Below, one piece after another: positions 1 through 60,852 of a stretch of DNA of 60,852 bases. The DNA lies in the NCBI GenBank assembly GCA_964484655.1, contig CAZAFA010000004.1, positions 1-60,852 on the forward strand. The letters are read 5' to 3'. Position 1 is the first letter of the stretch. The number at the start of each line of letters is the position of its first letter. Under the pieces are notes generated by a model. That model worked only from the letters and a program-made list of their open reading frames with translations, did no database searches and was not told the origin of the DNA. The stretch is from an uncultured Candidatus Saccharibacteria bacterium (GTDB taxonomy: Bacteria; Patescibacteriota; Minisyncoccia; UBA6257; 2-01-FULL-56-20). The position numbers and the translations under genes were made by a program.

Positions 1-2
1 CC

Positions 3-1223
3 ATGTCGCTGCGCATCCTCTTCTCGCTCCGCTCGTGGAGCGAGAAGCACCGCCCGCAGCTCGTCCTCTCGAACGCGGCCGGCCTCTCGCGGCTCGGCAC
101 GTACGTGGCGTACGCGGTCCTGGCCGTCGTCATCGCTGAGACGCACGGAGCATGGACGAGCGGCCTGGTCATAGGCCTCCTCAACCTCTATCAGGCGCTC
201 ATCGCGGACCCGCTCGCGGGAGGTCTCGCGGACCGCCTCGGGAGCAAGGCGGTCGTCGTCATCGGCTGCCTGGTCATCGCGCTCACCGGACTGCTGTGGA
301 TCGCGCTGCCGACCACCCTGCCCGTGCTCGTGGGCACCAGCGTCCTCCTCTTCACCGCGTACAGCTTCCGCGACGAGGTGTACGCCTACCTCCTCCGCAT
401 GAGCGGTCCCAGCGAAGGCGGCTTCGTCTTCGGCATCGCCGAGAACGTCTTCTCGCTGATGGCGTTCCTGAGCACAATCGCGATCCCCTTCTTCCTGGCA
501 CCCGGACGCTGGCCGCTCGTCGGCCTCATGCTGCTGCTGACCTCAACGGCCGCGGCGCTCCTCGCCGCTTCCGCACCGAGCGACAAGGGGCGCGCGAGCG
601 CGTACTACTCCCCGCTCGCGTCGATCCGGGCCGGCTGGCACTTCGTCCGCGCGAACCGCATGGTCCCGCTCCTACAGCTGGGATATTCGGCGTTCGAAGG
701 CCTCTTCTACGGCGCCGTCTGGTTCGTGATCCCGTTGCAGATCGCGCTCGACTCGTCAGGGATCCTCGGCGGCCTGTCGCTGGGCGTCTACGAGCTGGTG
801 ACGATCCTCGGCGCGGCGTACGCGGGCTACCTCGCGGACAGGTACGCCTGGTCGCGGCTGAACGTCCTCGGCTGGACGCTCGCCTCTCTCGGGTCGGTGC
901 TACTCCTCTTCTCGAGCGCGACCTGGTGGCTCGTCGTCGCGGGCGCCGTGGTAGCGGTCGGCAACAACCTGTTCGCGTTCGCGAGCAGCCATGCGCTCGA
1001 GGCGAACGACCGCGACCACGAGGAGGACGGCGCCTTCATCGGGCTGAACAACCTGGTCGAGGACCTCGGCTACGGCATCTCGCCGCTCGTGATCGGCTTC
1101 CTGTATGCGCGCGGCGGCTTCGATGCCGGCATGGGCTTCGCCGCTGTGGTGACGGTCGCGCTCGCGGCGCTCATGATCCTGCTGACGCGCCGTATCGCTC
1201 CGGCCTCGGCCAGCCTAAACTGA
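3..1223 (+). CDS. Major facilitator superfamily transporter
   Basis: 406 aa, about 12 hydrophobic segments; MFS motif A-like GGLADRLGSK, with a second copy GYLADRYAWS in the C-terminal half. Confidence 0.8.
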   Translation: MSLRILFSLRSWSEKHRPQLVLSNAAGLSRLGTYVAYAVLAVVIAETHGAWTSGLVIGLLNLYQALIADPLAGGLADRLGSKAVVVIGCLVIALTGLLWIALPTTLPVLVGTSVLLFTAYSFRDEVYAYLLRMSGPSEGGFVFGIAENVFSLMAFLSTIAIPFFLAPGRWPLVGLMLLLTSTAAALLAASAPSDKGRASAYYSPLASIRAGWHFVRANRMVPLLQLGYSAFEGLFYGAVWFVIPLQIALDSSGILGGLSLGVYELVTILGAAYAGYLADRYAWSRLNVLGWTLASLGSVLLLFSSATWWLVVAGAVVAVGNNLFAFASSHALEANDRDHEEDGAFIGLNNLVEDLGYGISPLVIGFLYARGGFDAGMGFAAVVTVALAALMILLTRRIAPASASLN

Positions 1224-1227
1224 GGGC

Positions 1228-2742
1228 ATGCCCATCCTCCGCGCGGTAGACCGCTACCTCAACGGCATCGTCATGTACAAGGCGGTGCTCTACGCGCTGC
1301 TGCTCCTGACAGGCATCGCGATCCTGCTCGGGACGTTCGGCATGCTCCCTTTCAGCGGCGCGAACCTGGCGCTCTCGCTGCTCGTGCTCTTCATGGTCAC
1401 CTGGTTCGCGAACCAGTTCTGCGCGTGGATCTTCGGCGTCTCGGCGAATCCCGAGTCCGCTCCGATCACGGCAGCCATCCTCTTCTTCGTGCTCGCACCG
1501 GCCGAGAGCTTGCAAGGCGCCGCTCTGCTCGCCCTCGCGGGCGCCGTCGCGATGGCGAGCAAGTACGTGCTCGCCATCCGGCGCCAGCACGTCTTCAACC
1601 CGGCCGCGATCGCGGCGGTGATCGTCGGCATCCCGACGGGCATCGCTTCCTGGTGGGTCGGCACGCCCGCGCTGCTCGTGCCGGTCCTGGTCCTCTCGCT
1701 CCTCGTCGCGCGCAAGATCCGCCGCTTCGAGCTCGTGGGCGTCGTCCTGCTCGCAGGAGCGCTGGCGACCGCGGTCATGGCGCTCGCGTCATACGGACAG
1801 GCGCTGGACTCGGCCCTGTGGCGCTTCCTTATCTCCGGCCCGGCGCTCTTCTTCGCCGCGTTCATGGTCACCGAGCCGTTCACGTCGCCCGGCACGCGCC
1901 GCGCGCGCCTGCTCTTCGGCGCCGGCGTGGGCGCGCTCGCCTACCTCCCGCTCCATCTCGGGCCGCTGTTCGCGACGCCCGAGCTCGCGCTCTGCCTCGG
2001 CAATGCCGCGGCATTCGCGCTCTCCATGCGACGGCGCGTCATGCTGACGCTCACCGACAAGGAGGAGATCGCGAAGGACACGTTCGCCTTCCGCTTCGTG
2101 ACCCCGCACATGCCCCGCTTCTCCGCGGGCCAGTACCTCGAATGGACGCTGCCCCACGTCCCGGACGATCGCGGCATCAGGCGCTACTTCACCATCGCCG
2201 CGGCGCCGACCGAGTCCGAGCTTCAGATCGGGGTCAAGTTCTTCCCTGACGGCAGCTCGTTCAAGAAGGCGCTCGGTGAGCTCGAGCCGGGGGCGCGCCT
2301 GTACGCGGCGCAGCTCGGCGGGGACTTCGTGCTGCCAGCCGATCCTGACAGGAAGCTGGCCTTCATCGCGGGCGGCATCGGCGTGACCCCGTTCAGGAGT
2401 ATGGTCAGGCATCTCATCGACCTCGGCGAGAAGCGCAACATAACGCTGTTCTACGCGACACGGACGGATGCCGAGATCGCGTACCGCCCGCTCTGGGAGG
2501 AAGCCGCGGCGCAGCTTCCCTTCCGCATGATCCGCGTCCTCGCCGACGAGGATGCGCGCGCGGACGACGCGGAACACGGCTTCGTCACGCACGAGATGCT
2601 GCGGCGGCGCCTCCCGGACTGGCAGGAGCGCGACTTCTACCTCTCGGGACCGGATGCGATGGTGCAGACGTACAAGCACCTTCTCCGCGGCATGGGCGTC
2701 GCGGACGCGCGTATTCACACCGACTACTTCCCCGGCTTCTGA
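1228..2742 (+). CDS. RnfD/NqrB-like membrane domain fused to a ferredoxin-NADP reductase-like FAD/NAD(P) oxidoreductase
   Basis: N-terminal multi-TM region with KYVLAIRRQHVFNPAA and FFAAFMVTEPFTSP (RnfD/NqrB-like). C-terminal FNR motifs RYFTIAA, GGIGVTPF, YLSGPDAMV. TAAACT lies 6 nt before the ATG. Confidence 0.8.
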   Translation: MPILRAVDRYLNGIVMYKAVLYALLLLTGIAILLGTFGMLPFSGANLALSLLVLFMVTWFANQFCAWIFGVSANPESAPITAAILFFVLAPAESLQGAALLALAGAVAMASKYVLAIRRQHVFNPAAIAAVIVGIPTGIASWWVGTPALLVPVLVLSLLVARKIRRFELVGVVLLAGALATAVMALASYGQALDSALWRFLISGPALFFAAFMVTEPFTSPGTRRARLLFGAGVGALAYLPLHLGPLFATPELALCLGNAAAFALSMRRRVMLTLTDKEEIAKDTFAFRFVTPHMPRFSAGQYLEWTLPHVPDDRGIRRYFTIAAAPTESELQIGVKFFPDGSSFKKALGELEPGARLYAAQLGGDFVLPADPDRKLAFIAGGIGVTPFRSMVRHLIDLGEKRNITLFYATRTDAEIAYRPLWEEAAAQLPFRMIRVLADEDARADDAEHGFVTHEMLRRRLPDWQERDFYLSGPDAMVQTYKHLLRGMGVADARIHTDYFPGF

Positions 2743-3611
2743 TGGAGCCGCGCCGCTTCGCGTACGAGTCGATGGGCTCGCACTGGCAGGTCGCGCTCTG
2801 GGACGCGCCCGCCGAGACGGCAGCCGAGCTCGAGCGGCAGGTTATCTCCGCCTCGCAGGAGTTCGACGAGACCTACTCGCGATTCAAGCGGAACTCGTTG
2901 GTCTGGGACCTCGCCGACCGGACCGGCACCTTCGCGGTGCCCGCAGACCTCGTCACGATGCTCCGGCTCTACCTCGACCTGTACGAGCCGAGCGGCAGGA
3001 AGCTCAATCCCCTCATCGGGCATACCATCGCCGACCTCGGCTACGACGACGCGTACTCGCTCACGCCCAAGGACGTGATCCGGAACACGCCGGACCTGCT
3101 CGAGAGCGTGCGCGTCGTCGACGACGGGCACATCGAGCTCCGCCGCCCGGCGCTCATCGACCTCGGCGCGCTCGGCAAGGGGTTCTTCGTGGACCGCATC
3201 GCGGCGATGGTCGAGGAGGCGGGCGTCACGCGGTATCTCGTCGACGGCAGCGGCGATATCCGGTACCGCGGTCCCGAGCCGCTGGCCGTCGGCCTCGAGG
3301 ACCCGCGCGACGATACGCGCGCGATCGGCGTGATGCGGATTTCCGGAGGCGCGGTCTGCGCATCGGGAGTGAACCGGCGCGCGTGGCGCGACCTGCACCA
3401 CGTTATCGACCCGCACGACTCGCGTCCGACGCGAGGCATACTGGCCACCTGGGCGCATGCTCCGACCGCCGCCCTCGCGGACGGCCTCGCCTCATGCCTG
3501 TTCTTCGCGGATCCCGAGACGCTGAGGACGCAGTTCCCGATGGAATACTGCGTCCTCTACGACGACGGGACCGCGGCGGTCTCCCCCGGGTTCCCCGGGG
3601 AGCTGTTCTAG
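2742..3611 (+). CDS. apbE: FAD:protein FMN transferase (ApbE family)
   Basis: Motifs MGS, FSRFKRNS-like TYSRFKRNS, IDLGALGKGF, VDGSGDI, HHVIDP, TAALADGLAS. Start overlaps the upstream stop (TGATG). Confidence 0.9.
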   Translation: MEPRRFAYESMGSHWQVALWDAPAETAAELERQVISASQEFDETYSRFKRNSLVWDLADRTGTFAVPADLVTMLRLYLDLYEPSGRKLNPLIGHTIADLGYDDAYSLTPKDVIRNTPDLLESVRVVDDGHIELRRPALIDLGALGKGFFVDRIAAMVEEAGVTRYLVDGSGDIRYRGPEPLAVGLEDPRDDTRAIGVMRISGGAVCASGVNRRAWRDLHHVIDPHDSRPTRGILATWAHAPTAALADGLASCLFFADPETLRTQFPMEYCVLYDDGTAAVSPGFPGELF

Positions 3612-4096
3612 CTGCGGGCTTCCGCCTTGATCTTGGCGACGGCGTCCATGAAGCCGATCGGCGTGAGCGACGAGCCGTTCACGACGCCGAGCTGGAGGCT
3701 GTCGATGTTCTTGCCGATCACCTGCGTCCGGTATCCGGCCGCGAACTTGTCCTGCAGCAGCTTGCTCGTCGCATTCTCTGTATTGCCGGCGAAGGTGGCG
3801 TCGGTGATGACGTCGCCCTTGAGCGTGAGGCTGACCATCACGCTCTCGCCGCCGCCCGGCGAGGTGTACGAGCCGTTCGCGCGGTACGTACCGTCGCGAT
3901 ACGCCGTAGCGGGAGCTCCGGCCGCAGGCGCGCTCTCGGAGGTGCTGGTCGGAGCGGAGCTGTCGTCGGGCACGGTCAGAGCCTCTTCCTGCTCGGGCGT
4001 GCGGCCATAGCCGAACGCCCAGGCGAGGCCGGCGCCGATCACGGCGATGCCGAGGATCGCGCCGACAATCTTGGGGGTCTTCGATGTGGTATTCAT
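3608..4096 (-). CDS. Membrane-anchored FMN-binding (flavinylation substrate) protein
   Basis: N-terminal TM, Ser/Ala/Pro linker, then YRDGTY...GSYTSPGG...VNGSSLT, resembling actinobacterial-type FMN_bind proteins. Adjacent to apbE. Confidence 0.75.
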   Translation of the reverse strand: MNTTSKTPKIVGAILGIAVIGAGLAWAFGYGRTPEQEEALTVPDDSSAPTSTSESAPAAGAPATAYRDGTYRANGSYTSPGGGESVMVSLTLKGDVITDATFAGNTENATSKLLQDKFAAGYRTQVIGKNIDSLQLGVVNGSSLTPIGFMDAVAKIKAEARS

Positions 4097-4164
4097 AGGC
4101 GCCCCATGATACCAGGAATGCCCTGGCCGTGGTGAAACCAGCGGTATATGATGCCGCCGACGCA

Positions 4165-4237
4165 GGGCCGTTAGCTCATTTGGTAGAGCGCCTCATTTGC
4201 AATGAGGAGGTGACCGGTTCGATCCCGGTACGGTCCA
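4165..4237 (+). tRNA. tRNA-Ala(TGC)
   Basis: Cloverleaf GGGCCGT/ACGGTCC-A with the G3:U70 Ala identity pair; anticodon arm CCTCA-TTTGCAA-TGAGG; T-loop TTCGATC. Confidence 0.95.
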
Positions 4238-4280
4238 CCGATTTTATCGGGATTTTATCCGCGAGGAGTATGATGCAGCC

Positions 4281-4565
4281 ATGAGGGTCGCCGAGCTCGC
4301 CGAACAGGTCTCAAAGCAGTTCGTATTCTTCGAGCAGAAGTTCGATGCGATAGATCGCAGGTTCGACGACGTCGACCTGCGCTTCGAGAAAGTCGACCTG
4401 AGATTCGACTCCTTGGAGCGCCTCATGCTGCACCTCCACGACGAGACCATGACCGAGCTCCGCGCCATGCGACAGGAGAACGTCATGTGCGACGGCCGCC
4501 TCGACCGGCACGAGCGGTGGATCGGGCAGCTCGCCGACCGCACCGACACGCGCCTCGAGAGCTAG
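4281..4565 (+). CDS. Small heptad-repeat coiled-coil protein
   Basis: Four 7-aa repeats FDAIDRR/FDDVDLR/FEKVDLR/FDSLERL; TATGAT 6 nt before the ATG. Confidence 0.7.
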   Translation: MRVAELAEQVSKQFVFFEQKFDAIDRRFDDVDLRFEKVDLRFDSLERLMLHLHDETMTELRAMRQENVMCDGRLDRHERWIGQLADRTDTRLES

Positions 4566-4621
4566 GTAAGGGACGGCGGCCGCATCCGTCACAAGAGAGG
4601 TAACCAGCATCACCATCATCC

Positions 4622-4834
4622 ATGGCAGACCAAGCGGAGGTAGAGCGGCTCGAAGCCGAGGCGAAGCAGCGGGAGGAAGCCGCGAAGAACGCGGCCACCG
4701 ATACCAAGGCCGCAGAAGTAGCCGCGGCCGAGGCGAAGAAGGCGCTCGAGGACGCGAAGCTCGAGCAGCAGCAGGAGGCCGCCCGCGCCGCGGAGGAGGA
4801 GCTGCGCGACAAGCAGGCCGAAGCCGGGAGCTAG
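4622..4834 (+). CDS. Hypothetical Ala/Glu/Lys-rich helical protein
   Basis: 70 aa, all-helical composition, fills the gap and shares a CTAG stop overlap with the convergent gene. Confidence 0.55.
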   Translation: MADQAEVERLEAEAKQREEAAKNAATDTKAAEVAAAEAKKALEDAKLEQQQEAARAAEEELRDKQAEAGS

Positions 4835-5895
4835 CGCCGGATCGTGATCCGCACGGCCTCGTCCTCGTCGCCGATCGTCTGCGAATCGTCCTCGCCGTCG
4901 ATGACGCGGATGCCGTCGTCGGCTATCGCGATCTCCCAGACCGCGCGGCTGCTCGAATCCGATCCGGATACCGAGCTGCGGACATCGAGCTCGATGCGGA
5001 GGTCTGCGGTATCCCCCTCATCGACGACGTAGTCGTCGAGGTCGTCGAGTCGCAGCACGTACCCCGAGCCATCCCGGTTCCAGGCGCTGCTCCGGTTGAC
5101 GCTGAGGTCGGCGATCCGGTCGCCGTCGGCGATCAGGGCGACGCGGTCGAAGACCTGCCACGGGCGGTCGTCAGCCTCGTTGCTGTTCCCCGAGAACTCG
5201 AAGCGGAGGTCGACGCGCTCGACGCGGACGTCGCCGCCCCGCACATCGAAGCGCGCGCGGGCGACCTCGACGCCGTCATCCCCCGGGCGGACCGTCGTCC
5301 TGGTGCTGTCGAGGCGGAAGTTGCGGAGCGACGCGCTTCCCGAGAGGCTCCCCGACCCTGACGAGCCGCTTCCGGAGAGGCAGCCGATCACCGACCCCGT
5401 GTGCTGCGGGTACGTGCCGCGCGGGCAGGAGAAGCCGTCGTAGTACGACCCGCCGTACCCGTACGGATACGGGTACTGGTACGTGTAGGGATAGCCGCTC
5501 CCCTGATACTGGTAGCCGCTTCCGAGGTACGCGTTGACGTACATGCGCGTGAGCGGCCCGACGTAGCCTGACGCGGGCGAGATGCCGTTGGCCGCCTGAA
5601 AGCGCGCGACCGCGTCGCGCGTATAGACGGTAAAGATCCCGTTGCCGGGGACCGTGAGGAATCCGCGCCCCGCGAGGAACATCTCGAGCGCCTGGATGTC
5701 CGCGCCGATGCTACCCACGGTCAGGTCGCGCGCGAGGGTCACCGACGGCATCGGATAGCCGTACTGGCCGTAATAGCCGGAACCGTATCCATATCCGTAG
5801 TCCACGATCTCCGCCTGGGCAGGAATCGCGACGCCTACGGCAAGTCCTAGGGAAAGAGCGGTAAGGGTGAGGATCTGGGTCATGTCTGCACTCAT
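4831..5895 (-). CDS. Secreted surface protein with a peptidoglycan-binding domain and Tyr/Gly-rich segments
   Basis: Signal peptide ending AQA; PG_binding_1-like LARDLTVGSIGADIQALEMFL...TRDAVARFQAANGI..SGYVGPLTR; beta-rich C-terminal domain; GGAG upstream of the first ATG. Confidence 0.75.
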   Translation of the reverse strand: MSADMTQILTLTALSLGLAVGVAIPAQAEIVDYGYGYGSGYYGQYGYPMPSVTLARDLTVGSIGADIQALEMFLAGRGFLTVPGNGIFTVYTRDAVARFQAANGISPASGYVGPLTRMYVNAYLGSGYQYQGSGYPYTYQYPYPYGYGGSYYDGFSCPRGTYPQHTGSVIGCLSGSGSSGSGSLSGSASLRNFRLDSTRTTVRPGDDGVEVARARFDVRGGDVRVERVDLRFEFSGNSNEADDRPWQVFDRVALIADGDRIADLSVNRSSAWNRDGSGYVLRLDDLDDYVVDEGDTADLRIELDVRSSVSGSDSSSRAVWEIAIADDGIRVIDGEDDSQTIGDEDEAVRITIRR

Positions 5896-5971
5896 AGATG
5901 TACTCCCGGAAACCTCGAAAGTCTATTGCTTGCCTGGATACTCAACCTGTGTCCTGGTATATTCTGCGTAC

Positions 5972-6058
5972 GGTGGGGTGTCTGAGTGGTCGAAGGAGAC
6001 TGTCTTGAAAACAGTTGTACGGGAAACCGTACCGTGGGTTCGAATCCCACCCCCACCG
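5972..6058 (+). tRNA. tRNA-Ser(TGA)
   Basis: Acceptor GGTGGGG/CCCCACC-G; anticodon arm ACTGT-CTTGAAA-ACAGT; long variable arm GTACGG-GAAA-CCGTAC. Confidence 0.95.
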
Positions 6059-6101
6059 CCTGCATTATCTTCCCTTCTCCGACTCGGCTACTATCCCTCA
6101 C

Positions 6102-6599
6102 ATGCGCTATCTCGCCGGAGACGAGGAGAAGGCGGCGATCGGCTACATGGAGGAAGCCGCCGAAGTCGCGCAGCACGCGCTCTGTCTCAAGGCGCGCTGC
6201 GGCACGGTGATCGTCCGCGACGGCGCCGTCATCGGATCAGGCTACAACGCGCCGCCGCTCGACGATCCGCGCAACCGCACCTGCGACCAGGCTTACGACA
6301 AGCCGGGCAAGCCGCTCTACGACCGCACCTGCTGCATCCACGCCGAATGGCGCGCCATCATGGACGCGTTGCGCAACCACCCCGGTAAGCTGCCCGGCTC
6401 GCAGCTTTACTTCTCGCGCGTGGACCAGGACGGGAATATCAAGCGCGCGGGCGACCCGTACTGCACCGTCTGCAGCCGCCTCGCGCTCGATGCGGGCATC
6501 GCGGAATTCCTCCTCTGGCACGAAACGGGAATCTGCTCGTATCCGACGGACGAATACAACCGGCTCTCGTACGACTACGTCGATCCAGCAACCGCTTAG
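6102..6599 (+). CDS. Zn-dependent cytidine/dCMP deaminase family protein
   Basis: HAE and PYCTVC zinc motifs, GSGYNAP. Start moved to 6102 because the ORF-track start lies inside tRNA-Ser; TACTAT is 7 nt upstream. Confidence 0.85.
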   Translation: MRYLAGDEEKAAIGYMEEAAEVAQHALCLKARCGTVIVRDGAVIGSGYNAPPLDDPRNRTCDQAYDKPGKPLYDRTCCIHAEWRAIMDALRNHPGKLPGSQLYFSRVDQDGNIKRAGDPYCTVCSRLALDAGIAEFLLWHETGICSYPTDEYNRLSYDYVDPATA

Positions 6600-6611
6600 C
6601 TGCGCACGGAA

Positions 6612-6633
6612 AACGGGACCCGAAGGTCCCGTT
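6612..6633. terminator. Hairpin between convergent genes
   Basis: AACGGGACC-CGAA-GGTCCCGTT; 9-bp stem, UUCG loop on the minus strand. Confidence 0.6.
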
Positions 6634-6636
6634 CCT

Positions 6637-7743
6637 CTATCGCTTGCCCAGTATTCGGGCGAGCTCGTAGTTACTGTGCTCGGCCTGCCCGGTCACCTCG
6701 ACGAAGCAGTCCTCGAACCCGGGCGGCAGCGTCACGTCCTGCCCTTCCTCGGTCAGCTCGACCTCGAGGTAGACCCGCCCGAGGCGCGTGATCGTGTCCA
6801 TCTCGAAGTACTGGTTCTGCCAGATGAAGCACCGGCGCCACTTCTCGACCTTCCCGAGCGCAGGATCGACGCGCTTCAGGAGCTCGAAGTACTCGTCCGG
6901 CGTGATCTGCCGCTCGCGCTCGATGCGCACGCCCGGCGAGACCGGCTCCTTGAACGTGTGGTAGTACATCTTGCCGCCGTCGCGTCCGCGTGCGCGCACG
7001 CGCTCCTCGACGCCTTCCGTGTCGCTGCGGAGGTAGTACTGCTCGACGTCCAGGTTGACCACGAACGGCACCGGCGGCACCGGCACTCTCCCGGTCCCGG
7101 TAAACAGGAACTTCCGCTCGATCTCGAGCGGCGCCGGGATCGCGAGCGCGTGGCATATCGCCACGAACGCGCGATGCAGCTTCTGCTCGAAGGTTCCCTC
7201 GTTGCCGATGACGGACAGGTGCGGATGCCCCTGCCACGCTTCCAGCGTCCGCTCGTCGAGCAACCGCGCTCCCGTCGCGTCCTCCGTCCGCGCCTCGTTG
7301 TTCTCGCACGTGAAGAGCTCCGGCTTGTCGTACGCTACGGATCGCAGGAATACCACGGCGTCGTACGGCTTCTCGTTGAGATCGACAACGCTGTACCCGA
7401 GCGTGCCGAGCATGCGGTCGAACTCCCAGGCACTCATGTACGCGCGTGCGTCCATGCGTCCCCGGTCGCAGAGAACCACGATTTTCTCGGACTCGAGCAG
7501 GCTCGCGGTCGCCTTATACGACTCTTCCTTGCTGATGATGTAGCGCAGCAGCTGGTACTGGAACGCTTCCTGCTTTATCTCCCACGGCTTGAGCCCGCCG
7601 AGGATGAAATCCGTCGCCGCCTCGGAGACCGTGACCACGGTCCAGCCGAGGTCGCCGAGCTTCTGCTGCACGTGACTGAGCAGCGTGGATTTCCCCGCGC
7701 ACGGGCCGCCGGTGATGACGACCATCGGTATGTCTATTCTCAC
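6637..7743 (-). CDS. NadR/Ttd14-like P-loop kinase domain fused to a CYTH (triphosphate tunnel) domain
   Basis: Walker A GGPCAGKST, LCDRGRMD, then the CYTH signature EIERKF and EVELT. GTG start at 7743 follows GGAGG. Confidence 0.8.
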   Translation of the reverse strand: MRIDIPMVVITGGPCAGKSTLLSHVQQKLGDLGWTVVTVSEAATDFILGGLKPWEIKQEAFQYQLLRYIISKEESYKATASLLESEKIVVLCDRGRMDARAYMSAWEFDRMLGTLGYSVVDLNEKPYDAVVFLRSVAYDKPELFTCENNEARTEDATGARLLDERTLEAWQGHPHLSVIGNEGTFEQKLHRAFVAICHALAIPAPLEIERKFLFTGTGRVPVPPVPFVVNLDVEQYYLRSDTEGVEERVRARGRDGGKMYYHTFKEPVSPGVRIERERQITPDEYFELLKRVDPALGKVEKWRRCFIWQNQYFEMDTITRLGRVYLEVELTEEGQDVTLPPGFEDCFVEVTGQAEHSNYELARILGKR

Positions 7744-7816
7744 TCGTTTTCCTCCTATTCGGTTTAAAACCGCTGCTCGCACATTAGGCCAGCAGGAGCC
7801 TCGAGGCAACGGGATA

Positions 7817-10237
7817 TCAGCGCCCGGTCTGCGTATCGTTGGTCAGGGTTGGCAAGCTATTTGGCAAGGGTTTCGTTCCCTGTTGGGATACATCTCCTAC
7901 GCACATGTTTGGACCCTGATGAAGCCCAGGGAACTGGATGCTCGCTACCTTCTTCCCTAGCGGGTTGAGCATCCGGTCGCGACAGGAGCTCATGCTGCTG
8001 TCCCTGCCCGGGAAGATGTTCTCGGGACTGTCGGTATGCGTGGCAGCGAAATACACTTCGCGCGAGCCACGCAGCGTGACTCCGCTGTCGCGCGCGTATG
8101 TCGCGTCAGCGAATACGTTATTAGCACTGAGGAGGTAGGTCTTCCCTGCGACATACAAGCCTTCGGTAAGGTCGCTGTCGCGGACAAAGATCGGGAAGGG
8201 CGCCCACCCATTCCTCCAGTGAACGTAGAGCGCATGCTTCGTGTTCCTGGCACTCATGTTCTCGATGCGGATGCCGGACTGCCGTTCGATGGATACGCAC
8301 GCACCTGCCCGTCCATCGACGTTGTTGACGATTCCCTGGACGCCGGTGCAGGTCAGTCCCCTGAACGAGAGGTGCCCGCCGCCGTTGATGACTACGCCTG
8401 CCTGATCGCGCTGCATGCCGCTGATGACTATATCCTCGAGGTTCCAGTTCGAGCTGTTCTGGGTCTTGAACTCCATGCCACGCTGGTTGCCGACGAGGCG
8501 AATATTGCGAGCCGCTACCGAGTCCACTTGCGGCTGGGCGTGACCAAACGTTCCGGTGTCGTGCGTGACATAGAAACCGCGCGTGAATCCAGAAATCTCG
8601 AGGTTGGAGAAGCTATGATCGCTGCTCACGCCGCGATCTCCTGAGATCTCGATAGCAGTGGTATTCTGCGAAAGTGCATTCGCCGCCACCGCGCGGAGGA
8701 CCATGTTGTCTATATGGAGGGATCGTGGCGAAATCGGCATTGACTGCAGGGCGCGCAGCTGGAACAAAGGCCGATTGGTGCCGGTGAACTCTACGATTGC
8801 ACCGTTCTCTCCCTGGATCATGATGCCGGGGCCGAGGGCCAGGGTCCCGCTGACGCGGTAGCGGCCCTCGGGGAAGATGATGATGCTCCGCTGCCATACG
8901 GCAGGATTGTCCCGCAGCGCACGGCGTATGGCCTCCGTGTCATCCGTGATGCCATCTCCCTTCGCGCCATACGCCTTCACGTTGAACCTCGCGTCACGGG
9001 CGATGGTATCGATGCCGGCGAAGCTCAGACTCCCTTTCGCGAATTGAGCGCGCACTGCCGATACGTCGAGGTTGCAGGCACCCGGCTGCCGGTTCAGCCC
9101 CGGGAATCCCTGGCTGGGAACCGCGGTGTACGGATTGCCCGTCGAGAACACGTCGCCGCAGCTATATACCTGCGATCCCGTTCCGGTTCCCGTGAAGCGG
9201 ATGCGGCCGCCCTTCGTCGCTTCCGTGAAGAATCGGTTCCCAAACGTGTAGAGAGTACTCCTTCTCTCTACGGTCCCCATGATCGCCGAGTTATCAAAAT
9301 AGATGGCGTGCGGCGAAGTCTCGGTGATGCGGAATCCTTCCTTCGGTCCCTCGACGTGCGCTTCCATGAAGTAGAGCTCGCCCGACCGCTGTCCTATCTC
9401 CATGCAGCTCTCGGCATTGAAATGCGTAGAGGCGCATGAAAGCTGCAGGAAGGACATACGACCGGCTCGCACTAGATTGACACCGTACTGGCCATGATCC
9501 ATCTCGACGACGTTCAAGTTCTGCACGTCCCAATCCTGCGCGTTCAGGCTGTTCACGTGGAGCGCCACGTGGTTCACATATGTCGAGATATTACGCATCC
9601 GCACCTGCGTAACTGCCGGATTCCGTGAGGAGCGCTTCGGTCCTGCAGCAATGGCATAGGTAAAATTCGTGATGCGTAGATTCTCCAGCTCTATCTCGCT
9701 TGTACGCTGGGAGGAACGGTCATCGCCGAGCCGTATGCCGGTGGTCTGCTCCTCGCGGATCCTCGTAATGTCGGTGCGCGGATACACATTCCATCCTGGC
9801 GTCATCGAGCGAAGCTCGATGTTGCGAATGCGTACGTTGCGCGCTCCCTGCTGCACTTCAAGGAGAGCCTTCCCTTGTGCGTTCAAGCTCCCCTGGGCGC
9901 CTAGTACTAGCATGCACGGCCCCACCTCTCCCGAACCTGATCCCTGAATCGTGATATTCGAGGGAACCACGATCGTATCGGTGACCATGTATTTGCCCGG
10001 TCCGAAGAAGAGCACGCCTCCACCTTGTGCGGAAAGTTTGCTGATACCTGAACGGATCTCCGCCGTAGCATCCACGTACGTATCGATGGTCCTGCCCTTT
10101 ATCTCGATGAGCTGAGCTCCACCATTACCACCTGGGAAGTTGAGCGCATCTGCAAGGTACGGCGCCGCGAGCGCAATGACGCCGGCTACGATCGCTACCG
10201 CGCTAGCAAACGCGGTGATTTTGGGGGAGATCCTCAT
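7817..10237 (-). CDS. Secreted protein with two tandem Pectate_lyase_3-like right-handed beta-helix domains
   Basis: Signal peptide; domain 1 DATAEIRSGI...GGGVLFFGPGKY; domain 2 FNVKAYGAKGDGITDDTEAIRRAL...FPEGRY; internal duplication visible. Confidence 0.75.
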   Translation of the reverse strand: MRISPKITAFASAVAIVAGVIALAAPYLADALNFPGGNGGAQLIEIKGRTIDTYVDATAEIRSGISKLSAQGGGVLFFGPGKYMVTDTIVVPSNITIQGSGSGEVGPCMLVLGAQGSLNAQGKALLEVQQGARNVRIRNIELRSMTPGWNVYPRTDITRIREEQTTGIRLGDDRSSQRTSEIELENLRITNFTYAIAAGPKRSSRNPAVTQVRMRNISTYVNHVALHVNSLNAQDWDVQNLNVVEMDHGQYGVNLVRAGRMSFLQLSCASTHFNAESCMEIGQRSGELYFMEAHVEGPKEGFRITETSPHAIYFDNSAIMGTVERRSTLYTFGNRFFTEATKGGRIRFTGTGTGSQVYSCGDVFSTGNPYTAVPSQGFPGLNRQPGACNLDVSAVRAQFAKGSLSFAGIDTIARDARFNVKAYGAKGDGITDDTEAIRRALRDNPAVWQRSIIIFPEGRYRVSGTLALGPGIMIQGENGAIVEFTGTNRPLFQLRALQSMPISPRSLHIDNMVLRAVAANALSQNTTAIEISGDRGVSSDHSFSNLEISGFTRGFYVTHDTGTFGHAQPQVDSVAARNIRLVGNQRGMEFKTQNSSNWNLEDIVISGMQRDQAGVVINGGGHLSFRGLTCTGVQGIVNNVDGRAGACVSIERQSGIRIENMSARNTKHALYVHWRNGWAPFPIFVRDSDLTEGLYVAGKTYLLSANNVFADATYARDSGVTLRGSREVYFAATHTDSPENIFPGRDSSMSSCRDRMLNPLGKKVASIQFPGLHQGPNMCVGDVSQQGTKPLPNSLPTLTNDTQTGR

Positions 10238-10261
10238 ATCCCCATCATAGCATCTGACCTA

Positions 10262-10855
10262 CTACCCTTCGTATTCCGCCTCTACCTGCTTCCAGTTGAC
10301 CACGTCCCACCACGCCTTCACATAGTCCGCGCGCAGGTGGCGATAGTCGAGGTAGTAGGCGTGCTCCCAGACGTCCAGGCCGAGAATCGGCACGGGGCCG
10401 CCTTCGGATACCGGCGTGTCCTGGTTCGCACTCGTCGCGATCGAGAGGTCGGGCATGAGCCAGGACCAGCCGCTCCCGAACACGCCGAGCGACTTCTCAG
10501 AATACTGGTCGACGAACGCCTGGAAGCTCCCGTACTTCGCGACCAGGTCCGCGCCGAGCTTTCCGCCCGGCTCGCCGCCGCCGTCCGGGGCCATCCACGT
10601 CCAGAAGCGCGAGTGGTTGTAATGGCCGCCGCCCAGGTTGCGGACGGCATTCCGGATGCCGTCCGGCAGTGCCGGCACGCGACGCAGCAGCTCCTCGATT
10701 GGGAGCGCCGCGAGCTCGGGCGCGTCCTTGAGAGCAGCGTTGAGCTTGTCGACGTAGATGCGGTGATGCTTGTCGTGATGGGTCTCCATCACGTCGCGGC
10801 TGAGCGCCTTCTTCAGGTCGTCGTAGCCGTACGGGAGTTCGGGAAGCGCGTGCAT
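10262..10855 (-). CDS. sodA: Superoxide dismutase, probably Mn-type
   Basis: HHDKHH, GGGHYNHSRFW, FGSGW, ANQD and DVWEHAYY. GGH plus NQD are Mn-SOD-type signatures. Confidence 0.93.
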   Translation of the reverse strand: MHALPELPYGYDDLKKALSRDVMETHHDKHHRIYVDKLNAALKDAPELAALPIEELLRRVPALPDGIRNAVRNLGGGHYNHSRFWTWMAPDGGGEPGGKLGADLVAKYGSFQAFVDQYSEKSLGVFGSGWSWLMPDLSIATSANQDTPVSEGGPVPILGLDVWEHAYYLDYRHLRADYVKAWWDVVNWKQVEAEYEG

Positions 10856-10864
10856 GGGACCAGT

Positions 10865-13459
<2,595 letters not shown>

Positions 13460-13522
13460 GGTGCTACACTACCAGATGCCCGGAGGGGCGTCAGCGCAGA
13501 CCTCCCTTGCCGTCTTACAGAC

Positions 13523-14419
13523 ATGCAGTCCCCCCGCATATGGATAGCAGCAGGACTCATCGCCGTTGCGGCGGTCGCCGCAGCGTTCCTCCTTACTCAG
13601 CGCTCCTCGGCTCCCGCGCCCGCTTCGTTCGACGAGTGCGTCCTCGCCGGATACCCGGTCATGGAATCGCACCCCCGGCAGTGCCGCGCAGGCGACGTCA
13701 CCTTCACCGAGACGCTCCCGGCCGAAGGGAACATCAGGCTCACGAGCCCGCGCGCGGACGAGACCGTGGGCCTACCTTTCGTCGCGGAAGGTACAGCGCG
13801 CGTCTTCGAGAACAACGTCAACTGGCGTCTCCGAGACGCGGACGGGACGGTCCTCGCCGAAGGATTCGCCACCGCGACCGGCGACGTCGGCGAATTCGGG
13901 CCCTTCTCGGTCCGGGTCAGCTACCCGCAGCCGCGAGGGACGAGCGGGACCTTCGAGGTCTTCGCGACCTCGGCCGAGGACGGCACGGAGCAGGACCGCG
14001 TCTCCGTGCCGGTGCGCTTCGCCCCGACGCAGAGCCAGGACGTGCGCGTCTTCTTCGGCAGCACCGCACAGGATCCCGGCGCCCTCCGCTGCGATGTCGC
14101 CTACCCGGTCACGCGCCGGATAGCGCGCACGGACGCTCCGGCGCGCGCGGCGATCGAGGAGCTGCTCGCCGGGCCGACCGCGCGCGAATCCCGCGAGGGG
14201 TATACGACCAGCATCCCCGCCGGGGTCACGGTCCGCGCCCTGACGATCCGCGACGGGCTCGCGCGCATCGACTTCTCCGAGGAGCTGCGCGCCGCAGCCG
14301 GCGGATCGTGCCGCGTCAACGCCGTCAGAGCTCAGATCGAGCGGACGCTCCTGCAGTTCCCGACGGTCTCGCGCGTCGAGATCCTCGTCGGCGGGCAGCC
14401 CGACGTGCTCGAGCCCTGA
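13523..14419 (+). CDS. Membrane-anchored Gmad2 Ig-like plus GerMN domain protein
   Basis: N-terminal TM; SFDECVLAGYPVMESHPRQC; GTARVFENNV (Gmad2-like); AIEELLAGPT...ARIDFS...CRVNAVRAQIERTLLQFPTV (GerMN). Confidence 0.75.
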   Translation: MQSPRIWIAAGLIAVAAVAAAFLLTQRSSAPAPASFDECVLAGYPVMESHPRQCRAGDVTFTETLPAEGNIRLTSPRADETVGLPFVAEGTARVFENNVNWRLRDADGTVLAEGFATATGDVGEFGPFSVRVSYPQPRGTSGTFEVFATSAEDGTEQDRVSVPVRFAPTQSQDVRVFFGSTAQDPGALRCDVAYPVTRRIARTDAPARAAIEELLAGPTARESREGYTTSIPAGVTVRALTIRDGLARIDFSEELRAAAGGSCRVNAVRAQIERTLLQFPTVSRVEILVGGQPDVLEP

Positions 14420-14438
14420 CCTCTGATAGACTGAGGGC

Positions 14439-15476
14439 ATGCTGCAGGAGCACCTCACGGAGACCATCCGGCGGACGATGCCCTCGGTCGTGTCCATCCT
14501 GCTGACCGAGCACCTCGCCGCGATCAGAGCGAAGCATCATCCGGCGGCCTATCCCTTCTTCCCGAAGCACCAGCGCGAGCTCCAGGAGAAGCTCGCCCAG
14601 GACCGCCCGGCGTACAGCGGCGGCGGATCAGGATTCGTCGTCCACGCGTCCGGCCTGATCGTCACCAACAAGCACGTCGTCTCCGATCCCGACCTCGACT
14701 ACACGGTCGTCACCACCGACGGCCGCCACTTCCCCGCGGAGCTGATCACCACGGACCCGCTGACGGACGTCGCGATCCTCAAGGTCGAGACGGACGGGCT
14801 CGAGCCCGTCGCCTTCGGCGACCTGTCCGAGGTCGAGCTCGGCACCTGCGTCCTCGCCATAGGCAACGCGCTAGGCGTGTTCAAGAACACCGTCTCGTTC
14901 GGCATCGTCTCAGGCCTCTCGCGCGCGGTCTCTTCGCCGAGCGGCGCGGGCCCCACTCACGAGTTGCGCGGCCTCATCCAGACCGACGCCGCCATCAATC
15001 CCGGGAACTCGGGCGGCCCGCTCGTCACACTCGACGGCCGCGTCATCGGCATCAACGCCGCGCTCATCTCAGGCGCCCAGAACATCTCACTCGCGATCCC
15101 GATCTCGGCCGTCATGCGCGACCTCGACGACCTCCGGACGTACGGGCATATCCGCCGCCCCTATCTCGGCCTCCGGTACGTCATCGTCGGCGAGAGCTTC
15201 TGCAGGCAGCTGGGCGCCGACGCAGTCTCGGCGGCCTACGTCACCGGCGAGACGCCGCACGAACGCGGCGTCCTGCCCGCGAGTCCCGCATCGAAGGCAG
15301 GCCTGCAGGACGGCGACCTCATAATCGCGTGCGACAGCCGGCCCATAACCGAGGAGCACACCTTCCAGGACGTGCTCGAGGCCGCGCAGGTCGGCCAGAC
15401 CCTCGAGCTGACCGTCTGCCGCGACGGCAAGGCGCGCGTGACCTTCGTCACGCTCGAGGAGCGGCCTGCCGCCTAG
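14439..15476 (+). CDS. htrA: HtrA/DegP-family serine protease with one PDZ domain
   Basis: Catalytic triad in TNKHVV, DVAIL and QTDAAINPGNSGGP; C-terminal PDZ (SPASKAGLQDGDLI). Confidence 0.9.
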   Translation: MLQEHLTETIRRTMPSVVSILLTEHLAAIRAKHHPAAYPFFPKHQRELQEKLAQDRPAYSGGGSGFVVHASGLIVTNKHVVSDPDLDYTVVTTDGRHFPAELITTDPLTDVAILKVETDGLEPVAFGDLSEVELGTCVLAIGNALGVFKNTVSFGIVSGLSRAVSSPSGAGPTHELRGLIQTDAAINPGNSGGPLVTLDGRVIGINAALISGAQNISLAIPISAVMRDLDDLRTYGHIRRPYLGLRYVIVGESFCRQLGADAVSAAYVTGETPHERGVLPASPASKAGLQDGDLIIACDSRPITEEHTFQDVLEAAQVGQTLELTVCRDGKARVTFVTLEERPAA

Positions 15477-16492
15477 TACAGGTACCAGTCCACGAGCTTC
15501 CCGTTGGCGTCCAGGAGCAGGACGCGGTCGTGGAGCGGATCGAGGAACCGGTTGCCGGACCAGATGTTCCACACGTTGGTGAAGAACCGCGCGTCGTTCT
15601 GCCGCGTCTTCACGCAGCCGTCGTAGTTGAGGTTCGCCACGAAGCTCCGGCACGCGGCGTCGCTCTCCGGGATACGGCTGTCGTACGGGTCGCCTGCCTG
15701 GCAGGTCTTCAGCTTGAGGATGTAGTCCTGGCAGGCGCCGGAGAAGGTCGCGATCTCGCTCTTCGCCGGACGGACGCAGGTTCCCGAGAGCTTCGGCACG
15801 AAATCGTACTGGGTGGAGAGGTAGCCCATGCAGCTGTTCCCCATGAAGTTGGCACGCACGGCCGACGCGCCGGAATAGATGTTCGCCGACTGCCCGTTCG
15901 CGAGCGTCACGTTGGTCAGTTGCGAGCCTGCGGTCCGGTACACCTTCGCGGCGCGCTGGATCACGTACGCGCCCTGGTTCGCCTGGACGCGCCAGCCGGT
16001 GATGTTCACCGGGCTGTCTCCGCTGCCTATGTTCTCCGCGAGCACGACCGTGTCGGCGTTCGTCGCGGCTGCGTTGCCCTGGTACCGGCGCACGCTGCTG
16101 ATGCGCACGCGGCGGAACTGGCCGGAGAGGTCGCGCGCGGAGTAGCCAGCGGGGATGTCCTTCGGGGTGCTCGAGAAGACGCTGCCGAAGAATCCGCCCG
16201 ACGACTGGCCGGCGCTCGTCCCCTGTCCCGTGACGTTCGGGGTCTGATCCGGATCGGCGACGCCGCCGCTTCCCGGCTCGAGCACGCCGGTATTCCCGTG
16301 CGCCTGGCAGAGCGGGCAGTCCTCAGGGTTCACGTACACCGTGGTCTGCGACGAGGTGACGATGGCGCTGGAGAACTCGCCCGACTCGGCGCGCATGCCG
16401 AACATGTACCTGATCAGCAGGCCGAAGACGACGAGCACGACGACGACGCCTGCGACGATCAGCGCGGTCACCCAGCGGGATTCGCCGAACAT
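15473..16492 (-). CDS. Membrane-anchored Cys-rich protein with a lamin-tail-like beta domain
   Basis: N-terminal TM; PVNITGWRV and C-terminal VLLLDANGKLVDWYLY resemble LTD motifs; several Cys pairs. Confidence 0.6.
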   Translation of the reverse strand: MFGESRWVTALIVAGVVVVLVVFGLLIRYMFGMRAESGEFSSAIVTSSQTTVYVNPEDCPLCQAHGNTGVLEPGSGGVADPDQTPNVTGQGTSAGQSSGGFFGSVFSSTPKDIPAGYSARDLSGQFRRVRISSVRRYQGNAAATNADTVVLAENIGSGDSPVNITGWRVQANQGAYVIQRAAKVYRTAGSQLTNVTLANGQSANIYSGASAVRANFMGNSCMGYLSTQYDFVPKLSGTCVRPAKSEIATFSGACQDYILKLKTCQAGDPYDSRIPESDAACRSFVANLNYDGCVKTRQNDARFFTNVWNIWSGNRFLDPLHDRVLLLDANGKLVDWYLY

Positions 16493-16499
16493 GTCCTAA

Positions 16500-18932
16500 T
16501 TAAAGCACGAAATTGATTATCCGGCCGGGGACGTACACGACTCGCCTCGGCTCCGCCGTCAGGAACGCCCGGACCTTCTCGGAAGCCCGCGCCGCCTGCT
16601 CCACCGCCTCCTGACCCGCATCCGCCGCCACGGCGATCTCGTCCCGGGTCCGCCCTGAGACCTGGACCGCGATGCGGACCAGGTCCTCGGCTACCTCAGA
16701 AGCTCCGATCTCGGGCCAGGCGCTCAGATGGATCGAGCCCTCGTGCCCGAGCCGGCGCCAGAGCTCCTCGGCGAGGTGCGGCGCGAACGGCGCGAGGGCC
16801 TTCAGGAAGATCTCCCATGCATCCTGCGGGATGCGCTCCGCCTTCGCGGCCTCGTTGCTCCAGATCATGAGCGCCGACACCGCGGTGTTGAATCCCATGT
16901 CCTCGATGTCATCGCTGACCTTCTTCGCCGCCTTCTTCGCGCCGCGAAGCAGGGACTCGTCGGCAGCGTCCTCTGAGACCTTTCCGGCGAGCGAGAATAC
17001 GCGGCCGAGGAACCGGTACACGCCCTCGATGCTCTGCGGGTCCCACGGGATCGCCTGGTCGAACGGGCCCATGAACATCTCGTACGCGCGCAGCGTGTCC
17101 GCTCCGTGGCTCGCGACGACGCTGTCGGGATTGATGACGTTGCCCTTCGACTTGCTCATCTTCTTGCCGCCGGGCCCGAGGATCATCCCCTGCGCCGTGC
17201 GCTTCCGGTACGGCTCCGCGACGGGCACCAGGCCCTGGTCGAAGAGGAAGCGGTTCCAGAAGCGCGAATACAGCAGGTGGAGCGTCACGTGCTCCATGCC
17301 GCCGTTGTACCAGTCCACGGGCATCCACGCCTTCATCTTCTGCATGTCCGCGAACTCGGTGTCGTTCCGCGGATCCGTGTAGCGCAGGAAGTACCAGGAA
17401 GAGCCGGCCCAGTTCGGCATGACGTCGGTCTCGCGGCGCGCGTCGCCGCCGCAGACGGGGCATGCCACGCGGATCCAGTCCTCCGCGGCCGCGAGCGGCG
17501 ACTCGCCGTCCGGGCCCGGCCGGAACTCGGCGACGGCTGGCAGGGTGACCGGCAGCTGGTCCTCCGGCACCGGCACCCAGCCGTCCTTCTCGCAGAAGAT
17601 CATGGGAATCGGCTCGCCCCAGTACCGCTGGCGCGAGAAGATCCAGTCTCGGAGATGGTACGCGACCGTGCGCTTCCCCCACCCGTTGCGCTCGATGTGC
17701 TCCGCGATCAGGCCGGTCGCCTCATGGATGTCCTTCCCGTCCAGGAAGCCCGAATTGACCATCACCCCCTGTTCCTCCTGCACCTGGGCTATGTCCGTGA
17801 TCGGTCCCGCGTCACCGTCCGCGCCGACGACCACGCGCCTGACCTCGAGGCCGAACGCCTGCGCGAACTCGAAGTCGCGCCGGTCATGGCCCGGGACGCC
17901 GACGAGCGCGCCGGTCCCGACGCTGTCGAGGACGAAGTCGCTCACGTAGATTGGCATGCGGTAGCCGGTGAGGTGGTTGACCGCGTACGCGCCCGTGAAC
18001 GCGCCGGTCTTCACGGTGCCCTGCTGGCGGTCCTGCTCCGCGGCACGCGCCTTCGCCTCGACGACGTAGCGCGCGACCTCCTCGGCCCGCTCGGGAGCGG
18101 CGATCTCCTGCGCCAGCGGATTACTCGGCGCCAGCGCGACGAAGGTGGCCCCGAAGTTCGTGTCCGGCCGCGTCGTGAACACGGTCACCGTCCTGTCCGT
18201 GCCCTCGATCGGATACGTGATCTCGATACCCTCCTTGCGGCCGATCCAGTTCTCCTGCTGCGCCTTGATAGACGGCAGGAACTCGGTCTCCGCGAGGCCC
18301 TCGAGGAGCTTGTCCGCGTACGCGGTGATGCGGATCATCCACTGCTCCTTCTCGCGCTGCTCCACTGCGGCGCCGCACCGCTCGCAGTGCCCGCCGATCA
18401 CCTCCTCGTTCGCGAGGCCGATCTTGTCCACGGGGCACCAGTTGATGGCAGCCTTGTCCTTGTACGCCAGCCCTGCCTTGAAGAACTGGAGGAACATCCA
18501 CTGCGTCCACCGGTAGTACGCGGGATCGGTGGTGTTCACCTCGCGGGACCAGTCGAAGGAGAAGCCGATCTTCCGGAGCTGGCTGCGGAAGGTGTCGGAG
18601 TTCTGCTTCGTCGCGACGTCAGGAGGCGTGCCCGTCTTGATCGCATAGTTCTCCGTCGGCAGGCCGAACGCGTCCCAGCCCATCGGGAAGAGGACGCGGT
18701 AGCCCTGCATGCGCCGCTTGCGCGCGATGATGTCCATCGCGGTGTAGCTGCGCACGTGGCCCACGTGGAGCCCGTCGCCTGACGGGTACGGGAACTCGAC
18801 CAGGGCGTAGTACTTCGGGGCGTCGCCCTCGTCCGTGGCGGCGTAGGTGCCCTCGACGACCCAGGCGTCCTGCCAGCGCTTCTCGAAATCCGCAGGGCGG
18901 TACCGTGCGGGCTTGTCCGGGGAATCAGGCAT
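16500..18932 (-). CDS. leuS: Leucyl-tRNA synthetase
   Basis: FPYPSGDGLHVGH, GWDAFGLP, editing-domain TTRPDT, SRQRYWG, KMSKS. Start 18932 preferred because the 18944 ATG overlaps a TACAAT -10 box. Confidence 0.98.
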   Translation of the reverse strand: MPDSPDKPARYRPADFEKRWQDAWVVEGTYAATDEGDAPKYYALVEFPYPSGDGLHVGHVRSYTAMDIIARKRRMQGYRVLFPMGWDAFGLPTENYAIKTGTPPDVATKQNSDTFRSQLRKIGFSFDWSREVNTTDPAYYRWTQWMFLQFFKAGLAYKDKAAINWCPVDKIGLANEEVIGGHCERCGAAVEQREKEQWMIRITAYADKLLEGLAETEFLPSIKAQQENWIGRKEGIEITYPIEGTDRTVTVFTTRPDTNFGATFVALAPSNPLAQEIAAPERAEEVARYVVEAKARAAEQDRQQGTVKTGAFTGAYAVNHLTGYRMPIYVSDFVLDSVGTGALVGVPGHDRRDFEFAQAFGLEVRRVVVGADGDAGPITDIAQVQEEQGVMVNSGFLDGKDIHEATGLIAEHIERNGWGKRTVAYHLRDWIFSRQRYWGEPIPMIFCEKDGWVPVPEDQLPVTLPAVAEFRPGPDGESPLAAAEDWIRVACPVCGGDARRETDVMPNWAGSSWYFLRYTDPRNDTEFADMQKMKAWMPVDWYNGGMEHVTLHLLYSRFWNRFLFDQGLVPVAEPYRKRTAQGMILGPGGKKMSKSKGNVINPDSVVASHGADTLRAYEMFMGPFDQAIPWDPQSIEGVYRFLGRVFSLAGKVSEDAADESLLRGAKKAAKKVSDDIEDMGFNTAVSALMIWSNEAAKAERIPQDAWEIFLKALAPFAPHLAEELWRRLGHEGSIHLSAWPEIGASEVAEDLVRIAVQVSGRTRDEIAVAADAGQEAVEQAARASEKVRAFLTAEPRRVVYVPGRIINFVL

Positions 18933-18974
18933 CGTAAAGGGCATTGTACGCGCTTTCCTGCGGGAGCACAGCTA

Positions 18975-19002
18975 TTGACCGCTCCCACCGAGGTGGTTTA
19001 AT
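18975..19002 (+). promoter_or_regulatory. Sigma70-type promoter for the 19082 gene
   Basis: TTGACC-16 nt-TTTAAT with a TGn extension. Confidence 0.5.
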
Positions 19003-19081
19003 TGACCTTACGGGAGCAATCCCCTCGGCACGAGGTCCCCCTTGGCCGAATCTTAAAAACAGAATACGGAGATAGAATATT

Positions 19082-19903
19082 ATGAATCATCAAACGTCCG
19101 GTACCGACAACCCCTTGGCTGCTTCGCTGCGCGCGTCCGCGCAAGCGGGCGTGAAATCGCTGCGTAAGCGGCTCGCCGGAACCGGAACCCTAATGACGCC
19201 AGCTATGTGCGTGCAGGCGATTCTCGCCTACGCGCTCTTCCTGCAACGCCTTGACCGTCTCTTCGGCATCATCAAGGAAGCTGCCGGCTCGACGACCGCC
19301 GTGCTCAACATCGAGACGGTCCGGCAGATCGAGCTGGGCTACACCAGCGGCGGGAAGTCGCATGCCGAGCTGTTCGCGGAAGCGGCAGCGCCCTTCTACG
19401 AGGACCAGATCCACATCAGCGAGGAACCCGAGCGGATCCCCGTGGATGCGGAAGGCATGCGCGAGCACGCCTTGAAGTCATTCGAGCGCGCGACGTCCCA
19501 GGACGTCCTCTCGCCCGAATACTGGCGCAACATCGAGCTTCTGCTGAAGTCCGCTTCGCACAAGCCCGAGATAGCCCTGGTCGCCTACTACTTCGTGTAC
19601 TACTGGTACACGCAGGAAGGCAAGGAACGCCTGGCAGACCAGTTCCGCCAGCTCGGCTACGAGCCGGAGTTCATGCGCTACTTCGCGGCTAACGACCCCA
19701 AGGACCTCGACCGGTGCCTCGACCTCCTCATGGAAGCCTTCCTGAGCGAGACCGAGCACCCGGGCTCGCGGTTCAACCCGGTCAGCATCCAGCGTGTCAT
19801 CACGCTGACGGAGAAGTTCATCGCGAACATCTTCGTCAACGCGCCGACCGCCGCCTATAGCGCCGTTGCGACCCAGGCACTCGCCCACTCCGCCGCCGCC
19901 TAG
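19082..19903 (+). CDS. Heme-oxygenase-like helical bundle protein (PqqC/CADD/TenA-like), degenerate metal site
   Basis: IELGYTSGGKSHAELF resembles the E-x-G...H-x-x-LF motif; all-helical; GGAG upstream. Confidence 0.55.
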   Translation: MNHQTSGTDNPLAASLRASAQAGVKSLRKRLAGTGTLMTPAMCVQAILAYALFLQRLDRLFGIIKEAAGSTTAVLNIETVRQIELGYTSGGKSHAELFAEAAAPFYEDQIHISEEPERIPVDAEGMREHALKSFERATSQDVLSPEYWRNIELLLKSASHKPEIALVAYYFVYYWYTQEGKERLADQFRQLGYEPEFMRYFAANDPKDLDRCLDLLMEAFLSETEHPGSRFNPVSIQRVITLTEKFIANIFVNAPTAAYSAVATQALAHSAAA

Positions 19904-19921
19904 CGGCCGGAACGCGAAAGG

Positions 19922-19954
19922 AAACGACGAGGCCCCTCCCGGGGCCTCGTTTTT
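19922..19954. terminator. Bidirectional intrinsic terminator
   Basis: ACGAGGCCCC-TCCC-GGGGCCTCGT followed by TTTT and preceded by AAA; lies between convergent genes. Confidence 0.8.
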
Positions 19955-20778
19955 CATATCCGGAACACCTCTTGCGCGTTCTTCCGCACCGTCTCCCGCA
20001 CCTCCTCGAGCGGGACGCCCTTGAGCTCCGCGACCTTCCGGGCGACCTCCGTCACGTACGCGGGCTCGCTGCGCCGGCCGCGGTACGGCGTGGGCGCCAC
20101 GTAGGGCGCGTCCGTCTCCGTGATGATCCGTTCCAGTGGCACGTAGCGGACGAGGTTCTCGTACATCTTCGCGAAGGTGATGACGCCGCCGAACTGGAGA
20201 AAGAAGCCGAGGTCGAGCAGCCGGCGCGCATCCTCCTGCGTGCCGGTGAAGAAGTGCACCGTGCCCGGCCGCTCCGGGAGCGTCGCGCGGCGCACCTCGA
20301 GCAGCGCGACGAGGTCGGCGAATGCGTTCCGGCAGTGGATCGTGACCGGCTTCCCGACCTCCTGCGCGAGGTCGAGCTGCTGCGTTAGGGCCTCCTGTTG
20401 GATGCGCGCGGTCTCGGGATCGAGGCGGTAGTAGTCCAGGCCGCACTCGCCGATCGCGACGACCTTCGGATGCGCGGCGAGCTTGCGGTACGCGTCCGCG
20501 TCGAACGCCTCGGGCTCGCGCGCATGCGCCGCATCTCCCATCTCGCCCGCGTCGACGTACTCCTTGGCTGTCGTGTGCGTCGGGTGCAGGCCCACGGCCG
20601 CCCATACGCCGTCCGCGAACCGCTCGGCGAGCGCTATCGCGCCCGCGCTCGTCCCCCGCTCCGTGCCGACGAGGATCATCTCGACGTCCGCGTCGAGCGC
20701 GCGCTGCACGACGTCCGCGGCCTCGTCGCCGTACGCGGGGAAATGCGCGTGCGCGTGCGCGTCGAAGTACTTGGCCAT
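19954..20778 (-). CDS. tatD: TatD-family metal-dependent DNase
   Basis: DAHAH, AIGECGLDY, IHCR, VHFF, ETDAPY; TACCGT 6 nt before the ATG. Confidence 0.92.
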   Translation of the reverse strand: MAKYFDAHAHAHFPAYGDEAADVVQRALDADVEMILVGTERGTSAGAIALAERFADGVWAAVGLHPTHTTAKEYVDAGEMGDAAHAREPEAFDADAYRKLAAHPKVVAIGECGLDYYRLDPETARIQQEALTQQLDLAQEVGKPVTIHCRNAFADLVALLEVRRATLPERPGTVHFFTGTQEDARRLLDLGFFLQFGGVITFAKMYENLVRYVPLERIITETDAPYVAPTPYRGRRSEPAYVTEVARKVAELKGVPLEEVRETVRKNAQEVFRI

Positions 20779-20806
20779 GCGCACACGGTATCCGAGCGCG
20801 CGCGTT

Positions 20807-20840
20807 AAAAAAAGCCCGGAAGGTCGACGGACCCTCCGGG
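20807..20840 (-). terminator. Intrinsic terminator
   Basis: Minus strand CCCGGAGGGT-CCGTCG-ACCTTCCGGG-C-T7; 10-bp stem with one G.U pair. Confidence 0.75.
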
Positions 20841-20910
20841 ATCGGCTCGAGGCCTAACGGCGGAGCTGATGAGCTCCGCATCCATGCTGGGCCCTTCCGC
20901 GTCTCGCGTC

Positions 20911-20933
20911 AAAAAGCGGCCCCCGAAGGGGCC
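20911..20933 (-). terminator. Intrinsic terminator
   Basis: Minus strand GGCCCC-TTCG-GGGGCC-GC-TTTTT. Confidence 0.75.
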
Positions 20934-21028
20934 ATAAAATCCAAAAGGCAGAAGAGAGGGACTCGGCAGGACAGGCAGCGCTTACCGGGAAGCATGGGAG
21001 CGCCGTGTCGCGCGTCCTGGCGGGAGCA
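20911..21028 (-). ncRNA. Candidate sRNA 1 (unassigned)
   Basis: TATACT at 21040-21035, no start codon at the leaderless position, nested stems, ends in the 20911 terminator. Confidence 0.4.
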
Positions 21029-21043
21029 AGCTCCAGTATACCG

Positions 21044-22492
21044 CTAGCGCTCGATACGCGGGAAGAGCGGCGCCGGGAGCGTCTCGCCCGCGGCGACCGC
21101 GCCGAGGATAGCCGCGCTCGTGTTCGGCATGAAGGGCGCGAGCAGCGCGCCGACCGCCCACAGCCTGCCGAGCACATCCTCGAGGTCGCGGCGCGCCTTC
21201 TCGGGGTCGGTGGCGATCGTCTTGTACGGCTCGTTCTCCTGGATGAACTTGTCCCCCGCGCGTACCTCGTCCCAGACGCGCGCCATCGCGTCGTTGAAGG
21301 AGTACGCGTCGAGCAGCGCGGCGACCTCCTGCGCGCGCGAGTCGTCGCGCCAGAACGTCTCCGCGTCCGGCCGCGCACCGAGGCGGACGCCCGCCTTCGC
21401 TGCCATGGCGAGAGTGCGCGCCACGAAGTTGCCGAGGCCCTTGGCGAGATGCCCCGCGTACGCGTGCTCGAAGCGCTCCCAGGAGAACTCGCTGTCCTCG
21501 GTCGGGTGGATCTCCGCGAGCAGGAACCAGCGGACGGAGTCCGTGCCATACCGCGACACCGCCTCGTAGGGGTCGATGACGTTCCCCAGGCTCTTGCTCA
21601 TCTTCTGGCCGCCCGCGCCCGTGATGAATCCGTGTATGAATATCTGCCTGCTGTTCGGCAGACCCGCGGAGAGCAGCATCGCCTGCCACATCGCCGCCTG
21701 GAAGCGCACCTGGTCCTTCCCGGCGACCTGCACGCCCGGCCAGAAACGCCCGTACTCGGGCCCGTCCGGCCAGCCAAGCGTCGAGATGTAGTTCACGAGC
21801 GCGTCGAACCAGACGTACATGACGTGGTCCGGGTCGTTCGGCACCGGGACGCCCCACGGCATCTTGTCCGCGCGCCGGCTGATGCTGAAATCGTTCAGGC
21901 CCGAGGCGACGAAAGAGCGGATCTCCGCGAGGCGGTGCGCCGGCACCACGAAGCCGGGCGTGCCGTCGTAGAGCGCGAGCAGTCGATCCTGGTACCGCGA
22001 GAAGCGGAAGAAGTAGTTCTCCTCCTCGATCTCCTCGATGGGCGTCGTCGGATGCAGCGGACAGAAGCCGTCCACGAGCTCGGAGTCGGTCTTCTCGAGC
22101 TCGCATCCCACGCAGTACCGCATGCGATACGCCTTCTTGTATATATCCCCTGCGGCTGCGCACCTATCCCAGAACGCCTGCGCCGCCCGGACGTGATGAT
22201 CGTCCGTGGTCCGAATGAACCGGTCCCAGTCGACGTCGAGCGCCTGCCGGAGCGCTTGGAACTTCGCCGCGTACTCGTCCACGTAGGCCTGTGGCGTGAC
22301 GCCGGCCTTCTCCGCGGCACGGAGGATCTTCACGCCGTGTTCGTCCGAGCCCATGTTGAAGAGCGTCTCATGGCCGCGCAGCCGCTTCGCGCGCACGAGC
22401 GCGTCGGCCTGGACCAGCTCGAGCGCGAACCCGATGTGCGGCGCTGCGTTGACGTACGGGATCGTGGTCGTGAGGTAGTACGGCTCCCTCAT
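21044..22492 (-). CDS. metG: Methionyl-tRNA synthetase (short form)
   Basis: YLTTTIPYVNAAPHIG, GSDEHG, YVWFDALVNY, KMSKS; no C-terminal tRNA-binding appendage. Confidence 0.97.
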   Translation of the reverse strand: MREPYYLTTTIPYVNAAPHIGFALELVQADALVRAKRLRGHETLFNMGSDEHGVKILRAAEKAGVTPQAYVDEYAAKFQALRQALDVDWDRFIRTTDDHHVRAAQAFWDRCAAAGDIYKKAYRMRYCVGCELEKTDSELVDGFCPLHPTTPIEEIEEENYFFRFSRYQDRLLALYDGTPGFVVPAHRLAEIRSFVASGLNDFSISRRADKMPWGVPVPNDPDHVMYVWFDALVNYISTLGWPDGPEYGRFWPGVQVAGKDQVRFQAAMWQAMLLSAGLPNSRQIFIHGFITGAGGQKMSKSLGNVIDPYEAVSRYGTDSVRWFLLAEIHPTEDSEFSWERFEHAYAGHLAKGLGNFVARTLAMAAKAGVRLGARPDAETFWRDDSRAQEVAALLDAYSFNDAMARVWDEVRAGDKFIQENEPYKTIATDPEKARRDLEDVLGRLWAVGALLAPFMPNTSAAILGAVAAGETLPAPLFPRIER

Positions 22493-23514
22493 ACCCGGGG
22501 AAGCGGAATCTCTGCCGCGGCTACCGCCTCCTGCCGGCGGCGCGCGATCTCCTCAAGGATTTCCTGCACGACGGCCGCGGCCGGGACGGCCGCCAAGGTC
22601 CCCATGACGCCGCCGAGCTGGTAGCCGAGCAGGAGCGACGTGATGACGACGACCGGATGCAATCCGACCGCTTGACGCGTCAGGAGCGGCACGAGCACGT
22701 TCGCCTCGATCTGGTGGATGGAGAAGAAGATCAACAGCGTCCAGAGCGCGGAGAGCGGCGCCGTCACCAGCGTGATGCCGACAGCCACGACGCCCGCGAC
22801 GATCGGGCCCAGCAGCGGCACGAGCTCGCAGAGGCCGGCAATCAGGCCGAGGATCGCCGCCTGCTCAACTCCAACCAGCCAGAGTGCGAACCAGGTCAGG
22901 GTGCCGACGATGATGCCGAGCAGCACCTGCGCGCGGAACCAGTTCCCGATCTTGCGCCGCGAGCGGCGGTACACGCGGAGCACGGGCTCCTCCATGGAAC
23001 CCGGGAGCGCCATGCGGATAAACTGCTCGATGCCCGCGCGCGAGAGCGACAGGTAGAAGGCGCTCACGAGAACGGTCACGAGGATGATGAGCGGCTCGAG
23101 GCCGCGCGATGCTGCCGCGACGCCGGCGCCCCCGCCGGAGAGCACGCGATCGGAGAGGCGCGAGAGCGTGGCGGACAGGTTCGCCGAGTTCGCGAGAGGC
23201 GCGAGCCACTCGGTCGCAAGCTCCCGGTCGAACCGCGCGACGACCTTGACCAGGTCGCCGAGGATCTGCGGGATGACAGTGTACGCCACCGCGACGGTAG
23301 CGAGGAGCAGGAACAGGAAGACCGCCACGACGCCCAGGGTGCGCGAGATGCCGCGCCGCTCGAGCCAGTCCACGATGAAGTCCAGGGCCGACGAGACCAC
23401 GATGGCCAGGAACAGGCCAAGGAAGATCTTCCACGCCACGAAGGCGAGCACGACGGCGAGCGTCACCGCCACGAGCCGCCAGAGGGAGGCCCAGGTGATA
23501 TCGAGCGTGAGCAT
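22489..23514 (-). CDS. AI-2E (PerM/YhhT) family transporter
   Basis: 341 aa multi-TM protein; GLCELVPLLGP, IHQIEANVLVP, GLHPVVVI motifs. Confidence 0.85.
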   Translation of the reverse strand: MLTLDITWASLWRLVAVTLAVVLAFVAWKIFLGLFLAIVVSSALDFIVDWLERRGISRTLGVVAVFLFLLLATVAVAYTVIPQILGDLVKVVARFDRELATEWLAPLANSANLSATLSRLSDRVLSGGGAGVAAASRGLEPLIILVTVLVSAFYLSLSRAGIEQFIRMALPGSMEEPVLRVYRRSRRKIGNWFRAQVLLGIIVGTLTWFALWLVGVEQAAILGLIAGLCELVPLLGPIVAGVVAVGITLVTAPLSALWTLLIFFSIHQIEANVLVPLLTRQAVGLHPVVVITSLLLGYQLGGVMGTLAAVPAAAVVQEILEEIARRRQEAVAAAEIPLPRV

Positions 23515-23567
23515 GCCTCATTCTAGCGCAGTCCCGGGCCCGAGAGGAAAAGGGCTATACTCGGCCC

Positions 23568-24161
23568 ATGAGCGACCGCCTGCCCAGCCTCCTGGAACTG
23601 ATGCGCCTGATCGACCGCTTCCAGCAGGTGGAGCGGGCGCTCCCTCGCCGGGGCGAGGACCGGCTCGAGAACGACGTCGAGCACTCCTACCAGCTCGCCA
23701 TGGCGGCCTGGTATCTCAACGCTACCGAGGAACTCGGCATGGACAGCGGACTCCTTCTCGCCTTCGCGCTGGTCCATGACCTCGCCGAGGTCTACGCCGG
23801 CGACACGTACGCCTATACCGCGGATGCCGACGAGCGCGCGACCAAGGAGGCGCGCGAGGCTGCCGCGGTAGCGCGCATCGCCGACGAGTTCCCCGAGTTC
23901 CCGGACCTCGTCGAGACGATCCATACGTACGAGCGCCGCGACACGCGCGAGGCGCGCTTCGTCTACGCTCTCGACAAGCTCCTCCCCATTCTCGGCAACT
24001 ATCTCGACAACGGGCGCATGTGGCGCGCGAAGGGCGTCACGCTCGCGATGCTGAAGGACTACAAGCAGGAGAAGATCGCTGAGTCTCCCGAGGCCTACCG
24101 GCACTACGAGGCCATCATCGCCATCCTCGAGGAGCGGCCCGACCTGTTCCCTTCCGCCTAG
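23568..24161 (+). CDS. HD-domain phosphohydrolase (YfbR/HD_3-like)
   Basis: ENDVEHS, ALVHDLAE...GD, ALDKL. Confidence 0.88.
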   Translation: MSDRLPSLLELMRLIDRFQQVERALPRRGEDRLENDVEHSYQLAMAAWYLNATEELGMDSGLLLAFALVHDLAEVYAGDTYAYTADADERATKEAREAAAVARIADEFPEFPDLVETIHTYERRDTREARFVYALDKLLPILGNYLDNGRMWRAKGVTLAMLKDYKQEKIAESPEAYRHYEAIIAILEERPDLFPSA

Positions 24162-25570
24162 CTATTGAGGACCGCGATATCGTCCTCAAACCTGTCCGCG
24201 CGCGAGATGACTGCCTGGCCGTACGTGTTGACGAAGCGCATGTAGTTGCCGCCGGCGTAGTACTTCGCCGCTGCGTAAAGCTCGGACTGGCGATTACCTG
24301 CTACGGCGCCGGCGTCCTTCATATAAAGAGCGGTCGCCATGAACGCGTCCATGTTGTTCCAGGGCGACGGCGGCCGGTGCCCGGTCAGGGAGGCGATACG
24401 CGGCGCGTACCCCTTCCATGTCGCCGGCATGAACTGCGCGGGTCCCATGGCGCCGCCATACGCGCCGTCGCTGACGATCGCGCAGGAGACCATAACCGAG
24501 TCCGGATCGATGCCGAGCTCTGCCGTGATCGCGAGGAAGATCGGCTGCTGCGTCGGGCTCATCGACGTCTTGTAGTTGCAGCGGCCCACGTTCGCGCCGA
24601 GCGCGGACTCGCGGTCGAGCACGGCGAGGATGAGGGCCGGGCGCACGCCGGTCGCGTCGCCGGCGGCCTTCGCCAGCTTGTACGCATCGCCGAACTGCAT
24701 CTGCCCGCCGCCGAGCAGCGAGAACAGGCGCGCGCGGATCGCGGCCGCCTTGGCCTGCGTATCCTTGAGGAGCTGCTGGTACCGGGCCTCCTGACCTTTC
24801 GTCTGCGTCAGCAGGCTCTTCTTCTCGTCGGCGACCTGCGCCGCGCGCTGGCGCTGGAGCGCCTGGAACTGCGCGGCGGTCATGGCGTCCTGGCGCGCGT
24901 CGGAAAGCGCGATCTTGCTGCTCTCGAGCTGGCCCTTGAGGCTCGTGATGGTGCCGATGGTAGCCTTCACGTTGCTCTGGAGCGCCTGGATGCCGTCGAC
25001 GTCGGTCACGAATTCCGAGAGCCGCCCATTCTTGAGCATGATCTCGAGCAGCGACGAGCGGTCAGTGCGGTACGTCTCGCGGATGAGCTGTGCGAGCACC
25101 TCCTGGTTCCTAGCCAAGGAGTCCTGCGTGACCGTGATCTGCGTCTCCGTGGACCCGATCTTCCTGTCAAGGATGCTCATGCTCACCTGCAGCGCCTTGA
25201 TCTGCGCGTTCAGCGAGGAGATCTGGGCGTTGAGCTTGCCGACCTCGCTGCCGAGGGACTTGCCCTGCGCGCGGTACGACTCGACCTGCTTCTGGTGCTG
25301 CGCGATCTCGCGCTCATACTGCTCGAGCTGCGCCTGCAGCTGCGCGCGCTCGTCGCTCGGGCTCTGCGCGAACGTGTAGCTGGTCGGCGCGTACACCGAC
25401 CCCGCGACGAAGCCGCCGATGCTCGCCAGGGCGACGGCGGTCTTCGCGCCGAACAGCCAGTACGCGGAACGCCGGCGGCGGCGCGGCGCGAGCGAGACGC
25501 TCACCGAAGCGGAACGGAACGTGCTCGCCCCGGGGCGCGCTATGTCGGTGGTAATGCGTGGCTTGGGCAT
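24158..25570 (-). CDS. Membrane-anchored coiled-coil protein with a C-terminal lytic transglycosylase (SLT_2-like) domain
   Basis: TM segment, long heptad stalk, then LDRESALG and GAMGPAQFMPATW. Start placed at 25570 to avoid overlap with rplY. Confidence 0.85.
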   Translation of the reverse strand: MPKPRITTDIARPGASTFRSASVSVSLAPRRRRRSAYWLFGAKTAVALASIGGFVAGSVYAPTSYTFAQSPSDERAQLQAQLEQYEREIAQHQKQVESYRAQGKSLGSEVGKLNAQISSLNAQIKALQVSMSILDRKIGSTETQITVTQDSLARNQEVLAQLIRETYRTDRSSLLEIMLKNGRLSEFVTDVDGIQALQSNVKATIGTITSLKGQLESSKIALSDARQDAMTAAQFQALQRQRAAQVADEKKSLLTQTKGQEARYQQLLKDTQAKAAAIRARLFSLLGGGQMQFGDAYKLAKAAGDATGVRPALILAVLDRESALGANVGRCNYKTSMSPTQQPIFLAITAELGIDPDSVMVSCAIVSDGAYGGAMGPAQFMPATWKGYAPRIASLTGHRPPSPWNNMDAFMATALYMKDAGAVAGNRQSELYAAAKYYAGGNYMRFVNTYGQAVISRADRFEDDIAVLNS

Positions 25571-25604
25571 CCGAAACGTATCAGACGCGTCGCGGCGCTG
25601 CTCC

Positions 25605-26243
25605 TTACGAAGCTTCCGCTGACTCGTCGCCGTCCTCCTTCTCCTCTCCCTCGACCGCAACGTCCTCGACCGTCATATCGGCCTGCGGCTCCTCCTCCGG
25701 GGTAACCTCGGCGATCGAGGCGACGACCGCGTCCTCGGCAGTCAACAGCTCCACGCCGGCGGGAAGCTTGATGTCCTTGGCGTGCACGGAAGCGCCGAGC
25801 TCGGCGAGCCCCTCGAGGCTGACGACCGCCTCGTGTGGGATCTTCTCGGGCAGCCCCTCGACCTCGATCTCGTGCAGGTTCTTCAGGAGGGTCCCGAGGC
25901 CATCCTTCACGGCCGGCGCCTCGCCTTCGAACGAGATCGCGATCGCGGCCTTGATCTTCTCGCCCGCCTTCACCGCGTGGAAATCGACATGGGCGATCTC
26001 GCCGGTATGCGCGTCGACCGTCCAGTCGTGCGCGAGGACGCGGCGCTCCTTGCCCTCGACGCCGAGCATGATGATGCCGGTGTGCCCGACTTCCTTGATC
26101 GCCTTCGTGAGTTCGCGCGCGGAAACGGCGACGTGGAGGTTCTCAATCCCGTGCCCGTACACCTCGCCCGGCACCTGCCCCTCCTTGCGGAGCGCGGCGA
26201 CCTTCTTGCCGAATACGGTGCGAGTCTGTGCAGCGAGCTTCAT
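25605..26243 (-). CDS. rplY: 50S ribosomal protein L25/Ctc
   Basis: LRKEGQVPGEVYGHG, HVDF, LPEKIP, acidic tail; TATACT 6 nt before the ATG. Confidence 0.95.
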   Translation of the reverse strand: MKLAAQTRTVFGKKVAALRKEGQVPGEVYGHGIENLHVAVSARELTKAIKEVGHTGIIMLGVEGKERRVLAHDWTVDAHTGEIAHVDFHAVKAGEKIKAAIAISFEGEAPAVKDGLGTLLKNLHEIEVEGLPEKIPHEAVVSLEGLAELGASVHAKDIKLPAGVELLTAEDAVVASIAEVTPEEEPQADMTVEDVAVEGEEKEDGDESAEAS

Positions 26244-26293
26244 GCGACCAGTATAGCGAGGCACGCAGGGCTTGGCGAGCCTTTTCGCCCAGC

Positions 26294-26315
26294 AAAACCG
26301 GCCCCAAAGGGCCGG
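26294..26315 (-). terminator. Intrinsic terminator
   Basis: Minus strand CCGGCCC-TTTG-GGGCCGG-TTTT. Confidence 0.75.
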
Positions 26316-26401
26316 CGGAATGACTGAAGTGCGGAGAGAACCCGCGTGGAACGATTGGTCAAGCTAGCCCTCTCCGCGCAGCGGAGGTTACATATGCCGC
26401 T
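26294..26401 (-). ncRNA. Candidate sRNA 2 or rplY upstream leader (unassigned)
   Basis: TATACT at 26413-26408, alternative stems, ends in the 26294 terminator. Confidence 0.4.
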
Positions 26402-26415
26402 AGCGGCAGTATACC

Positions 26416-27279
26416 TCAGCGGCGGAGGAAGAGGCGCGCGCGCATAAGCGCCGCCTGATACACCGCCTCCTCGGCGTCCTGAAGGAGCTTGGAGGTGTTC
26501 ACCTCTTCGGGCAGCCGCGTCAGGTTCGCTTCCATTCCTTTCCGCCAAGCCACGCGCAGCTCGGTACTGATGTGCGCGATCGCGATGCCCGCCTGCACAG
26601 CCGCGACGAGATCCTCGTCCTGCGTGCCGGATCCACCGTGGAGCACCAGCGGCCTGCCGGTCGCCTCGGCGATCGCCCGGACGCGCGTGACGTCGAGCCG
26701 CGGGTTCGGCGCGTTCTTGAGCATGCCGTGGATGTTGCCGACCGCGGGCGCGAGCAGGTCCACGCCCGTAGCCTGCACGAACGCGGCGGCCTGCTCCGGG
26801 GACGTCATCGCCTCATCCCCGAGCGCCGCTCCCTCGGGAAGCTGATCGAGGAGATGCGATCCCGATCCGATGTAGCCGAGCTCGCCCTCGACGATGATAT
26901 CCGGGTTCGCCGCGCGCGCGATAGCGACCGCTGCGGCCGTGAGGAGGACGTTATCCTCGTACGGCAGCGCCCCGCCGTCGAAGAGGACCGCGTCGTAACC
27001 GGAACGGGCCGCTTCCTCGATCCGGTCCACGCCGTGCGTATGATCCGCGTTGAGATAGAGCGCGACCCCCTCCTCGCGGTAGGAGCGCACGAGGGCCACC
27101 GCGCGCGCGACGCCGATGTAGTCGCGCTCCCCTTCGCTCGTGCCGACGAGGACGGGCGTATCGAGGTCGCGCGCGACGCGCGCCACGGCGCGGAGCTGCG
27201 CGAGATCCGTGACGTTGAAGTGCGGGACGGCATAGCCGCCCGCCTTCGCTTCGACGAGGGCTTCGCGCAGGGTCTTCAT
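26416..27279 (-). CDS. fba: Class II fructose-bisphosphate aldolase
   Basis: NADHTH, VEGELG, GNIHG, LVLHGGSG. Confidence 0.93.
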   Translation of the reverse strand: MKTLREALVEAKAGGYAVPHFNVTDLAQLRAVARVARDLDTPVLVGTSEGERDYIGVARAVALVRSYREEGVALYLNADHTHGVDRIEEAARSGYDAVLFDGGALPYEDNVLLTAAAVAIARAANPDIIVEGELGYIGSGSHLLDQLPEGAALGDEAMTSPEQAAAFVQATGVDLLAPAVGNIHGMLKNAPNPRLDVTRVRAIAEATGRPLVLHGGSGTQDEDLVAAVQAGIAIAHISTELRVAWRKGMEANLTRLPEEVNTSKLLQDAEEAVYQAALMRARLFLRR

Positions 27280-28271
27280 GCGAGCGGGGTAAGCACGTAG
27301 TTTTCCGGAGCCTTGGCGAGGTACGCCTCAAGCGTAGCACGGTCGAGAAGGCCTTCCTGCGCGCCGATCTTCTGCACGACCATCATCGAGTTGACCGGGC
27401 CCCAGAGCAGCGCCTCCTCAAGCGGCTTGCCGAGCGCGAGCGCCGCGGAGACCGTGGTCGAGAACGCGTCGCCCGCACCCGTTCGCTCGTACGGGGGCGC
27501 GATATCCGGGTACGGCGGCACGAACCAGCGGCCCTCAGCGGAAGCGGCGTACGCCCCGTCCGGGCCGTCCGTGACGACCGCGATCTTCGGACCCAGGGCG
27601 CGCATGCCGTCGAGCAATGCCTTGATGTCGGTCTCGGGGAGGCCGAGTATCAGCGCCGCCTCCTGGCGGTTGCAGAAGAAGAGCTCGCTGTGCGCATAGA
27701 GGCGCGCGAGTGCCTGCGCGCCCATCTGGATCTGGAAGGTGCCTGGCTGGAAGACGAATCGCGTCTCGGGATGCGCGTCGAGCCAGTCCGCGAGGACGCC
27801 GTGGAAGTCCTTTCCGTGCGCTCCTATGGAGGAGAGGTATATCCAGCCTGGCGGCTCCATCGTCTCCGGGATGCGGTACGGATACTCCTGATGCCTGATG
27901 AGGATGGTGCGCTCGTCGTGGTACCAGAGCACGTAGTGGTGGTTCGTCGGCAGCTCGGGATGCACGGATACGAACTCGGTGCCGACGCCATCTTTCCGCA
28001 GCGACGTGATGCACGCCTCCCCGTCCCGGTCTTTGCCGACCGTAACCACGAGGCCGCTGCTGAGCCCCAGGCGCGCGGCGGCGACCGATGCGTTCGCGCT
28101 GTTGCCGACCGCAGGCACGAGCTTCGCGAACGCGAACGGCACCTTCTGCCCGAAGCCCATGGCGAGCTCCTTGTTCTCGTGATCGATGACCACGTGCGCG
28201 GACGGGTCCTCGAGCCTGATGAACTCGTCGACGACGATGTCCCCGATTGCGACGAACTGGCGCGCGCTCAT
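27276..28271 (-). CDS. PfkB/ribokinase-family sugar kinase
   Basis: GNSANASVAAARLG, FFCNRQEA, RTGAGDAF; TACAAT 6 nt before the ATG. Confidence 0.9.
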   Translation of the reverse strand: MSARQFVAIGDIVVDEFIRLEDPSAHVVIDHENKELAMGFGQKVPFAFAKLVPAVGNSANASVAAARLGLSSGLVVTVGKDRDGEACITSLRKDGVGTEFVSVHPELPTNHHYVLWYHDERTILIRHQEYPYRIPETMEPPGWIYLSSIGAHGKDFHGVLADWLDAHPETRFVFQPGTFQIQMGAQALARLYAHSELFFCNRQEAALILGLPETDIKALLDGMRALGPKIAVVTDGPDGAYAASAEGRWFVPPYPDIAPPYERTGAGDAFSTTVSAALALGKPLEEALLWGPVNSMMVVQKIGAQEGLLDRATLEAYLAKAPENYVLTPLA

Positions 28272-28275
28272 GCGG

Positions 28276-29277
28276 CTATTGTACCAGCTGCTTCCGCGCG
28301 ATGACGCGCCGCGCTGCTGCCGCGACCGCCTCCGCATCCATGCCGTACTTCGCGATGAGCTCGTTCGGCTGACCGGACTCGCCGAAGGTGTCTTGCATCC
28401 CAACGAACTCGACCGGTGTCGGCCATTCCTTCGCGAGCGCCTCCACGACCGCGCTGCCGAGGCCGCCGATGACGTTGTGCTCCTCCACCGTCACCACCGC
28501 GCCGCACGCCCTGGCGTGCTTCACGAGCGTCGCGACGTCGAGCGGCTTCACGGTATGCATGTTGAGCACTACGACGCCGATCTTCTCCTTCTCCAGCATC
28601 TTCGCCGCCTGGAGCGCGCGATGGAGCAGGGATCCGCAGCCTACGATCAGGACCTGCGGCTTGCGTCCCTTCCACATCGCGTACGCCCGCCCCGGCACGA
28701 ACGGCGTCTCGGGCGTGGTCATCACCGGCGTCTTCTCGCGCCCGAAGCGGAGGTACACCGGCCCGTGCAGATGCGCCGCGGCAAGCGTCGCCTTCTCCGC
28801 CTCGACGCTGTCGCAGGGCACGATGACGCGCATGTTCGGCATGACGCGCATGGTGGCTATGTCCTCGATGGCCTGATGCGTCGCGCCGTCCGGCCCGACC
28901 GAGATGCCGGCGTGATGCCCGGCGACCTTCACGCCGACGTCGTTGTACGCGATCGTCGTGCGGATCTGCTCCCAGTTGCGGCCGGGACTGAAGGTCGCGT
29001 AGCTCGCGATGAACGGGACCTTGCCCGCCTCGGCCATGCCCGCGGCGATGGTGGCCATCCCCTGCTCGACGACGCCGACTTCCACGTACCGGTCCGGGTA
29101 CTTCTTCGCGAAGGCTTCCGTGCGCGTGGACTCGACGAGGTCGGCGCAGAGCGCGACGATGTTCGGATCGCGGTCCCCGGCGAGCACGAGTCCGGTGCCG
29201 TACCCGTCGCGGGTCGGCTTCTGCTCGACGTCCTGGTCGAACACGTGCGGGTTAAGCTTGGCTGCGGGATCGATCAT
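28276..29277 (-). CDS. tkt: Transketolase, pyrimidine-binding/C-terminal subunit
   Basis: VALCADL, GVVEQGM, GPDGATHQAIED, VEEHNVIGGLG; ATGA overlap with the N-terminal subunit gene. Confidence 0.93.
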   Translation of the reverse strand: MIDPAAKLNPHVFDQDVEQKPTRDGYGTGLVLAGDRDPNIVALCADLVESTRTEAFAKKYPDRYVEVGVVEQGMATIAAGMAEAGKVPFIASYATFSPGRNWEQIRTTIAYNDVGVKVAGHHAGISVGPDGATHQAIEDIATMRVMPNMRVIVPCDSVEAEKATLAAAHLHGPVYLRFGREKTPVMTTPETPFVPGRAYAMWKGRKPQVLIVGCGSLLHRALQAAKMLEKEKIGVVVLNMHTVKPLDVATLVKHARACGAVVTVEEHNVIGGLGSAVVEALAKEWPTPVEFVGMQDTFGESGQPNELIAKYGMDAEAVAAAARRVIARKQLVQ

Positions 29278-30134
29278 TGGTGCTCGGCGGTGATATGTCC
29301 GCGGAGGGTGCGGAGCTCGTGCAACGCCTCCTTCACCTCCTCGGGCTTCATGACCTTGGAGTGCCACTCGTAGCGGTTCTCCATGAAGTCCACGCCCTTC
29401 CCCGGCGTGGTGTGCGCGATGATGACCGTGGGCTTCTCCCAGGTCGCCTTCGCTTCCGTGAACGCGGAGACGAGCGCGCGGACGTCATGGCCGTTTACCT
29501 CTATCACGTTCCAGTTGAAGGCGCGGTACTTGTCCGCGAACGGCTCGAGCGGCATGACGTCCTCGGTGAAGCCGTCTATCTGGATCACGTTGCGGTCCAC
29601 GACCTGCACGAGGTTGCTCAGGCGGTACTTGCCCGCGACGAGGACCGCTTCCCAGTGGTTCCCCTCCTGGTGCTCGCCGTCGCTGGTCATGCAGACCGTG
29701 CGCCAGCGGGCCTTGTCCATGCGCGCGGCGAGCGCCATGCCCACCGCCTGCGCGAGGCCCGATCCGAGGGGGCCGGACGTCGTCTCGATTCCGGGCAGCG
29801 CCCTGCGATGCGGGTGCCCCTGAAGCCGGCTACCGAGCTTGCGGAGCGTGCGCAGCTCCCTGATCGGGAAGTAGCCCGCATGGGCGAGCGCGGCGTAGAG
29901 GATGGGGCAGGTATGGCCGTTGCTGAGCACGAAGCGGTCCCGCTCGGCCCAGTCCGGGTCCTTCGGGTCATGGCTGAGCACGCGCCAGTAGAGGGTCGCG
30001 ATGATGTCCGCCATGCCGAGCGGTCCGGCGACGTGGCCGCTCCCCGCCTCGACGAGCATGTGGATCACCTCCTGGCGCAGGAGGTTGGCCACGTCCTCGA
30101 TGCGGCGCACCTGGTAGTCGGTGATCGAATCCAT
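29274..30134 (-). CDS. tkt: Transketolase, N-terminal TPP-binding subunit
   Basis: SGHVAG, RDRFVLSNGH, LQGHP, SGPLGSG, SDGEHQEG, VDRN. Confidence 0.95.
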   Translation of the reverse strand: MDSITDYQVRRIEDVANLLRQEVIHMLVEAGSGHVAGPLGMADIIATLYWRVLSHDPKDPDWAERDRFVLSNGHTCPILYAALAHAGYFPIRELRTLRKLGSRLQGHPHRRALPGIETTSGPLGSGLAQAVGMALAARMDKARWRTVCMTSDGEHQEGNHWEAVLVAGKYRLSNLVQVVDRNVIQIDGFTEDVMPLEPFADKYRAFNWNVIEVNGHDVRALVSAFTEAKATWEKPTVIIAHTTPGKGVDFMENRYEWHSKVMKPEEVKEALHELRTLRGHITAEHQ

Positions 30135-30140
30135 CTCCTC

Positions 30141-30794
30141 CTATTGTAGCGCAGCGAGCGCCGCGACCGGGTCCTCGGCCGCGAATATCGATCCCGAGAC
30201 AGCCGCGGTGGCTCCGGCGGCGCTCACGTCGCGTATCGTCTCGGCATTCACGCCGCCGTCGACCCATATCGGATCGTCAGGAAAGGTGTCCCGCACGACG
30301 CGCACGACGTCGAGCGCGGCCGGCTGCATCGCCTGGTGCGGCGGTCCCGGATCGACCGCGAGCACGAGGAAGCCGTCCGCGTACGCGCGGAACGTGAGCA
30401 GCGCGCGCGTCTCGAGGCCCGGTCCGCCGGCGATCAGGAGGCGCGCCCCGGAGCCGAGACAGACCTCGCGCATGCGCGCGAGCCTCACGGCGGGCGGATC
30501 GGCGCTCTCGCCCGCGTCCAGGAGCGGCTCGAGATGCACGACGACCTCGTCGGCGCCCGCCTCGAGCCAGGACGGGAGGATCGCTTCAGGCTCGGCGACC
30601 ATCAGGTGCGCCTGGAAGCGCATGCCGCCGCCCGCGAGCTCGCGCAGGCGTGCGGGGTCGCGGAAGGTATGCGTGGGCGCGAAGGTCCCGTCCGAGACGT
30701 CCACGTGGACGCGCTCGGCATGGCCGCGGACGATGCCGAGCTTCCGCGCGGCCTCTTCCTCGGTCTCGACGTTGACGACCGGTATGACCGTCAT
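30141..30794 (-). CDS. rpe: Ribulose-phosphate 3-epimerase
   Basis: HVDVSDGTF, AHLMV, VDPG, VDGGVN. Confidence 0.9.
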   Translation of the reverse strand: MTVIPVVNVETEEEAARKLGIVRGHAERVHVDVSDGTFAPTHTFRDPARLRELAGGGMRFQAHLMVAEPEAILPSWLEAGADEVVVHLEPLLDAGESADPPAVRLARMREVCLGSGARLLIAGGPGLETRALLTFRAYADGFLVLAVDPGPPHQAMQPAALDVVRVVRDTFPDDPIWVDGGVNAETIRDVSAAGATAAVSGSIFAAEDPVAALAALQ

Positions 30795-31237
30795 GCGCCG
30801 AGCTCCTCGAGCTCCTTGATGCGCCGCACGTGGCGCTCCTCGCCGGCGAACGGCGTGTCCTCGAAGGCGTCGATGAGCGCCTTCATCTCCTCCTCGCTCA
30901 TGAAGTCCGCAGCGAGCACGAGCACGTTGATATCGTCGTCGTTGCGCGCGGCGCGGACCTGCTCGGGGCTGAGCGCCATCGCGGCGCGGATGCCCTTGAA
31001 CCGGTTCGCGGCGATGGTGATGCCCGCGCCCGAGCCGCAGGCGAGGATGCCGCGCGCCTCGGCCGCCTCGCGCAGGGCGCCGACGAGGACCGCGGCGACG
31101 CGCGGGTAGTCGTCGCCTTCCTGGAGACGCGGGGTGAGGTCGACCGCGACGATGCCGCGCTCGTCGAGGTGCGCCTGCGCCTTCTCCTTGAGCGCATGGC
31201 CGCGGTGGTCCGCGGCGAGGTAGACGGTGGGAGCCAT
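30791..31237 (-). CDS. rpiB: Ribose-5-phosphate isomerase B
   Basis: ADHRG, DDYP, ILACGSGAG, ANRFKGIRA, RHVRRI. Confidence 0.92.
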   Translation of the reverse strand: MAPTVYLAADHRGHALKEKAQAHLDERGIVAVDLTPRLQEGDDYPRVAAVLVGALREAAEARGILACGSGAGITIAANRFKGIRAAMALSPEQVRAARNDDDINVLVLAADFMSEEEMKALIDAFEDTPFAGEERHVRRIKELEELGA

Positions 31238-31250
31238 GCGTACAGTATAG

Positions 31251-31436
31251 CTACTTCGGCTGCGCCGGCTTGAGGTCGAGGACGCGCGTGAGCGTCTGCG
31301 CGGAACGCACGGCCTGCGCCTGCGCGAACGAGGTCCTGAGGTAGAAATAGACGTACCCGCCGAGCAGGAACGGCGCGACTATGATGATCGCCGCCGCTGC
31401 GAGCAGGTAGCGGTCCTCGTTGATCGAGTACCGCAC
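31251..31436 (-). CDS. Small single-TM hypothetical protein
   Basis: 61 aa, one hydrophobic segment; GTG starts 1 nt after the gap stop. Confidence 0.5.
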   Translation of the reverse strand: MRYSINEDRYLLAAAAIIIVAPFLLGGYVYFYLRTSFAQAQAVRSAQTLTRVLDLKPAQPK

Positions 31437-31437
31437 G

Positions 31438-32466
31438 TCAGGCCAGGGATGCTGCCTTGGCGACGTGGCGCGCGAGCGTCGACACGTACCCGGCCTCGTT
31501 GTCGTACCAGGCGACGACCTTCACGAGGTCGCCGTCCACCACCTTGGTGAAGGAGGGATCGAAGACGGTCCCGAACGGCATGCCGACGATGTCGCTGCTG
31601 ACGAGCTGGTCCCCCGCGATGCCGAGGACGCCCTGCCAGCGCGGGGTCGCAGCCGCCGCGACCAGGGCAGCGTTGACCTCCTCCGCGGTCGTGGGGCGCG
31701 CGGCGAGGAAGGTGATGTCCGAGAGCGACCCGGTCGGGACCGGGACGCGGTACGCGAGACCGTCGAACTTGCCGACGAGTTCCTGGACGACGCGCGTGAC
31801 CGCGATCGCCGCACCGGTCGTGGACGGCGAGATGTTGAGCGTGGCGGCGCGGCCCCGGCGGAAGTCCTTGCCGCCGCGCACCGGCGCGTCGGTCAACGAC
31901 TGCGTGCCCGTGTACGCGTGCACCGTCCCGAGCATCGCCTTCTTCACGCCGATCGCCTCGTGCAGCACCTGTATGACGGGCGCTGATGCGTTCGTCGTGC
32001 AGGATCCGTTGCTCGTGAGCGGCGTCTGCGCCATGTCCGCGTCGTTGATGCCGATGAGGACCGTGCGTCCTCCCGCGGTCCCTTCCGCGTCCTTCGCAGG
32101 CGCCGTGATGACCGCGCGCTTGGCGCCGGCCTTCAGGTGCGCGCTCGCACCCTCGAACGACTCGAAGAAGCCCGTGCTCTCGACGACGACGTCGATGCCG
32201 AGCGCTGCCCAGGGGAGGAGCGCGGGGTCCTTCTCCTGGAGCACCTGGACGCTGCGCCCGCCGACGACGAGCGCGTGCTTCTCCGCGTCGACCGCGACCG
32301 GGCGGTCGAAGGTACGGTACACCGAATCGTGCGCGAGCAGGTACGCGAGGTTCTCGAGGTCACCGAGGTCGTTTATGGCTACGACCTCGAGCTCCGGGTC
32401 CGATTCAAGCTGCCGGAAAAGCAGCCGGCCGATACGGCCGAAGCCGTTGATCGCTATCCGCTTCAT
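31438..32466 (-). CDS. gap: Glyceraldehyde-3-phosphate dehydrogenase
   Basis: INGFGRIGR, VVESTGFF, SNGSCTTN, STTGAA, AWYDNE. Confidence 0.97.
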   Translation of the reverse strand: MKRIAINGFGRIGRLLFRQLESDPELEVVAINDLGDLENLAYLLAHDSVYRTFDRPVAVDAEKHALVVGGRSVQVLQEKDPALLPWAALGIDVVVESTGFFESFEGASAHLKAGAKRAVITAPAKDAEGTAGGRTVLIGINDADMAQTPLTSNGSCTTNASAPVIQVLHEAIGVKKAMLGTVHAYTGTQSLTDAPVRGGKDFRRGRAATLNISPSTTGAAIAVTRVVQELVGKFDGLAYRVPVPTGSLSDITFLAARPTTAEEVNAALVAAAATPRWQGVLGIAGDQLVSSDIVGMPFGTVFDPSFTKVVDGDLVKVVAWYDNEAGYVSTLARHVAKAASLA

Positions 32467-32468
32467 GC

Positions 32469-33338
32469 CTAGCGGGTCCCCGGAGGCGTCGACGTCGTGG
32501 TCGTAGCTGCGGCGGCCGTCACGCTCTGGATGACCGTGCCGTTGATAGCCGTGACACGCAGGAGGGTCGAGCCCGGCGCATGCGTGCCGGTCAGCGTGAC
32601 TTCCGCGTCCTTGAAGGGGGGCAGGGCCGCGGCGAGTGCGGCTTCCTTGGCATTGCTCACTGTGATCACGATGTTATGCGCCGTCGTGAGGATCCACGCT
32701 CCGGCGTCAGTCGTGGAAAGGCGGCCGGCGACCGAGCTGGTGACGCTCGGGGTCGTGGTCGAGACGAAGAAGGCGAGCTCGCTCTCCATCTTGGACTGGT
32801 TCTCGGTCAGCGTCGCGACCGTCGCCTTGAGCTGCGCGTTCTCCTGCTGGAGGGTCGCCAGCTCGTCCGGATTGCTCGCCGGTGCCGGCGTGCCGCCCAT
32901 GAGGACGTACGCGACCGCGCCGATGATCGCGAGCGCGAGCGCGATGCCCAGCACGATCAGAAGCCAGGGCGAGCGCTTAGGCGTCGCCGACGCCTCGTCC
33001 ATGCTCAGCGACGGCGTCGTCGCGAAGAACGACGGCGTCAGGGGCGCAGTGGTCGCCGCAGTCTCCGGAGCCGTTGCCGTAACCGGCGCAGCGGCTTCTG
33101 CCACGGGCGACGTCATGACCGGTTGCGTCTCGGCGACCGCCGTCGGGCTCGCCGTGACCGGCGCGACGCTCAGCGTCTCGGCCGGCGCGCTCGCGCGCTG
33201 CGCCATGACTTCCGTGATCGCAGCGTCGACATCGGCCTGCTGCCAGCCTGCCCCTACCAGCGCCTGCGCGATCGCTTCGCGCGGCACTCCCTTATCAAGC
33301 TGCGCACTCGCGTACGCGATGAGTTGTGAGTTCGCCAT
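32469..33338 (-). CDS. Hypothetical bitopic membrane protein
   Basis: N-terminal helical motif YASAQLDKG...LVGAGW, Ala/Thr/Pro linker, TM, coiled coil, small beta domain; TACACT 6 nt before the ATG. Confidence 0.7.
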   Translation of the reverse strand: MANSQLIAYASAQLDKGVPREAIAQALVGAGWQQADVDAAITEVMAQRASAPAETLSVAPVTASPTAVAETQPVMTSPVAEAAAPVTATAPETAATTAPLTPSFFATTPSLSMDEASATPKRSPWLLIVLGIALALAIIGAVAYVLMGGTPAPASNPDELATLQQENAQLKATVATLTENQSKMESELAFFVSTTTPSVTSSVAGRLSTTDAGAWILTTAHNIVITVSNAKEAALAAALPPFKDAEVTLTGTHAPGSTLLRVTAINGTVIQSVTAAAATTTTSTPPGTR

Positions 33339-33387
33339 GCGCACAGTGTACCACAGCGCCTGCTGCGAGGCTGTGCCTAACCTCCGC

Positions 33388-34086
33388 CTACTCCGTGACA
33401 ACGAGCGGGATCGCGAGATCCAGCGCCGTGCCGCGCGCATCGATCACGGTCACGACCGCGTCGTATGATCCCGCACGCGTCGGCGAACCCTTGATGCGCG
33501 CGGTGTCCGCCGAGGGCTGCGGGCACGGCGCCGCGATGCAGTAAATCGGTCCGGGAGCCGTCAGCTGCATCCCGGGAGGAAGGTTCTTCGCCTGCCACCG
33601 GTACGGCGCGGTGCCGCCGGTGACCGCGAACTTCACGGAATAGCGGAGACCCGAGCGGAACTGCGCCTTGCCGGAAGTGACCGCGATGCGCATGCCAGTA
33701 TCCTCGTAGAGGTTCAGGTCGCGCACGATCTCCGCCGTCATGCGCTCGCCTGCCAGGGGGCCGTACGCGTTGATGCGGTCGCCGACGGCGATCCTGTCCG
33801 CGAGCGGCTTGCGATCCCGATCCAGGAGCTTCGTGCTCGCGGTCACGACGATGGCGTAGCGCACCTCCCGCATGCCGAGGCAATGGAAGCCGGCGCCCGT
33901 ATCCGGGCAGAGCGGCTCCAGCCTCGTCGCCGTCAGCACGTACCGCGATCCGGGCTCCTGGGCGATGCTCGCGACCGTCAGGTTGCTCAGCTGCGCCGGT
34001 CGCGCGGGCGGCGTGAGCGCCGCCGCCGAGGACGGCAGGGCGATTAGGACGAGCATCGCGGCGAGGATACGGAGGCGGATATGCAT
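33388..34086 (-). CDS. Secreted protein: one DUF5666-like OB repeat plus a putative Ig (He_PIG-like) domain
   Basis: Signal peptide; GDRINAYG repeat; GGTAPYRW...LPPGM...GSPTRAGSY. Confidence 0.75.
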   Translation of the reverse strand: MHIRLRILAAMLVLIALPSSAAALTPPARPAQLSNLTVASIAQEPGSRYVLTATRLEPLCPDTGAGFHCLGMREVRYAIVVTASTKLLDRDRKPLADRIAVGDRINAYGPLAGERMTAEIVRDLNLYEDTGMRIAVTSGKAQFRSGLRYSVKFAVTGGTAPYRWQAKNLPPGMQLTAPGPIYCIAAPCPQPSADTARIKGSPTRAGSYDAVVTVIDARGTALDLAIPLVVTE

Positions 34087-34149
34087 GCCGCCAGTATGGC
34101 CCGGATGCAGTTGCGTTTCCAGGGGCCGCGGCTACAATGGCCACGCTGA

Positions 34150-34223
34150 GCGGGCGTAGTTCAGCTGGTTAGAATGCCACACTGTCACTGTGGAGGTCGC
34201 CGGTTCGAGTCCGGTCGCCCGCG
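34150..34223 (+). tRNA. tRNA-Asp(GTC)
   Basis: Acceptor GCGGGCG/CGCCCGC-G; anticodon arm CCACA-CTGTCAC-TGTGG; TTCGAGT. Confidence 0.95.
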
Positions 34224-34233
34224 CTCTGAAGAT

Positions 34234-34268
34234 AAGGAAAAGGACCTGCGAAACAGGTCCTTTTCCTT
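34234..34268. terminator. Bidirectional terminator
   Basis: AAGGAAAAGGACCTG-CGAAA-CAGGTCCTTTTCCTT; perfect 15-bp inverted repeat. Confidence 0.8.
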
Positions 34269-34284
34269 CGTCCCGGGCTCTGTC

Positions 34285-35787
34285 CTAGAGCTGGCGGCGA
34301 GCCACCGTGATCGTCACCTCGTGCTTGTTCGCCGCGAGGCCGTTCGCGTCGCGGACGGTGAGGACGACGCGGTAACTACCTGCACGGGTCGGCGTACCCG
34401 CGATCCATGCAGTATTCAAGCTATAAGGCAGATACTGTGGACATGCCAATTCTGAGCTGCAGTTGCTGGGGAAATCGGTCGTCAGATACATCCCCTCCGG
34501 GAGCGATCCGTCGACTATCTCCCACTTCAGCGGCTCAGTGCCGCCGATGCCCATGAAGCTGGTACTACTGAAGGTGCGCGCCTGCGCGCTGATCGTGGCC
34601 GGACCCTTGATCTCAAGGGTCGTCGCCGTGCCCTGCTGCATCACGCGCACCACCTTCGCGGTGACCGTGAACTTGTCCTTCGCCATGGAACCGTACACGT
34701 TGATGACGGATCCGACGCGGATCGCCGAGTACTTGATCGGACGCCGGCCGGTATCGATCACCTGAGCGCTCGGCGGCACGATGATGCGGTACTGGTAAAC
34801 CGGCCGCGCAACCTCGGCGTTCGCCGCGACATCCGAGACCGGACAGGTGATCTGGCCGCGCCGCTCGTTGAAGAACTCGTAGCATCCGATACCCGATCCG
34901 TTATACGCGTCGATCGAGAGCGTGCCGTCGCTCGCCTCCTTCACGCTCGTGACGCGAAGGTTCTCGAGCTGCACCGTCCGCGAGCCGGGCTCGAGGCTCC
35001 GGATGACCATGGCCTCCATGTCGGTCCCGTGAAGCATTCCGTAGACGTTGATCCGGTCGCCCGCGGCGAAGTGGCTCAGGTCGACCGGCTTGCGGTTGAC
35101 GCCCAGGAGCGAGGTCTTCGTATTAACCATGATGTGGTACTGCGTGCGTGGCATCTTGCAGTAGATTCCCGCTGCCTGCGGGCAGTTGTCCTTGTACGCC
35201 TGGATATGGGCATAGGTGCCGCCGGTGCCCGGGGCGAACCCCGCTCCTCCCTGGACCGAGGCGACCTGCGCGATGCTCTCGATGACGAGGTTGTTCAGCT
35301 GGGTCGCCGTGGCTGTGGATGCGGAACGGAGATTGCGCACGACCGAAGCGTCCATGTTCGTCTCGTCGCGCATCGCGCCGTACGCGTTAATGCGGTCGCC
35401 GGCCTTGATCTGGGCAATCGAGATCGGCTTGCGGTTCACGTCGAGCAGCCGCGTCTGATTTGAGACCGCAATCGTGTACTGCCGTCTAAGCACGTCCTGA
35501 CACGGATACATACCCTCGAGTGTGCCACACGGATGGCTGTATGCCTCGATGAAGGCATAGCTCTGCGCGCCCGACGAATCGACTGTGGGCATGGCGATAG
35601 CGGCAACCACGAGGTTGTTGAGCTGGGCGTAACGGACCGGCGGCGGCAGAGGTCGCGTCTGATCGTCAGCGACGACTGTCGTATTAGCTGTGGTATCCGT
35701 CGATGCCGTCAGGGCCGAAGCCTGCGGGGCGATCATCGCTCCCGCAAGCATCAGGATGCCCAGAAACAGTGAGATTTTCTTAGTCAT
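34285..35787 (-). CDS. Secreted protein: three DUF5666-like OB repeats plus a putative Ig domain; paralog of 33388-34086
   Basis: Signal peptide (ASA); repeats QL(N/E)NL...Y.I.V...LL...RKP...GDRIN(A/V)YG; C-terminal GGTEPLKW...LPEGM...GTPTRAGSY. Confidence 0.78.
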   Translation of the reverse strand: MTKKISLFLGILMLAGAMIAPQASALTASTDTTANTTVVADDQTRPLPPPVRYAQLNNLVVAAIAMPTVDSSGAQSYAFIEAYSHPCGTLEGMYPCQDVLRRQYTIAVSNQTRLLDVNRKPISIAQIKAGDRINAYGAMRDETNMDASVVRNLRSASTATATQLNNLVIESIAQVASVQGGAGFAPGTGGTYAHIQAYKDNCPQAAGIYCKMPRTQYHIMVNTKTSLLGVNRKPVDLSHFAAGDRINVYGMLHGTDMEAMVIRSLEPGSRTVQLENLRVTSVKEASDGTLSIDAYNGSGIGCYEFFNERRGQITCPVSDVAANAEVARPVYQYRIIVPPSAQVIDTGRRPIKYSAIRVGSVINVYGSMAKDKFTVTAKVVRVMQQGTATTLEIKGPATISAQARTFSSTSFMGIGGTEPLKWEIVDGSLPEGMYLTTDFPSNCSSELACPQYLPYSLNTAWIAGTPTRAGSYRVVLTVRDANGLAANKHEVTITVARRQL

Positions 35788-35862
35788 GGGAAAAGTTGGG
35801 GGTTGTGTCAATAAGTATAACGGTTCCCCCTCCCAGGACTTACAGGCCTGTGGATAGCCTCC

Positions 35863-36789
35863 TTACGCGGCCTTCCGTTCCTGCTCGTTGCGAATCTGCT
35901 CGGCGCGATGCGCCGCTCCTGAAAAGCCGCCCGAGAACCGGTACTGGGTGCCGAGCGTCTGCGTCGAGAAGGAGCCATCCTCCTGGCGCGCAGGAGCCGC
36001 ATGCGGCATCTGTGCCAGCTTGCCCTCGAGGTCGGAGAGCTCGGCATCCTGAGCCGCCTTCTCGAGTCGCTGGCGCTCGCGCTGGCTGAGCTCGCTCTTC
36101 AGCGATCCGGGACGGGTGTACTCGTCGCTGAACATAAGACCGGACGGATGCCCCTTGAAGAAGCCGAGGACGCCGCGCACGAGTCCGGAGTTGCGGATTT
36201 TACTGCCGAAGGTCCGCTGCTTCGCCTCGTCCTGAGCGATCTGCTCTTGCAGCTGGGCGTCAGAATACTGCTCGTAAGTCCTACCCATCGTCGTCGCGAA
36301 ATTGGGCTGCATGGCTTCCCAGTACTGCTTGGAGTCCTTGATGCCCTTCACATGCTGATAGCGCTGTACCGTGTCGTATTCCGCGGCCTTCGCGTCGAGC
36401 TCGGCGAGCCGTTCGGACTGGTCGCCTTCGCTGCTGCCCAGCAGCTCCTGGCGCATGCTCGCGAGCTGCGCCTCCTTCGCCGCTTCCTGCTCCTGCGGGA
36501 TGGCGTCGCGAATCTCGGCGAGCTGCTCGCCTTTGAACTCCTGCGCCTTGTACTCGGCGGTCTCGGTTCCTTGCTCCTGCGGGATCGCCTCGTGGATAGC
36601 CGCGAGATCTGCCCCGGAGAAGACCTGCGCCTTGTTCTCGGCCGCCTCGACGGGCGTTTCCTCCTCGTCCGTGATCCGGATCAGCTCAGGCGTCGCCTGA
36701 GCCTCGACGGGCGTCTCAGCGACGACCTCCTGCGCCGGCATCTCCTCCTCGTCCGTCACCCGCACCGGGGCTCCTTCAAAGCTCTTCAT
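35863..36789 (-). CDS. Acidic, probably disordered hypothetical protein with internal repeats
   Basis: Glu/Ala/Gln-rich; repeats (V/I)R(V/I)TDEEE, ETPVEA and KAQ.F.G..LA.I..AIPQEQ; TATCAT 7 nt before the ATG. Confidence 0.7.
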   Translation of the reverse strand: MKSFEGAPVRVTDEEEMPAQEVVAETPVEAQATPELIRITDEEETPVEAAENKAQVFSGADLAAIHEAIPQEQGTETAEYKAQEFKGEQLAEIRDAIPQEQEAAKEAQLASMRQELLGSSEGDQSERLAELDAKAAEYDTVQRYQHVKGIKDSKQYWEAMQPNFATTMGRTYEQYSDAQLQEQIAQDEAKQRTFGSKIRNSGLVRGVLGFFKGHPSGLMFSDEYTRPGSLKSELSQRERQRLEKAAQDAELSDLEGKLAQMPHAAPARQEDGSFSTQTLGTQYRFSGGFSGAAHRAEQIRNEQERKAA

Positions 36790-36812
36790 AAGGCTGATGA
36801 TAGCAAAGATTT

Positions 36813-38861
<2,049 letters not shown>

Positions 38862-38899
38862 CTAACGGAGCGGGGCGGCCTCGGCCGCCCCTTCCGCGC

Positions 38900-39355
38900 T
38901 TACTCCCCCTCTGTCTGTATGGGAGCGCCCTCGCATCTGCTGAGGACGCAGAACGCGCGCGCCACGTTGCCACTGCGCCCGAGGGTCTTGATCGTCACGG
39001 TCTCCTCCGGATTGCAGTCGTCGACCGGGCCCCCGCTCTCCTCGAGGCAGCGCACCTCGACGCTCGCCCCGTTCCGGAAGCGCGGCAGCTCGGCGAGCGG
39101 GCAGTTCGTGCTGCCCGGATCGGTCTGGCAGATGAGGTTGTACAGGCCCCATTCGATGCCCGCGTCAGCGGCGAACACGGCCTTGGCGGAGTGGCCGACG
39201 TCGGCGCCCTGCCGGACCTGGTAGAGCATTAGCAGGCCCGCGATCGTCGTCGCCCCGAGCAGCGCGCCGCCGAGCGTGAGCACGGTGAGGATCATCACCT
39301 GCCCGTGCCGGCTTTCCGCGCTACTGCGGGAGGATCTCGATACGCGTCGATACAT
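38900..39355 (-). CDS. PilX-like minor pilin
   Basis: RHG|QVMILTVLTLGG hydrophobic N-terminus without Glu5; AVFAADAGIEWGLY. Start is uncertain; the nearest upstream ATG overlaps the previous gene by 35 nt. Confidence 0.65.
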   Translation of the reverse strand: MYRRVSRSSRSSAESRHGQVMILTVLTLGGALLGATTIAGLLMLYQVRQGADVGHSAKAVFAADAGIEWGLYNLICQTDPGSTNCPLAELPRFRNGASVEVRCLEESGGPVDDCNPEETVTIKTLGRSGNVARAFCVLSRCEGAPIQTEGE

Positions 39356-42086
39356 TGAACACGCGGACGCGCACATCCTGCTGGAATCCGTTGTCGCAAT
39401 TCAGGCGGTACGTCGTGCTGTACGGCGGCTGGTCCTGGCCGGAGCCGTTCTGGCCGCCGGTCGCGATCACCTGGCCGTTACGCGGCCCGCCGTTCACGCG
39501 GATGGTGCAGGAGGTCGGCTGCTGGCACTGCCACGGGAGCGTCGTGCTGCGCGGCGGCGGGATGAACAGGCGGTTCGGCGATGCGGAGAAGGTGCACAGT
39601 CCGGGCGTGCCGGTCACCGTGATGCCGGCCGAGGCGAACTCGCCCCCGTAGTTCGCGTAGACGCTGCCGTTGCCGGGGCTGTCGCCGCGGAACGCGCCGT
39701 TGCCCTGATGCGTCACGAAGCTGTCGCCATCCCAGTTCGCGCTTCCCGTCACGTTCTGGCGCGGCGCCGGCCCGTTCCCATCCGGGTCGTACCAGGCGGC
39801 GTAGCTCGCCGTGGAGCCGACCTGGATCTCGCGCGAGAACGGCTCGATGGTCAGAGAGGCGTCGCCTGGGTTGCGCACCTCGAGGTCGCCCGTCGCTGCC
39901 AGGTACTGGACCGGGTTCGTGCCCGGGATCGGGTACGACGCGTGCATCGTCGTGTTGCCTACCGCGACGCCGCGGTAGCGCCCGTCACCCGCGACCGTCG
40001 CGATGGCGTTGCTGCCGCTCGCCCAGTACGAGTCCGCGGTGACGTCGACGCCGTTGCCGACCGCCTGCCCGCCCGGATAGTAGTAGGCGCGGACGGAGAC
40101 CTCGGCGCCCACGTTCGTGAACGCGCTCGACGGCACGATCTCGACGTACCCGTCCTCGATGCATCCGCTCGGGGGGCAGTTCCGCACCTCGAGGACCGCC
40201 GAGGCCTGTAGGCCCGCGTAGCCCGCCCAGATCACGGTCGTTCCGGTCGCAGTGCCGCGGAACGTGCCCGGGCCCGTCGCGGTCGCCACTGCCGGCACGT
40301 CGGACCACCAGTCAGCGGGCGCGGTCACGCCGTACGGCTGCTGGGGACCGCTCGGCCCGTCAGGGTCGTAGGTCGCCGTGAACTGGCCGAACTGGCCGAT
40401 CCCGATCCGCTGGCTGGGAGGCGCGACGGTGAGCGTCGCGCCGCCGCCGGTCACGATGAGCTCGGCCTGGCAGTCCCGGGGCTGGACGCCCTGTGCGGTC
40501 GCGCGCAACGTTATGGGATAGGTGCCGGAAGGCGTGCTGCCGCTGGTCATCAGAACGACGAGCCCGTTGCGCGGCGTCGGCGGAAGCGTGAGCGTCGTGG
40601 AAGCCGCGGTCACGCCGGCCGGCAGTGCCGAGCTGACGCCCACCGTGACCTGGCCACTGAATCCTCCGGTGCCGGAGACACTGAAGGCGAAATCGGCGGG
40701 ATCGCCCGGCTGCACGGTACGCGAAAGCGTCGTGCAGGAAAGGCCTATGCCGGGGTTGCTGTCCCCGACCGTGATCGGGATTTCCACGATGTCGCCGAAC
40801 TGCTCGTTAGGCTGGTTGCCTCCGCCCACTTGCACCATCTGATAGCGGAGCGTGTAGATACCAGGCTCCCCGGGCGTAGTCACTGTGATTGGGAAATCCG
40901 TCGTCGCATCGAGATAGACATCGCGGAGCGGTACCTCAAAACGATTCACGTAGTTGTACTGCGTGCAAACCGTAGTGCCCCCTCCACCACCTGGCCCACA
41001 AGGCAGCGCGAGCGCTGTCGGGACAGCGACACCGAGCGCGCTGCTCATCAGGCTGCGTCGCATGTTGTTTGTCTGATTGGGGTTGTTGCCGCCATTGCCG
41101 CAACCACCTCCTCCAGGCTCAAACTCGCACTCCTCTCCGATTGCCCGCTCGTACGTAACGTTAATGTTCCGCTTATAGGGGAGCGTCGCCGGCGCAATAA
41201 GCTGCGCGGTCTGGTCGATGCGACGCAACACGAAGTTGCTCGACTGCACCACATAGCTGTCGTAGCAGATGTCGCCGTTATTCGGGACGCTATTCGCACA
41301 ATTGTTCCGTTCCGGCACCGCGATGCCATCTGAGTTCCAGGTCAGGCCCTTGTTCCGCATAGTGATGGCCGCCTGATAAGTCGAGGAAGCGTCCGCGGAG
41401 CGCGGTACGGTATCGGCGACATACTGCGCGTTTGGCGGCAGCACCTGCCGGACTGAGAGACCAATGCGTGCGCAGCCGGGGTCGTTGTCGCGGTGTTCGC
41501 CGTACGCCCAGCCACTCTCAGGCCCGCCCGACCACACCATGCCTGACGTACCTCTGCATGCGTTATTGTCCTTTTGATAGAAGTACTGCACGCCTGCCTG
41601 CACGTTGTCCATCTTCATGCCCGCTATCGGCATGTTGCGGTCCACGACCCAGATCTGGGCGCCCTTGATGTTGCCGGTCCCGTTGCTGACCTGGCCGCTG
41701 AGCCCGCCACCTTCGCTCGCCCACGGCGTGCACGTCATGTTGTACGGGATGCCGAGACAGAGCTTGAAGTCGCGGGTGTACTGCGTGCTCGGGCTGTGAT
41801 TGAGGATACGGACCTGGATGCAGTCCGAATCGTTAGCCCCACCGGTGGAGAAATAAGCGACGCCTTCGCCGTGGCCGCGCCACGCGGACATGTCCCGCGG
41901 ACAATCCTGGGGGAGCTCAGGTGTAGAATCGTTCATATCGTCGCCGATCCGGATCTGGACGTCGGGCGTACCGGACGGCGAGGTCGCATAGGCTACGAGG
42001 CCCGTCGCAACACCCGCGAGCGCGGAAATAACGAGTGCGCCGCCGATGCCGATGCCGAGGATCTTGCGGATGAGAGGAGAGTTCAT
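39321..42086 (-). CDS. Large secreted Ig-repeat adhesin-like protein (cassette copy 1)
   Basis: Sec-type signal (AYA); Trp/Cys-rich N-domain; three Ig-like repeats (two with YDPDG); C-terminal domain paralogous to 47691-50186. Confidence 0.75.
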   Translation of the reverse strand: MNSPLIRKILGIGIGGALVISALAGVATGLVAYATSPSGTPDVQIRIGDDMNDSTPELPQDCPRDMSAWRGHGEGVAYFSTGGANDSDCIQVRILNHSPSTQYTRDFKLCLGIPYNMTCTPWASEGGGLSGQVSNGTGNIKGAQIWVVDRNMPIAGMKMDNVQAGVQYFYQKDNNACRGTSGMVWSGGPESGWAYGEHRDNDPGCARIGLSVRQVLPPNAQYVADTVPRSADASSTYQAAITMRNKGLTWNSDGIAVPERNNCANSVPNNGDICYDSYVVQSSNFVLRRIDQTAQLIAPATLPYKRNINVTYERAIGEECEFEPGGGGCGNGGNNPNQTNNMRRSLMSSALGVAVPTALALPCGPGGGGGTTVCTQYNYVNRFEVPLRDVYLDATTDFPITVTTPGEPGIYTLRYQMVQVGGGNQPNEQFGDIVEIPITVGDSNPGIGLSCTTLSRTVQPGDPADFAFSVSGTGGFSGQVTVGVSSALPAGVTAASTTLTLPPTPRNGLVVLMTSGSTPSGTYPITLRATAQGVQPRDCQAELIVTGGGATLTVAPPSQRIGIGQFGQFTATYDPDGPSGPQQPYGVTAPADWWSDVPAVATATGPGTFRGTATGTTVIWAGYAGLQASAVLEVRNCPPSGCIEDGYVEIVPSSAFTNVGAEVSVRAYYYPGGQAVGNGVDVTADSYWASGSNAIATVAGDGRYRGVAVGNTTMHASYPIPGTNPVQYLAATGDLEVRNPGDASLTIEPFSREIQVGSTASYAAWYDPDGNGPAPRQNVTGSANWDGDSFVTHQGNGAFRGDSPGNGSVYANYGGEFASAGITVTGTPGLCTFSASPNRLFIPPPRSTTLPWQCQQPTSCTIRVNGGPRNGQVIATGGQNGSGQDQPPYSTTYRLNCDNGFQQDVRVRVFNVSTRIEILPQ

Positions 42087-42097
42087 GGGTCTAGGCT

Positions 42098-42574
42098 TTA
42101 CTGGTTTGAGGACGCGGGCGCGATCGTAATATTGACTGTAACCGCGGTGGACGAACCGCGCGCTACGAGCGATACCTGCATGCTCGTGCCATCGCGCTGC
42201 GCGAGGAACGCGGCGAACGTGCCGAGATCCTTCGTGTCATCTATGGTCCACCCCTGCTCCTTGAAATAGGCGGCGAACCGCTGCTGCTCTTCGGAGAGCG
42301 GCCGCGTCACGGTGTACGCGCGCGTCTCCTGGAAACGGCCATCGGGAGCGATCATGGATTCGTTCTGCGTGATCACGGCATCCTTCGGAAGCGGCAGGTC
42401 GCCCGGGAACCGGTCTGGCAGCTTCGACTTGTCGATCTGCATGACTTCGTACTGCGACACCGGCGGCTGATCCGCGCGATCGCGAGTGATGCGTTGGTAA
42501 GCGAGGTACCCGAGTAAGGCGAGCACGACCAAGCTAATCGCCAGGATAACCAGGGACCGGGAGGATTTGTCCAT
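42098..42574 (-). CDS. Small membrane-anchored protein (cassette copy 1 partner)
   Basis: N-terminal TM; FPGDLP...ITQN...AAYFKEQGWTI; paralog of 50191-50655; TACACT 6 nt before the ATG. Confidence 0.75.
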   Translation of the reverse strand: MDKSSRSLVILAISLVVLALLGYLAYQRITRDRADQPPVSQYEVMQIDKSKLPDRFPGDLPLPKDAVITQNESMIAPDGRFQETRAYTVTRPLSEEQQRFAAYFKEQGWTIDDTKDLGTFAAFLAQRDGTSMQVSLVARGSSTAVTVNITIAPASSNQ

Positions 42575-42586
42575 AAGGGAAGTGTA

Positions 42587-43096
42587 CTACGTGGCGAGAC
42601 TGCGGGCACTGACCGTCGTCTGGATACGGACCACGCTGGTGCTGATGCCCAGCTCGATCGGCGAGATCGACAGGCTGACGGTGACCCGTGCTGGATAGCC
42701 GTCGTCTTCCTGGGCGAATTGCAGCCGGAAGCGCAGGTCGCGGACGTTGACGTTCTCGGCGGTCAGCTGGAGGGTCCCCTGGTTATCCACAGTGCGCATG
42801 ATGCTGCCGCTCGTCCCGTTGTCCTGGAAGGCGTACGTGACCGCCTCGCCGCGCGCGTTGGTGAAGCTCAGGGTCGTGTCGGTGCCGGCGAAGTCCTTGC
42901 TCACGCGGATCTCGCGCGCCATCTGCTCGAGGACCAGCGAGACGTTGCTGTTGGCCGCCGCGAACGCGACGAGCTGGCGCTGGGTGCGGAGCGCCCGGAT
43001 GAAGGCTCCGGTCGCGATCGAGACCACTATCGCGAACAGCGAGAGCGAGACGAGCAGCTCGACGACAGTGAAGCCTGAACGGCGGGAGTTCCTCAT
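42587..43096 (-). CDS. PilW-like minor pilin
   Basis: Class III signal RRSG|FTVVELLVSL; real start at the ATGA overlap with the upstream gene. Confidence 0.85.
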   Translation of the reverse strand: MRNSRRSGFTVVELLVSLSLFAIVVSIATGAFIRALRTQRQLVAFAAANSNVSLVLEQMAREIRVSKDFAGTDTTLSFTNARGEAVTYAFQDNGTSGSIMRTVDNQGTLQLTAENVNVRDLRFRLQFAQEDDGYPARVTVSLSISPIELGISTSVVRIQTTVSARSLAT

Positions 43097-43662
43097 TCTG
43101 CGGTGGACGTGCTCGACGTGGACGCGGTGCCGGCCCCGCCCCAGTCGTAGAAGTGGTCCTCGAGGGTCACGGACGAATCGCCGCCGCCGCGCGCGCGCCA
43201 CTCGACGCGGCTGATGACGACTATCTCCTTGGCGTTCGGACCGGTGAGCGTGACGGATACCTTGCGCCGATACGTGGTCTCGATTCCAGTCTGAAGATAG
43301 GAATAGCTGCGTACGTTCGGATCGTACCAAAGCGTACGGCCGGGACTGACAAAAGGAGTCGGTCGTCGCTCCCAGGTGGTATCGGCATCGAGCTCCCAGT
43401 CGCAGGTGCTCGCGCATGCCTGGAATCCCTCGTAGTAGGGGCGCCCGGCGATGTAGTTGGAGTCGATGAGACTCTTGGTCACCTCGATGCCCTCCGCGGC
43501 GAGGTACGTGCCCACATAGGAGTCGGCGACCACGCGCGTGAGACCGATCGAGCGGTTGATGAGCGTGATCGTGCCGAGGAAGCCGACCAGTAGGAGGCTG
43601 ATGGCGATCAGCGCCTCGACGAGCGACTGCCCGCTCCTAGTATGTGATCTGGCCTGCCGCAT
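43093..43662 (-). CDS. PilV-like minor pilin
   Basis: RSG|QSLVEALIAI with Glu5; YLAAEGIE. Confidence 0.82.
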   Translation of the reverse strand: MRQARSHTRSGQSLVEALIAISLLLVGFLGTITLINRSIGLTRVVADSYVGTYLAAEGIEVTKSLIDSNYIAGRPYYEGFQACASTCDWELDADTTWERRPTPFVSPGRTLWYDPNVRSYSYLQTGIETTYRRKVSVTLTGPNAKEIVVISRVEWRARGGGDSSVTLEDHFYDWGGAGTASTSSTSTAE

Positions 43663-44185
43663 TCACGCTAACGATAGCATCCGACTCCTTGCCGCGGATG
43701 CCCATCCTGACCTTTCCGAGCCCGTTGGTGATGAGCGCCCCGTTCTCGTCGGCGACGAGGACGACCGGGTCGGGAGCGATGAAGATCACGTACGCGAGAT
43801 CCTGCCCGTTGCCGATGTTCCGGAATTCCAGTGAGGGCGTGAGCGTGAACGAAGACTGCTCGGCGACGTCGAACGACGACGCCTGGGTATCCACCACGGA
43901 ACGGACCCGGCAATCCGGGGGACGGTACGCGACGATGGCGTACGCGCGCGCGGCCCGGTCGATGCGCACCCCGTATCCGCAGGGCGCATCCCCGGTCCCG
44001 GTGTAGGTGGAGAGCGCAAGCGACTTCGCGCGCAGGATCAGCTGCGCCACACGCGCCTTCTCCGTGAAGAGGCGCAGCGTCTCGCGCGTGCTCGCGTTAT
44101 AGATGAGGATCACGGCGCAGAGCATCGCGGTCACGGCGAGGACCACCATGACCTCGACGAGCGTGAAGCCGGACCGGCGCGACAT
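43637..44185 (-). CDS. FimT/GspH-like minor pilin
   Basis: RRSG|FTLVEVMVVL; LRAKSLAL; TACAAT 6 nt before the ATG. Confidence 0.82.
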   Translation of the reverse strand: MSRRSGFTLVEVMVVLAVTAMLCAVILIYNASTRETLRLFTEKARVAQLILRAKSLALSTYTGTGDAPCGYGVRIDRAARAYAIVAYRPPDCRVRSVVDTQASSFDVAEQSSFTLTPSLEFRNIGNGQDLAYVIFIAPDPVVLVADENGALITNGLGKVRMGIRGKESDAIVSVNAAGQITY

Positions 44186-44218
44186 GGCGCTATTGTACCC
44201 CGTCGCCCCCACGGGCGC

Positions 44219-45088
44219 TCAGAGCAGGAGGAGCCCGAAATATGCCGTCGCCAGATGCGAGCCGAAGCCGAGTATGAGGAGTGCGGCGAGCGCGAGGAAG
44301 GGGCCGAACGGCAAGGCGCTCTTCATGCCCGCCCTGCCTGCGAGAAGCGCCGGGACGGCGGCGAGGCTGCCAAGCACGAACGCCAGGCCGACGAGCACGA
44401 CGCTGTCCGGCCACGCGAAGGCGATGCCGAGCGCAGCAGCGAGCTTCACGTCGCCGAACCCGATGCCGCGCCCGCGCGTGATGGCGAAGAGGACGAGGAG
44501 GATCCCGCAGGCGGCTGCCGCGCCGACGAGATGGCCGACCCACCAAGATTCGCGCAGGCCGGCGAGCATCGCGTAGCTCCCGAGGAAGGATCCGGTCGCG
44601 AACGTGAACATCGGCGCGGTCGCCCAGGCGGCCACGCCGCCGAGCGCCGCTATCGCGACCGAGGCCTCGTCAGGGATGAGGTAGTGCTCGAGATCGATCA
44701 GGGCGACGATCACCAGGAACAGGGCGATGCCGACCCAGCAGGCTGCCGCCACGGCGTATCGCCAGGGATCCAGCAGGTGCGCCGAGGACGCCGCGAGGCC
44801 GAGCGGCACCGTCATCACGGCGAGAGCGGTCCCGATCTCCGCGAGCGGATAACGGATGCTTATGGCCTGCCCGCATCCCCTGCAGCGGCCCCGCTGCAGG
44901 ACCCAGGAGAGGACCGGTACCAGCTCGAGCGGCCCGAGCGTCCTCCCGCAGCCCGGGCACCGCGAGCGGCCGCCCGCCGGCGCGAAGAGGAAGCGGTCCG
45001 GGTCGTACCGGAGCGCAACCGCGTTCGCGAAGCTGCCCAGCACGAGGCCGAGCGCTCCGTAGAGAGCGAGAAGCGATGCGGACGGCAC
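44219..45088 (-). CDS. pilD: Prepilin peptidase/methylase (A24)
   Basis: GSFANAV, RSRCPGC and GRCRGC zinc motifs, IDLEHYLIPD, GFGDVKL, LPFGPFL. Confidence 0.95.
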   Translation of the reverse strand: MPSASLLALYGALGLVLGSFANAVALRYDPDRFLFAPAGGRSRCPGCGRTLGPLELVPVLSWVLQRGRCRGCGQAISIRYPLAEIGTALAVMTVPLGLAASSAHLLDPWRYAVAAACWVGIALFLVIVALIDLEHYLIPDEASVAIAALGGVAAWATAPMFTFATGSFLGSYAMLAGLRESWWVGHLVGAAAACGILLVLFAITRGRGIGFGDVKLAAALGIAFAWPDSVVLVGLAFVLGSLAAVPALLAGRAGMKSALPFGPFLALAALLILGFGSHLATAYFGLLLL

Positions 45089-45091
45089 GGG

Positions 45092-45559
45092 CTACAGTTG
45101 CACGCAGTAGACCGGGTCGGCGCAATCGACGCCGATCACCGTGCCGTCGATATCGTCGCGCAGCTGCGGCGCGTTCGCGTTCTCGAGCGTAGCGGCCAGC
45201 ACGTAGTTGTCCCCGGATGTCGCGTAGACATAGGACTGGCCTTGCTTCGGATCGTTCGGGACCTTCGCTATGCCGAGAGCGCTGCCGGTGAGCGCAACGG
45301 CCATGTCCGACCATCCCTCGTCGCTCTGGACGACCGACCCGGTGCAGGTCGCGCCCGGCTCCGCCGGTCCGGGATAGGTGTTGCATTTGGCGAAATACAG
45401 CTGCAGTCCGTTCTGCACCTGGCGCAGGTCGCTGATGCGGCGGGTGTCACGGCCGTTGCGCTGCACCGGGCCGAGGCCGACGAGGGCCACGGAGGCGAGC
45501 GTCGCGATGATCGCGATGACGATGAGGATCTCGACGAGGGTGAAGCCGCGGCGAGCCAT
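45092..45559 (-). CDS. Type IVa major pilin-like protein 1
   Basis: RRG|FTLVEILIVIAII; RDTRRISDL; four Cys. Confidence 0.92.
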   Translation of the reverse strand: MARRGFTLVEILIVIAIIATLASVALVGLGPVQRNGRDTRRISDLRQVQNGLQLYFAKCNTYPGPAEPGATCTGSVVQSDEGWSDMAVALTGSALGIAKVPNDPKQGQSYVYATSGDNYVLAATLENANAPQLRDDIDGTVIGVDCADPVYCVQL

Positions 45560-45660
45560 ATCCCCTACAGCTGGACGCAGTAGACCGGGTCGGCGCAGTT
45601 CACGCCTTCCACCGTGCCGTCGATATCGTCGCGCAGCTGCGGCGCGTTCGCGTTCTCGAG
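45102..45660. repeat. 51-bp (45137-45187 = 45610-45660) and 23-bp (45102-45124 = 45575-45597) perfect direct repeats
   Basis: Base-by-base identity in the pilin C-terminal coding regions. Confidence 0.92.
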
Positions 45661-46025
45661 TGTTGCGCCCAGGACATAGCTGCTACCCGAGGTGCTGCCG
45701 TACATGTACGCGGCTCCCTGCCGGGGATCGTCAGGCACCTTCGAGACGCCGAGGTTGCTGCCGGTGAGTGCTCCCTGAAGGGAAGACCAGCCGCTGATGG
45801 CCGAGAAGCCCGTGCAATCCGTGCCCGCCTGCGCACCGCCCGGGTAATAGCCGCACTTCGCGTAGTAGAGTTCGACGCCGTTCTGCACCTGGCGCAGGTC
45901 GCTGATGCGGCGGGTGTCACGGCCGTTGCGCTGCACCGGGCCGAGGCCGACGAGGGCCACGGAGGCGAGCGTCGCGATGATCGCGATGACGATGAGGATC
46001 TCGACGAGGGTGAAGCCGCGGCGAG
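45408..46025. repeat. 148-bp perfect direct repeat (45408-45555 = 45878-46025)
   Basis: Base-by-base identity over the pilin N-terminal coding region; offset 470 bp. Confidence 0.95.
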
Positions 46026-46041
46026 TGGGGTTAGAGGGCAT
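45565..46041 (-). CDS. Type IVa major pilin-like protein 2
   Basis: Same N-terminus as pilin 1; divergent centre; TATACT 6 nt before the ATG. Confidence 0.92.
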   Translation of the reverse strand: MPSNPTRRGFTLVEILIVIAIIATLASVALVGLGPVQRNGRDTRRISDLRQVQNGVELYYAKCGYYPGGAQAGTDCTGFSAISGWSSLQGALTGSNLGVSKVPDDPRQGAAYMYGSTSGSSYVLGATLENANAPQLRDDIDGTVEGVNCADPVYCVQL

Positions 46042-46099
46042 GGCCGAAGTATACCAGAGAGGCGTAGGAAGCTGTGGAAAGCAGGACGCTAGCAGCCCC

Positions 46100-47311
46100 T
46101 TACTGAATCGTAGCGGTGAGGCGATACAGTGGGATGAGGATAGACGCGAACAGCAGGCCGACCAGCAGACCGACCACGATCATGAGCGTTGGCTGGATGA
46201 GGTCGACGAGGTTCGAGATCGTCGTGTCGGAATCACGGCCGTAGAAGCCTGCGAGGCGCGCGAACATGCGGTCAAGCTGGCCGGTCGCCTCCCCAACGAC
46301 CACCATCTGTGAGACCAGCGGCGGGAAGTAGTCCGGATACTTCGCCAGTGACGAGGAGAGCGAGGTCCCCTGGCGGACGTCGTCGGCGACGTCCATGAGC
46401 AGGTCCTGGTAGAGCACGTTGTTCACGCTTTGGCCGGCGATCTCGAGCGCCTGCGCCATCGGCACGCCTCCCTTAAGGAGCATCGCGATGGCGTTCGAGA
46501 GGCGCGTGAGCGTCAGCGGGAGGAAGACGCGCTTGAGCAGCGGAAAGCGCAGCTTGAGCTCGTCCCAGAGCGCCTTGCCCTCGTCGGTCTCGGCATAGGC
46601 GATGATCGTGAGGACCACGAAGAACCCGAGGAGCACGACCGCGGGCCACCACGTCCCGAAGAACGCGCCGGCGCCGAGGAGGGCACGCGTATAGAACGGG
46701 AGATCAACGCCGCTCTCGGCGAATACCGGCCCCAGCTGCGGGAACACGAAGCTCACCATGAGGAAGCCGACGACGACGAAGAGGCCGCCGATGATGCCCG
46801 GATAGATCATCGCCGAGCGCGCCTTCGTGATGAGCTCGTACTCCTTCTCCATGTAGTCGGCGAGGAAGCCGGTGACCTCCTCGAGGTTGCCGATGACTTC
46901 CGCCGAGCGGATCATGCTCACGTAGAAGCCCGGGAAGACGTCGCGGTGCCGCTCGAGCGCCTGCGAGAAGGAGAGGCCCGAGGTGATGTCCTCGGCGAGC
47001 TGCTGCACGATGCGGCGGAGCTCGGGCTGGTTCGTCTGCCCGTGGAGCGTCTTGAGCGCCTCGATCAGCGGCAGGCGGGCGCCGAGCAGCGTGGCGAACT
47101 GCCGCGCGAAGATGACCAGGTCCTTCTGCCGCACGCCCGTGAAGCGGCGCACGACGGCGTCATACCAGTGCTTCGAGTCGGCGGAGACCAGCGACAGGAT
47201 GAAGAGGTCGTGGCTCGTGAGGATCGTGATCGCCGCATCGCGGCCGGCCGCCTCGACGAAACCCACCTGGAGCTCGCCTTCCTTCGTCTTGGCCTGGTAC
47301 TTGAAGCGCAT
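46100..47311 (-). CDS. pilC: Type IV pilus platform protein
   Basis: Two T2SSF domains; FARQFATLLGARLP, SAEVIGNLE, GVPMAQAL, GEATGQLD. Confidence 0.95.
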   Translation of the reverse strand: MRFKYQAKTKEGELQVGFVEAAGRDAAITILTSHDLFILSLVSADSKHWYDAVVRRFTGVRQKDLVIFARQFATLLGARLPLIEALKTLHGQTNQPELRRIVQQLAEDITSGLSFSQALERHRDVFPGFYVSMIRSAEVIGNLEEVTGFLADYMEKEYELITKARSAMIYPGIIGGLFVVVGFLMVSFVFPQLGPVFAESGVDLPFYTRALLGAGAFFGTWWPAVVLLGFFVVLTIIAYAETDEGKALWDELKLRFPLLKRVFLPLTLTRLSNAIAMLLKGGVPMAQALEIAGQSVNNVLYQDLLMDVADDVRQGTSLSSSLAKYPDYFPPLVSQMVVVGEATGQLDRMFARLAGFYGRDSDTTISNLVDLIQPTLMIVVGLLVGLLFASILIPLYRLTATIQ

Positions 47312-47340
47312 CTACGGCCGCATTCTAGCAAATTCCCTAT

Positions 47341-47668
47341 AAAGACGTGTCCCCTCATGGGCGTGAGGGGACAGGAAGGTTTTTCACTCAGGGCGAGCTC
47401 GGAAGGGCGGTATGCGCTCTGTCAGGCATCATGGCAACGCAGCACGGGGCGCCTCCCACTGTCCGCAAGGGGTCCGCGGATTCGTAGAGAGCGCTGGCAT
47501 GCTGCCTGACGCAGGGGGGACCACCTTGATATGGGGGGTCGCTTGCTAGCAAGTATCTCCGGCTGAGATTAAGCCGTTTGTATGACGCGCGGGGTTATGA
47601 ACGATATGAATACGCGCGCCTACTGATTCCATCCTAACACGATATCTCCCGCTCGCGCGGGAGATATC
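47341..47668. other. Structured, ORF-free intergenic region inside the pilus locus
   Basis: Hairpins at 47348-47373 (10 bp) and 47641-47668 (12 bp); long-range stem 47421-47433/47498-47510; palindrome 47542-47553. Confidence 0.55.
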
Positions 47669-47690
47669 CACATTCATGAACTGCCAGCGC

Positions 47691-50186
47691 CTACCGCGGC
47701 GCGATCTCCACGCGCGTCCTGACATCGAAGACGCGCACCGTGTCCGTGAGCTCGACGTTCCCGCCGTAGCACGACAGGCGGTACGTCGTCGTGTACGGAG
47801 GCTGGTGTGGCACCGATCCGCGCTCCGTGCCCGTGCCGATCACGCTGCCGCCCTCGGTGTCGTTGCTGACGGTACAGGTCGTCGGCTCGTCGCAGGACCA
47901 GTTCAGCGTCGTCGTCTTCAGCGGCGGCACGAGCAGGGACCGCGGGTTCGCCGCGAAAGTGCACGCTCCCCCTCCGGTGGTGCCGCTCACGACAAGCTCG
48001 GCCTGCCTCGTCAGCCCCGCGTAAGCGGCGGCGACGCCGGTCTCGCCGGCCGCGACTCCGCGGAACCTTCCTCCGCCGAGCGATGCCGCGATGTTCGACG
48101 TAGCGGCCGACCAGGTCGATGCGGCCGTCACGTTCTGTTCCGTCTGGCTGCCGGATCCGTCCGGATCGTAGAACGCCTCGAACGGAGCGATGCCGCCGAC
48201 GGTCGTCACGTTGCGCAGCGGCGAGATGCGCATCGTCGGCGCGGTGGAGGTCGGGTTCCCGGGCGGCTCTACCGGTTCGCCGGTCACGTTGAGACGCGCG
48301 ATGGCCTGCATTCCGGAGTATGACGCGCGCACCTGGGTATTCCCGACTGCGGTCCCGCGCATCCTGCCGGGGCCGACGACCTCGGCGACGCCCGCGGTGC
48401 CGAGCGACCACGTCGAGTCCCCAGTCACTTGCGAGGCCGTCCCCGGGCCGAGCAGGCCGTCAGGGTCGTACCACGAGACATAGTTCGCCTCCGCGCCGAC
48501 GTCGATCAGGCGCAGCGACGGGCTGACCCAGAGCAACGGCTCGTTCGGCGCACCGACGGTCAGGTTGCTGTTGCACGACCCAGGCTGCATGCCCGCCGCC
48601 GAGGCCGCGAAGGTGATGGTCGAGGATCCGGCCGGCGTGTTGGACGCGGTCACCACCGACATCACGATCGTCGCCGATCCGGACGGGCCGATCGAGACCG
48701 TACGCGGCTCGGCCGTGGCGTTCGCGGGAAGCCCGGAGGCCGTGACGGTCACACTCGTCGTCGCCGAAGTGTTCTGGGCGCTGACGGTGACCGGGTACGG
48801 CGCCGTCATACCCGCCGTAACCACCTGCGCCGGCGCCTGGCAGAGGATGCCGATGCTCGAGGTCGAGGTACCGGACACGGAAATCGGGATCTGAGCCTCC
48901 TCGCCGAAGAGATACGGCTCGCTGCTCGCGAGATTGGTCCCCATCTGGAACCTGAGCACGTAATCGCCCGGTGCGCTGGTGCGCAGCTTGAACGGGAAGA
49001 CCGCGCTCACGTTCTGCTGGACCGGAACCGCCGGCGTTTCGGAGATCTCGGTGAGGTAGTACGTGTAAGTCACGCAGGGCTGTCCGGGAGGAGGGGGCTG
49101 AGGCGCTGCCCATGCAGCAGGCACGCCCGCGCGTACGAGCCGCTCGATCCAGGATCCCGGCGCCCGCACGTTCGGATTGGGCGGATCGGGCGGCTCGGGG
49201 CAGATCGTCGCGGTGACCGCCCGCGACGTGTACGTGACCTGGATGACGCGTTCGTACTGGAATGCGGTCGCGGGCGCGTTCGTGCGCGGATCGATCAGCG
49301 TGATGGCCTCCAGGCCGTCGCGACGCATGAGCTTCTCGGTTTGCGAGGTGACGATTCTGGTGAAGGTGCAGCTCGCGCCATCCTCCTGGGGCGGCTCGTT
49401 CACGTTCCAGGAATCGCACTCGCTCGTGCGGCTGAGCTCGGTCAGGGACTGCCAGGCGCGCGAACCGGTGTTACGCATGGTCACCGACGTGTTGCCGTAG
49501 AGCGTCTGCGGGGTCGCGGTCGCCGGAATCGTGGTCGCGACGTAGCGCGCGTCGAGCGTGCTGGGGTCGAGCACGTCGGCCTCGAGACCGATCTTGGCCT
49601 TGTGCACGTCGTGCGTCTTATACGCCCAGCTCGACAGGCCGCCGCCTGCGGCGGTCCATGGCGAATAGGCCATCAGGCCCGAGCCGTCCACCTGGACCTT
49701 GAGCCGCGCATTGCGGATCTGTACGCCGCTCGGCAGCGGCCGGGTCTCGATCCTGACCCTGGCGCAGTTCTGGTTGTCGTTCGAGCTCCCCTCCTGGGCC
49801 CACTCGCCCCAGCCGCCTCCCTGGCTGGCCCAGCCGGACCAGCTGACATTCGTCAGATTATTCCCGCTGCAGCCGTTGTCATCCGAAAGCTGCAGGCCGA
49901 CGCGGAAGTCGCGCGTGAAGCTGCTGCCGGCCGAGAGGCCGACCTTGATACAGTCGAAATCCTTGTTGTTGCCGCCGTCGCCGACGAGCGGCGTCCACCC
50001 GCCGTCCGGATTCGCCGTCGGCGTCGCGCCGGCCTCGCCGCATCCGGAAGCGTTGTCGCCAACGTTGACGGAGACGCTCGGCGCAGGCGCGCTCTGCGCC
50101 TTCACGTACGCTACGAATCCCCCACCGATCGCGAGCGCGAGGACAAGGAGGGAGATGCGAGCGGTCCTGCTGAGATGGGTAAGCAT
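47691..50186 (-). CDS. Large secreted Ig-repeat adhesin-like protein (cassette copy 2)
   Basis: Signal (VKA); Trp/Cys-rich N-domain; two YDPDG Ig-like repeats; C-terminus matches the 921-aa paralog. Confidence 0.75.
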   Translation of the reverse strand: MLTHLSRTARISLLVLALAIGGGFVAYVKAQSAPAPSVSVNVGDNASGCGEAGATPTANPDGGWTPLVGDGGNNKDFDCIKVGLSAGSSFTRDFRVGLQLSDDNGCSGNNLTNVSWSGWASQGGGWGEWAQEGSSNDNQNCARVRIETRPLPSGVQIRNARLKVQVDGSGLMAYSPWTAAGGGLSSWAYKTHDVHKAKIGLEADVLDPSTLDARYVATTIPATATPQTLYGNTSVTMRNTGSRAWQSLTELSRTSECDSWNVNEPPQEDGASCTFTRIVTSQTEKLMRRDGLEAITLIDPRTNAPATAFQYERVIQVTYTSRAVTATICPEPPDPPNPNVRAPGSWIERLVRAGVPAAWAAPQPPPPGQPCVTYTYYLTEISETPAVPVQQNVSAVFPFKLRTSAPGDYVLRFQMGTNLASSEPYLFGEEAQIPISVSGTSTSSIGILCQAPAQVVTAGMTAPYPVTVSAQNTSATTSVTVTASGLPANATAEPRTVSIGPSGSATIVMSVVTASNTPAGSSTITFAASAAGMQPGSCNSNLTVGAPNEPLLWVSPSLRLIDVGAEANYVSWYDPDGLLGPGTASQVTGDSTWSLGTAGVAEVVGPGRMRGTAVGNTQVRASYSGMQAIARLNVTGEPVEPPGNPTSTAPTMRISPLRNVTTVGGIAPFEAFYDPDGSGSQTEQNVTAASTWSAATSNIAASLGGGRFRGVAAGETGVAAAYAGLTRQAELVVSGTTGGGACTFAANPRSLLVPPLKTTTLNWSCDEPTTCTVSNDTEGGSVIGTGTERGSVPHQPPYTTTYRLSCYGGNVELTDTVRVFDVRTRVEIAPR

Positions 50187-50190
50187 GGTT

Positions 50191-50655
50191 CTATTTGTTA
50201 GTGATCGGCCGAGCCGGCGACTGCATCAGCGTTACATTGACCACGGTCTTCCCGCCCCCGATCTCGAAGGCCGTCAGGAGCTGCGTGGCATCCTTCTCGG
50301 CGAGGAGTGTGGCGCGCTGCGGCGGCGTCGCAGTCTCATCGAGAATCGTCCAGCCGTTCTCCTGGAAGTACGCGACGTAGCCAGCCTTGTGTTCCTCGAG
50401 TCCCTCGTCGGTGAGATAGACCTGCGTCCACTGCGCGGAGCGGCCGTCGCCGGCCATGAAGTTCTGTAGGATGGCTCCGTCGCGGTCGAAGGGGAGCCCC
50501 TGCGGGAACACGGAATCGACCTCCTCGAGGGAGGTCGCCTGGCCGGTCTCGACCGGCTTCTCTCTGTGATAGCTCCAGTAGATGCCTGCGACGAGGAGGA
50601 GCACCAACGCCGCTACGGCCGCGGCCCGGACCCGGGTATCTTGGAATCCGTTCAT
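50191..50655 (-). CDS. Small membrane-anchored protein (cassette copy 2 partner)
   Basis: N-terminal TM; FPQGLP...ILQN...VAYFQENGWTI; TATAAT 6 nt before the ATG. Confidence 0.75.
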   Translation of the reverse strand: MNGFQDTRVRAAAVAALVLLLVAGIYWSYHREKPVETGQATSLEEVDSVFPQGLPFDRDGAILQNFMAGDGRSAQWTQVYLTDEGLEEHKAGYVAYFQENGWTILDETATPPQRATLLAEKDATQLLTAFEIGGGKTVVNVTLMQSPARPITNK

Positions 50656-50698
50656 GTGCGCATTATACCATGCGCGCTATCCCCAGATTCCGCGGGCC

Positions 50699-51769
50699 TC
50701 AGATGCGCTCGAGCAGGATGCGCAGCTCGCTCGGGTTGAGCGAGTACGTCTCGGCCACTTCCAACGTCGCCTGCTGGTCGCGCACCAGGCGCGCGAGAGA
50801 GCGGTTGAGCGAGACCATCCCCTCCTGGAGGCTCGTCTCGATGACGAGATCGATCTCGTAGAACTTCCGCTCGCGGATGAGGTTCTTGATGGCGGAATTC
50901 ACGATCATCACCTCGAGCGCCGGGACGCGCCCGCCGCCGTTGCGCGGCACGAGGCGCTGGCTGACGATCGCCACGAGCGTGGAAGCGAGCTGGCTGACCA
51001 CCTGCCCCTGCTGCTCGGGCGGGAACGAGTCCACGATGCGGTCGATGGTCTGCGAGGCGGAGTTGGTGTGCAGCGTCGAGAAGACGAGGTGGCCCGTCTC
51101 GGCGGCGGACATCGCGGTCGCGATGGAGGCCCCGTCGCGCATCTCGCCGATCATGACCACGTCCGGGTCCTGGCGCAGGATGGTGCGCAGGCCGTCGGCG
51201 AAGCTCGCGGTGTCGGAGCCGACCTCGCGCTGGCTGACGATCGCGCGGTCCTGCGCGAAGACGTACTCGATCGGGTCCTCGACGGTGATGATGTGGTCCG
51301 CGCGCGTGTGGTTCACCTCGTCGAGCAGCGCCGCGAGCGTCGTGGACTTGCCGTGGCCGGCGGGGCCGACGAGCAGGATGAAGCCCTGGGTGAGCTTCGT
51401 GAAATCATGCAGGATCGGCGGCAGGCCGAGCTCCTCGACGGTGCGAATCGTGCTCGGCACGAGACGGAGCGCCGCGGCGAGATAGCCGCGCTGGTAGTAC
51501 ACGTTCGCGCGGAAGCGCGCCTTCTCCTCGAGCGTGTACGCGAAGTCCACCTGGCGGTCCCGCTGCAGGATCTCCTTCTGTATCGGCGTGAGGAGCTCCA
51601 TGGTGAGGCCCTCTGCGGCCTCCGGGGTCACGAGGTCGTACTGCTGGAGCTCGATGAGCGCTCCGTCGACGCGGATGGACGGGCGGCGCCCGACGGCGAT
51701 GTGAAGGTCCGACGCGTTCTGCTGCGCGGTCGCGACGAGCAGGTCCGCGAGCTGCTGGCGGTAATCCAT
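50699..51769 (-). CDS. pilT: Type IV pilus retraction ATPase
   Basis: GPAGHGKSTT, EDPIE, RQDPDV, AETGHLVFSTLHT, AIKNLIRE. Confidence 0.95.
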   Translation of the reverse strand: MDYRQQLADLLVATAQQNASDLHIAVGRRPSIRVDGALIELQQYDLVTPEAAEGLTMELLTPIQKEILQRDRQVDFAYTLEEKARFRANVYYQRGYLAAALRLVPSTIRTVEELGLPPILHDFTKLTQGFILLVGPAGHGKSTTLAALLDEVNHTRADHIITVEDPIEYVFAQDRAIVSQREVGSDTASFADGLRTILRQDPDVVMIGEMRDGASIATAMSAAETGHLVFSTLHTNSASQTIDRIVDSFPPEQQGQVVSQLASTLVAIVSQRLVPRNGGGRVPALEVMIVNSAIKNLIRERKFYEIDLVIETSLQEGMVSLNRSLARLVRDQQATLEVAETYSLNPSELRILLERI

Positions 51770-51806
51770 GCGCGCATTGTAGCAGGCGCGCGCCGGCAAC
51801 GCTCGG

Positions 51807-52343
51807 CTACTCGCGTACGACGCGGAAGACGAAGCGGTAATCCGCCGCGCTCGTCGGAACGCCGGCGGCAGGGTACGGGCTCACGTTCATGAGCGTTACG
51901 CTCTCGTTGCCGGTCCTTGCCGTATCCCCGGGCGACAGGACCTGCTCGCGCGTCCCGAGCGCGCTGCTGATGCGCACGTGGACGCGCACGCGTCCGGCCT
52001 GGATGCACTGCACGCCGCTGGGGCAGCGGCTGTCCTCGACGACCGCGAGCGGCGTCACGGCGATGCCGTAGGCAGTTGCGGTCTGGCCCAGCGCGCCGCC
52101 GATGTCGGCCGAACCCTTCTGCGGCTGCGGCGCGACGACTACGGTCCGTGACGGCGGGGCAGCCGCGGGCGCGGGCACGACGACGGTTCCCGGTACGTAG
52201 GCCGTTCCCGGGACGATCCCCCCGACGTAGGCCGTCTGCATCGCGGGCTGGCTCCGCCCGCCGAACAGGAATATGAGGAGGTACGCCGCGCCGGTGAGCA
52301 CGACGACCGCGGCGAATATGGCGAGGGTGGTACGCGTCTCCAT
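51807..52343 (-). CDS. Membrane-anchored protein with a DSRCP-x4-C motif
   Basis: N-terminal TM, Pro-rich linker, EDSRCPSGVQCIQAG. Confidence 0.7.
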   Translation of the reverse strand: METRTTLAIFAAVVVLTGAAYLLIFLFGGRSQPAMQTAYVGGIVPGTAYVPGTVVVPAPAAAPPSRTVVVAPQPQKGSADIGGALGQTATAYGIAVTPLAVVEDSRCPSGVQCIQAGRVRVHVRISSALGTREQVLSPGDTARTGNESVTLMNVSPYPAAGVPTSAADYRFVFRVVRE

Positions 52344-52373
52344 ACCGTCTAGGACGGGCAGGCGCCTGCAGCC

Positions 52374-54101
52374 TTACTCCTCGTTGGTCTCCTTGAGCAC
52401 CTCCTCGAAGAGGACCTGTCCGGCGAGCGCCTTGAGCAGGCCGTCCTGGCGCATGGTCAGCGCGCCCTGCGCCGCGGACTGGTCGCGGATCGCGGAGGCG
52501 GAGGCGCCGGTGGTGACGATCTTCTCGATCTCGCGCGTCATCTTGATGACCTCGTAGAGCGCGACGCGGCCGAGCGTGCCGCGGCCGTGGCACGCGTCGC
52601 ATCCGGGCGAGCGCCAAAGCTTGTACGGCGGCTGCGGCTTCTCGACGTTCGCGGGCATGCGCGCGACCTCGCGCGCGATCTCCTCCGCAGCGGCTGGCGA
52701 GGGGTCCTCCTGCTGCTTGCACGTCTGGCAGAGCCGCCCGACGAGGCGCTGCGCGACCATGAGGTTGAGCGCCGCCGGCAGCAGGAACGGCTCGACGCCC
52801 ATGTCGATCAGGCGCGGGATGACGCCCGCGGCGTCGTTGGTGTGCAGCGTCGAGAGCACGATGTGACCGGTGAGGGCCGCGTTGACCGCGAGATCCGCCG
52901 TCTCGCGATCGCGGATCTCGCCGACCATGATCACGTCCGGGTCCTGGCGCAGGATCTGGCGCAGGCCCGCGGCGAAGTCGTAGCCGATCTCCGGACGGAC
53001 CTGCGACTGGTTCACGCCCTCGACGAAGTACTCCACCGGATCCTCGAGGGATACGATGTTCACCTTCTCCGTATTGATCCGCTGCAGCGCGGCGTAGAGC
53101 GTGGTCGTCTTACCGGACCCGGTCGGACCCGTGACCAGGACCATGCCGTACGGCTCGGCAAGCGCCTCCTCGACGGCCTCGAGGTTGCGCCCGGAGAGGC
53201 CGAGCTCCTCGAAGCTGCGGAGGCCCGTCTCCGGGTCGAGGATGCGGATCGCCATCTTCTCGCCGAGCGGCGTCGGGAAGGTCGCGACGCGAAAGTCGAT
53301 CTCCTTGCCCATGAGGAACGCGCGGAAGCGGCCGTCCTGCGGCACGCGGTGCTCGTCGATCTTGAGCTCGGATCGCACCTTCACCTGCGCGATCATCTGC
53401 TCGCTGATCTCCTTGGGCAGGAGCGCCGCCTGTCGCAGCTCGCCGTCAACGCGGAAGCGGATGCGCAGTCCCTTCTCCTCGGGCTCGAGGTGCACGTCGG
53501 ACGCGCCGCCCTGGATCGCCTCCTTGAGCGTGCGCGCGACGACGCGGATGATGGGCGCGTCGTCCCCGCTCTTTCCTTCTTCCTCGAGGTCTGTCACGCG
53601 ACGCGCCTGCTGCCCGGTCCCGCCGGTCTTCGTCCGGTACGCGTGCACCGCCTCCTGGATGTCGTCCTGGAACGGCGAGTAGGCGCGCATCGCGCGCTGC
53701 CAGTCCCCGGAGCTGACGAGGAAGACGCCGAGGTTGAGACGGTGCTGCCGCGCGAGGAACTTGAGCGCCTCCTGCGCGCGCTGGTCGTCGGGATTGACCA
53801 TGCCTACCACGAGGTTGCTCTCGGTGCTGCTGAGCGGCACGACCTGGTACGTGCGCGCGGTCTCCTCGGGCACGTACTGGAACGCCTTGGTATCGAGCTG
53901 GTCAGGTATGGCGAATCGCGGGACCCGCAGCGCGGCGGACTTGGCGTCCGCGATGGCCCCGTCGTCTACCTTGCCCTCCTTCATGATCACCTCCTCGAGT
54001 GGCAGGCCGCTCTCGGCGGCCGAACGCGCGAGGCGGATGGCCGTCGTCTCGTCGATGAGCCCTGCTCCGCGCAGCGCAGCAAGCAGCTGGTCGCCGCTCA
54101 T
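52374..54101 (-). CDS. pilB: Type IV pilus assembly ATPase
   Basis: N-terminal T2SSE_N domain, PQDGRF, GPTGSGKTT, EDPVE, tetracysteine CQTC/CDAC. Confidence 0.96.
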   Translation of the reverse strand: MSGDQLLAALRGAGLIDETTAIRLARSAAESGLPLEEVIMKEGKVDDGAIADAKSAALRVPRFAIPDQLDTKAFQYVPEETARTYQVVPLSSTESNLVVGMVNPDDQRAQEALKFLARQHRLNLGVFLVSSGDWQRAMRAYSPFQDDIQEAVHAYRTKTGGTGQQARRVTDLEEEGKSGDDAPIIRVVARTLKEAIQGGASDVHLEPEEKGLRIRFRVDGELRQAALLPKEISEQMIAQVKVRSELKIDEHRVPQDGRFRAFLMGKEIDFRVATFPTPLGEKMAIRILDPETGLRSFEELGLSGRNLEAVEEALAEPYGMVLVTGPTGSGKTTTLYAALQRINTEKVNIVSLEDPVEYFVEGVNQSQVRPEIGYDFAAGLRQILRQDPDVIMVGEIRDRETADLAVNAALTGHIVLSTLHTNDAAGVIPRLIDMGVEPFLLPAALNLMVAQRLVGRLCQTCKQQEDPSPAAAEEIAREVARMPANVEKPQPPYKLWRSPGCDACHGRGTLGRVALYEVIKMTREIEKIVTTGASASAIRDQSAAQGALTMRQDGLLKALAGQVLFEEVLKETNEE

Positions 54102-54102
54102 G

Positions 54103-54396
54103 TTAAGGCTGGAACGGGTTCGGGCGACCAGTCTGCGGCGCAGGCATGTCCGGCGCCTGCGGCTTCAGCGTCTGGAACGCCGGGCTCTGCACGACGGCGT
54201 CCGGATCGAGCTTCACGGTCGCGATCGAGTTCACGTCCTTGAGCGAGGTCGGGGTCGCGAGGTTCGGGATGACGTCCGGATGCTTGAAGAAGAGGAAGTA
54301 CGCGCCGACGACGATCACGAGCAGGATGGCTATCCAGATGATCATCCGGATCGTGCCGCCTTTCCCGGTGCGCTCCTGTTCGATGACGATGGCCAT
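54103..54396 (-). CDS. Small PilP-position membrane protein
   Basis: Follows pilO with a TAATG overlap; one TM; ends in GRPNPFQP. Confidence 0.65.
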   Translation of the reverse strand: MAIVIEQERTGKGGTIRMIIWIAILLVIVVGAYFLFFKHPDVIPNLATPTSLKDVNSIATVKLDPDAVVQSPAFQTLKPQAPDMPAPQTGRPNPFQP

Positions 54397-54989
54397 TAGT
54401 TCGATACTTGGTAATAGGTGGCGACGGTGAGGTCCACGGACAGCGGCGCGCCCTGCGTGGTCCCCGGGGCGATGCTGATCGCGGTGACATCCATGAGACG
54501 GACGTTGCTCTCGAGCTTCTCGAGCATCGGCTTGAGGTCCTCATAGCGCGCGGCGAACTTGACCTGGAAGGTCGCGATGCCGAGCGGCCGGACGCTGCCG
54601 GACGGCGTCGAGGTGGCGGCGCTCGGAGCCTGCGCGAGCGAGAGCTGCGGCGTCTGCGCCGTGGTCGAGATGATCTGCACGTTGTATTGGCCCGCGATCG
54701 CGGTCAGCTGGTAGAGCGCGCCGCCGATGTCCGGCGTCGGCGGCAGCACGCGCGAGACCGTCTCCTGGACCTGCGGGTCGGCCTGGTAGCGCTGAATCAC
54801 CTTCTGCGCCGCCTCGATGGACGCGCGCTGCCCGTCCAGGAACTCCTGGCGCGAGATCACCTCGCCACGCACTACCTGCGTCTCCGAGTAGGCCGGGCGC
54901 ACGAACTGGAAGAACACGATCGCCGCCGCCATCAGGCAGACGAGCGTCACCACCATGCTGAAAAGTCGCTTTCCTGCTGAAGTCTGCAT
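54396..54989 (-). CDS. pilO: Type IV pilus alignment protein PilO
   Basis: TM, coiled coil, LPPTPD, ferredoxin-like YEDLKPMLEKLESNVRLMDV. Confidence 0.85.
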   Translation of the reverse strand: MQTSAGKRLFSMVVTLVCLMAAAIVFFQFVRPAYSETQVVRGEVISRQEFLDGQRASIEAAQKVIQRYQADPQVQETVSRVLPPTPDIGGALYQLTAIAGQYNVQIISTTAQTPQLSLAQAPSAATSTPSGSVRPLGIATFQVKFAARYEDLKPMLEKLESNVRLMDVTAISIAPGTTQGAPLSVDLTVATYYQVSN

Positions 54990-54990
54990 G

Positions 54991-55608
54991 CTAAGGAGTG
55001 GCGGGAGCGGCGCTGGGCTCGGGACTAGGCGCCGGGCTGGACGAGAGGGACTGCGACGCGGCCGTGAAAAAGCCCTGGACCACGGTTATCGCGATGTCGA
55101 ACTGGTAACCGCCCGCGAGCGCCTGGCTGTTGCGGAAGTCGACGCGCTCGATGCCGGGACGCGCCTGGAAGGCGGCAACCTGGAGCGCGACGTCGGCCTG
55201 CGTCCGGGCTATGCCCGTGACCTGGATTTGGCGCGAGGCCACGTTCATCGAGACCTTGGTCAGCCGGACCGACTGCAGGGTGCCGTCCTCGATCCAGGAC
55301 AGGAACGCCGGCGTCGCCGTGTGCTTGGCGAGCGCGGTCTTCAGGTTAGCCAGCTGCGAATAGAACGTGAGGATCGCCGCCTGCTGGTCCGCGGGGACCC
55401 TGCGACTGAAATCGCTGATCTCCTGGTCGAGCCCGCTGACCTGCTTCTCGAGGTAGGGGTGATAGCCGAACGTGATGCCGAAATACACCACGACCGTCAG
55501 GACGAGGAGCATGATCGCGAAGCCCATGAGCTGCCCGAACCATGCGGGAGAACGGGGGGCGCGCTCGACGACCTGCGCGTACGACGGCTGCTGCTGCGGG
55601 AGCGCCAT
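54991..55608 (-). CDS. pilN: Type IV pilus alignment protein PilN
   Basis: TM, coiled coil, fimbrial-assembly-like domain; lies between pilM and pilO. Confidence 0.75.
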   Translation of the reverse strand: MALPQQQPSYAQVVERAPRSPAWFGQLMGFAIMLLVLTVVVYFGITFGYHPYLEKQVSGLDQEISDFSRRVPADQQAAILTFYSQLANLKTALAKHTATPAFLSWIEDGTLQSVRLTKVSMNVASRQIQVTGIARTQADVALQVAAFQARPGIERVDFRNSQALAGGYQFDIAITVVQGFFTAASQSLSSSPAPSPEPSAAPATP

Positions 55609-55642
55609 GCACCAACTATATCACATCAGGCAGGGCGATCCG

Positions 55643-56722
55643 TCACGAAACGGCAGGCAACGCGAGGCCGAGCGCGAGCGCGAGCGACGGATTGAGATCC
55701 GGCAGGAGCGGCTCGACGCCGGCCGGGTACTCGAAGCGGTACAGCGGCGCCGCGCGCGAGACCGGCAGCTGCAACGCGTTGCCGAGCTGTGCCTCGATAC
55801 CGCGCAGGTTCGCTCCCGCGCCGGTGAGGAGTACGCGCTCGATGCCGATACGGCGCTGGAAGCGCGACTCGAACGTGTAGATCGCCTTGCGGATCTCGCC
55901 GAGGACCGCGTCCACCGCCGGGAGCGCGACCGCGGCGAGGTCGCGTCCGGCGCCGTCGCCTACGATGCCGTGCGCGTGCTTGAGCGCGTCCGCGCGAACC
56001 GGGCTCAGGCCGAGCGCGCCGGACAGGGCCTGCGTGACGAGGTCGCCGCCGATGTCCGCCTGTTCGGCGAAGATAAGCTGCCCCCGCTCGGCGACGAGGA
56101 TGCCGGTCGAGAGGGCCCCGATATCGAGGATCATGGTCGTGGTCTGGTCCGGCCCTACCGCGCCGCGCACGAGCGCGAGCTGCTCGATCTCGATGGCCGC
56201 CAGCGAGAGCCCTGCGGCCGCGAACGCCTCGCGGCAGTGCGCCACGTACTCGTTCGGGACCGCGTTGAGCATGACGATGTCGTGCGCCGCGCCGACGTTC
56301 GGCCGGATCTCGCCGACCTTCAGCCACTGCAGCGCGACCTCGCTCAGTGGCACGGGGATATAGGAGCGCGCCTGGAACGTGAGCGCCTGCTCGAGCTCGC
56401 GCTCCTGCATCTGGGGCAGGTCGAGGATCGCCGTGAAGTTCACGAACGGCGGAACCGACGCGATAGCCGAGCGGGCAGAGAACTTGCCCTTCTCGAGCGC
56501 GAGCTTGAGCAGCTCGGTCAGCTGGCCCGGCGACAGCTTCACGCTGCTCGACTGGATCGCGCCGGTCGAGCGAAGCAGACGCGCCTGGTCCTCGAGGAGC
56601 GCGTAGTTGACCAGCGAGGGCAGCTGCTTGCCCCGCGCGAGCTCCACGACCTTGAGCGAGGCCGTCCCGATATCGACGCCGAGCGTCGCGCTCGGCTTCA
56701 TGAAGTTCCCGAAGAAGCTCAT
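55643..56722 (-). CDS. pilM: Type IV pilus assembly protein PilM
   Basis: Actin-like GVDIGTASLK, ILDIGA, LLTGAGA; start set 8 nt after TATACT. Confidence 0.93.
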   Translation of the reverse strand: MSFFGNFMKPSATLGVDIGTASLKVVELARGKQLPSLVNYALLEDQARLLRSTGAIQSSSVKLSPGQLTELLKLALEKGKFSARSAIASVPPFVNFTAILDLPQMQERELEQALTFQARSYIPVPLSEVALQWLKVGEIRPNVGAAHDIVMLNAVPNEYVAHCREAFAAAGLSLAAIEIEQLALVRGAVGPDQTTTMILDIGALSTGILVAERGQLIFAEQADIGGDLVTQALSGALGLSPVRADALKHAHGIVGDGAGRDLAAVALPAVDAVLGEIRKAIYTFESRFQRRIGIERVLLTGAGANLRGIEAQLGNALQLPVSRAAPLYRFEYPAGVEPLLPDLNPSLALALGLALPAVS

Positions 56723-56804
56723 ACGCAGCGAGTATAGCAACGTTTTCATGCCCGCCTCATGCCACGTGCACCGGCGTCTGGCCGCGCGCGCGTACCCTGC
56801 CGGC

Positions 56805-57455
56805 ATGCTCGCCGGCCTGATCCTCGACGCCCTCTTCCCGGACGCGTGCCTCGCCTGCCTGGCGCCGCGCGAGCCGGGACAGCGGCACGACCTCGCCTGC
56901 GACGACTGCCTGCGCGGCGTCGTCCTTCCCGGATCCTTCTCCTGCGCCTCGTGCGATGCGCCTGCCGCCGTGCGGCCGGTATGCCATCCCGACGCGCCTT
57001 CGTCGCTCGTGCTCGGCGCTCCGGGAAGCCGCGTCGTCGGCTCGCTGGCTGACGCGCTCCTCTACGAGGGCATGGAACGCGCCGCCGCGCCGCTCGCGGA
57101 GCTGCTCGCCGGGGCGGCGATCAACGCCGGCCTGCCGCTGCACCGGAGCTTCGCCGCGCCTGTCCCGACGCTTCCCGCCGAGCTGCGGGAGCGCGGCTAC
57201 GACGCGAACCTCGCGCTCGCTTCGGGATGCGCCCGCATGCTCGGCATGCCGCTCGCGCCGCACCTGCTCTGCGTGACGCGCCGGTCGGGCATGAACGCAT
57301 ACGGCATCGGGGACCCGGGCGAGGCGGCCAGCGGCGACCGCGTCATCCTCGTCGGCGCGCAGGTTCCGGGCGAGGCGGCCCTGCATCGCTGTGCGCGGCT
57401 TATCCGCGCCGCTTGCCCGCATGCGACGCCGCTCGTGTTCGCCTGCAGCGGATAA
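56805..57455 (+). CDS. ComF-like double zinc-ribbon protein with a degenerate PRTase domain
   Basis: LFPDACLAC..CDDC..CASC; ERGYD resembles ComF RGFNQ; PRPP motif not canonical; TACCCT 6 nt before the ATG. Confidence 0.72.
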   Translation: MLAGLILDALFPDACLACLAPREPGQRHDLACDDCLRGVVLPGSFSCASCDAPAAVRPVCHPDAPSSLVLGAPGSRVVGSLADALLYEGMERAAAPLAELLAGAAINAGLPLHRSFAAPVPTLPAELRERGYDANLALASGCARMLGMPLAPHLLCVTRRSGMNAYGIGDPGEAASGDRVILVGAQVPGEAALHRCARLIRAACPHATPLVFACSG

Positions 57456-57485
57456 GACCGCATCCGCGCGTGGTACACTGTATCC

Positions 57486-57956
57486 GTGGAGAAGTTCTCT
57501 ATCAGCTGGCACGCGCCCGAGTACGAGCACCGGCCGAAGGACTCCGTATGGTTCTGGGTGTCGATCGCCGTCGCCGTCGGCCTCGTCATCTTCGCGGCCT
57601 TCCAGCGCAACCCCCTCTTCGCCCTATTCGTCATCATCGCGGAGGTCCTCATCATCGTATGGGGCAGCCGGCAACCCGGCGAGTTGCACGTGGTCGCCGA
57701 CCAGACCGGCTTCCATATCGGCACGCACCGCTTCTATCCGCGGAGCCATGTCGACGCCTTCAGCTTCCTCGAGCACCATCACACGGACTGGCAGGACCTG
57801 GTCATCCTCCTGGACCGGCGCTACATCCCGACGATCTCGGTTCGTGTGCCCGGCCATATCGTCCCCGAGCTCCGGGCACATCTTTCCAAGCTCTACCCGG
57901 AGTACGACCACCAGGAATCCTTCGTGGAGATCCTCGAACGCTACTTCTGGTTCTGA
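57486..57956 (+). CDS. Conserved hypothetical membrane protein (two TMs plus a PH-like domain)
   Basis: ISWHAPEYEHRPK..WFW motif; TACACT 6 nt before the GTG. Confidence 0.75.
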   Translation: MEKFSISWHAPEYEHRPKDSVWFWVSIAVAVGLVIFAAFQRNPLFALFVIIAEVLIIVWGSRQPGELHVVADQTGFHIGTHRFYPRSHVDAFSFLEHHHTDWQDLVILLDRRYIPTISVRVPGHIVPELRAHLSKLYPEYDHQESFVEILERYFWF

Positions 57957-57957
57957 C

Positions 57958-57992
57958 AAAGGAAAGGAGCGCCGACGGCGCTCCTTTCCTTT
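57958..57992. terminator. Bidirectional terminator
   Basis: AAAGGAAAGGAGCGCC-GAC-GGCGCTCCTTTCCTTT; perfect 16-bp inverted repeat between convergent genes. Confidence 0.8.
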
Positions 57993-58005
57993 CTGCTCGA
58001 ACTTC

Positions 58006-58797
58006 CTACTTACCAGCTGCGGGCGCGGGGGTCGCCGCCTGCAGCTTCGCGTTAGCACCGAGGAGGATCTTATATGCCTGCGAGAGTCCGTCCATGCCCG
58101 CCTTCTGGGATGCGGTGATCGCCTCCTGGGCGGTGGCGGGGTTGTCCCTCAGCTGCGTAAGCGACTCGTTCAGCCGATCCTTCGAATCCTTGATGAGCGC
58201 GGCGGCCTGAGCCACCTCCTCGCGGACCGGAGCCGCGGCTTCGGCATCGGCGAGCGCGTCCAGGCCGGCATTGAGCTGCACGACGCGGTCGCTGGCGCTG
58301 TCGGCGAGGTCGAGATTGCGCCCGACGATCACCAGCTGCGCCGCCTCCCACGCCAGCGGATTGTACGTCTCAACGCGCCAGGCCTTCAGCGTCTGCGCGA
58401 CCTCCTTGGTCGAGGAGACGGTAGCCAGATTCGCGGCATCCCGGCTCTGCTTGGCAGCGAAGCTCGCGGCCTCGCGCAGGCCTGATTCATACCGGCGCTT
58501 CAGGCTCAGGGCCGTGCGGGAATCAGAACCGATCGCGGCCACGGTCTCGGCGAACGCGCTCGCCTCGCGCGCGTTGCAATCCATCGAGCGGACGAGGATC
58601 TGCTTGCGCAGGTCCAGCTCGGTGTCGGCCGAGGTCGTCGTCCCGTCCTGCTTGACGGTGGCAAGCTGCTTGAGGAGCCCGTCGAGGTCGCAGTTAGCGA
58701 CGCCGTCCTTGGGCGCGACCGCGCTCGCCGGCATGGCCGCGCTAGCGAGCGCGACCGTGAGGCCGAGGAGGAGAGCAAGGAGGCGGTGGATCTTCAT
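58006..58797 (-). CDS. Secreted all-helical hypothetical protein
   Basis: Signal peptide (ASA); Ala/Leu-rich helices; two Cys. Confidence 0.7.
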   Translation of the reverse strand: MKIHRLLALLLGLTVALASAAMPASAVAPKDGVANCDLDGLLKQLATVKQDGTTTSADTELDLRKQILVRSMDCNAREASAFAETVAAIGSDSRTALSLKRRYESGLREAASFAAKQSRDAANLATVSSTKEVAQTLKAWRVETYNPLAWEAAQLVIVGRNLDLADSASDRVVQLNAGLDALADAEAAAPVREEVAQAAALIKDSKDRLNESLTQLRDNPATAQEAITASQKAGMDGLSQAYKILLGANAKLQAATPAPAAGK

Positions 58798-58799
58798 GG

Positions 58800-59237
58800 C
58801 TATTCGGAAAGGGCGTCGAGCGCGGCGTCGACCGCCGGATCAGCGGCCGCTCCTGCGGCGCTCTTCGCGGCGTTGGCGGCCGCAGGGCTGATGCGGCGGT
58901 CCTGGGCGGAGGCGACGACGATCTGGTTCTGCACCTCAGCGAGGGCGAGCTGAGAATCGACCGCCTTGGCCTCCGCGGCGAGCGCCTGCTGGTTGATATC
59001 GCTGCCCACGCTCTGCTCCGAAAGCGTCAGGCGCACGAGCGAGAGGCCGCCGGCGAAGGCAAGCGTCGCCATGGCCGCGACGCCTGCTCCGCGGAACAAG
59101 GTCGCGAGCGTCAGGCGCGGCGCCGCCTGCCGCTGACCGGACGCGAGCACCGCGGAACGCGACCAAGAGGCGTAGGCCTCGTCAGAGGCGATACGCTTCA
59201 TGCTGCGGAGTGTCTTCGTGAGATTCTGCGTGGTCAT
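58800..59237 (-). CDS. Putative anti-sigma factor (single TM)
   Basis: ATGA-coupled to the ECF sigma gene; basic cytoplasmic N-terminus, one TM, short helical C-terminus. Confidence 0.55.
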   Translation of the reverse strand: MTTQNLTKTLRSMKRIASDEAYASWSRSAVLASGQRQAAPRLTLATLFRGAGVAAMATLAFAGGLSLVRLTLSEQSVGSDINQQALAAEAKAVDSQLALAEVQNQIVVASAQDRRISPAAANAAKSAAGAAADPAVDAALDALSE

Positions 59238-59788
59238 GCGGTGTGCGATGGCTCGGAGCCATCGAGGAGCGCGCGGAGGCTGCGGAGCGCGCGGTGCTGG
59301 AGCACCTTGGTCGCGCCCACGCTTCGATCGAGGGCCTGTGCGGCTTCCTCGAGCGTGCGCTCTTCGATGAACCTGAGGATGATGACGTCCTGGTAGTCGG
59401 TGCGGAGCTCGAGCATCGCCGCGCGCACGCGCGCGACGTCAGCCTTGAGATCCAGCTCTTCGGCCGTGTCGTCCTCCATCAGGAGGAGCGGCTCGACCTC
59501 GTCCAGGTCCGTGTGCTCGCGATGAGCACGGTAGAAATCAACGATCTGGTTGCGAGCGATGCGGTAGAGCCAGCTCGAGAACGGGAATCCCCTGCCCTCG
59601 TACGTGCCGACGCTCTGCCACGCCCGCAGGAATACCTGATGGGTGATGTCCTCGGCATCCTCACGACGGCCTACCTTGAGCGCCACGAACCGGTATATGG
59701 CCGGCTGGTAGCGGTCGTAGAGGACGCCAAATGCCGAGGCATCGCCCGCGATGGCACCTAATACGATTTTGTCTTCGCCATCTATCAT
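59234..59788 (-). CDS. ECF RNA polymerase sigma factor
   Basis: AFGVLYDRY, DAEDITHQVF, FSSWLYRIARN, region 4 VGATKVLQHRAL. Confidence 0.93.
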   Translation of the reverse strand: MIDGEDKIVLGAIAGDASAFGVLYDRYQPAIYRFVALKVGRREDAEDITHQVFLRAWQSVGTYEGRGFPFSSWLYRIARNQIVDFYRAHREHTDLDEVEPLLLMEDDTAEELDLKADVARVRAAMLELRTDYQDVIILRFIEERTLEEAAQALDRSVGATKVLQHRALRSLRALLDGSEPSHTA

Positions 59789-59792
59789 CTAG

Positions 59793-59819
59793 AACGATAT
59801 CGCGGCTTCCGAGGTTACA
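59793..59819 (-). promoter_or_regulatory. Putative ECF-type autoregulatory promoter
   Basis: TGTAACC-16 nt-CGTT, ending 4 nt before the sigma ATG. Confidence 0.55.
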
Positions 59820-59839
59820 GCTCCTCGGGCCTGATCCTG

Positions 59840-59910
59840 AGCGGGTAAGGGGAATCGAACCCCTGTCCTAACCATGGCAAGGTTATGTATTACCACTATA
59901 CGATACCCGC
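59840..59910 (-). tRNA. tRNA-Gly(GCC)
   Basis: Acceptor GCGGGTA/TACCCGC-T; anticodon arm TAACC-TTGCCAT-GGTTA; TTCGATT. Confidence 0.95.
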
Positions 59911-59970
59911 ATTTCAACCGGGTTTGCCGGCGAAGGCCATTGTAGCGCACGACCCCGACTCGGCAAGGCG

Positions 59971-60219
59971 CTATTCCTCCGGCGGCGGTCCGCTCGGACC
60001 TTTCACCGACGGCTGACCGGTCGGTCCCTGGAAGCCTGCAGGAACCTGCACGGGCTGCAACGGACGTCCGACCTGACCTGCCTGCGCGGGGACTACCTGC
60101 TGGCGCTCGACCCGGGAACGGAAATGTTCCGGCAGAAAGGGGCGTCCGAAGAATGAGCCGACCGCGAGGGCGGCGAGCAAGCCGACCGAGACGAATAGGG
60201 CGAGGATGGCTGTTCTCAT
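59971..60219 (-). CDS. Small exported or membrane Pro/Gln-rich protein
   Basis: Hydrophobic N-terminus MRTAILALFVSVGLLAALAVG; starts 4 nt after tRNA-Arg. Confidence 0.6.
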   Translation of the reverse strand: MRTAILALFVSVGLLAALAVGSFFGRPFLPEHFRSRVERQQVVPAQAGQVGRPLQPVQVPAGFQGPTGQPSVKGPSGPPPEE

Positions 60220-60223
60220 TGTG

Positions 60224-60295
60224 TGCCCCCGTGAGGATTCGAACCTCAATTACCAGATCCGCAATCTAGCGTCCTATCCATTGAACGACAGGGGC
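60224..60295 (-). tRNA. tRNA-Arg(GCG)
   Basis: Acceptor GCCCCTG/CGGGGGC-A; anticodon arm CTAGA-TTGCGGA-TCTGG; TTCGAAT. Confidence 0.93.
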
Positions 60296-60333
60296 GAGCG
60301 AGCGCATTCTAGCTCGGTTTCTCGCTAATACGC

Positions 60334-60357
60334 AAAAGCCGCCCGGATAGAGGCGGC
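60334..60357 (-). terminator. Terminator of hup
   Basis: Minus strand GCCGCC-TCTATCCG-GGCGGC-TTTT. Confidence 0.7.
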
Positions 60358-60378
60358 CTCCGCGTTGTCGGCAATCCG

Positions 60379-60654
60379 TTACTGGACCGCTTCCTTGAGC
60401 TGCTTGGCAGCGCGGAACTTCGGCTTGGTGGACGCCGCAATCTGGATAGTCTCGCCCGTCTTCGGGTTGCGGCCCTGGCGCGCAGCGCGCTTGGCAACCT
60501 TGAACGAGCCGAAACCGGCGATCGCGACCTCGCCGCCGCGTGCGAGCTCCTGCGTGATCGCGTCGAAGATCGCGTCGACGATACGGGTCGCCTGCGCCTT
60601 CACCTCGATCTCGCCTGCGCTCATGACGACCGGAACCAGGTCTGTCTTCTTCAT
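60379..60654 (-). CDS. hup: DNA-binding protein HU
   Basis: GFGSF, RQGRNPKTGE, KPKFRAAKQLKEAV. Confidence 0.96.
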   Translation of the reverse strand: MKKTDLVPVVMSAGEIEVKAQATRIVDAIFDAITQELARGGEVAIAGFGSFKVAKRAARQGRNPKTGETIQIAASTKPKFRAAKQLKEAVQ

Positions 60655-60758
60655 GGGTAGTAGGGATGTCGTATGGATACCGACCTTTTGAATACGAGGT
60701 AATGATACAGGAAACCCTTGTAAATACTAGCTTTCGGCAAGCCCCCTGCCGGAATAGC

Positions 60759-60784
60759 AAGGCCCCCGCGTGAGCGGGGGCCTT
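60759..60784. terminator. Hairpin downstream of the truncated last gene
   Basis: AAGGCCCCCGC-GTGA-GCGGGGGCCTT; 11-bp stem. Confidence 0.6.
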
Positions 60785-60819
60785 CCACATTGCTTCCCTA
60801 AGCGAGATCGCTCTCGGTC

Positions 60820-60852
60820 TTAGTTGGCGATGTAGATCGCGCTGGTCCGGAA
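60820..60852 (-). CDS. Probable 3' end of a gene cut by the window edge
   Basis: Open frame FRTSAIYIAN-TAA followed by the 60759 hairpin; too short to identify. Confidence 0.3.
   Translation of the reverse strand, partial: FRTSAIYIAN

Follow-up and report, generated by a model that had tools for sequence, protein, structure and literature searches.

In the genomes that GeneMarkS-2 places in 'group C', a Pribnow-type box lies 6-8 nt before the first genes in operons, and 25-50% of transcripts are predicted to be leaderless (Lomsadze et al., 2018, PMC6028130). Actinobacteria (90%) and Deinococcus-Thermus (97%) are the main group C phyla, and the text of that survey names no candidate phyla (PMC6028130). 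In Deinococcus deserti, according to the summary given there, 167 of the 262 genes with dRNA-seq data and verified starts are leaderless (de Groot et al., 2014, cited in PMC6028130). According to published mapping, a Y-R-Y element centred 7 bp past a -10 box determines in 93% of cases that transcription begins there (PMC12641261). In Parcubacteria, CCTCCT is present in just 48% of 16S genes, and the study that reported this left translation start open and did not mention leaderless mRNAs (Tsurumaki et al., 2022, PMC9297842). Leaderless expression is a real and known mechanism; we found no report of it for Patescibacteria, where it is apparently undescribed.

The window analysed here, a stretch of 60,852 nucleotides, belongs to an uncultured, ultrasmall, high-GC member of the Patescibacteria/CPR, which is neither an actinobacterium nor a Deinococcus; all named homologues among the best 120 matches to its LeuRS are from Patescibacteria. 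A sequence-only reading had listed 24 starts with a TANNNT hexamer 5-7 nt before the start codon, and our recount agreed for all 24, with a spacing of 6 nt in 21, 7 nt at 6102 and 36789, and 5 nt at 23514. These starts (23 ATG and one GTG; 7 on the + strand, 17 on the - strand) all belong to genes backed by codon-usage scoring and Pfam. On both strands of the window, TANNNT-N6-ATG occurs 22 times against 4.08 +/- 2.29 in 100 dinucleotide shuffles, none of which reached 22, while every other spacing from 0 to 30 gives 0-7 matches. Twenty of the 22 matches coincide with listed starts, all of them of called genes; of the remaining two, the one at 6232 is antisense and the one at 47632 falls in a gap without genes. 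The peak is ATG-specific, and the same histogram of the window has none for GTG or TTG. Given 284 TANNNT in total, chance alone would place 0.14 genes at this spacing (Poisson P(>=21) about 3e-38 for spacing 6). The hexamer had been called rare, which holds in relative terms (27% below the first-order Markov expectation), but it still occurs once per about 430 nt per strand. Six further genes have a box at 8-10 nt, with predicted leaders of at most 4 nt, and an ECF-type sigma factor gene (59234-59788) has TATCGT-N5-ATG (59786-59799, -). Box-bearing genes thus number ~32 of 61, including one whose box is just outside the window.

That one is the MFS transporter gene at the left end (ATG at 3; 1-5, +), for which a box was predicted just left of the window; Logan contig L163 bears this out with TAGAAT-N6-ATG (...gcgcTAGAATgactccATG). 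The TAAACT-N6-ATG box at 1216-1230 (+) overlaps the stop codon of this gene and precedes an NQR2/RnfD-like FAD/NAD oxidoreductase gene (1228-2742), the 504-aa product of which is identical in an independent gene call. A 162-aa membrane protein gene (3608-4096) follows TGGTATCAT-N9-ATG (4094-4114, -), with a predicted leader of ~4 nt. TATGAT-N6-ATG (4269-4283, +) marks the gene of a 94-aa protein (4281-4565; identical in the independent call), and TACTAT-N7-ATG (6089-6104, +) a cytidine/dCMP deaminase-like gene (6102-6599). On the - strand, TGCTATGAT-N6-ATG (10235-10252) precedes the gene for an 806-aa pectate-lyase-like surface protein (7817-10237), TAGACT-N6-ATG (10853-10867) an Fe/Mn superoxide dismutase gene (10262-10855; Pfam residue 2 at profile position 2) and TGGTAGTGT-N6-ATG (13457-13474) a P-type cation ATPase gene (10865-13459). 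As had been described, the TAG of TAGACT at 10862-10867 also ends the ATPase reading frame, and divergent boxes overlap, TAGTGT on the - strand (13466-13471) with TACACT on the + strand (13465-13470); in its extended form, TGGTAGTGT overlaps + strand TGCTACACT at 13462-13470. TGATAGACT-N6-ATG (14424-14441, +) precedes an HtrA-like trypsin/PDZ protease gene (14439-15476). In the LeuRS gene, which has TACAAT-N10-ATG (18930-18948, -) and a predicted leader of ~3 nt, the ORF-track ATG at 18944 falls inside the box (TACA|ATG); the true start is probably ATG 18932 (Met5), given an alignment to a relative that starts at residue 5 and a gcgTACAAT kept in 5/5 relatives at spacings of 6-10. The TatD gene (19954-20778; Pfam residue 5 at profile position 1) has TACCGT-N6-ATG (20776-20790, -), a box conserved in 4 relatives, and a hairpin plus T-run terminator upstream at 20815-20840.

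Farther right, the AI-2E family transporter gene (22489-23514) has TAGAAT-N5-ATG (23512-23525, -), with TAGAAT or TAGACT at 5-7 nt in 5/5 relatives, and the divergent HD-domain hydrolase gene (23568-24161) has TATACT-N6-ATG (23556-23570, +), kept in relatives L081, L165 and L166. The same box precedes the ribosomal protein L25/Ctc gene (25605-26243; box 26241-26255, -; kept in 5 relatives; Pfam residue 3 at profile position 1) and the ribose-5-phosphate isomerase B gene (30791-31237; box 31235-31249, -; kept in L081, L165 and L167; Pfam residue 5 at profile position 1). Between them, TGGTACAAT-N6-ATG (28269-28286, -) precedes the gene for a PfkB sugar kinase (27276-28271), which lies 4 nt past the TktC stop; TGn and a spacing of 6 recur in 5/5 close relatives, and 23 of 31 more distant orthologues have a box at a candidate start. 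The gene for the transketolase N-terminal half (29274-30134) has TACAAT-N8-ATG (30132-30148, -), with a spacer, AGGAGGAG, that can also be read as a Shine-Dalgarno (SD) motif. TGGTACACT-N6-ATG (33336-33353, -) precedes the gene for a 289-aa protein of unknown function (32469-33338; kept in L081 and L165), and TGCTATCAT-N7-ATG (36787-36805, -) that for a 308-aa protein (35863-36789). At the NAD-dependent DNA ligase gene (36813-38852), with TAGAAT-N6-ATG (38850-38864, -), the ATG lies 11 nt past the end of a strong GC hairpin (-27.7 kcal/mol); in labelled Patescibacteria, about 8 of 23 orthologues carry a box at the N-terminus given by the alignment.

The pilus locus, on the - strand, carries boxes at a 158-aa membrane protein gene (42098-42574; TACACT-N6-ATG, 42572-42586), a 189-aa pilin-like protein gene (43093-43662; TGCTATCGT-N8-ATG, 43660-43679; predicted leader ~2 nt), a minor pilin gene (43637-44185; TACAAT-N6-ATG, 44183-44197), a pilin gene (45565-46041; TGGTATACT-N6-ATG, 46039-46056) and the PilC gene (46100-47311; TGCTAGAAT-N10-ATG, 47309-47330; predicted leader ~4 nt), the last with a terminator-like hairpin upstream at 47348-47373. 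Further boxes on this strand precede a 154-aa membrane protein gene (50191-50655; TGGTATAAT-N6-ATG, 50653-50670), a PilT-like ATPase gene (50699-51769; TGCTACAAT-N6-ATG, 51767-51784), the PilN gene (54991-55608; TGATATAGT-N6-ATG, 55606-55623), with an identical 205-aa product in the independent call, and the PilM gene (55643-56722; TGCTATACT-N8-ATG, 56720-56739), for which the independent caller chose the alternative start 56749. Divergent from PilM is a ComF-like double-zinc-ribbon gene (56805-57455; TACCCT-N6-ATG, 56793-56807, +), and beyond it lies a 156-aa membrane protein gene (57486-57956; TGGTACACT-N6-GTG, 57471-57488, +), the sole non-ATG start among the box sites; the 216-aa and 156-aa products are identical in the independent call. 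Box-defined starts accord with protein evidence, in that Pfam domains run from residues 1-5 (SOD, TatD, L25, RpiB) and prepilin leaders have normal length: MSRRSG|FTLVE in the minor pilin, whose N_methyl motif places residue 1 at profile position 1, and MPSNPTRRG|FTLVE in the pilin.

Promoter-like features also appear at positions that were not used in choosing the sites. Among the 21 spacing-6 sites, C occupies -1 in 19 (P = 1e-7), G -14 in 16, T -15 in 11 and A -9 in 16. Together with the ATG, C at -1 forms a Y-R-Y 'CAT' start element 7 nt past the box, and the extended -10 TG at -15/-14 from the start accompanies 15 of the 31 in-window boxes. C at -1 is somewhat enriched at box-less starts too (17/30), so part of this signal could be translation context. 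No -35 consensus was recognisable upstream of the box sites, and canonical -35/-10 promoters in the window are not above chance, so that for the half of sites without TGn, strength without a -35 rests on assumption. Mycobacterial leaderless promoters are alike in having only a -10 (TANNNT) and no clear -35. The same boxes stand ahead of 5/5 tRNA genes, 8-12 nt before the mature 5' end in four and 28 nt in one, which argues that the motif serves transcription, not ribosome binding. The zone 4-12 nt upstream of gene and tRNA starts, 0.49% of strand positions, holds 13% of TANNNT, 41% of TAnAnT and 62% of TGnTANNNT.

This geometry is kept orthologue by orthologue in five syntenic relatives (GC 0.52-0.67), while box and spacer sequences differ. 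Counting the window, it is found in 6/6 genomes for PfkB, AI-2E and L25 and in 5/6 for TatD; FBA, MetRS and Rpe are box-less in 5/5 relatives, and GAPDH wherever present. The spacing peak likewise lies at 6-7 nt in labelled Patescibacteria loci, and the distant relative L084 has TATAAT-N6/7-ATG starts. The box architecture is conserved across the lineage of the organism.

From the motif, its geometry and statistics, the promoter-like side features and the conservation, we infer where transcription starts and how translation proceeds. RNA runs were also searched, and none contained this sequence. The hexamers would be sigma-70-type -10 (Pribnow) elements, about half of them with an extended -10 TGn; with the box ending at -7, RNA polymerase would start at the A of the ATG, and C(-1)A(+1)T(+2) would be the Y-R-Y start element centred 7 nt downstream. 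The resulting mRNAs would have no 5' UTR, or a 2-4 nt leader where the spacing is 8-10, and their translation would then have to go by direct binding of the ribosome and initiator tRNA to the 5'-terminal AUG, with no SD interaction. We consider it highly probable that these are leaderless promoters, -10 boxes with the start at the ATG that are conserved in the Patescibacteria lineage, since promoter features, tRNA genes, ATG specificity, relatives, Pfam N-termini and independent calls agree. The sequence-only reading had called this the dominant mode; it would cover ~40% of genes at 5-7 nt, ~50% including 8-10 nt and ~60-70% of unit-leading genes, but not all starts.

The boxes could also be genuine -10 elements that act as weak or conditional internal promoters, with most mRNA being long polycistronic read-through, leaderless expression not dominant and operons not split. 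We think this unlikely. Across six genomes the spacing is strictly kept at the same genes although the sequences have turned over, which implies that the exact position of the start is under selection, and without SD there is no evident internal translation route for box genes at gaps of 30-265 nt. The window does have long runs of genes on one strand, spaced 4-50 nt apart; just three starts (20778, 38852 and 47311) have a clear terminator-like hairpin upstream, and other upstream hairpin energies resemble background. The earlier claim of operons split into separately promoted units therefore finds support only in part: the predictions do include internal promoters, but with many boxes just 4-50 nt past a same-strand gene and so few hairpins, read-through into box genes without a clear upstream hairpin is likely, and these genes are probably also within longer transcripts.

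In GeneMarkS-2 'group B' genomes (e.g. Bacteroidota), leadered mRNAs carry a non-SD signal for ribosome binding or of an unstructured region; it is very improbable that the hexamer is a signal of this kind rather than a promoter element. The same boxes precede tRNA genes, RNA polymerase contacts TGn and the three invariant positions (T, A and T), the Y-R-Y element falls exactly 7 nt downstream of the box, and the motif is missing at internal operon genes, whereas group B motifs precede all genes (PMC6028130). An alternative translation signal would be needed, however, given SD at chance level and at least two distant relatives, L084 and L129, with 16S rRNA that lacks the CCUCC anti-SD (ends ...GGAUUAAUUAAAU and ...GGACUAAUUAAAC). 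SD motifs are not enriched over all genes (duplex energy <= -6 kcal/mol at 13% of starts vs 13.5% of random positions) or upstream of box genes. SD-like motifs do occur at the few genes named earlier (7743, 30134, 5895 and 19082), but for 30134 a further -10-box start is a likelier reading than SD use: gcgcTACAAT lies 7-9 nt before its orthologues and is kept in 4 relatives, two of which lack the SD. The motif at 19082 points clearly to SD use, 7743 and 5895 probably use SD as well, and a conserved GGAG ahead of the 19082 orthologue suggests that the lineage of the window still has the anti-SD. Among the box-less genes, translation is presumably coupled in the majority, which overlap the gene before them or adjoin it; a few have an SD, and about eight are unexplained.

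A chance or compositional artefact, for example through stops (TAA/TAG) in frame ahead of the first ATG or through codon periodicity, has a negligible probability and is effectively refuted by the shuffles, the Poisson test and a TAY-only unconditioned histogram in which the peak persists (14 at d=6 vs 0-3 elsewhere): 5/21 boxes open with an in-frame TAA/TAG and a 'first ATG after a stop' histogram gave in-frame artefacts in the control set, but 16/21 boxes are TAY, not stops, and the gammaproteobacterial control has codon periodicity only.

Compared with known systems, the leaderless promoters proposed here have group C geometry with a peak at 6 nt, but other genes in group C use SD sites (PMC6028130), whereas SD motifs in the window are at chance frequency overall. 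Deinococcus deserti, as summarised in the survey that cites it, is similar in its high-GC genome, mostly leaderless mapped genes and many corrected annotated starts (PMC6028130); its transcription starts and N-termini were measured, whereas ours are predicted from sequence. The two organisms also belong to different phyla and differ in lifestyle and genome size; the genome here may be tiny, to judge from a contig of about 0.7 Mb in a relative. Mycobacterium tuberculosis and M. smegmatis, in the accounts that cite them, share the Y-R start and 5'-terminal AUG/GUG (Cortes, 2013; Shell, 2015, cited in PMC6028130, PMC12641261), but leaderless transcripts there make up roughly a quarter to 40% of operons, with the remainder commonly SD (PMC6028130, PMC12641261). 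Parcubacteria without an anti-SD (PMC9297842) share the superphylum of the organism analysed here, and the distant relatives L084 and L129 match this lack. The extended -10 (TGnTATAAT) sigma-70 promoters of E. coli and Firmicutes resemble the window boxes in TGn and in having no -35 consensus; they normally drive leadered mRNAs, whereas here the start codon directly follows the discriminator. Archaeal leaderless genes (GeneMarkS-2 group D) are likewise transcribed from the start codon with no SD, but have TATA/BRE about 26 nt upstream, where the window instead has a bacterial -10 box at 6 nt.

All 24 gene starts that the sequence-only reading had linked to an upstream TANNNT hexamer, which we read as a sigma-70 -10 element (hereafter the box), are start codons preceded by such a box, and its spacing count holds: 21 boxes lie 6 nt before the start codon, two lie at 7 nt (6102 and 36789) and one at 5 nt (23514). 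The start codons are 23 ATG and one GTG (57486). A gene-blind count of TANNNT-Nk-ATG on both strands, with k from 0 to 30, returned 22 matches at k = 6 and between 0 and 7 at any other k, and none of 100 dinucleotide shuffles reached 22 TANNNT-N6-ATG matches (4.08 +/- 2.29). Given the 284 TANNNT hexamers in the window, whose GC content is 67%, 0.14 genes are expected at spacing 6, and the Poisson probability is therefore approximately 3e-38. Twenty of the 22 pattern matches are starts on that list and belong to called genes; the other two are an antisense match at 6232 and a match in a gene-free gap at 47632.

Our gene set comprised 61 protein genes, delimited by codon-usage scoring, Pfam matches and inspection, and five tRNA genes. 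A box at 5-7 nt precedes 25 genes, in one case just outside the window, so that a Pribnow-like motif stands at a fixed distance from the start, as in group C-type leaderless genes. The first gene, with its ATG at position 3, reads TAGAAT-gactcc-ATG on a public contig that reaches 367 nt left of the window, which is an out-of-sample confirmation of the pattern. A further start, 59788, has its box at 5 nt. Six genes (4096, 18932, 30134, 43662, 47311 and 56722) are near-leaderless, with boxes at 8-10 nt and predicted leaders of 2-4 nt; a pyrimidine-purine step occurs 6-8 nt past the box in five of them, 30134 having a purine with no pyrimidine before it. Leaderless or near-leaderless geometry thus applies to about 32 of the 61 genes. 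Among box-linked starts, 30 of 31 are ATG and one is GTG, and neither GTG nor TTG shows a spacing peak; restriction of the peak to ATG is expected if a 5'-terminal AUG is required. When unit-leading genes were defined as divergent or as lying 30 nt or more from the gene upstream, a box was found at about 19-22 of 32 of them, compared with 8 of 28 closely packed genes. As in leaderless systems, the box therefore marks the first genes of units over tightly coupled internal ones.

Several features that played no part in site selection resemble a promoter. In an alignment of the 21 spacing-6 sites, position -1 is C in 19 (P 1e-7), position -9 is A in 16 (P 1.5e-9), position -14 is G in 16 (P 7e-5), position -15 is T in 11 (P 2.5e-4) and position -6 is G in 14. 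T at -15 and G at -14 form the TGn element of extended -10 promoters, which is present at 15 of 31 boxes, and 16 of the 26 TGnTANNNT sequences in the window precede the start of a gene or tRNA by 4-12 nt. C(-1)A(+1)T(+2) constitutes a Y-R-Y start element whose centre is the seventh base past the -10 hexamer. Kuo et al. (PMC12641261) report that an element so placed determines where E. coli transcription begins in 93% of cases and that it is conserved across 49 bacteria. The aligned sites contain no -35 consensus, and a canonical -35/-10 scan of the window, which yielded one match per 20 kb, at or below shuffle expectation, was rejected as a description of its promoters. The predicted box promoters are accordingly of a type that lacks a -35 element. 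A role for the box as a ribosome-binding signal is contradicted by the tRNA genes, all five of which have the same type of box (regions 4141-4164, 5955-5971, 34133-34149, 59911-59944 and 60296-60311). In four the distance from box to mature 5' end is 8-12 nt: TATGAT for Ala (12 nt), TGGTATATT for Ser (8 nt), TACAAT for Asp (11 nt) and TAGAAT for Arg (10 nt). In the fifth, Gly, TACAAT lies at 28 nt. The box is hence better read as a promoter. The predicted primary transcripts of four of the five tRNAs would leave a 5' leader of only ~1-5 nt for RNase P.

Good -10 sequences occur almost exclusively at gene 5' ends. The zone 4-12 nt upstream of gene and tRNA starts makes up 0.49% of strand positions, yet it holds 41% of TAnAnT and 62% of TGnTANNNT sequences, and seven of the eight copies of TACAAT in the window precede genes. 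Over the window as a whole, TANNNT falls 27% short of its first-order Markov expectation (284 versus 390), which could reflect selection against stray -10 boxes where no -35 is needed. Boxes also share sequence with neighbouring elements, as had been proposed: TAGACT at 10862-10867 includes the TAG stop codon of the ATPase gene, and the divergent boxes TAGTGT (13466-13471, - strand) and TACACT (13465-13470, + strand) overlap. At the latter locus (13462-13545, + strand) the extended -10 sequence TGCTACACT overlaps the opposite-strand ATPase promoter, and an ATG 5 nt on leads into an ORF of only 23 codons; the start of the Gmad2/Germane-domain gene, at 13523, has neither a Shine-Dalgarno (SD) motif nor a box. 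The element may serve a leaderless upstream ORF, or it may simply give rise to a 46-nt SD-less leader.

Upstream of genes, SD-like pairing to the canonical anti-SD does not exceed that at random positions or at internal in-frame ATGs. Mean duplex energies are -2.9 kcal/mol for box genes (12.5% at or below -6), -2.3 for non-box genes (13.9%), -3.15 for random positions (13.5%) and -3.6 for internal ATGs (15%). As expected for leaderless genes, no SD lies between box and start, and a 6-nt spacer leaves no room for one. Folding energy at mRNA 5' ends did not discriminate, the first 40 nt being less structured than internal windows in box and non-box genes alike. One clearly conserved SD was seen: GGAG/AGGAG lies ~9-11 nt upstream of 19082 (19060-19084, + strand) in the window and in four relatives (L165-L168), with diverging flanks. 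SD pairing is thus probably still in use for a minority of genes, and from this site a CCUCC anti-SD is predicted in the 16S rRNA of the lineage. The product of 19082 has 273 aa and a weak Haem_oxygenas_2 match. Of the genes to which an SD had been attributed, 19082 bears this out; 30134 is better read as a box start, because its TACAAT, found at 7-9 nt in four relatives, is conserved whereas its SD is not.

Most box-less genes follow the gene upstream with an ATGA-type overlap or directly, after a gap of 1-13 nt, which makes translational coupling the likely route for most of them. About eight starts have neither box nor SD (4622, 13523, 25504/25570, 34086, 35787, 52343, 54956 and 60654). Box-less starts, too, are enriched in C at -1 (17/30), and near-miss hexamers such as TTTAAT, CATACT and ACAAAT occur at exactly 6 nt before several, for example 16492, 34086 and 50186; some of these starts may be leaderless from degenerate or alternative-sigma promoters.

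The protein N-termini fit the box-defined starts. Pfam domains begin within residues 1-5 of the box-defined proteins (residue to model position: SOD 2->2, TatD 5->1, L25 3->1, RpiB 5->1), and box starts give normal prepilin leaders at 44185 (MSRRSG|FTLVE) and 46041 (MPSNPTRRG|FTLVE). Gene calls made on public contigs by an independent pipeline give the same products for 1228, 4281, 55608, 56805 and 57486. The box shifts the start in the mechanical ORF list at 6102, 20778, 26243, 28271, 33338, 44185, 51769 and 56805. For LeuRS (18930-18948, - strand), the ORF-track ATG at 18944 lies inside a conserved gcgTACAAT box that the relatives' LeuRS genes carry at 6-10 nt, and the true start is likely to be Met5 at 18932. 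The suggestion that the pattern corrects automatic starts is therefore upheld, with at least nine corrected in 61 kb, including those of LeuRS, a pilin and PilT. Wrong N-termini distort signal-peptide and prepilin-leader predictions, and the gene-start callers applied to metagenome-assembled genomes of the CPR are tuned to SD sites.

On the - strand, the pilus locus extends from PilM (56722) as far as about 38900, and its genes are arranged as PilM, PilN, a PilO-like gene, a small gene, PilB, an unknown gene, PilT, two unknown genes, PilC, two pilins and PilD, followed by minor pilins and large surface proteins. Boxes are predicted for PilM, PilN, PilT, 50655, PilC, the first pilin, 44185, 43662 and 42574, which makes internal promoters plausible. 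Intrinsic terminators as marks of unit boundaries occur in the window at shuffle level. The convincing ones are 19926-19951, 20815-20840, 20917-20934 and 47348-47373, along with a T-less hairpin before 38852; terminator-like structure is clear before just three box promoters of the window (20778, 38852 and 47311), and hairpin energies upstream of the others approximate background. The proposal that apparent operons are split is thus only partly supported: the evidence favours additional internal promoters and falls short of a division into separate units, clear terminators preceding three boxes only. Between convergent genes, 19926-19951 is a perfect 11-bp GC-rich hairpin with T-runs on both strands and looks like a bidirectional terminator. 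From the gene of an 831-aa protein to PilC there is a 379-nt gene-free gap (47312-47690, - strand) containing two hairpins and the PilC promoter. Within it, TATCGT-N6-ATG at 47632 opens a 28-codon ORF (MESVGARIHIVHNPARHTNGLISAGDTC), and no Rfam family matched the gap, which could hold a small leaderless ORF, a small RNA or a regulatory leader. The tandem pilin genes at 45092-46041 (- strand) have almost identical N-terminal ~50 residues (RRGFTLVEILIVIAIIATLASVALVGLGPVQRNGRDTRRISDLRQVQNG), and a -10 box at 6 nt precedes the upstream gene only.

The nearest sequences are metagenome contigs. One of them (L081; 698 kb, GC 0.67) is syntenic, its FBA being 74% identical, and has its own spacing peak, with 9 matches at N6 versus about 1.5. 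Four more syntenic contigs (L165-L168; GC 0.52-0.67) were recovered through L25 homologues, and six genomes, the window and these five relatives, were compared. PfkB has TGnTACAMT at exactly 6 nt in all six; boxes also precede L25 (spacing 6-7) and the AI-2E transporter (5-7) in six of six, TatD (6) in five, the HD hydrolase (6-7) and RpiB (6) in four each, and the 33338 gene (6) in three. FBA, MetRS, Rpe and GAPDH are without a box in every relative having the gene. Because box variants and spacers vary among the genomes, conservation lies in the geometry. The pentose-phosphate/glycolysis cluster of RpiB, Rpe, TktN, TktC, PfkB and FBA, with GAPDH upstream, keeps its gene order in the relatives with occasional inserted genes, and its transketolase is split into two genes (28276-30134, - strand) of 286 aa (N-terminal) and 333 aa (C-terminal). 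A 61-aa membrane-like ORF between GAPDH and RpiB (31251-31436, - strand) has same-place calls of 58-63 aa in three relatives and is probably a real small protein. A search of RNA runs with two window regions (pilin/PilC and L25-GAPDH) gave no match, and only wastewater metagenome DNA runs carry the sequence; for L081 a single DNA run does so.

The window contains neither rRNA nor a ribosomal-protein cluster, and protein homologues place it in Patescibacteria/CPR. Among the best 120 LeuRS homologues every named one is from Patescibacteria (Magasanik-, Buchanan-, Nomura-, Falkow-, Kerfeld-, Uhr- and Taylorbacteria, and Parcubacteria), bar one labelled only 'bacterium', and the best 19 LigA loci in species-representative genomes have Patescibacteria labels on all but one 'uncultured bacterium'. 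The nearest named match of L25, from Paceibacterota, has only 43% identity, and 19 other relatives are 57-94% identical. These matches point to a poorly sampled, high-GC Patescibacteria/CPR lineage from wastewater. The small genome characteristic of that group has indirect support from the 698-kb length of the L081 contig. By this evidence, the organism is in neither of the phyla, Actinobacteria and Deinococcus, that the sequence-only reading had named for this geometry.

The pattern is also seen beyond this lineage. Raw spacing histograms on LigA and FBA loci were discarded, since noise was too high in AT-rich genomes, as was a histogram of the first ATG past an in-frame stop, which gave in-frame artefacts and odd peaks in a non-independent gammaproteobacterial control; TAY-only and ORF-length-filtered counts were used in place of the latter. 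Labelled Patescibacteria loci totalling 403 kb (GC 0.48), in which only ATGs opening 100 codons or more were counted, have their TANNNT spacing maxima at 6 and 7 nt (65 and 72 versus a background of about 28), and GTG and TTG show no peak. At spacing 6, position -1 is a pyrimidine in 55 of 65 sites and TGn occurs in 29%, compared with 5-7% at control spacings. The gammaproteobacterial control shows codon periodicity only. Among metagenome orthologues, a box lies 6-7 nt before the aligned N-terminal ATG of FBA in 35 of 79 and 5-7 nt before a candidate start of PfkB in 23 of 31; the internal genes TktN and TktC have one at the same place in 5 of 32 and 5 of 23.

In two distant FBA-locus relatives, L084 (16S gene at 17393-18912) and L129 (8271-10099 and about 11036-11085), the 16S genes terminate in ...GGATTAATTAAAT and ...GGACTAATTAAAC in place of ...GGATCACCTCCTT and have no CCTCC anti-SD. 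In L129 about 1 kb separates the Rfam match from the conserved 3'-terminal motif beyond it, a distance suggestive of an insertion close to the gene's 3' terminus. L084, whose 16S has no anti-SD, has several TATAAT-N6/7-ATG starts. Only 48% of Parcubacteria had the anti-SD motif in the study of Tsurumaki et al. (PMC9297842), which did not settle what this entails; leaderless mRNAs go unmentioned there. Leaderless initiation from -35-less, often extended -10 promoters might be the general ancestral expression mode of Patescibacteria/CPR, rather than a peculiarity of this high-GC lineage, and could have let a Parcubacteria subgroup lose its 16S anti-SD, a tentative proposal that we rate somewhat short of probable. 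It draws on the spacing peaks in the 403 kb, the boxes of the FBA and PfkB orthologues, the L084 starts, and a search of one literature library that found no link between leaderless mRNAs or Shine-Dalgarno and Patescibacteria, CPR, Saccharibacteria, Parcubacteria or TM7x, which is not proof of absence. If true, it would offer a testable answer to how anti-SD-less CPR lineages start translation, would place a very large bacterial radiation among the few groups rich in leaderless genes (Actinobacteria, Deinococcus-Thermus and many archaea), and would be relevant to the view of leaderless initiation as ancestral.

Genetic systems for Patescibacteria have only begun to emerge, and a TGnTAnAAT box followed by 6 nt and ATG may be a complete expression signal, hence a design rule for reporters and complementation constructs. 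The evidence supports reading the boxes as leaderless promoters with transcription predicted to begin at the start codon, for which the Y-R-Y element gives indirect support. Genomes of GeneMarkS-2 group C have a Pribnow box 6-8 nt away from the start codon, and leaderless transcripts make up 25-50% of the total, a pattern reported mainly in Actinobacteria and Deinococcus-Thermus (PMC6028130). For Deinococcus deserti and mycobacteria, transcription starts have been mapped experimentally, according to work cited in that study (PMC6028130); in our case starts are predicted from sequence. The geometry of the window is that of group C genomes, so the mechanism is already known, and the new part appears to be the phylum in which it occurs.

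Follow-up and report, generated by a model that had tools for sequence, protein, structure and literature searches.

Two intergenic regions in the window (the whole stretch of DNA analysed here, 60852 nt from an uncultured ultra-small Patescibacteria bacterium, CPR) are best explained, with moderate confidence, as small RNA genes, which would be unrelated to each other, restricted in lineage and located past the stop codon of a housekeeping gene, ahead of an intrinsic terminator. U1 is the unit after metG and U2 the unit after fba, both on the minus strand. We regard them as probable small transcription units that draw on the terminator region of the upstream gene, because their -10 boxes match the promoter octamer of this genome, their conservation exceeds the neutral level, and substitutions in U2 avoid its helices.

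A first-pass annotation had described a stop codon, a TATACT box, a 5-2-5 inverted repeat and a terminator after each of the two housekeeping genes. Every element was found in its place, with the GC-rich terminators about 118 and 107 nt further on. On the minus strand, the end of metG reads TAG-cgg-TATACT-GGAGCttGCTCC, and the end of fba reads TGA-gg-TATACT-GCCGCtaGCGGC. The features of the U1 region are:

21046-21044 (-), TAG stop codon upstream of U1, end of metG
21035..21040 (-), U1 -10 box TATACT, 3 nt past the metG stop, fits the house octamer, identical in the ortholog (locus L161)
21023..21034 (-), U1 dyad GGAGC-TT-GCTCC, centred at the predicted +1 (21028/21027)
20911..21028 (-), predicted U1 transcript, about 117-118 nt, 5'-(U)GCUCCCGCC...
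20947..20960 (-), U1 pyrimidine tract CCCUCUCUUCUGCC, adjoins the 5' side of the terminator, unpaired in MFE and centroid folds
20911..20933 (-), U1 intrinsic terminator GGCCCC-UUCG-GGGGCC plus GCUUUUU (stem-loop 20933-20918, T-run to 20911)
20807..20912 (-), module B, a second conserved element ahead of tatD
20912-20907 and 20889-20884 (-), module B -35 (TTGACG) and -10 (CAGCAT), 17-nt spacer
20878-20861 (-), module B hairpin CGGAGC/GCUCCG
20840-20815 (-), module B terminator 2, T-run to 20807
20785..20790 (-), leaderless tatD promoter TACCGT, then 6 nt and ATG 20778-20776, kept in 7 relatives

Those of the U2 region are:

26418-26416 (-), TGA stop codon upstream of U2, end of fba
26408..26413 (-), U2 -10 box TATACT, 2 nt past the fba stop, fits the house octamer, identical in the ortholog (locus L171)
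26396..26407 (-), U2 dyad GCCGC-TA-GCGGC, centred at the predicted +1 (A 26401)
26295..26401 (-), predicted U2 transcript, about 107 nt: 5' hairpin 26400-26378, long hairpin 26377-26331, linker, terminator 26316-26295
26383..26396 (-), U2 loop CAUAUGUAACCUCC, exact reverse complement of GGAGG-UUACAU-AUG (anti-RBS), holds an AUG-UAA pair
about 26316-26299 (-), U2 terminator CCGGCCC-TTTG-GGGCCGG, then TTTT
26250..26255 (-), own leaderless promoter of L25 (rplY/ctc), TATACT, then 6 nt and ATG at 26243, upstream block CTCGCCAAG conserved

Promoter type and genome layout

About 30 genes in this DNA are leaderless, with a -10 box TANNNT followed by 6 nt and the ATG, and the box often comes directly after the preceding stop codon. 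Copies of the house octamer G[CG]TAnA[AC]T number 21, where 6.7 +/- 2.4 would be expected, and 17 of them lie at gene or tRNA starts; U1 and U2 account for two of the other four. All eight copies of TATACT in the window lie outside ORFs, with none in coding sequence, where about four would be expected. The boxes of U1 and U2 (ggTATACT) both fit the octamer, that is, they are of the organism's own functional promoter type.

As the first-pass annotation had observed, a start codon is absent from the leaderless position: no ATG or GTG is found 4-10 nt past either box, and U1 has a TTG 5 nt past it. The next genes were also correctly credited with promoters of their own (TACCGT-6-ATG for tatD and TATACT-6-ATG for L25), both of which are conserved in relatives. 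Most of the architecture shared by U1 and U2 is the normal layout of this genome. The adjacency of stop codon and -10 box, the length of about 110 nt and a GGCCC...GGGCC terminator are all generic here, as are GGCCCC/GGGGCC terminators.

Conservation of U1

U1 has a single ortholog, in the related locus L161. Divergence between the window and L161 is saturated (identity at 4-fold sites 0.53-0.62), and GTATACTGGAGCTTGCTC is nevertheless identical at 18 of 18 positions. The -10 box of U1 is kept at this divergence as well, like the -10 hexamers of all seven control promoters compared between the window and L161. Within the pyrimidine tract CCCUC alone is kept, and the terminator retains its stem, with a loop that is now GUAC. 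Module B is conserved in L161, where the -35/-10 spacing is kept and the -10 is TAGCAT; it shows one compensatory pair (G-C to A-U), terminator 2 is identical at 31 of 32 nt, and the fold has z = -2.65. The predicted U1 transcript does not fold with unusual stability (z = -0.86), and no consistent consensus structure was found for the U1 body together with L161.

The conserved 5' blocks could instead serve the 3' UTRs of the upstream mRNAs. U1 and U2 would then be merely structured 3' UTRs, with metG and fba mRNAs reaching the terminators at 20911 and 26295, boxes that are silent or irrelevant, and conservation that reflects 3'-UTR or terminator function. We consider this rather unlikely. It agrees with the poorly structured U1 body, with terminators that appear to be homologs of those behind fba and metG in relatives lacking the units, and with the possible pairing, in read-through RNA, between either ORF end and sequence past the box. 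Against it stand the performance of the house octamer, which marks a real start at 17 of its 21 copies, the absence of TATACT from coding sequence in the window, and the retention of the U1 box at a divergence where control promoters are retained too.

Conservation and predicted anti-RBS loop of U2

U2 also has a single ortholog, in L171. Its 5' half is identical at 55 of 56 positions, compared with a neutral identity of 0.77 (P = 8e-6), and the sole change in these first 56 nt falls in the dyad, which reads GGCGCTAGCGGC in L171. The U2 fold has z = -3.3. Among about 16 differences from L171, two fall in paired columns and both preserve the pair (P ~0.001). New here is the predicted 5' loop of U2, which is the exact complement of GGAGG-N6-AUG (in full, GGAGGUUACAUAUG). 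The loop is unpaired in MFE and centroid folds and invariant in L171.

L161, L173 and L169 have an intact L25 with its promoter but no U2, which is therefore dispensable. It is missing in the 88% relative, and the nearest relative that still carries U1 lacks U2. In other lineages the fba-L25 spacer contains non-homologous units made of a promoter, CCUCC and a terminator. The units of L174 and L162 at this locus have analogous CAU-N6-CCUCC and CCUCCUU motifs, and the two have in common a CCUCCUU-ACGCC-stem, and their terminators show a compensatory pair.

Predicted transcripts and mode of action

From this anatomy we infer the transcripts, their ends and any pairing with targets. Each unit would be driven by a -10-only promoter of the standard type (G[CG]TATACT), 2-3 nt past the stop codon, with the box placed as for ordinary leaderless genes in a compact genome. 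Transcription would start 7-8 nt past the box, at U|G in U1 and U|A in U2; the start of U1 is predicted from the 6-nt -10-to-ATG spacing of the approximately 30 leaderless genes and from the Y-1/R+1 rule (PMC12641261). The transcripts would end about 118 nt (U1) and 107 nt (U2) further on, at a hairpin and U-run that probably also end the upstream metG and fba mRNAs. Both RNAs would expose pyrimidine-rich tracts, and the 13-nt loop of U2 would be a perfect complement of GGAGG-N6-AUG. Most likely they would act by pairing with mRNAs that have a Shine-Dalgarno sequence, which are few in this mostly leaderless organism. In the window, the U2 loop, the U1 C/U tract and the U1 5' end had no more complements than chance would give, and no RNA runs containing the U1 or U2 stretch were found.

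Palindromes at the predicted start sites

The first-pass annotation had proposed a class of stand-alone small RNAs with an operator or cruciform-like element across the start site; on this reading the palindrome would control initiation. Stand-alone small RNAs are still the most likely prediction, given the house promoter, the conservation, the terminator and the lack of a conserved ORF, but not as a single class. U1 and U2 do not make up a new class, because they are unrelated and the start-site palindrome that they share is probably incidental. U1 and U2 do not align and have no homology and no common sequence or fold; a U2 covariance model matches U1 at E = 0.34 only, via the terminator and a UAGCGG word.

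One argument for an operator is positional. Inverted repeats of the 5-2-5 type start at 158 of the 60852 window positions, and the two orphan TATACT boxes, with no other of the 284 TANNNT sites, have such a dyad at offset 0, centred on the predicted +1. The nominal chance of at least two dyads at eight TATACT sites is P ~2e-4 under the exact definition; it rises to 0.014 if three offsets and three loop sizes are allowed, and is 0.09 over the 21 strong promoter octamers. The coincidence at the two boxes is thus suggestive, not decisive.

The 12-bp dyads are probably incidental, because short GC-rich palindromes are common here and these two dyads are not maintained in orthologs. The window contains 38 palindromes of 12 nt, against about 43 expected. 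Although 11 of 12 dyad positions are kept in each ortholog, each dyad loses one of its five pairs there, uncompensated. In L161 the U1 dyad has become GGAGCTTGCTCT, with the outer pair lost on DNA and G-U in RNA; in U2 the loss is the sole change in 56 nt. A scan of 2.08 Mb from related loci gave no further dyad after a box and no enrichment at offset 0, and units at the same loci in other lineages are without such a dyad. The half-sites differ (GGAGC/GCTCC in U1, GCCGC/GCGGC in U2), and therefore a single regulator cannot read both. Stems of 5 bp are also too short for cruciforms, and since the dyad is centred on the predicted +1, the hairpin cannot be in the RNA. Masking of the small RNA 5' end by the dyad in read-through transcripts was considered too, but base-pair probabilities were inconsistent across four sequences. 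The more specific idea of a new RNA class covered by an operator is not upheld, and this reading of the two units appears very unlikely. The weaker third instance at 47557-47542 was not counted, as its box is GATACT and not TANNNT, and it overlaps one of the 38 palindromes, which occur at the expected frequency.

Other candidates

We give a slim probability to a third possibility, that the units are relics of lost leaderless genes whose promoter and terminator outlived the decayed ORF. A stop codon, a -10 box and a terminator do constitute an ordinary gene slot, the TTG of U1 lies 5 nt past the box, and relatives have spacers of anything from 41 to 277 nt at the metG and fba loci, a sign of rapid turnover. 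Relics are, however, difficult to reconcile with purifying selection on the 5' parts, with U2 substitutions that respect RNA helices, and with the lack of an ORF in either slot in any relative.

It is highly improbable that the units are cis-acting leaders or attenuators of downstream genes, such as an L25-binding autoregulatory leader of rplY: U2 does lie upstream of rplY and has two mutually exclusive pairings of GCGGAGAG, but a terminator and a complete, conserved leaderless promoter intervene before the L25 ATG, which has no SD, U2 is missing in three loci with intact L25 and promoter (see above), the alternative pairings leave the terminator untouched, and no Rfam leader matches.

Small proteins were rejected. 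The TTG frame of U1 is not conserved, with 15 codons in the window and about 45, unrelated in sequence, in L161; an internal ATG frame of U1 is missing in L161, and U2 offers AUG-UAA only. The opposite strand of U2 carries SD-N6-ATG, but its frame is only 17 codons long, lacks a promoter and has no equivalent in L162 or L174. Stop codon read-through (stop, 8-9 nt, hairpin) was likewise discarded: the in-frame extension past the metG TAG is open in the window, but in L161, with a spacer 1 nt shorter after the metG stop, it closes 8 codons on.

A repeat or mobile element was rejected, as no repeat family includes U1 or U2. Housekeeping RNAs (SRP, 6S, tmRNA, RNase P, tRNA) were rejected as neither unit has a covariance-model match. 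The Rfam comparison advised by the first-pass annotation gave no match for U1 or U2: with Rfam 15, the whole window at gathering score and U1, U2 and the third site at E up to 10 yielded only tRNAs and chance matches. Among more distant relatives (160 loci from genome and metagenome collections, MetG identity <=60%), no U1 or U2 homologs were found.

Relation to known systems and significance

DapZ and MicL of enterobacteria are small RNAs embedded in 3' UTRs and transcribed from their own promoters. The layout of U1 and U2 resembles this type, because their promoter lies 2-3 nt past the stop codon and their terminator would be common with the upstream mRNA; in both cases the promoter is at or after the end of the upstream ORF and the intrinsic terminator of the region serves the upstream mRNA as well. 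A length of about 100 nt, with a conserved seed or 5' part and terminator and a variable middle, is a further likeness. In contrast to DapZ and MicL, the promoters of U1 and U2 are located past the ORF instead of within it, an Hfq context is lacking, the units are predicted from sequence in a Patescibacterium with leaderless mRNAs, and each occurs in a very narrow lineage.

The csRNAs of Streptococcus and the C-rich RNAs of the RsaE/RoxS type are Gram-positive anti-SD/anti-AUG small RNAs. U2 would resemble them in an exposed loop complementary to SD, spacer and AUG; more generally, they share with the units a length of about 100 nt, an own promoter and terminator and, for U1, an unpaired C/U tract beside the terminator. 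Unlike them, U1 and U2 have no sequence or Rfam similarity to these RNAs and no CiaR-type promoter, U1 has the C/U tract only and no anti-AUG part, and most mRNAs here are without SD. The E. coli rplY/L25 leader is an autoregulatory leader of a ribosomal protein gene and, like U2, a structured RNA directly upstream of rplY; it differs in that U2 is separated from rplY by a terminator and the gene's own promoter, and is missing in close relatives with intact rplY.

A much broader scenario seems quite unlikely to us. In a bacterium with almost exclusively leaderless mRNAs, orphan -10 boxes behind housekeeping genes would drive fast-evolving riboregulators of 70-120 nt, with anti-SD/anti-AUG loops for the minority of SD-led genes and with functional dyads (start-site control or 5'-end masking in read-through), and together these would form a lineage-specific regulatory layer in Patescibacteria that evolves by turnover in 3' gene ends.

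In annotating this lineage, transcript starts can be recognised by G[CG]TAnA[AC]T plus 6 nt, and orphan copies flag non-coding units. Patescibacteria (CPR) have few transcription factors, and to our knowledge there is hardly any experimental work on how they regulate their genes. If expressed, U1 and U2 would add candidate riboregulators to this group, one of them with a textbook anti-ribosome-binding-site loop in a host whose translated mRNAs are mostly leaderless, and they would show the fast gain and loss of such units behind housekeeping genes.

Layout of the two units and their loci

The first-pass annotation had described two intergenic units on the minus strand, here called U1 (after metG and before tatD; now predicted at about 118 nt) and U2 (after fba and before rplY, the L25 gene; about 107 nt), each with a stop codon, a TATACT -10 box, a directly abutting 5-2-5 inverted repeat (here, the dyad) and a terminator. 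Every element was found as described, and the reported absence of a start codon at the leaderless position was confirmed (no ATG or GTG 4-10 nt after either box).

21046-21044, minus strand: metG stop codon TAG, followed by cgg
21040-21035, minus strand: U1 -10 box TATACT, after cgg
21034-21023, minus strand: U1 dyad GGAGC-TT-GCTCC, abutting TATACT
20933-20918, minus strand: U1 terminator hairpin GGCCCC-TTCG-GGGGCC, T-run ending at 20911
26418-26416, minus strand: fba stop codon TGA, followed by gg
26413-26408, minus strand: U2 -10 box TATACT, after gg
26407-26396, minus strand: U2 dyad GCCGC-TA-GCGGC, abutting TATACT
end near 26295, minus strand: U2 terminator CCGGCCC-TTTG-GGGCCGG-TTTT

The window has a GC content of 67%, and its DNA is present in three wastewater metagenome runs (X1-X3, study P1). 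The best public matches for MetRS, TatD, class II aldolase and L25 are Patescibacteria/Parcubacteria MAGs with only 58-60% identity. Eight closer MetRS relatives (75-88% identity) were taken from a large protein collection, and their contigs were compared. The order fba - L25 - metG - tatD is kept among the relatives, and both spacers differ widely in length (41 to 277 nt for metG-tatD, 61 to 276 nt for fba-L25). The 76% relative L164 has a gene of the purine/uridine phosphorylase family (PF01048, 9449-10224) between metG and tatD, almost without spacers, in place of the whole non-coding region. The MetRS of the relative L166 (1218-3359; 713 aa, 83% identical) carries a C-terminal B3_4 domain (PF03483), which normally occurs in the PheRS beta subunit.

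Promoter grammar of the genome

Leaderless starts are the rule in this genome. At about 30 genes of the window, the ATG follows a TANNNT box at a spacing of exactly 6 nt (for example at 31249, 26255, 46053 and 23556), which makes these genes leaderless. Several of these boxes lie directly on or after the preceding stop codon, as in ...TAGcTATACTgtacgcATG at 31249, and tRNA genes use the same type of box. The octamer G[CG]TAnA[AC]T is about threefold over-represented in the window (21 observed versus 6.7 +/- 2.4 expected); 17 of the 21 copies mark gene or tRNA starts (14 before a start codon, 3 before tRNAs), and two more are those of U1 and U2. All eight TATACT copies in the window fall outside ORFs, even though composition predicts about five. 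Box usage, octamer counts and TATACT placement together identify a stop codon followed by TATACT as the normal layout of a gene slot, and the TATACT boxes of U1 and U2 are very likely active promoters, as judged from sequence.

The dyads

Given the fixed box-ATG spacing and the bacterial Y-1/R+1 start rule (PMC12641261), transcription is predicted to begin 7 or 8 nt downstream of the box. The starts should thus be U/G at 21028/21027 for U1 and A at 26401 for U2, and both positions are dyad centres. RNAs with such starts would hold only the 3' arm, so that the hairpin could not form. A role of the dyad in masking the sRNA 5' end within a read-through RNA was tested and dropped.

Short GC-rich palindromes are common in the window. 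Repeats of the 5-2-5 type begin at 158 of 60852 positions, versus 122 +/- 11 in Markov shuffles, and perfect 12-nt palindromes number 38 versus about 43 expected. The boxes of U1 and U2 are alone among 284 TANNNT sites in being followed at offset 0 by a 5-2-5 repeat. The nominal P for dyads at two of eight TATACT sites is 2e-4; it becomes 0.014 when three offsets and three loop sizes are allowed, and 0.09 over all 21 strong boxes. A scan of related loci totalling 2.08 Mb gave no additional case of box plus dyad and no enrichment of dyads at offset 0 relative to neighbouring offsets.

The first-pass annotation had counted a weaker third instance at 47557-47542. Its box is GATACT, not TANNNT, its palindrome is one of many, and it lies in a 380-nt spacer without a family match. 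Within this protein-free spacer of the pilus locus (47311-47691, minus strand), a long hairpin (GUCAGGCAGCAUGCC...GCCAUGAUGCCUGAC) is accompanied by another that resembles a terminator and precedes the next gene's TAGAAT promoter. Rfam gave no match for the spacer, whose fold z is -1.9.

As a separate observation, CTAG is about 5.6-fold under-represented window-wide (33 copies, where composition predicts about 186). Of eight GCTAGC sites, four fall within or beside U1, U2 and the third instance; the other four resemble TAG stop-codon contexts (ORF ends compared at two of the four).

Conservation of U2

U2 is absent from three relatives (L161, L173 and L169), in which the fba-L25 spacer is 61-75 nt long and contains, apart from the L25 promoter, only a hairpin resembling a terminator. 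It was found in L171, a 1.6-kb JGI contig with a 94% identical L25. Four-fold sites are 0.75-0.79 identical between the window and L171, and the first 56 nt of U2 show one change (P = 8e-6), a C to G in L171 that disrupts the dyad. Over the 111-nt RNA there are about 16 differences, of which two fall within the 58 paired columns and the remainder in loops and linker (P = 0.001). Both paired-column changes preserve pairing (G-U to G-C, C-G to U-G), and the predicted fold is stable (z = -3.3). Conservation pattern and fold speak well for a structured RNA encoded by the minus strand, although it is limited to a very narrow lineage.

Conservation of U1 and module B

The one U1 ortholog is in L161 (MetRS 88%). 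Four-fold sites are only 0.53-0.62 identical here, that is, saturated; despite this, GTATACTGGAGCTTGCTC is identical over 18 nt. Directly after it, a C-to-T change in L161 removes the outer dyad pair. The ortholog retains the terminator stems with a different loop. At ordinary promoters, the -10 hexamer was kept between the window and L161 in 7/7 cases, and discriminators were conserved only in some; the U1 box is conserved likewise and therefore behaves like a real promoter. The U1 body fold is not unusually stable (z = -0.86), and U1 with its L161 ortholog gave no supported consensus fold.

A second TATACT occurs in L161 (9540-9575), and is absent from the window, 1 nt before the terminator hairpin of the U1 ortholog (TATACT-T-GGCCCC-GTAC-GGGGCC). 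Its start would fall inside the 5' arm and thus escape that terminator.

Downstream of the U1 terminator, and ahead of the tatD promoter, is a further element:

20912-20807, minus strand: module B, conserved in L161

In module B, TTGACG and CAGCAT are separated by 17 nt, and the latter reads TAGCAT in L161. Its hairpin differs between the window and L161 by one compensatory change (G-C to A-U) and in loop length, and its terminator is identical to that of L161 at 31/32 nt. Module B may be a second small RNA or else form the tail of a read-through transcript.

Putative anti-Shine-Dalgarno tracts

In the predicted fold of U2, the 5' hairpin exposes the loop CAUAUGUAACCUCC, whose reverse complement is exactly the canonical ribosome-binding site GGAGG-UUACAU-AUG. 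In U1, the tract CCCUCUCUUCU 5' of the terminator is predicted to be unpaired. Other lineages have non-homologous units in their fba-L25 spacers, each with a -10-like box and a CCUCC-type (anti-SD) tract in addition to the locus terminator:

L162, spacer 4037-4219: unit with CAAAUGAUCCUCCUUUUUAC
L174, spacer 312-589: unit with CAUCACAAACCUCCUUAC (anti-AUG, 6 nt, anti-SD, in the same order as in U2)
L168, spacer 2376-2528: unit with CUUCCCCUCUCUU

CCUCCUU-ACGCC and a terminator with a compensatory pair are common to L162 and L174, and the locus terminator is homologous across the clade (GCC[CG]GTTCC stems). The comparison suggests that small units turn over at the fba-L25 locus. The tracts point to putative pairing of U1 and U2 with Shine-Dalgarno regions; a search within the window found no targets of the candidate tracts above chance.

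Two separate units

U1 and U2 do not align, and no repeat family in the window takes in either. A U2 covariance model matches only U2 and L171, and reaches U1 at E = 0.34 via the terminator. The likeness of the terminators is generic, as the GGCCCC/GGGGCC core also occurs in a bidirectional terminator at 19926-19951 and in terminators of relatives.

Readings as small ORFs, stop-codon read-through or an rplY leader were tested and dropped, as were known RNA families, since Rfam gave no match for the units. The proposal of one class defined by an operator or cruciform-like element over the start site is not supported, given the loss of a dyad pair in each ortholog, the unrelatedness of U1 and U2, and the lack of further cases in the 2.08 Mb. 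Its other part, stand-alone small RNA units, probably holds, in line with the house promoter type, conservation and terminators.

Together, the above observations are consistent with U1 and U2 each probably being a real small transcription unit. On sequence evidence they do not make up a new class with a start-site operator as its hallmark. Each is an independent sRNA candidate with a narrow distribution, and both use the promoter and terminator grammar that is ordinary for this genome.

Follow-up and report, generated by a model that had tools for sequence, protein, structure and literature searches.

Two pilin genes that lie side by side in a metagenome contig share blocks of perfectly identical DNA on either side of a core that differs widely, and the question is how the two came to be so alike and so unlike within one short gene. 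The pair is in a 60.8-kb window (the whole stretch of DNA analysed), from a wastewater metagenome assembly of uncultured, ultra-small, high-GC, Parcubacteria/Paceibacterota-like Patescibacteria. ORF translation gave both genes as intact on the minus strand: pilA-up, the first major pilin gene (45565..46041, 158 aa; Pfam N_methyl, E = 2.7e-8), and pilA-dn, the second (45092..45559, 155 aa; E = 7.4e-7), with the 5-nt spacer GGGAT (45560..45564) from the pilA-up stop to the pilA-dn ATG. Directly 5' of them is pilC, for a T2SSF platform protein (46100..47311; Pfam T2SSF, E = 1.1e-60), while pilD, for the prepilin peptidase (44219..45088; Pfam A24_N_bact and Peptidase_A24), begins 3 nt past the pilA-dn stop. 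Further genes are those for pilT (50699-51799), pilB (52374-54101) and pilM (55643-56806), assigned with the Pfam set T2SSE, MshEN and PilM_2, so that pilB, pilT, pilC, pilD and pilM all share one strand with the pilins from 44219 to 56806. Also on the minus strand are three minor pilins (43637-44212, 43093-43662 and 42587-43417; Pfam N_methyl), the last of which probably has its real start inside the ORF, and a 158-aa ORF without a Pfam match (42098-42574). In this type IV pilus cluster, which is of the monoderm type, the pair sits where the major pilin belongs (pilC-pilA-pilD), and relatives have kept the order of pilC, pilin and pilD.

From their sequences, both genes are predicted to encode type IV (class III signal peptide) pilins in the role of major subunit. 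The prepilin leaders, MPSNPTRRG/FTLVE in pilA-up and MARRG/FTLVE in pilA-dn (slash, cleavage site), carry the pilin signature of a short basic leader, Gly(-1), Phe(+1), Glu(+5) and a hydrophobic N terminus, and the N_methyl scores (33.5 and 28.9 bits, respectively) exceed the cut-off of 21.2. AF2 models gave a pilin fold for both (pLDDT 90 and 87.5), with helix alpha1 at residues 12-63 in pilA-up and 8-59 in pilA-dn, followed by a small alpha/beta globular head with three main DSSP strands and short bridges. A profile search of the PDB matched PilE, PilA, GspG and the Geobacter pilin via alpha1; Foldseek against the PDB returned weak generic pilin matches only (best E = 0.056), and the head domain has no nameable structural relative there. 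The two proteins are 77% identical overall and fully so over mature residues 1-46, with pilA-dn retaining 23/23 invariant family residues; peptide stretches specific to one core or the other are GVELYYAKCGYYPGGAQAGTDCTGF versus GLQLYFAKCNTYPGPAEPGATCTGS. Residue I19 (in ILIVIAII) is derived and common to both copies, being V in all relatives listed. A lookup of contigs for the exact protein of the window pilin had no match on record.

Inspection of the spacer revealed no promoter and no correctly spaced Shine-Dalgarno sequence, which suggests that pilA-up and pilA-dn are co-transcribed and that translation is leaderless or coupled. In a related strain the spacer is 4 nt long and the stop codon is TAA. 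An extended -10 element, TGgTATACT (46048..46056, minus strand), lies 6 nt 5' of the pilA-up ATG and recurs at equal distance in seven relatives (L001, L003, L005, L023, L024, L025 and L026); it was spotted by eye and by comparison with these relatives, and is probably the promoter of a leaderless pilin mRNA. The earlier note's claim that only the upstream pilin has a -10 box thus holds for the extended element, which pilA-dn lacks, but a strict two-hexamer sigma-70 scan found no promoter. For leaderless mRNAs in Patescibacteria, our literature search found nothing specific, and a look for RNA runs that contain the locus found none.

Alignment placed three exact blocks where they had been described. 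The longest, of 148 nt (45878..46025 in pilA-up and 45408..45555 in pilA-dn, minus strand), cannot be extended at either end and encodes R7-N54, the stretch with the cleavage site and alpha1. Towards the 3' end follow a 51-nt block (45610..45660, encoding LENANAPQLRDDIDGTV, and 45137..45187) and a 23-nt block (45575..45597, encoding CADPVYC, and 45102..45124). The repeats are direct, with the 148- and 51-nt copies 470-473 nt apart. Between them is the divergent core (45661..45877 in pilA-up and 45188..45407 in pilA-dn, the latter with one 2-codon and one 1-codon indel), comprising the end of alpha1, the alpha-beta loop, helix 85-94 and the first beta strands. As had been proposed, then, the homogenised part encodes the assembly helix and the divergent part, in the AF2 models, the exposed loop with the first strands. 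The core was indeed divergent and interrupted, over about 75 alignment columns where about 60 codons had been given, and by two indels, not one: 16 columns hold identical codons, 26 synonymous and 30 non-synonymous differences, and three are gaps. The 5-nt spacing of the genes and the synonymous difference in their last codons (GTG CAA versus GTC CAG) were also as first read.

Identity in the blocks far exceeds what the pair as a whole would give by chance. The alignment has 95 differences in 459 nt; when these were permuted 100,000 times, no identical run was longer than 62 nt, against the 148 nt observed. Synonymous differences numbered 0/48 in the 148-nt (N) block and 26/41 in the core (Fisher P = 3e-12), with 3/29 in the C block (P = 7e-6 versus the core); the corresponding dS values were 0, about 2.8 (saturated) and 0.24. 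The C block is patchy, 51 identical positions being followed by 6 different out of 12 and then by 23 identical. The two cores are ~60% identical in nucleotides, with pS at 0.73, and 26/41 agrees with the 23.5 +/- 3.0 expected of fully saturated sites when codons are used as in the surface genes of this genome. Under average genome codon usage, saturation would give 18.6, and the excess over this (P = 0.009) might indicate selection for further divergence of the core DNA; the idea was dropped because there is no such excess under the low-GC3 surface-gene usage (P = 0.25 against 23.5).

Ancestry also differs along the gene. In about 22 distinct related loci, examined through gene calls and tblastn, only one pilin gene separates pilC from pilD, and by this comparison the second pilin of the window is a lineage-specific extra copy. 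In a core tree, the pilA-up core grouped with its counterparts P0002-P0009 (70-78% identity), which marks pilA-up as the vertical orthologue of the relatives' single pilin. The pilA-dn core, on the other hand, is an orphan on a long branch: it is at most 58% identical to anything and 56% identical to its own paralogue, and among 5.8 billion proteins we found no relative closer than that paralogue. The core had been described as diversifying; with saturated synonymous sites and an orphan second copy, it is instead anciently diverged. The N block behaves otherwise. Its protein is near-invariant in relatives, yet its DNA is only 76-87.5% identical to theirs, with 12-27/48 synonymous codon differences in every one, including relatives with equally high GC3, so that protein or codon constraint does not account for the identity within the window. 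Likewise, tandem pilins at three other loci (L041, L053 and L033) have N-terminal proteins that are 100% identical and nonetheless many synonymous differences. These comparisons, with 0/48 synonymous differences beside a saturated core, bear out the earlier reading of the blocks as a signature of recombination.

The age of the identity could be gauged from sister strains. Related strains in samples X5 and X6 share the tandem junction and have both cores, 93-98% identical to those of the window, and their downstream N blocks differ from that of the window at 3 and 6 positions, all synonymous third positions; six synonymous sites vary in this block among the sister strains (45416, 45449, 45458, 45464, 45494 and 45497). 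The orthologous downstream block of the X6 strain thus differs at 6/131 positions, as against 0/148 between the two copies within the window genome, and paralogues of one genome that are more alike than orthologues, beside an old divergence, are the mark of concerted evolution. With independent evolution since the split from these strains, ~6.8 N-block differences would be expected between the copies and none was seen (P about 1e-3, drawing on few contigs of low depth, 2-4x, all anchored in the downstream copy, and assuming that the pair was inherited and not independently acquired). The block identity is hence younger than the pair, which points to gene conversion. As for the ongoing homogenisation that had been inferred earlier, X5 and X6 indicate that it was recent, with one event and a continuing process indistinguishable.

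Could the pair be an artefact, with two strain alleles joined in tandem or repeats collapsed to a consensus? The window comes from a metagenome assembly, where repeats that exceed k are well known to cause errors, and we looked at unitigs and contigs (Logan, k=31) of three runs (X1-X3). The 148- and 51-nt blocks each formed a separate unitig, of depth 31/43/18 and 28/43/20, respectively, or ~2x that of the single-depth core unitigs (45631-45907 in pilA-up and 45158-45437 in pilA-dn; 15-16, 20-24 and 8-9), and a unitig across the tandem junction (45526-45639, with downstream N block, spacer and upstream 3' end) was present in all three runs and argues, with the block depth, against the collapse about which the earlier note had cautioned. 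The same junction was found in an independent study (X5), and the X1-X3 contigs, which drop rare variants, had no variant letters, variant joints, bubbles or alternative unitigs. Depth ratios were noisy (junction 0.44-0.81 of the flank, cores 0.58-1.05) and fitted no single-copy model consistently; the order of the two cores is as assembled, since the de Bruijn graph permits a swap. An artefact has, on these grounds, next to no probability. Much the same data bear on programmed variation of the Neisseria pilE/pilS type, or on active shuffling, deletion or expansion between blocks that would make the population heterogeneous. Repeats of 148 and 51 nt are long enough for RecA-dependent exchange, and the locus resembles pilE/pilS in its variable segment between conserved blocks and in the non-reciprocal recombination between pilin copies. 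In Neisseria, however, the variable part is transferred, with the aid of a G4, from promoterless, 5'-truncated silent cassettes to one expression locus, whereas here the conserved parts are homogenised and both copies are complete, with start codons and signal peptides, in a predicted single expression unit. With blastn (word size 7) and tblastn, both genes retrieved from the 60.8-kb window, besides themselves, only the alpha1 of a minor pilin (44102-44185) and no silent pilS-like or 5'-truncated cassette, and no G4 motif (G3+N1-7 x4) occurs on either strand of the whole window. Nor did deleted, chimeric or expanded arrays appear in X1-X3, a weak test given that recombination across the repeats yields no new 31-mers; block-to-core depth was about 2:1 and the two cores always co-occurred, no run having just one. 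The Neisseria analogy consequently fails and we consider such a system very unlikely; phage-receptor escape or host switching through pilin recombination, also put forward earlier, is speculation. Invertible pilin segments (Moraxella Q/I, Piv) were rejected as well, the copies being direct repeats with pilC and pilD as neighbours and no recombinase.

Selection at the nucleotide level might keep two copies identical, either because a highly expressed gene has its codons optimised to an extreme or because the block contains an RNA or DNA element, and the N-block GC3 of 0.98, with 1/48 codons rare, would suit it; but 12-14 synonymous codons differ even in relatives whose N block has a GC3 of 0.92-0.96, the six synonymous sites listed above vary among sister strains, and the sole hairpin found (45402-45417) is weak and in one copy only, which leaves this account extremely improbable. 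Diversity-generating retroelements are common in Patescibacteria, and one of these or something similar could have hypermutated a core after a recent duplication. Mismatches, however, show no preference for adenine (counted by the base in the downstream copy, there are C 27, G 27, A 21 and T 11), a spectrum that speaks against a retroelement, and the cores differ also by indels and at synonymous and non-synonymous sites alike; targeted hypermutation can practically be dismissed. A further alternative is a recent tandem duplication after which imported DNA took the place of one core, with the conserved N and C blocks as homology arms. The block identity would then be a leftover of the duplication and not gene conversion, and the naturally competent Patescibacteria could take up the DNA (competence is reported in Saccharibacteria, PMC10187176). 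This would account for the sharp block boundaries, the orphan downstream core and the lineage-specific second copy, and the strain in X4, which has neither core despite pilC/pilD flanks about 93% identical, fits replacement of pilin alleles between strains. Against it, junction and both cores already exist in the X5 and X6 strains, which differ by 2-6%, and had the duplication come before the split from these strains, ~7 differences would be expected between the two N blocks of the window, where none is found; the patchy C block, too, resembles several small tracts rather than one arm. We regard duplication and import as rather unlikely.

The locus thus has two real copies of mosaic ancestry, with a shared fold and blocks only recently made identical, and is best explained, we think with good probability, by partial gene conversion between tandem pilins whose cores have diverged and whose products probably mix in one filament. 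pilA-dn would be an added paralogue, its globular core either of ancient divergence or derived from a lineage not yet sampled. The molecular route that we infer, non-reciprocal homologous recombination in short tracts between the direct repeats, would recently have overwritten the segment for the cleavage site and alpha1 (148 nt) and converted the C-terminal segment (51 + 23 nt) less completely, and the core would have stayed distinct because conversion tracts could not extend into its ~60%-identical sequence. By homogenising the block, conversion would leave both prepilins with the same PilD site (RRG/FTLVE) and the same first 46 mature residues. Both could then be processed and polymerised by one machine, into one filament, probably mixed, that presents two kinds of surface like the PilE1/PilE2 filament of Streptococcus sanguinis. 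Neither recA nor mismatch-repair genes lie in the window, and a literature search on concerted evolution of pilins found nothing specific.

By analogy, PilE1/PilE2 is most likely the closest functional counterpart. In S. sanguinis, too, a monoderm-type cluster has two adjacent major pilin genes, with products about 77-80% identical, N termini identical and a globular part that differs, also in its alpha1-beta1 loop (PMC6497953, PMC10628169, PMC4832360), and the window pair has the same gene arrangement, identical mature N termini and high identity. Co-assembly of PilE1 and PilE2 is demonstrated, at a 4:3 ratio and in stochastic order (PMC6497953, PMC10628169, PMC4832360), whereas that of the pilA-up and pilA-dn products is proposed by analogy; the pilin families are unrelated beyond alpha1, and the second copy of the window has an anciently diverged core. 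Saccharibacteria TM7x likewise has small lollipop-shaped major pilins and many minor pilins without a secretin in T4P-1 and T4P-2, and its pili mediate host binding and twitching, but these are two separate systems at different loci, each with its own major pilin, and not tandem near-twins (PMC11623550).

For the process itself, the duplicated tufA/tufB genes of enterobacteria, which undergo concerted evolution by gene conversion, offer a precedent. Another is the tandem lpl paralogue cluster of Staphylococcus aureus, where partial gene conversion brings about concerted evolution as proposed for the pilin pair (PMC2568036). Both share with our locus paralogues that are more similar than orthologues within the converted segment, sharp boundaries and incongruent ancestry along the gene; ours differs in that conversion would cover about a third to half of a 0.47-kb gene, that the converted part is the filament-core helix of a pilin, and that the organism belongs to an uncultured Patescibacteria lineage. 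It would be a clean but fairly ordinary partial gene conversion, which leaves the current understanding of gene conversion and of pili unchanged, and a clean natural example of conversion tracts that would halt, within a gene of 0.47 kb, where divergence sets in. The locus has a practical side as well: since the exact repeat of 148 nt is longer than the usual assembly k-mers, such loci are easily collapsed or core-swapped in short-read metagenome bins.

Patescibacteria have few conserved surface machines, type IV pili being among them, and cultivated Saccharibacteria depend on these pili to bind hosts, to compete and to move (PMC11623550). In the pilus literature a locus with two near-twin major pilins counts as unusual, and the filament of S. 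sanguinis is presented as the sole heteropolymeric structure known from bacteria (PMC10628169), so that a second, phylogenetically remote candidate heteropolymer, together with a process that would keep its subunits compatible, should be useful to pilus biologists and give metaproteomics of wastewater communities a concrete target. Partial concerted evolution might even be a selected, recurrent design in Patescibacteria, with L083, L068 and L062 as convergent instances and not accidents of recent duplication, a possibility that we put forward as doubtful. If so, the identical alpha1 block would keep subunits with distinct surfaces compatible with one PilD and one machine in mosaic filaments, each pilus would give an obligate episymbiont at least two surfaces, for binding or as antigens, and the repeats would be a built-in recombination substrate for gain, loss or swap of cores. 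The signature of the pilin pair does, by codon comparison, recur in an unrelated locus: in L083, another Patescibacteria locus with the order pilT-pilC-pilA-pilA'-pilD, 48/49 codons at the 5' end are identical versus 21/42 elsewhere (P = 4e-8), and L068 has 24/24 identical codons at the 5' end versus 23/42 elsewhere (P = 3e-5).

The pilin pair sits in a type IV pilus cluster that is complete, lacks a secretin and is encoded on the minus strand of the contig (GC 67%), with pilM (55643-56806), pilB (52374-54101), pilT (50699-51799), pilC (46100-47311), the tandem pilin genes pilA-up (45565-46041; 158 aa, transcribed first) and pilA-dn (45092-45559; 155 aa), and the prepilin peptidase gene pilD (44219-45088). 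Three N_methyl minor pilins, a 158-aa ORF with no Pfam match and a 921-aa protein follow 3' of pilD, and the remaining window genes are ordinary housekeeping ones (LeuRS, MetRS, L25, GAPDH, LigA and pentose-phosphate enzymes). The top pilC matches in species-representative genomes were 63-64% identical and all from Patescibacteria (Parcubacteria, Paceibacterota, Liptonbacteria, Minisyncoccia and 'Saccharibacteria' bins), and 98% of the sampled words of the contig occur in three wastewater runs (X1-X3) belonging to a single metagenome study.

Re-comparison of both genes confirmed the three exact blocks described in the earlier note, all on the minus strand: 148 nt (45408-45555 in pilA-dn, 45878-46025 in pilA-up), 51 nt (45137-45187 and 45610-45660) and 23 nt (45102-45124 and 45575-45597). 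In a protein-guided codon alignment the 148-nt block (N block) gives 48 identical codons in a row (R7-N54 of pilA-up). In the 75-column core that follows, 16 codons are identical, 26 differ synonymously and 30 non-synonymously, and there are two indels (two codons and one codon); the last 31 codons (C block) comprise 26 identical, three synonymous and two non-synonymous ones. Synonymous change thus affects 0/48 codons in the N block versus 26/41 in the core (Fisher P = 3e-12) and 3/29 in the C block (P = 7e-6 versus core), with Nei-Gojobori dS of 0 and 0.24 in the N and C blocks, respectively, and pS of 0.73 and dN of 0.36 in the core. The C block is patchy, with 51 identical nucleotides, then six differences in 12, 23 identical nucleotides and two synonymous changes. 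When the 95 differences were permuted 100,000 times across the 459 sites, the longest identical run reached 62 nt, compared to the 148 nt observed. The block pattern is real and highly non-random.

Assembly artefact was ruled out using Logan contigs (k = 31) of X1-X3, rather than raw reads. These end exactly at the repeats, and the 148- and 51-nt blocks form unitigs of their own, with depths of 31.2 and 27.7 (X1), 43.4 and 42.5 (X2) and 18.2 and 19.6 (X3), compared to 14.6 and 16.4, 23.7 and 20.3, and 8.2 and 9.0 for the two unique cores in the same runs. A 114-nt unitig (45526-45639) spanning the pilA-dn N block, the spacer and the pilA-up 3' end is present in every run, and neither variant letters nor joints were reported at the pair in these contigs, whose graph is blind to rare recombinants and to core-to-copy assignment, exchange across the 148- or 51-nt repeats yielding no new 31-mers. 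Block depths, the junction and the lack of variant letters or joints together establish two tandem copies with identical blocks.

Could protein constraint explain the N-block identity? The pilin family is large (273 matches, one labelled Liptonbacteria), and DNA was compared with seven close relatives (protein identity 73-84%). Their N blocks differ from that of the window by 2-5 amino acids but 12-27 synonymous codons (nucleotide identity 76-87.5%), also in relatives with similarly extreme N-block GC3 (0.92-0.96, compared to 0.98). Likewise, the tandem pilins of three other loci (L041, L053 and L033) are 100% identical in their N-terminal protein yet carry many synonymous differences. Protein constraint was rejected on these grounds, and since both window copies also share I19 (ILIVIAII), which is V in the listed relatives, the identity reflects recent common DNA ancestry.

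Such ancestry could be left over from the duplication or result from later conversion, and related strains in two wastewater runs from independent studies (X5 and X6) bear on this. An X5 contig of 200 nt covers 45417-45617 (pilA-dn N block, spacer and pilA-up 3' end) with four mismatches and a 1-nt spacer deletion; X6 contigs cover 45324-45538 (pilA-dn core and N block; eight mismatches), the pilA-up core at 45575-45875 (20/301 mismatches) and pilC (9/151). The tandem pair hence predates this 2-6% strain divergence. The X5 strain has a 4-nt spacer, compared to 5 nt in the window, and TAA rather than TAG as the pilA-up stop (45560-45567). The pilA-dn N block of the X5 and X6 strains differs from the window at three and six sites, all third-position synonymous, and no X5 or X6 contig anchored in pilA-up reaches its N block. 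Had the two window N blocks been independent since the split from X5/X6, they would be expected to differ at about 6.8 sites, and they differ at none (Poisson P = 0.001; three-lineage conditional test, 0.0014). This favours homogenisation of the N blocks after that split, that is, gene conversion, to which the patchy C block also points.

The cores have a different history. A single pilin lies between pilC and pilD in every related locus, as judged from gene calls (L001, L003-L006 and L024), single tblastn matches (L001-L021) and a survey of all 107 fetched loci, which found no tandem pair in closer relatives. In a core-only tree, pilA-up nests among the related single-copy pilins P0002-P0009 (core identity 70-78%) and pilA-dn forms a long branch, its identity to any other sequence not exceeding 58%; the best non-self match of the pilA-dn core and tail among 5.8 billion proteins was its own paralogue (67%). 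Synonymous differences between the cores number 26, compared to 23.5 +/- 3.0 at full saturation under the low-GC3 codon usage of surface genes in this genome. Tree, search and saturation identify pilA-up as the resident orthologue and pilA-dn as an extra copy. Its core either dates back at least as far as the whole clade of sampled relatives or entered from a lineage not yet sampled. A recent duplication with rapid subsequent divergence is excluded.

GC3 in both cores (45188-45407 and 45661-45877) is about 0.80, compared to 0.98 in the N block and about 0.90 genome-wide; it is 0.90-0.96 in the cores of single-copy pilins of high-GC relatives, and similarly low values (0.72-0.83) occur in minor pilins and large surface proteins of the window genome (42098-43417, 39321-42086, 34285-35811 and 7817-10237). 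This could stem from import of DNA, from relaxed selection on codons or from GC-biased conversion that raised the N-block value. Base composition is very variable in this clade, the GC3 of close pilin relatives spanning about 0.45 to 0.96; the window has 67% GC (GC3 about 0.9), to our knowledge a high value among Patescibacteria. A sludge run from 2024 (X4; depth 2-5x) has a strain that matches pilD (44804-45070) and pilC (46275-46648) at about 93%, and nothing at that depth matches either pilin core at 80% or more, which suggests wholesale replacement of the pilin position between close strains.

Confident AF2 models based on 56 homologues (pLDDT 90.2 for pilA-up and 87.5 for pilA-dn) predict the same fold for both, with (pilA-up numbering) alpha1 at 12-63, a loop, a short helix at 85-94 and strands at 113-116, 123-127 and 153-157. 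On this layout, the 148-nt block encodes the PilD site plus most of alpha1, the helix of the filament core. The divergent part comprises the end of alpha1, the alpha-beta loop (the lowest-confidence region in pilA-dn) and the first strands, and the C block the last helix and strands, including the conserved C149/C155 pair. All 23 family-invariant residues are kept in pilA-dn. PDB searches by fold, or by sequence beyond alpha1, gave only weak pilin matches.

No two-hexamer sigma-70 promoter was matched 5' of pilA-up. An extended -10 element (TGgTATACT; 46048-46056, minus strand) lies 6 nt before its ATG, and TGnTAnAcT-like elements occur 6-7 nt before the pilin ATG in seven relatives (L001, L003, L005, L023, L024, L025 and L026), so that none of the eight has space for a 5' UTR or Shine-Dalgarno sequence; a leaderless mRNA is thus predicted, and probable, for the major pilin of this clade. 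For P0006 (L026), the start as annotated probably lies three codons too far upstream. No extended -10 element precedes the ATG of pilA-dn, and only 5 nt separate it from the pilA-up stop and 3 nt from pilD, from which we infer co-transcription with coupled translation.

The earlier note had likened the pair to Neisseria pilE/pilS. That model fails two defining tests in the 60 kb window, which has neither truncated silent pilin copies nor a G4 motif. The X1-X3 contigs (k = 31), from which rare variants drop out and in which repeat exchange makes no new 31-mers, show no pilin population variants. Moreover, Neisseria overwrites the variable parts, whereas here the conserved parts are overwritten, in the opposite direction. 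A Moraxella-type invertible system is excluded by the direct orientation of the repeats, and a diversity-generating retroelement by the core mismatch spectrum. In evolutionary terms the pair probably represents partial concerted evolution of tandem paralogues, known in bacteria (e.g. PMC2568036). The recombination reading was right in kind, but needs recasting as a resident pilin plus an anciently diverged extra one, with the data favouring recent homogenisation by conversion of the helix-coding block and part of the C-terminal block; for the active variation, deletion or chimera formation also proposed, these contigs and the window provide no evidence. The closest functional parallel to the pair is S. 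sanguinis, whose two major pilins, about 80% identical and with identical N termini, polymerise stochastically into one filament, an arrangement that the literature calls unusual and the sole heteropolymeric structure known from bacteria (PMC6497953, PMC10628169). By analogy, pilA-up and pilA-dn probably give one pilus machine two surface variants.

Adjacent pilins form many tandem arrays in more distant Patescibacteria among the 107 loci, and most (L033, L034, L041, L047 and L053) lack DNA-level homogenisation despite near-identical N-terminal protein. The exact 5' block is nevertheless not unique to the window genome. In L083 (2483-3412), a locus from groundwater with the order pilT-pilC-pilA-pilA'-pilD and a pilin family unrelated to that of the window, the exact block spans 144 nt; 48/49 codons are identical at the 5' end versus 21/42 elsewhere (P = 4e-8), and the leaders differ between the paired pilins, as in the window. 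In L068 (1958-3007) the leader and 24 codons are identical (72 nt; P = 3e-5), and in L062 (1924-2827) 15 codons (45 nt). In all three loci a divergent core follows the block.

Elsewhere in the cluster, the longest form of ORF 42587-43417 (276 aa) overlaps the preceding minor pilin gene (43093-43662) and has its prepilin motif at residues 111-135; translation probably begins at an internal codon and yields a minor pilin of about 170 aa. An 831-aa ORF between pilT and pilC (47691-50186; no Pfam match) and the 921-aa ORF after the minor pilins (39321-42086; sub-threshold Big_2 match) are candidate pilus-associated adhesins, and in relatives, too, a protein exceeding 1000 aa is encoded 3' of the minor pilins. 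The local arrangement differs in L025 (GCA_021733565.1), where a 384-aa protein with a weak N_methyl match (1096-2250) replaces pilC before the pilin.
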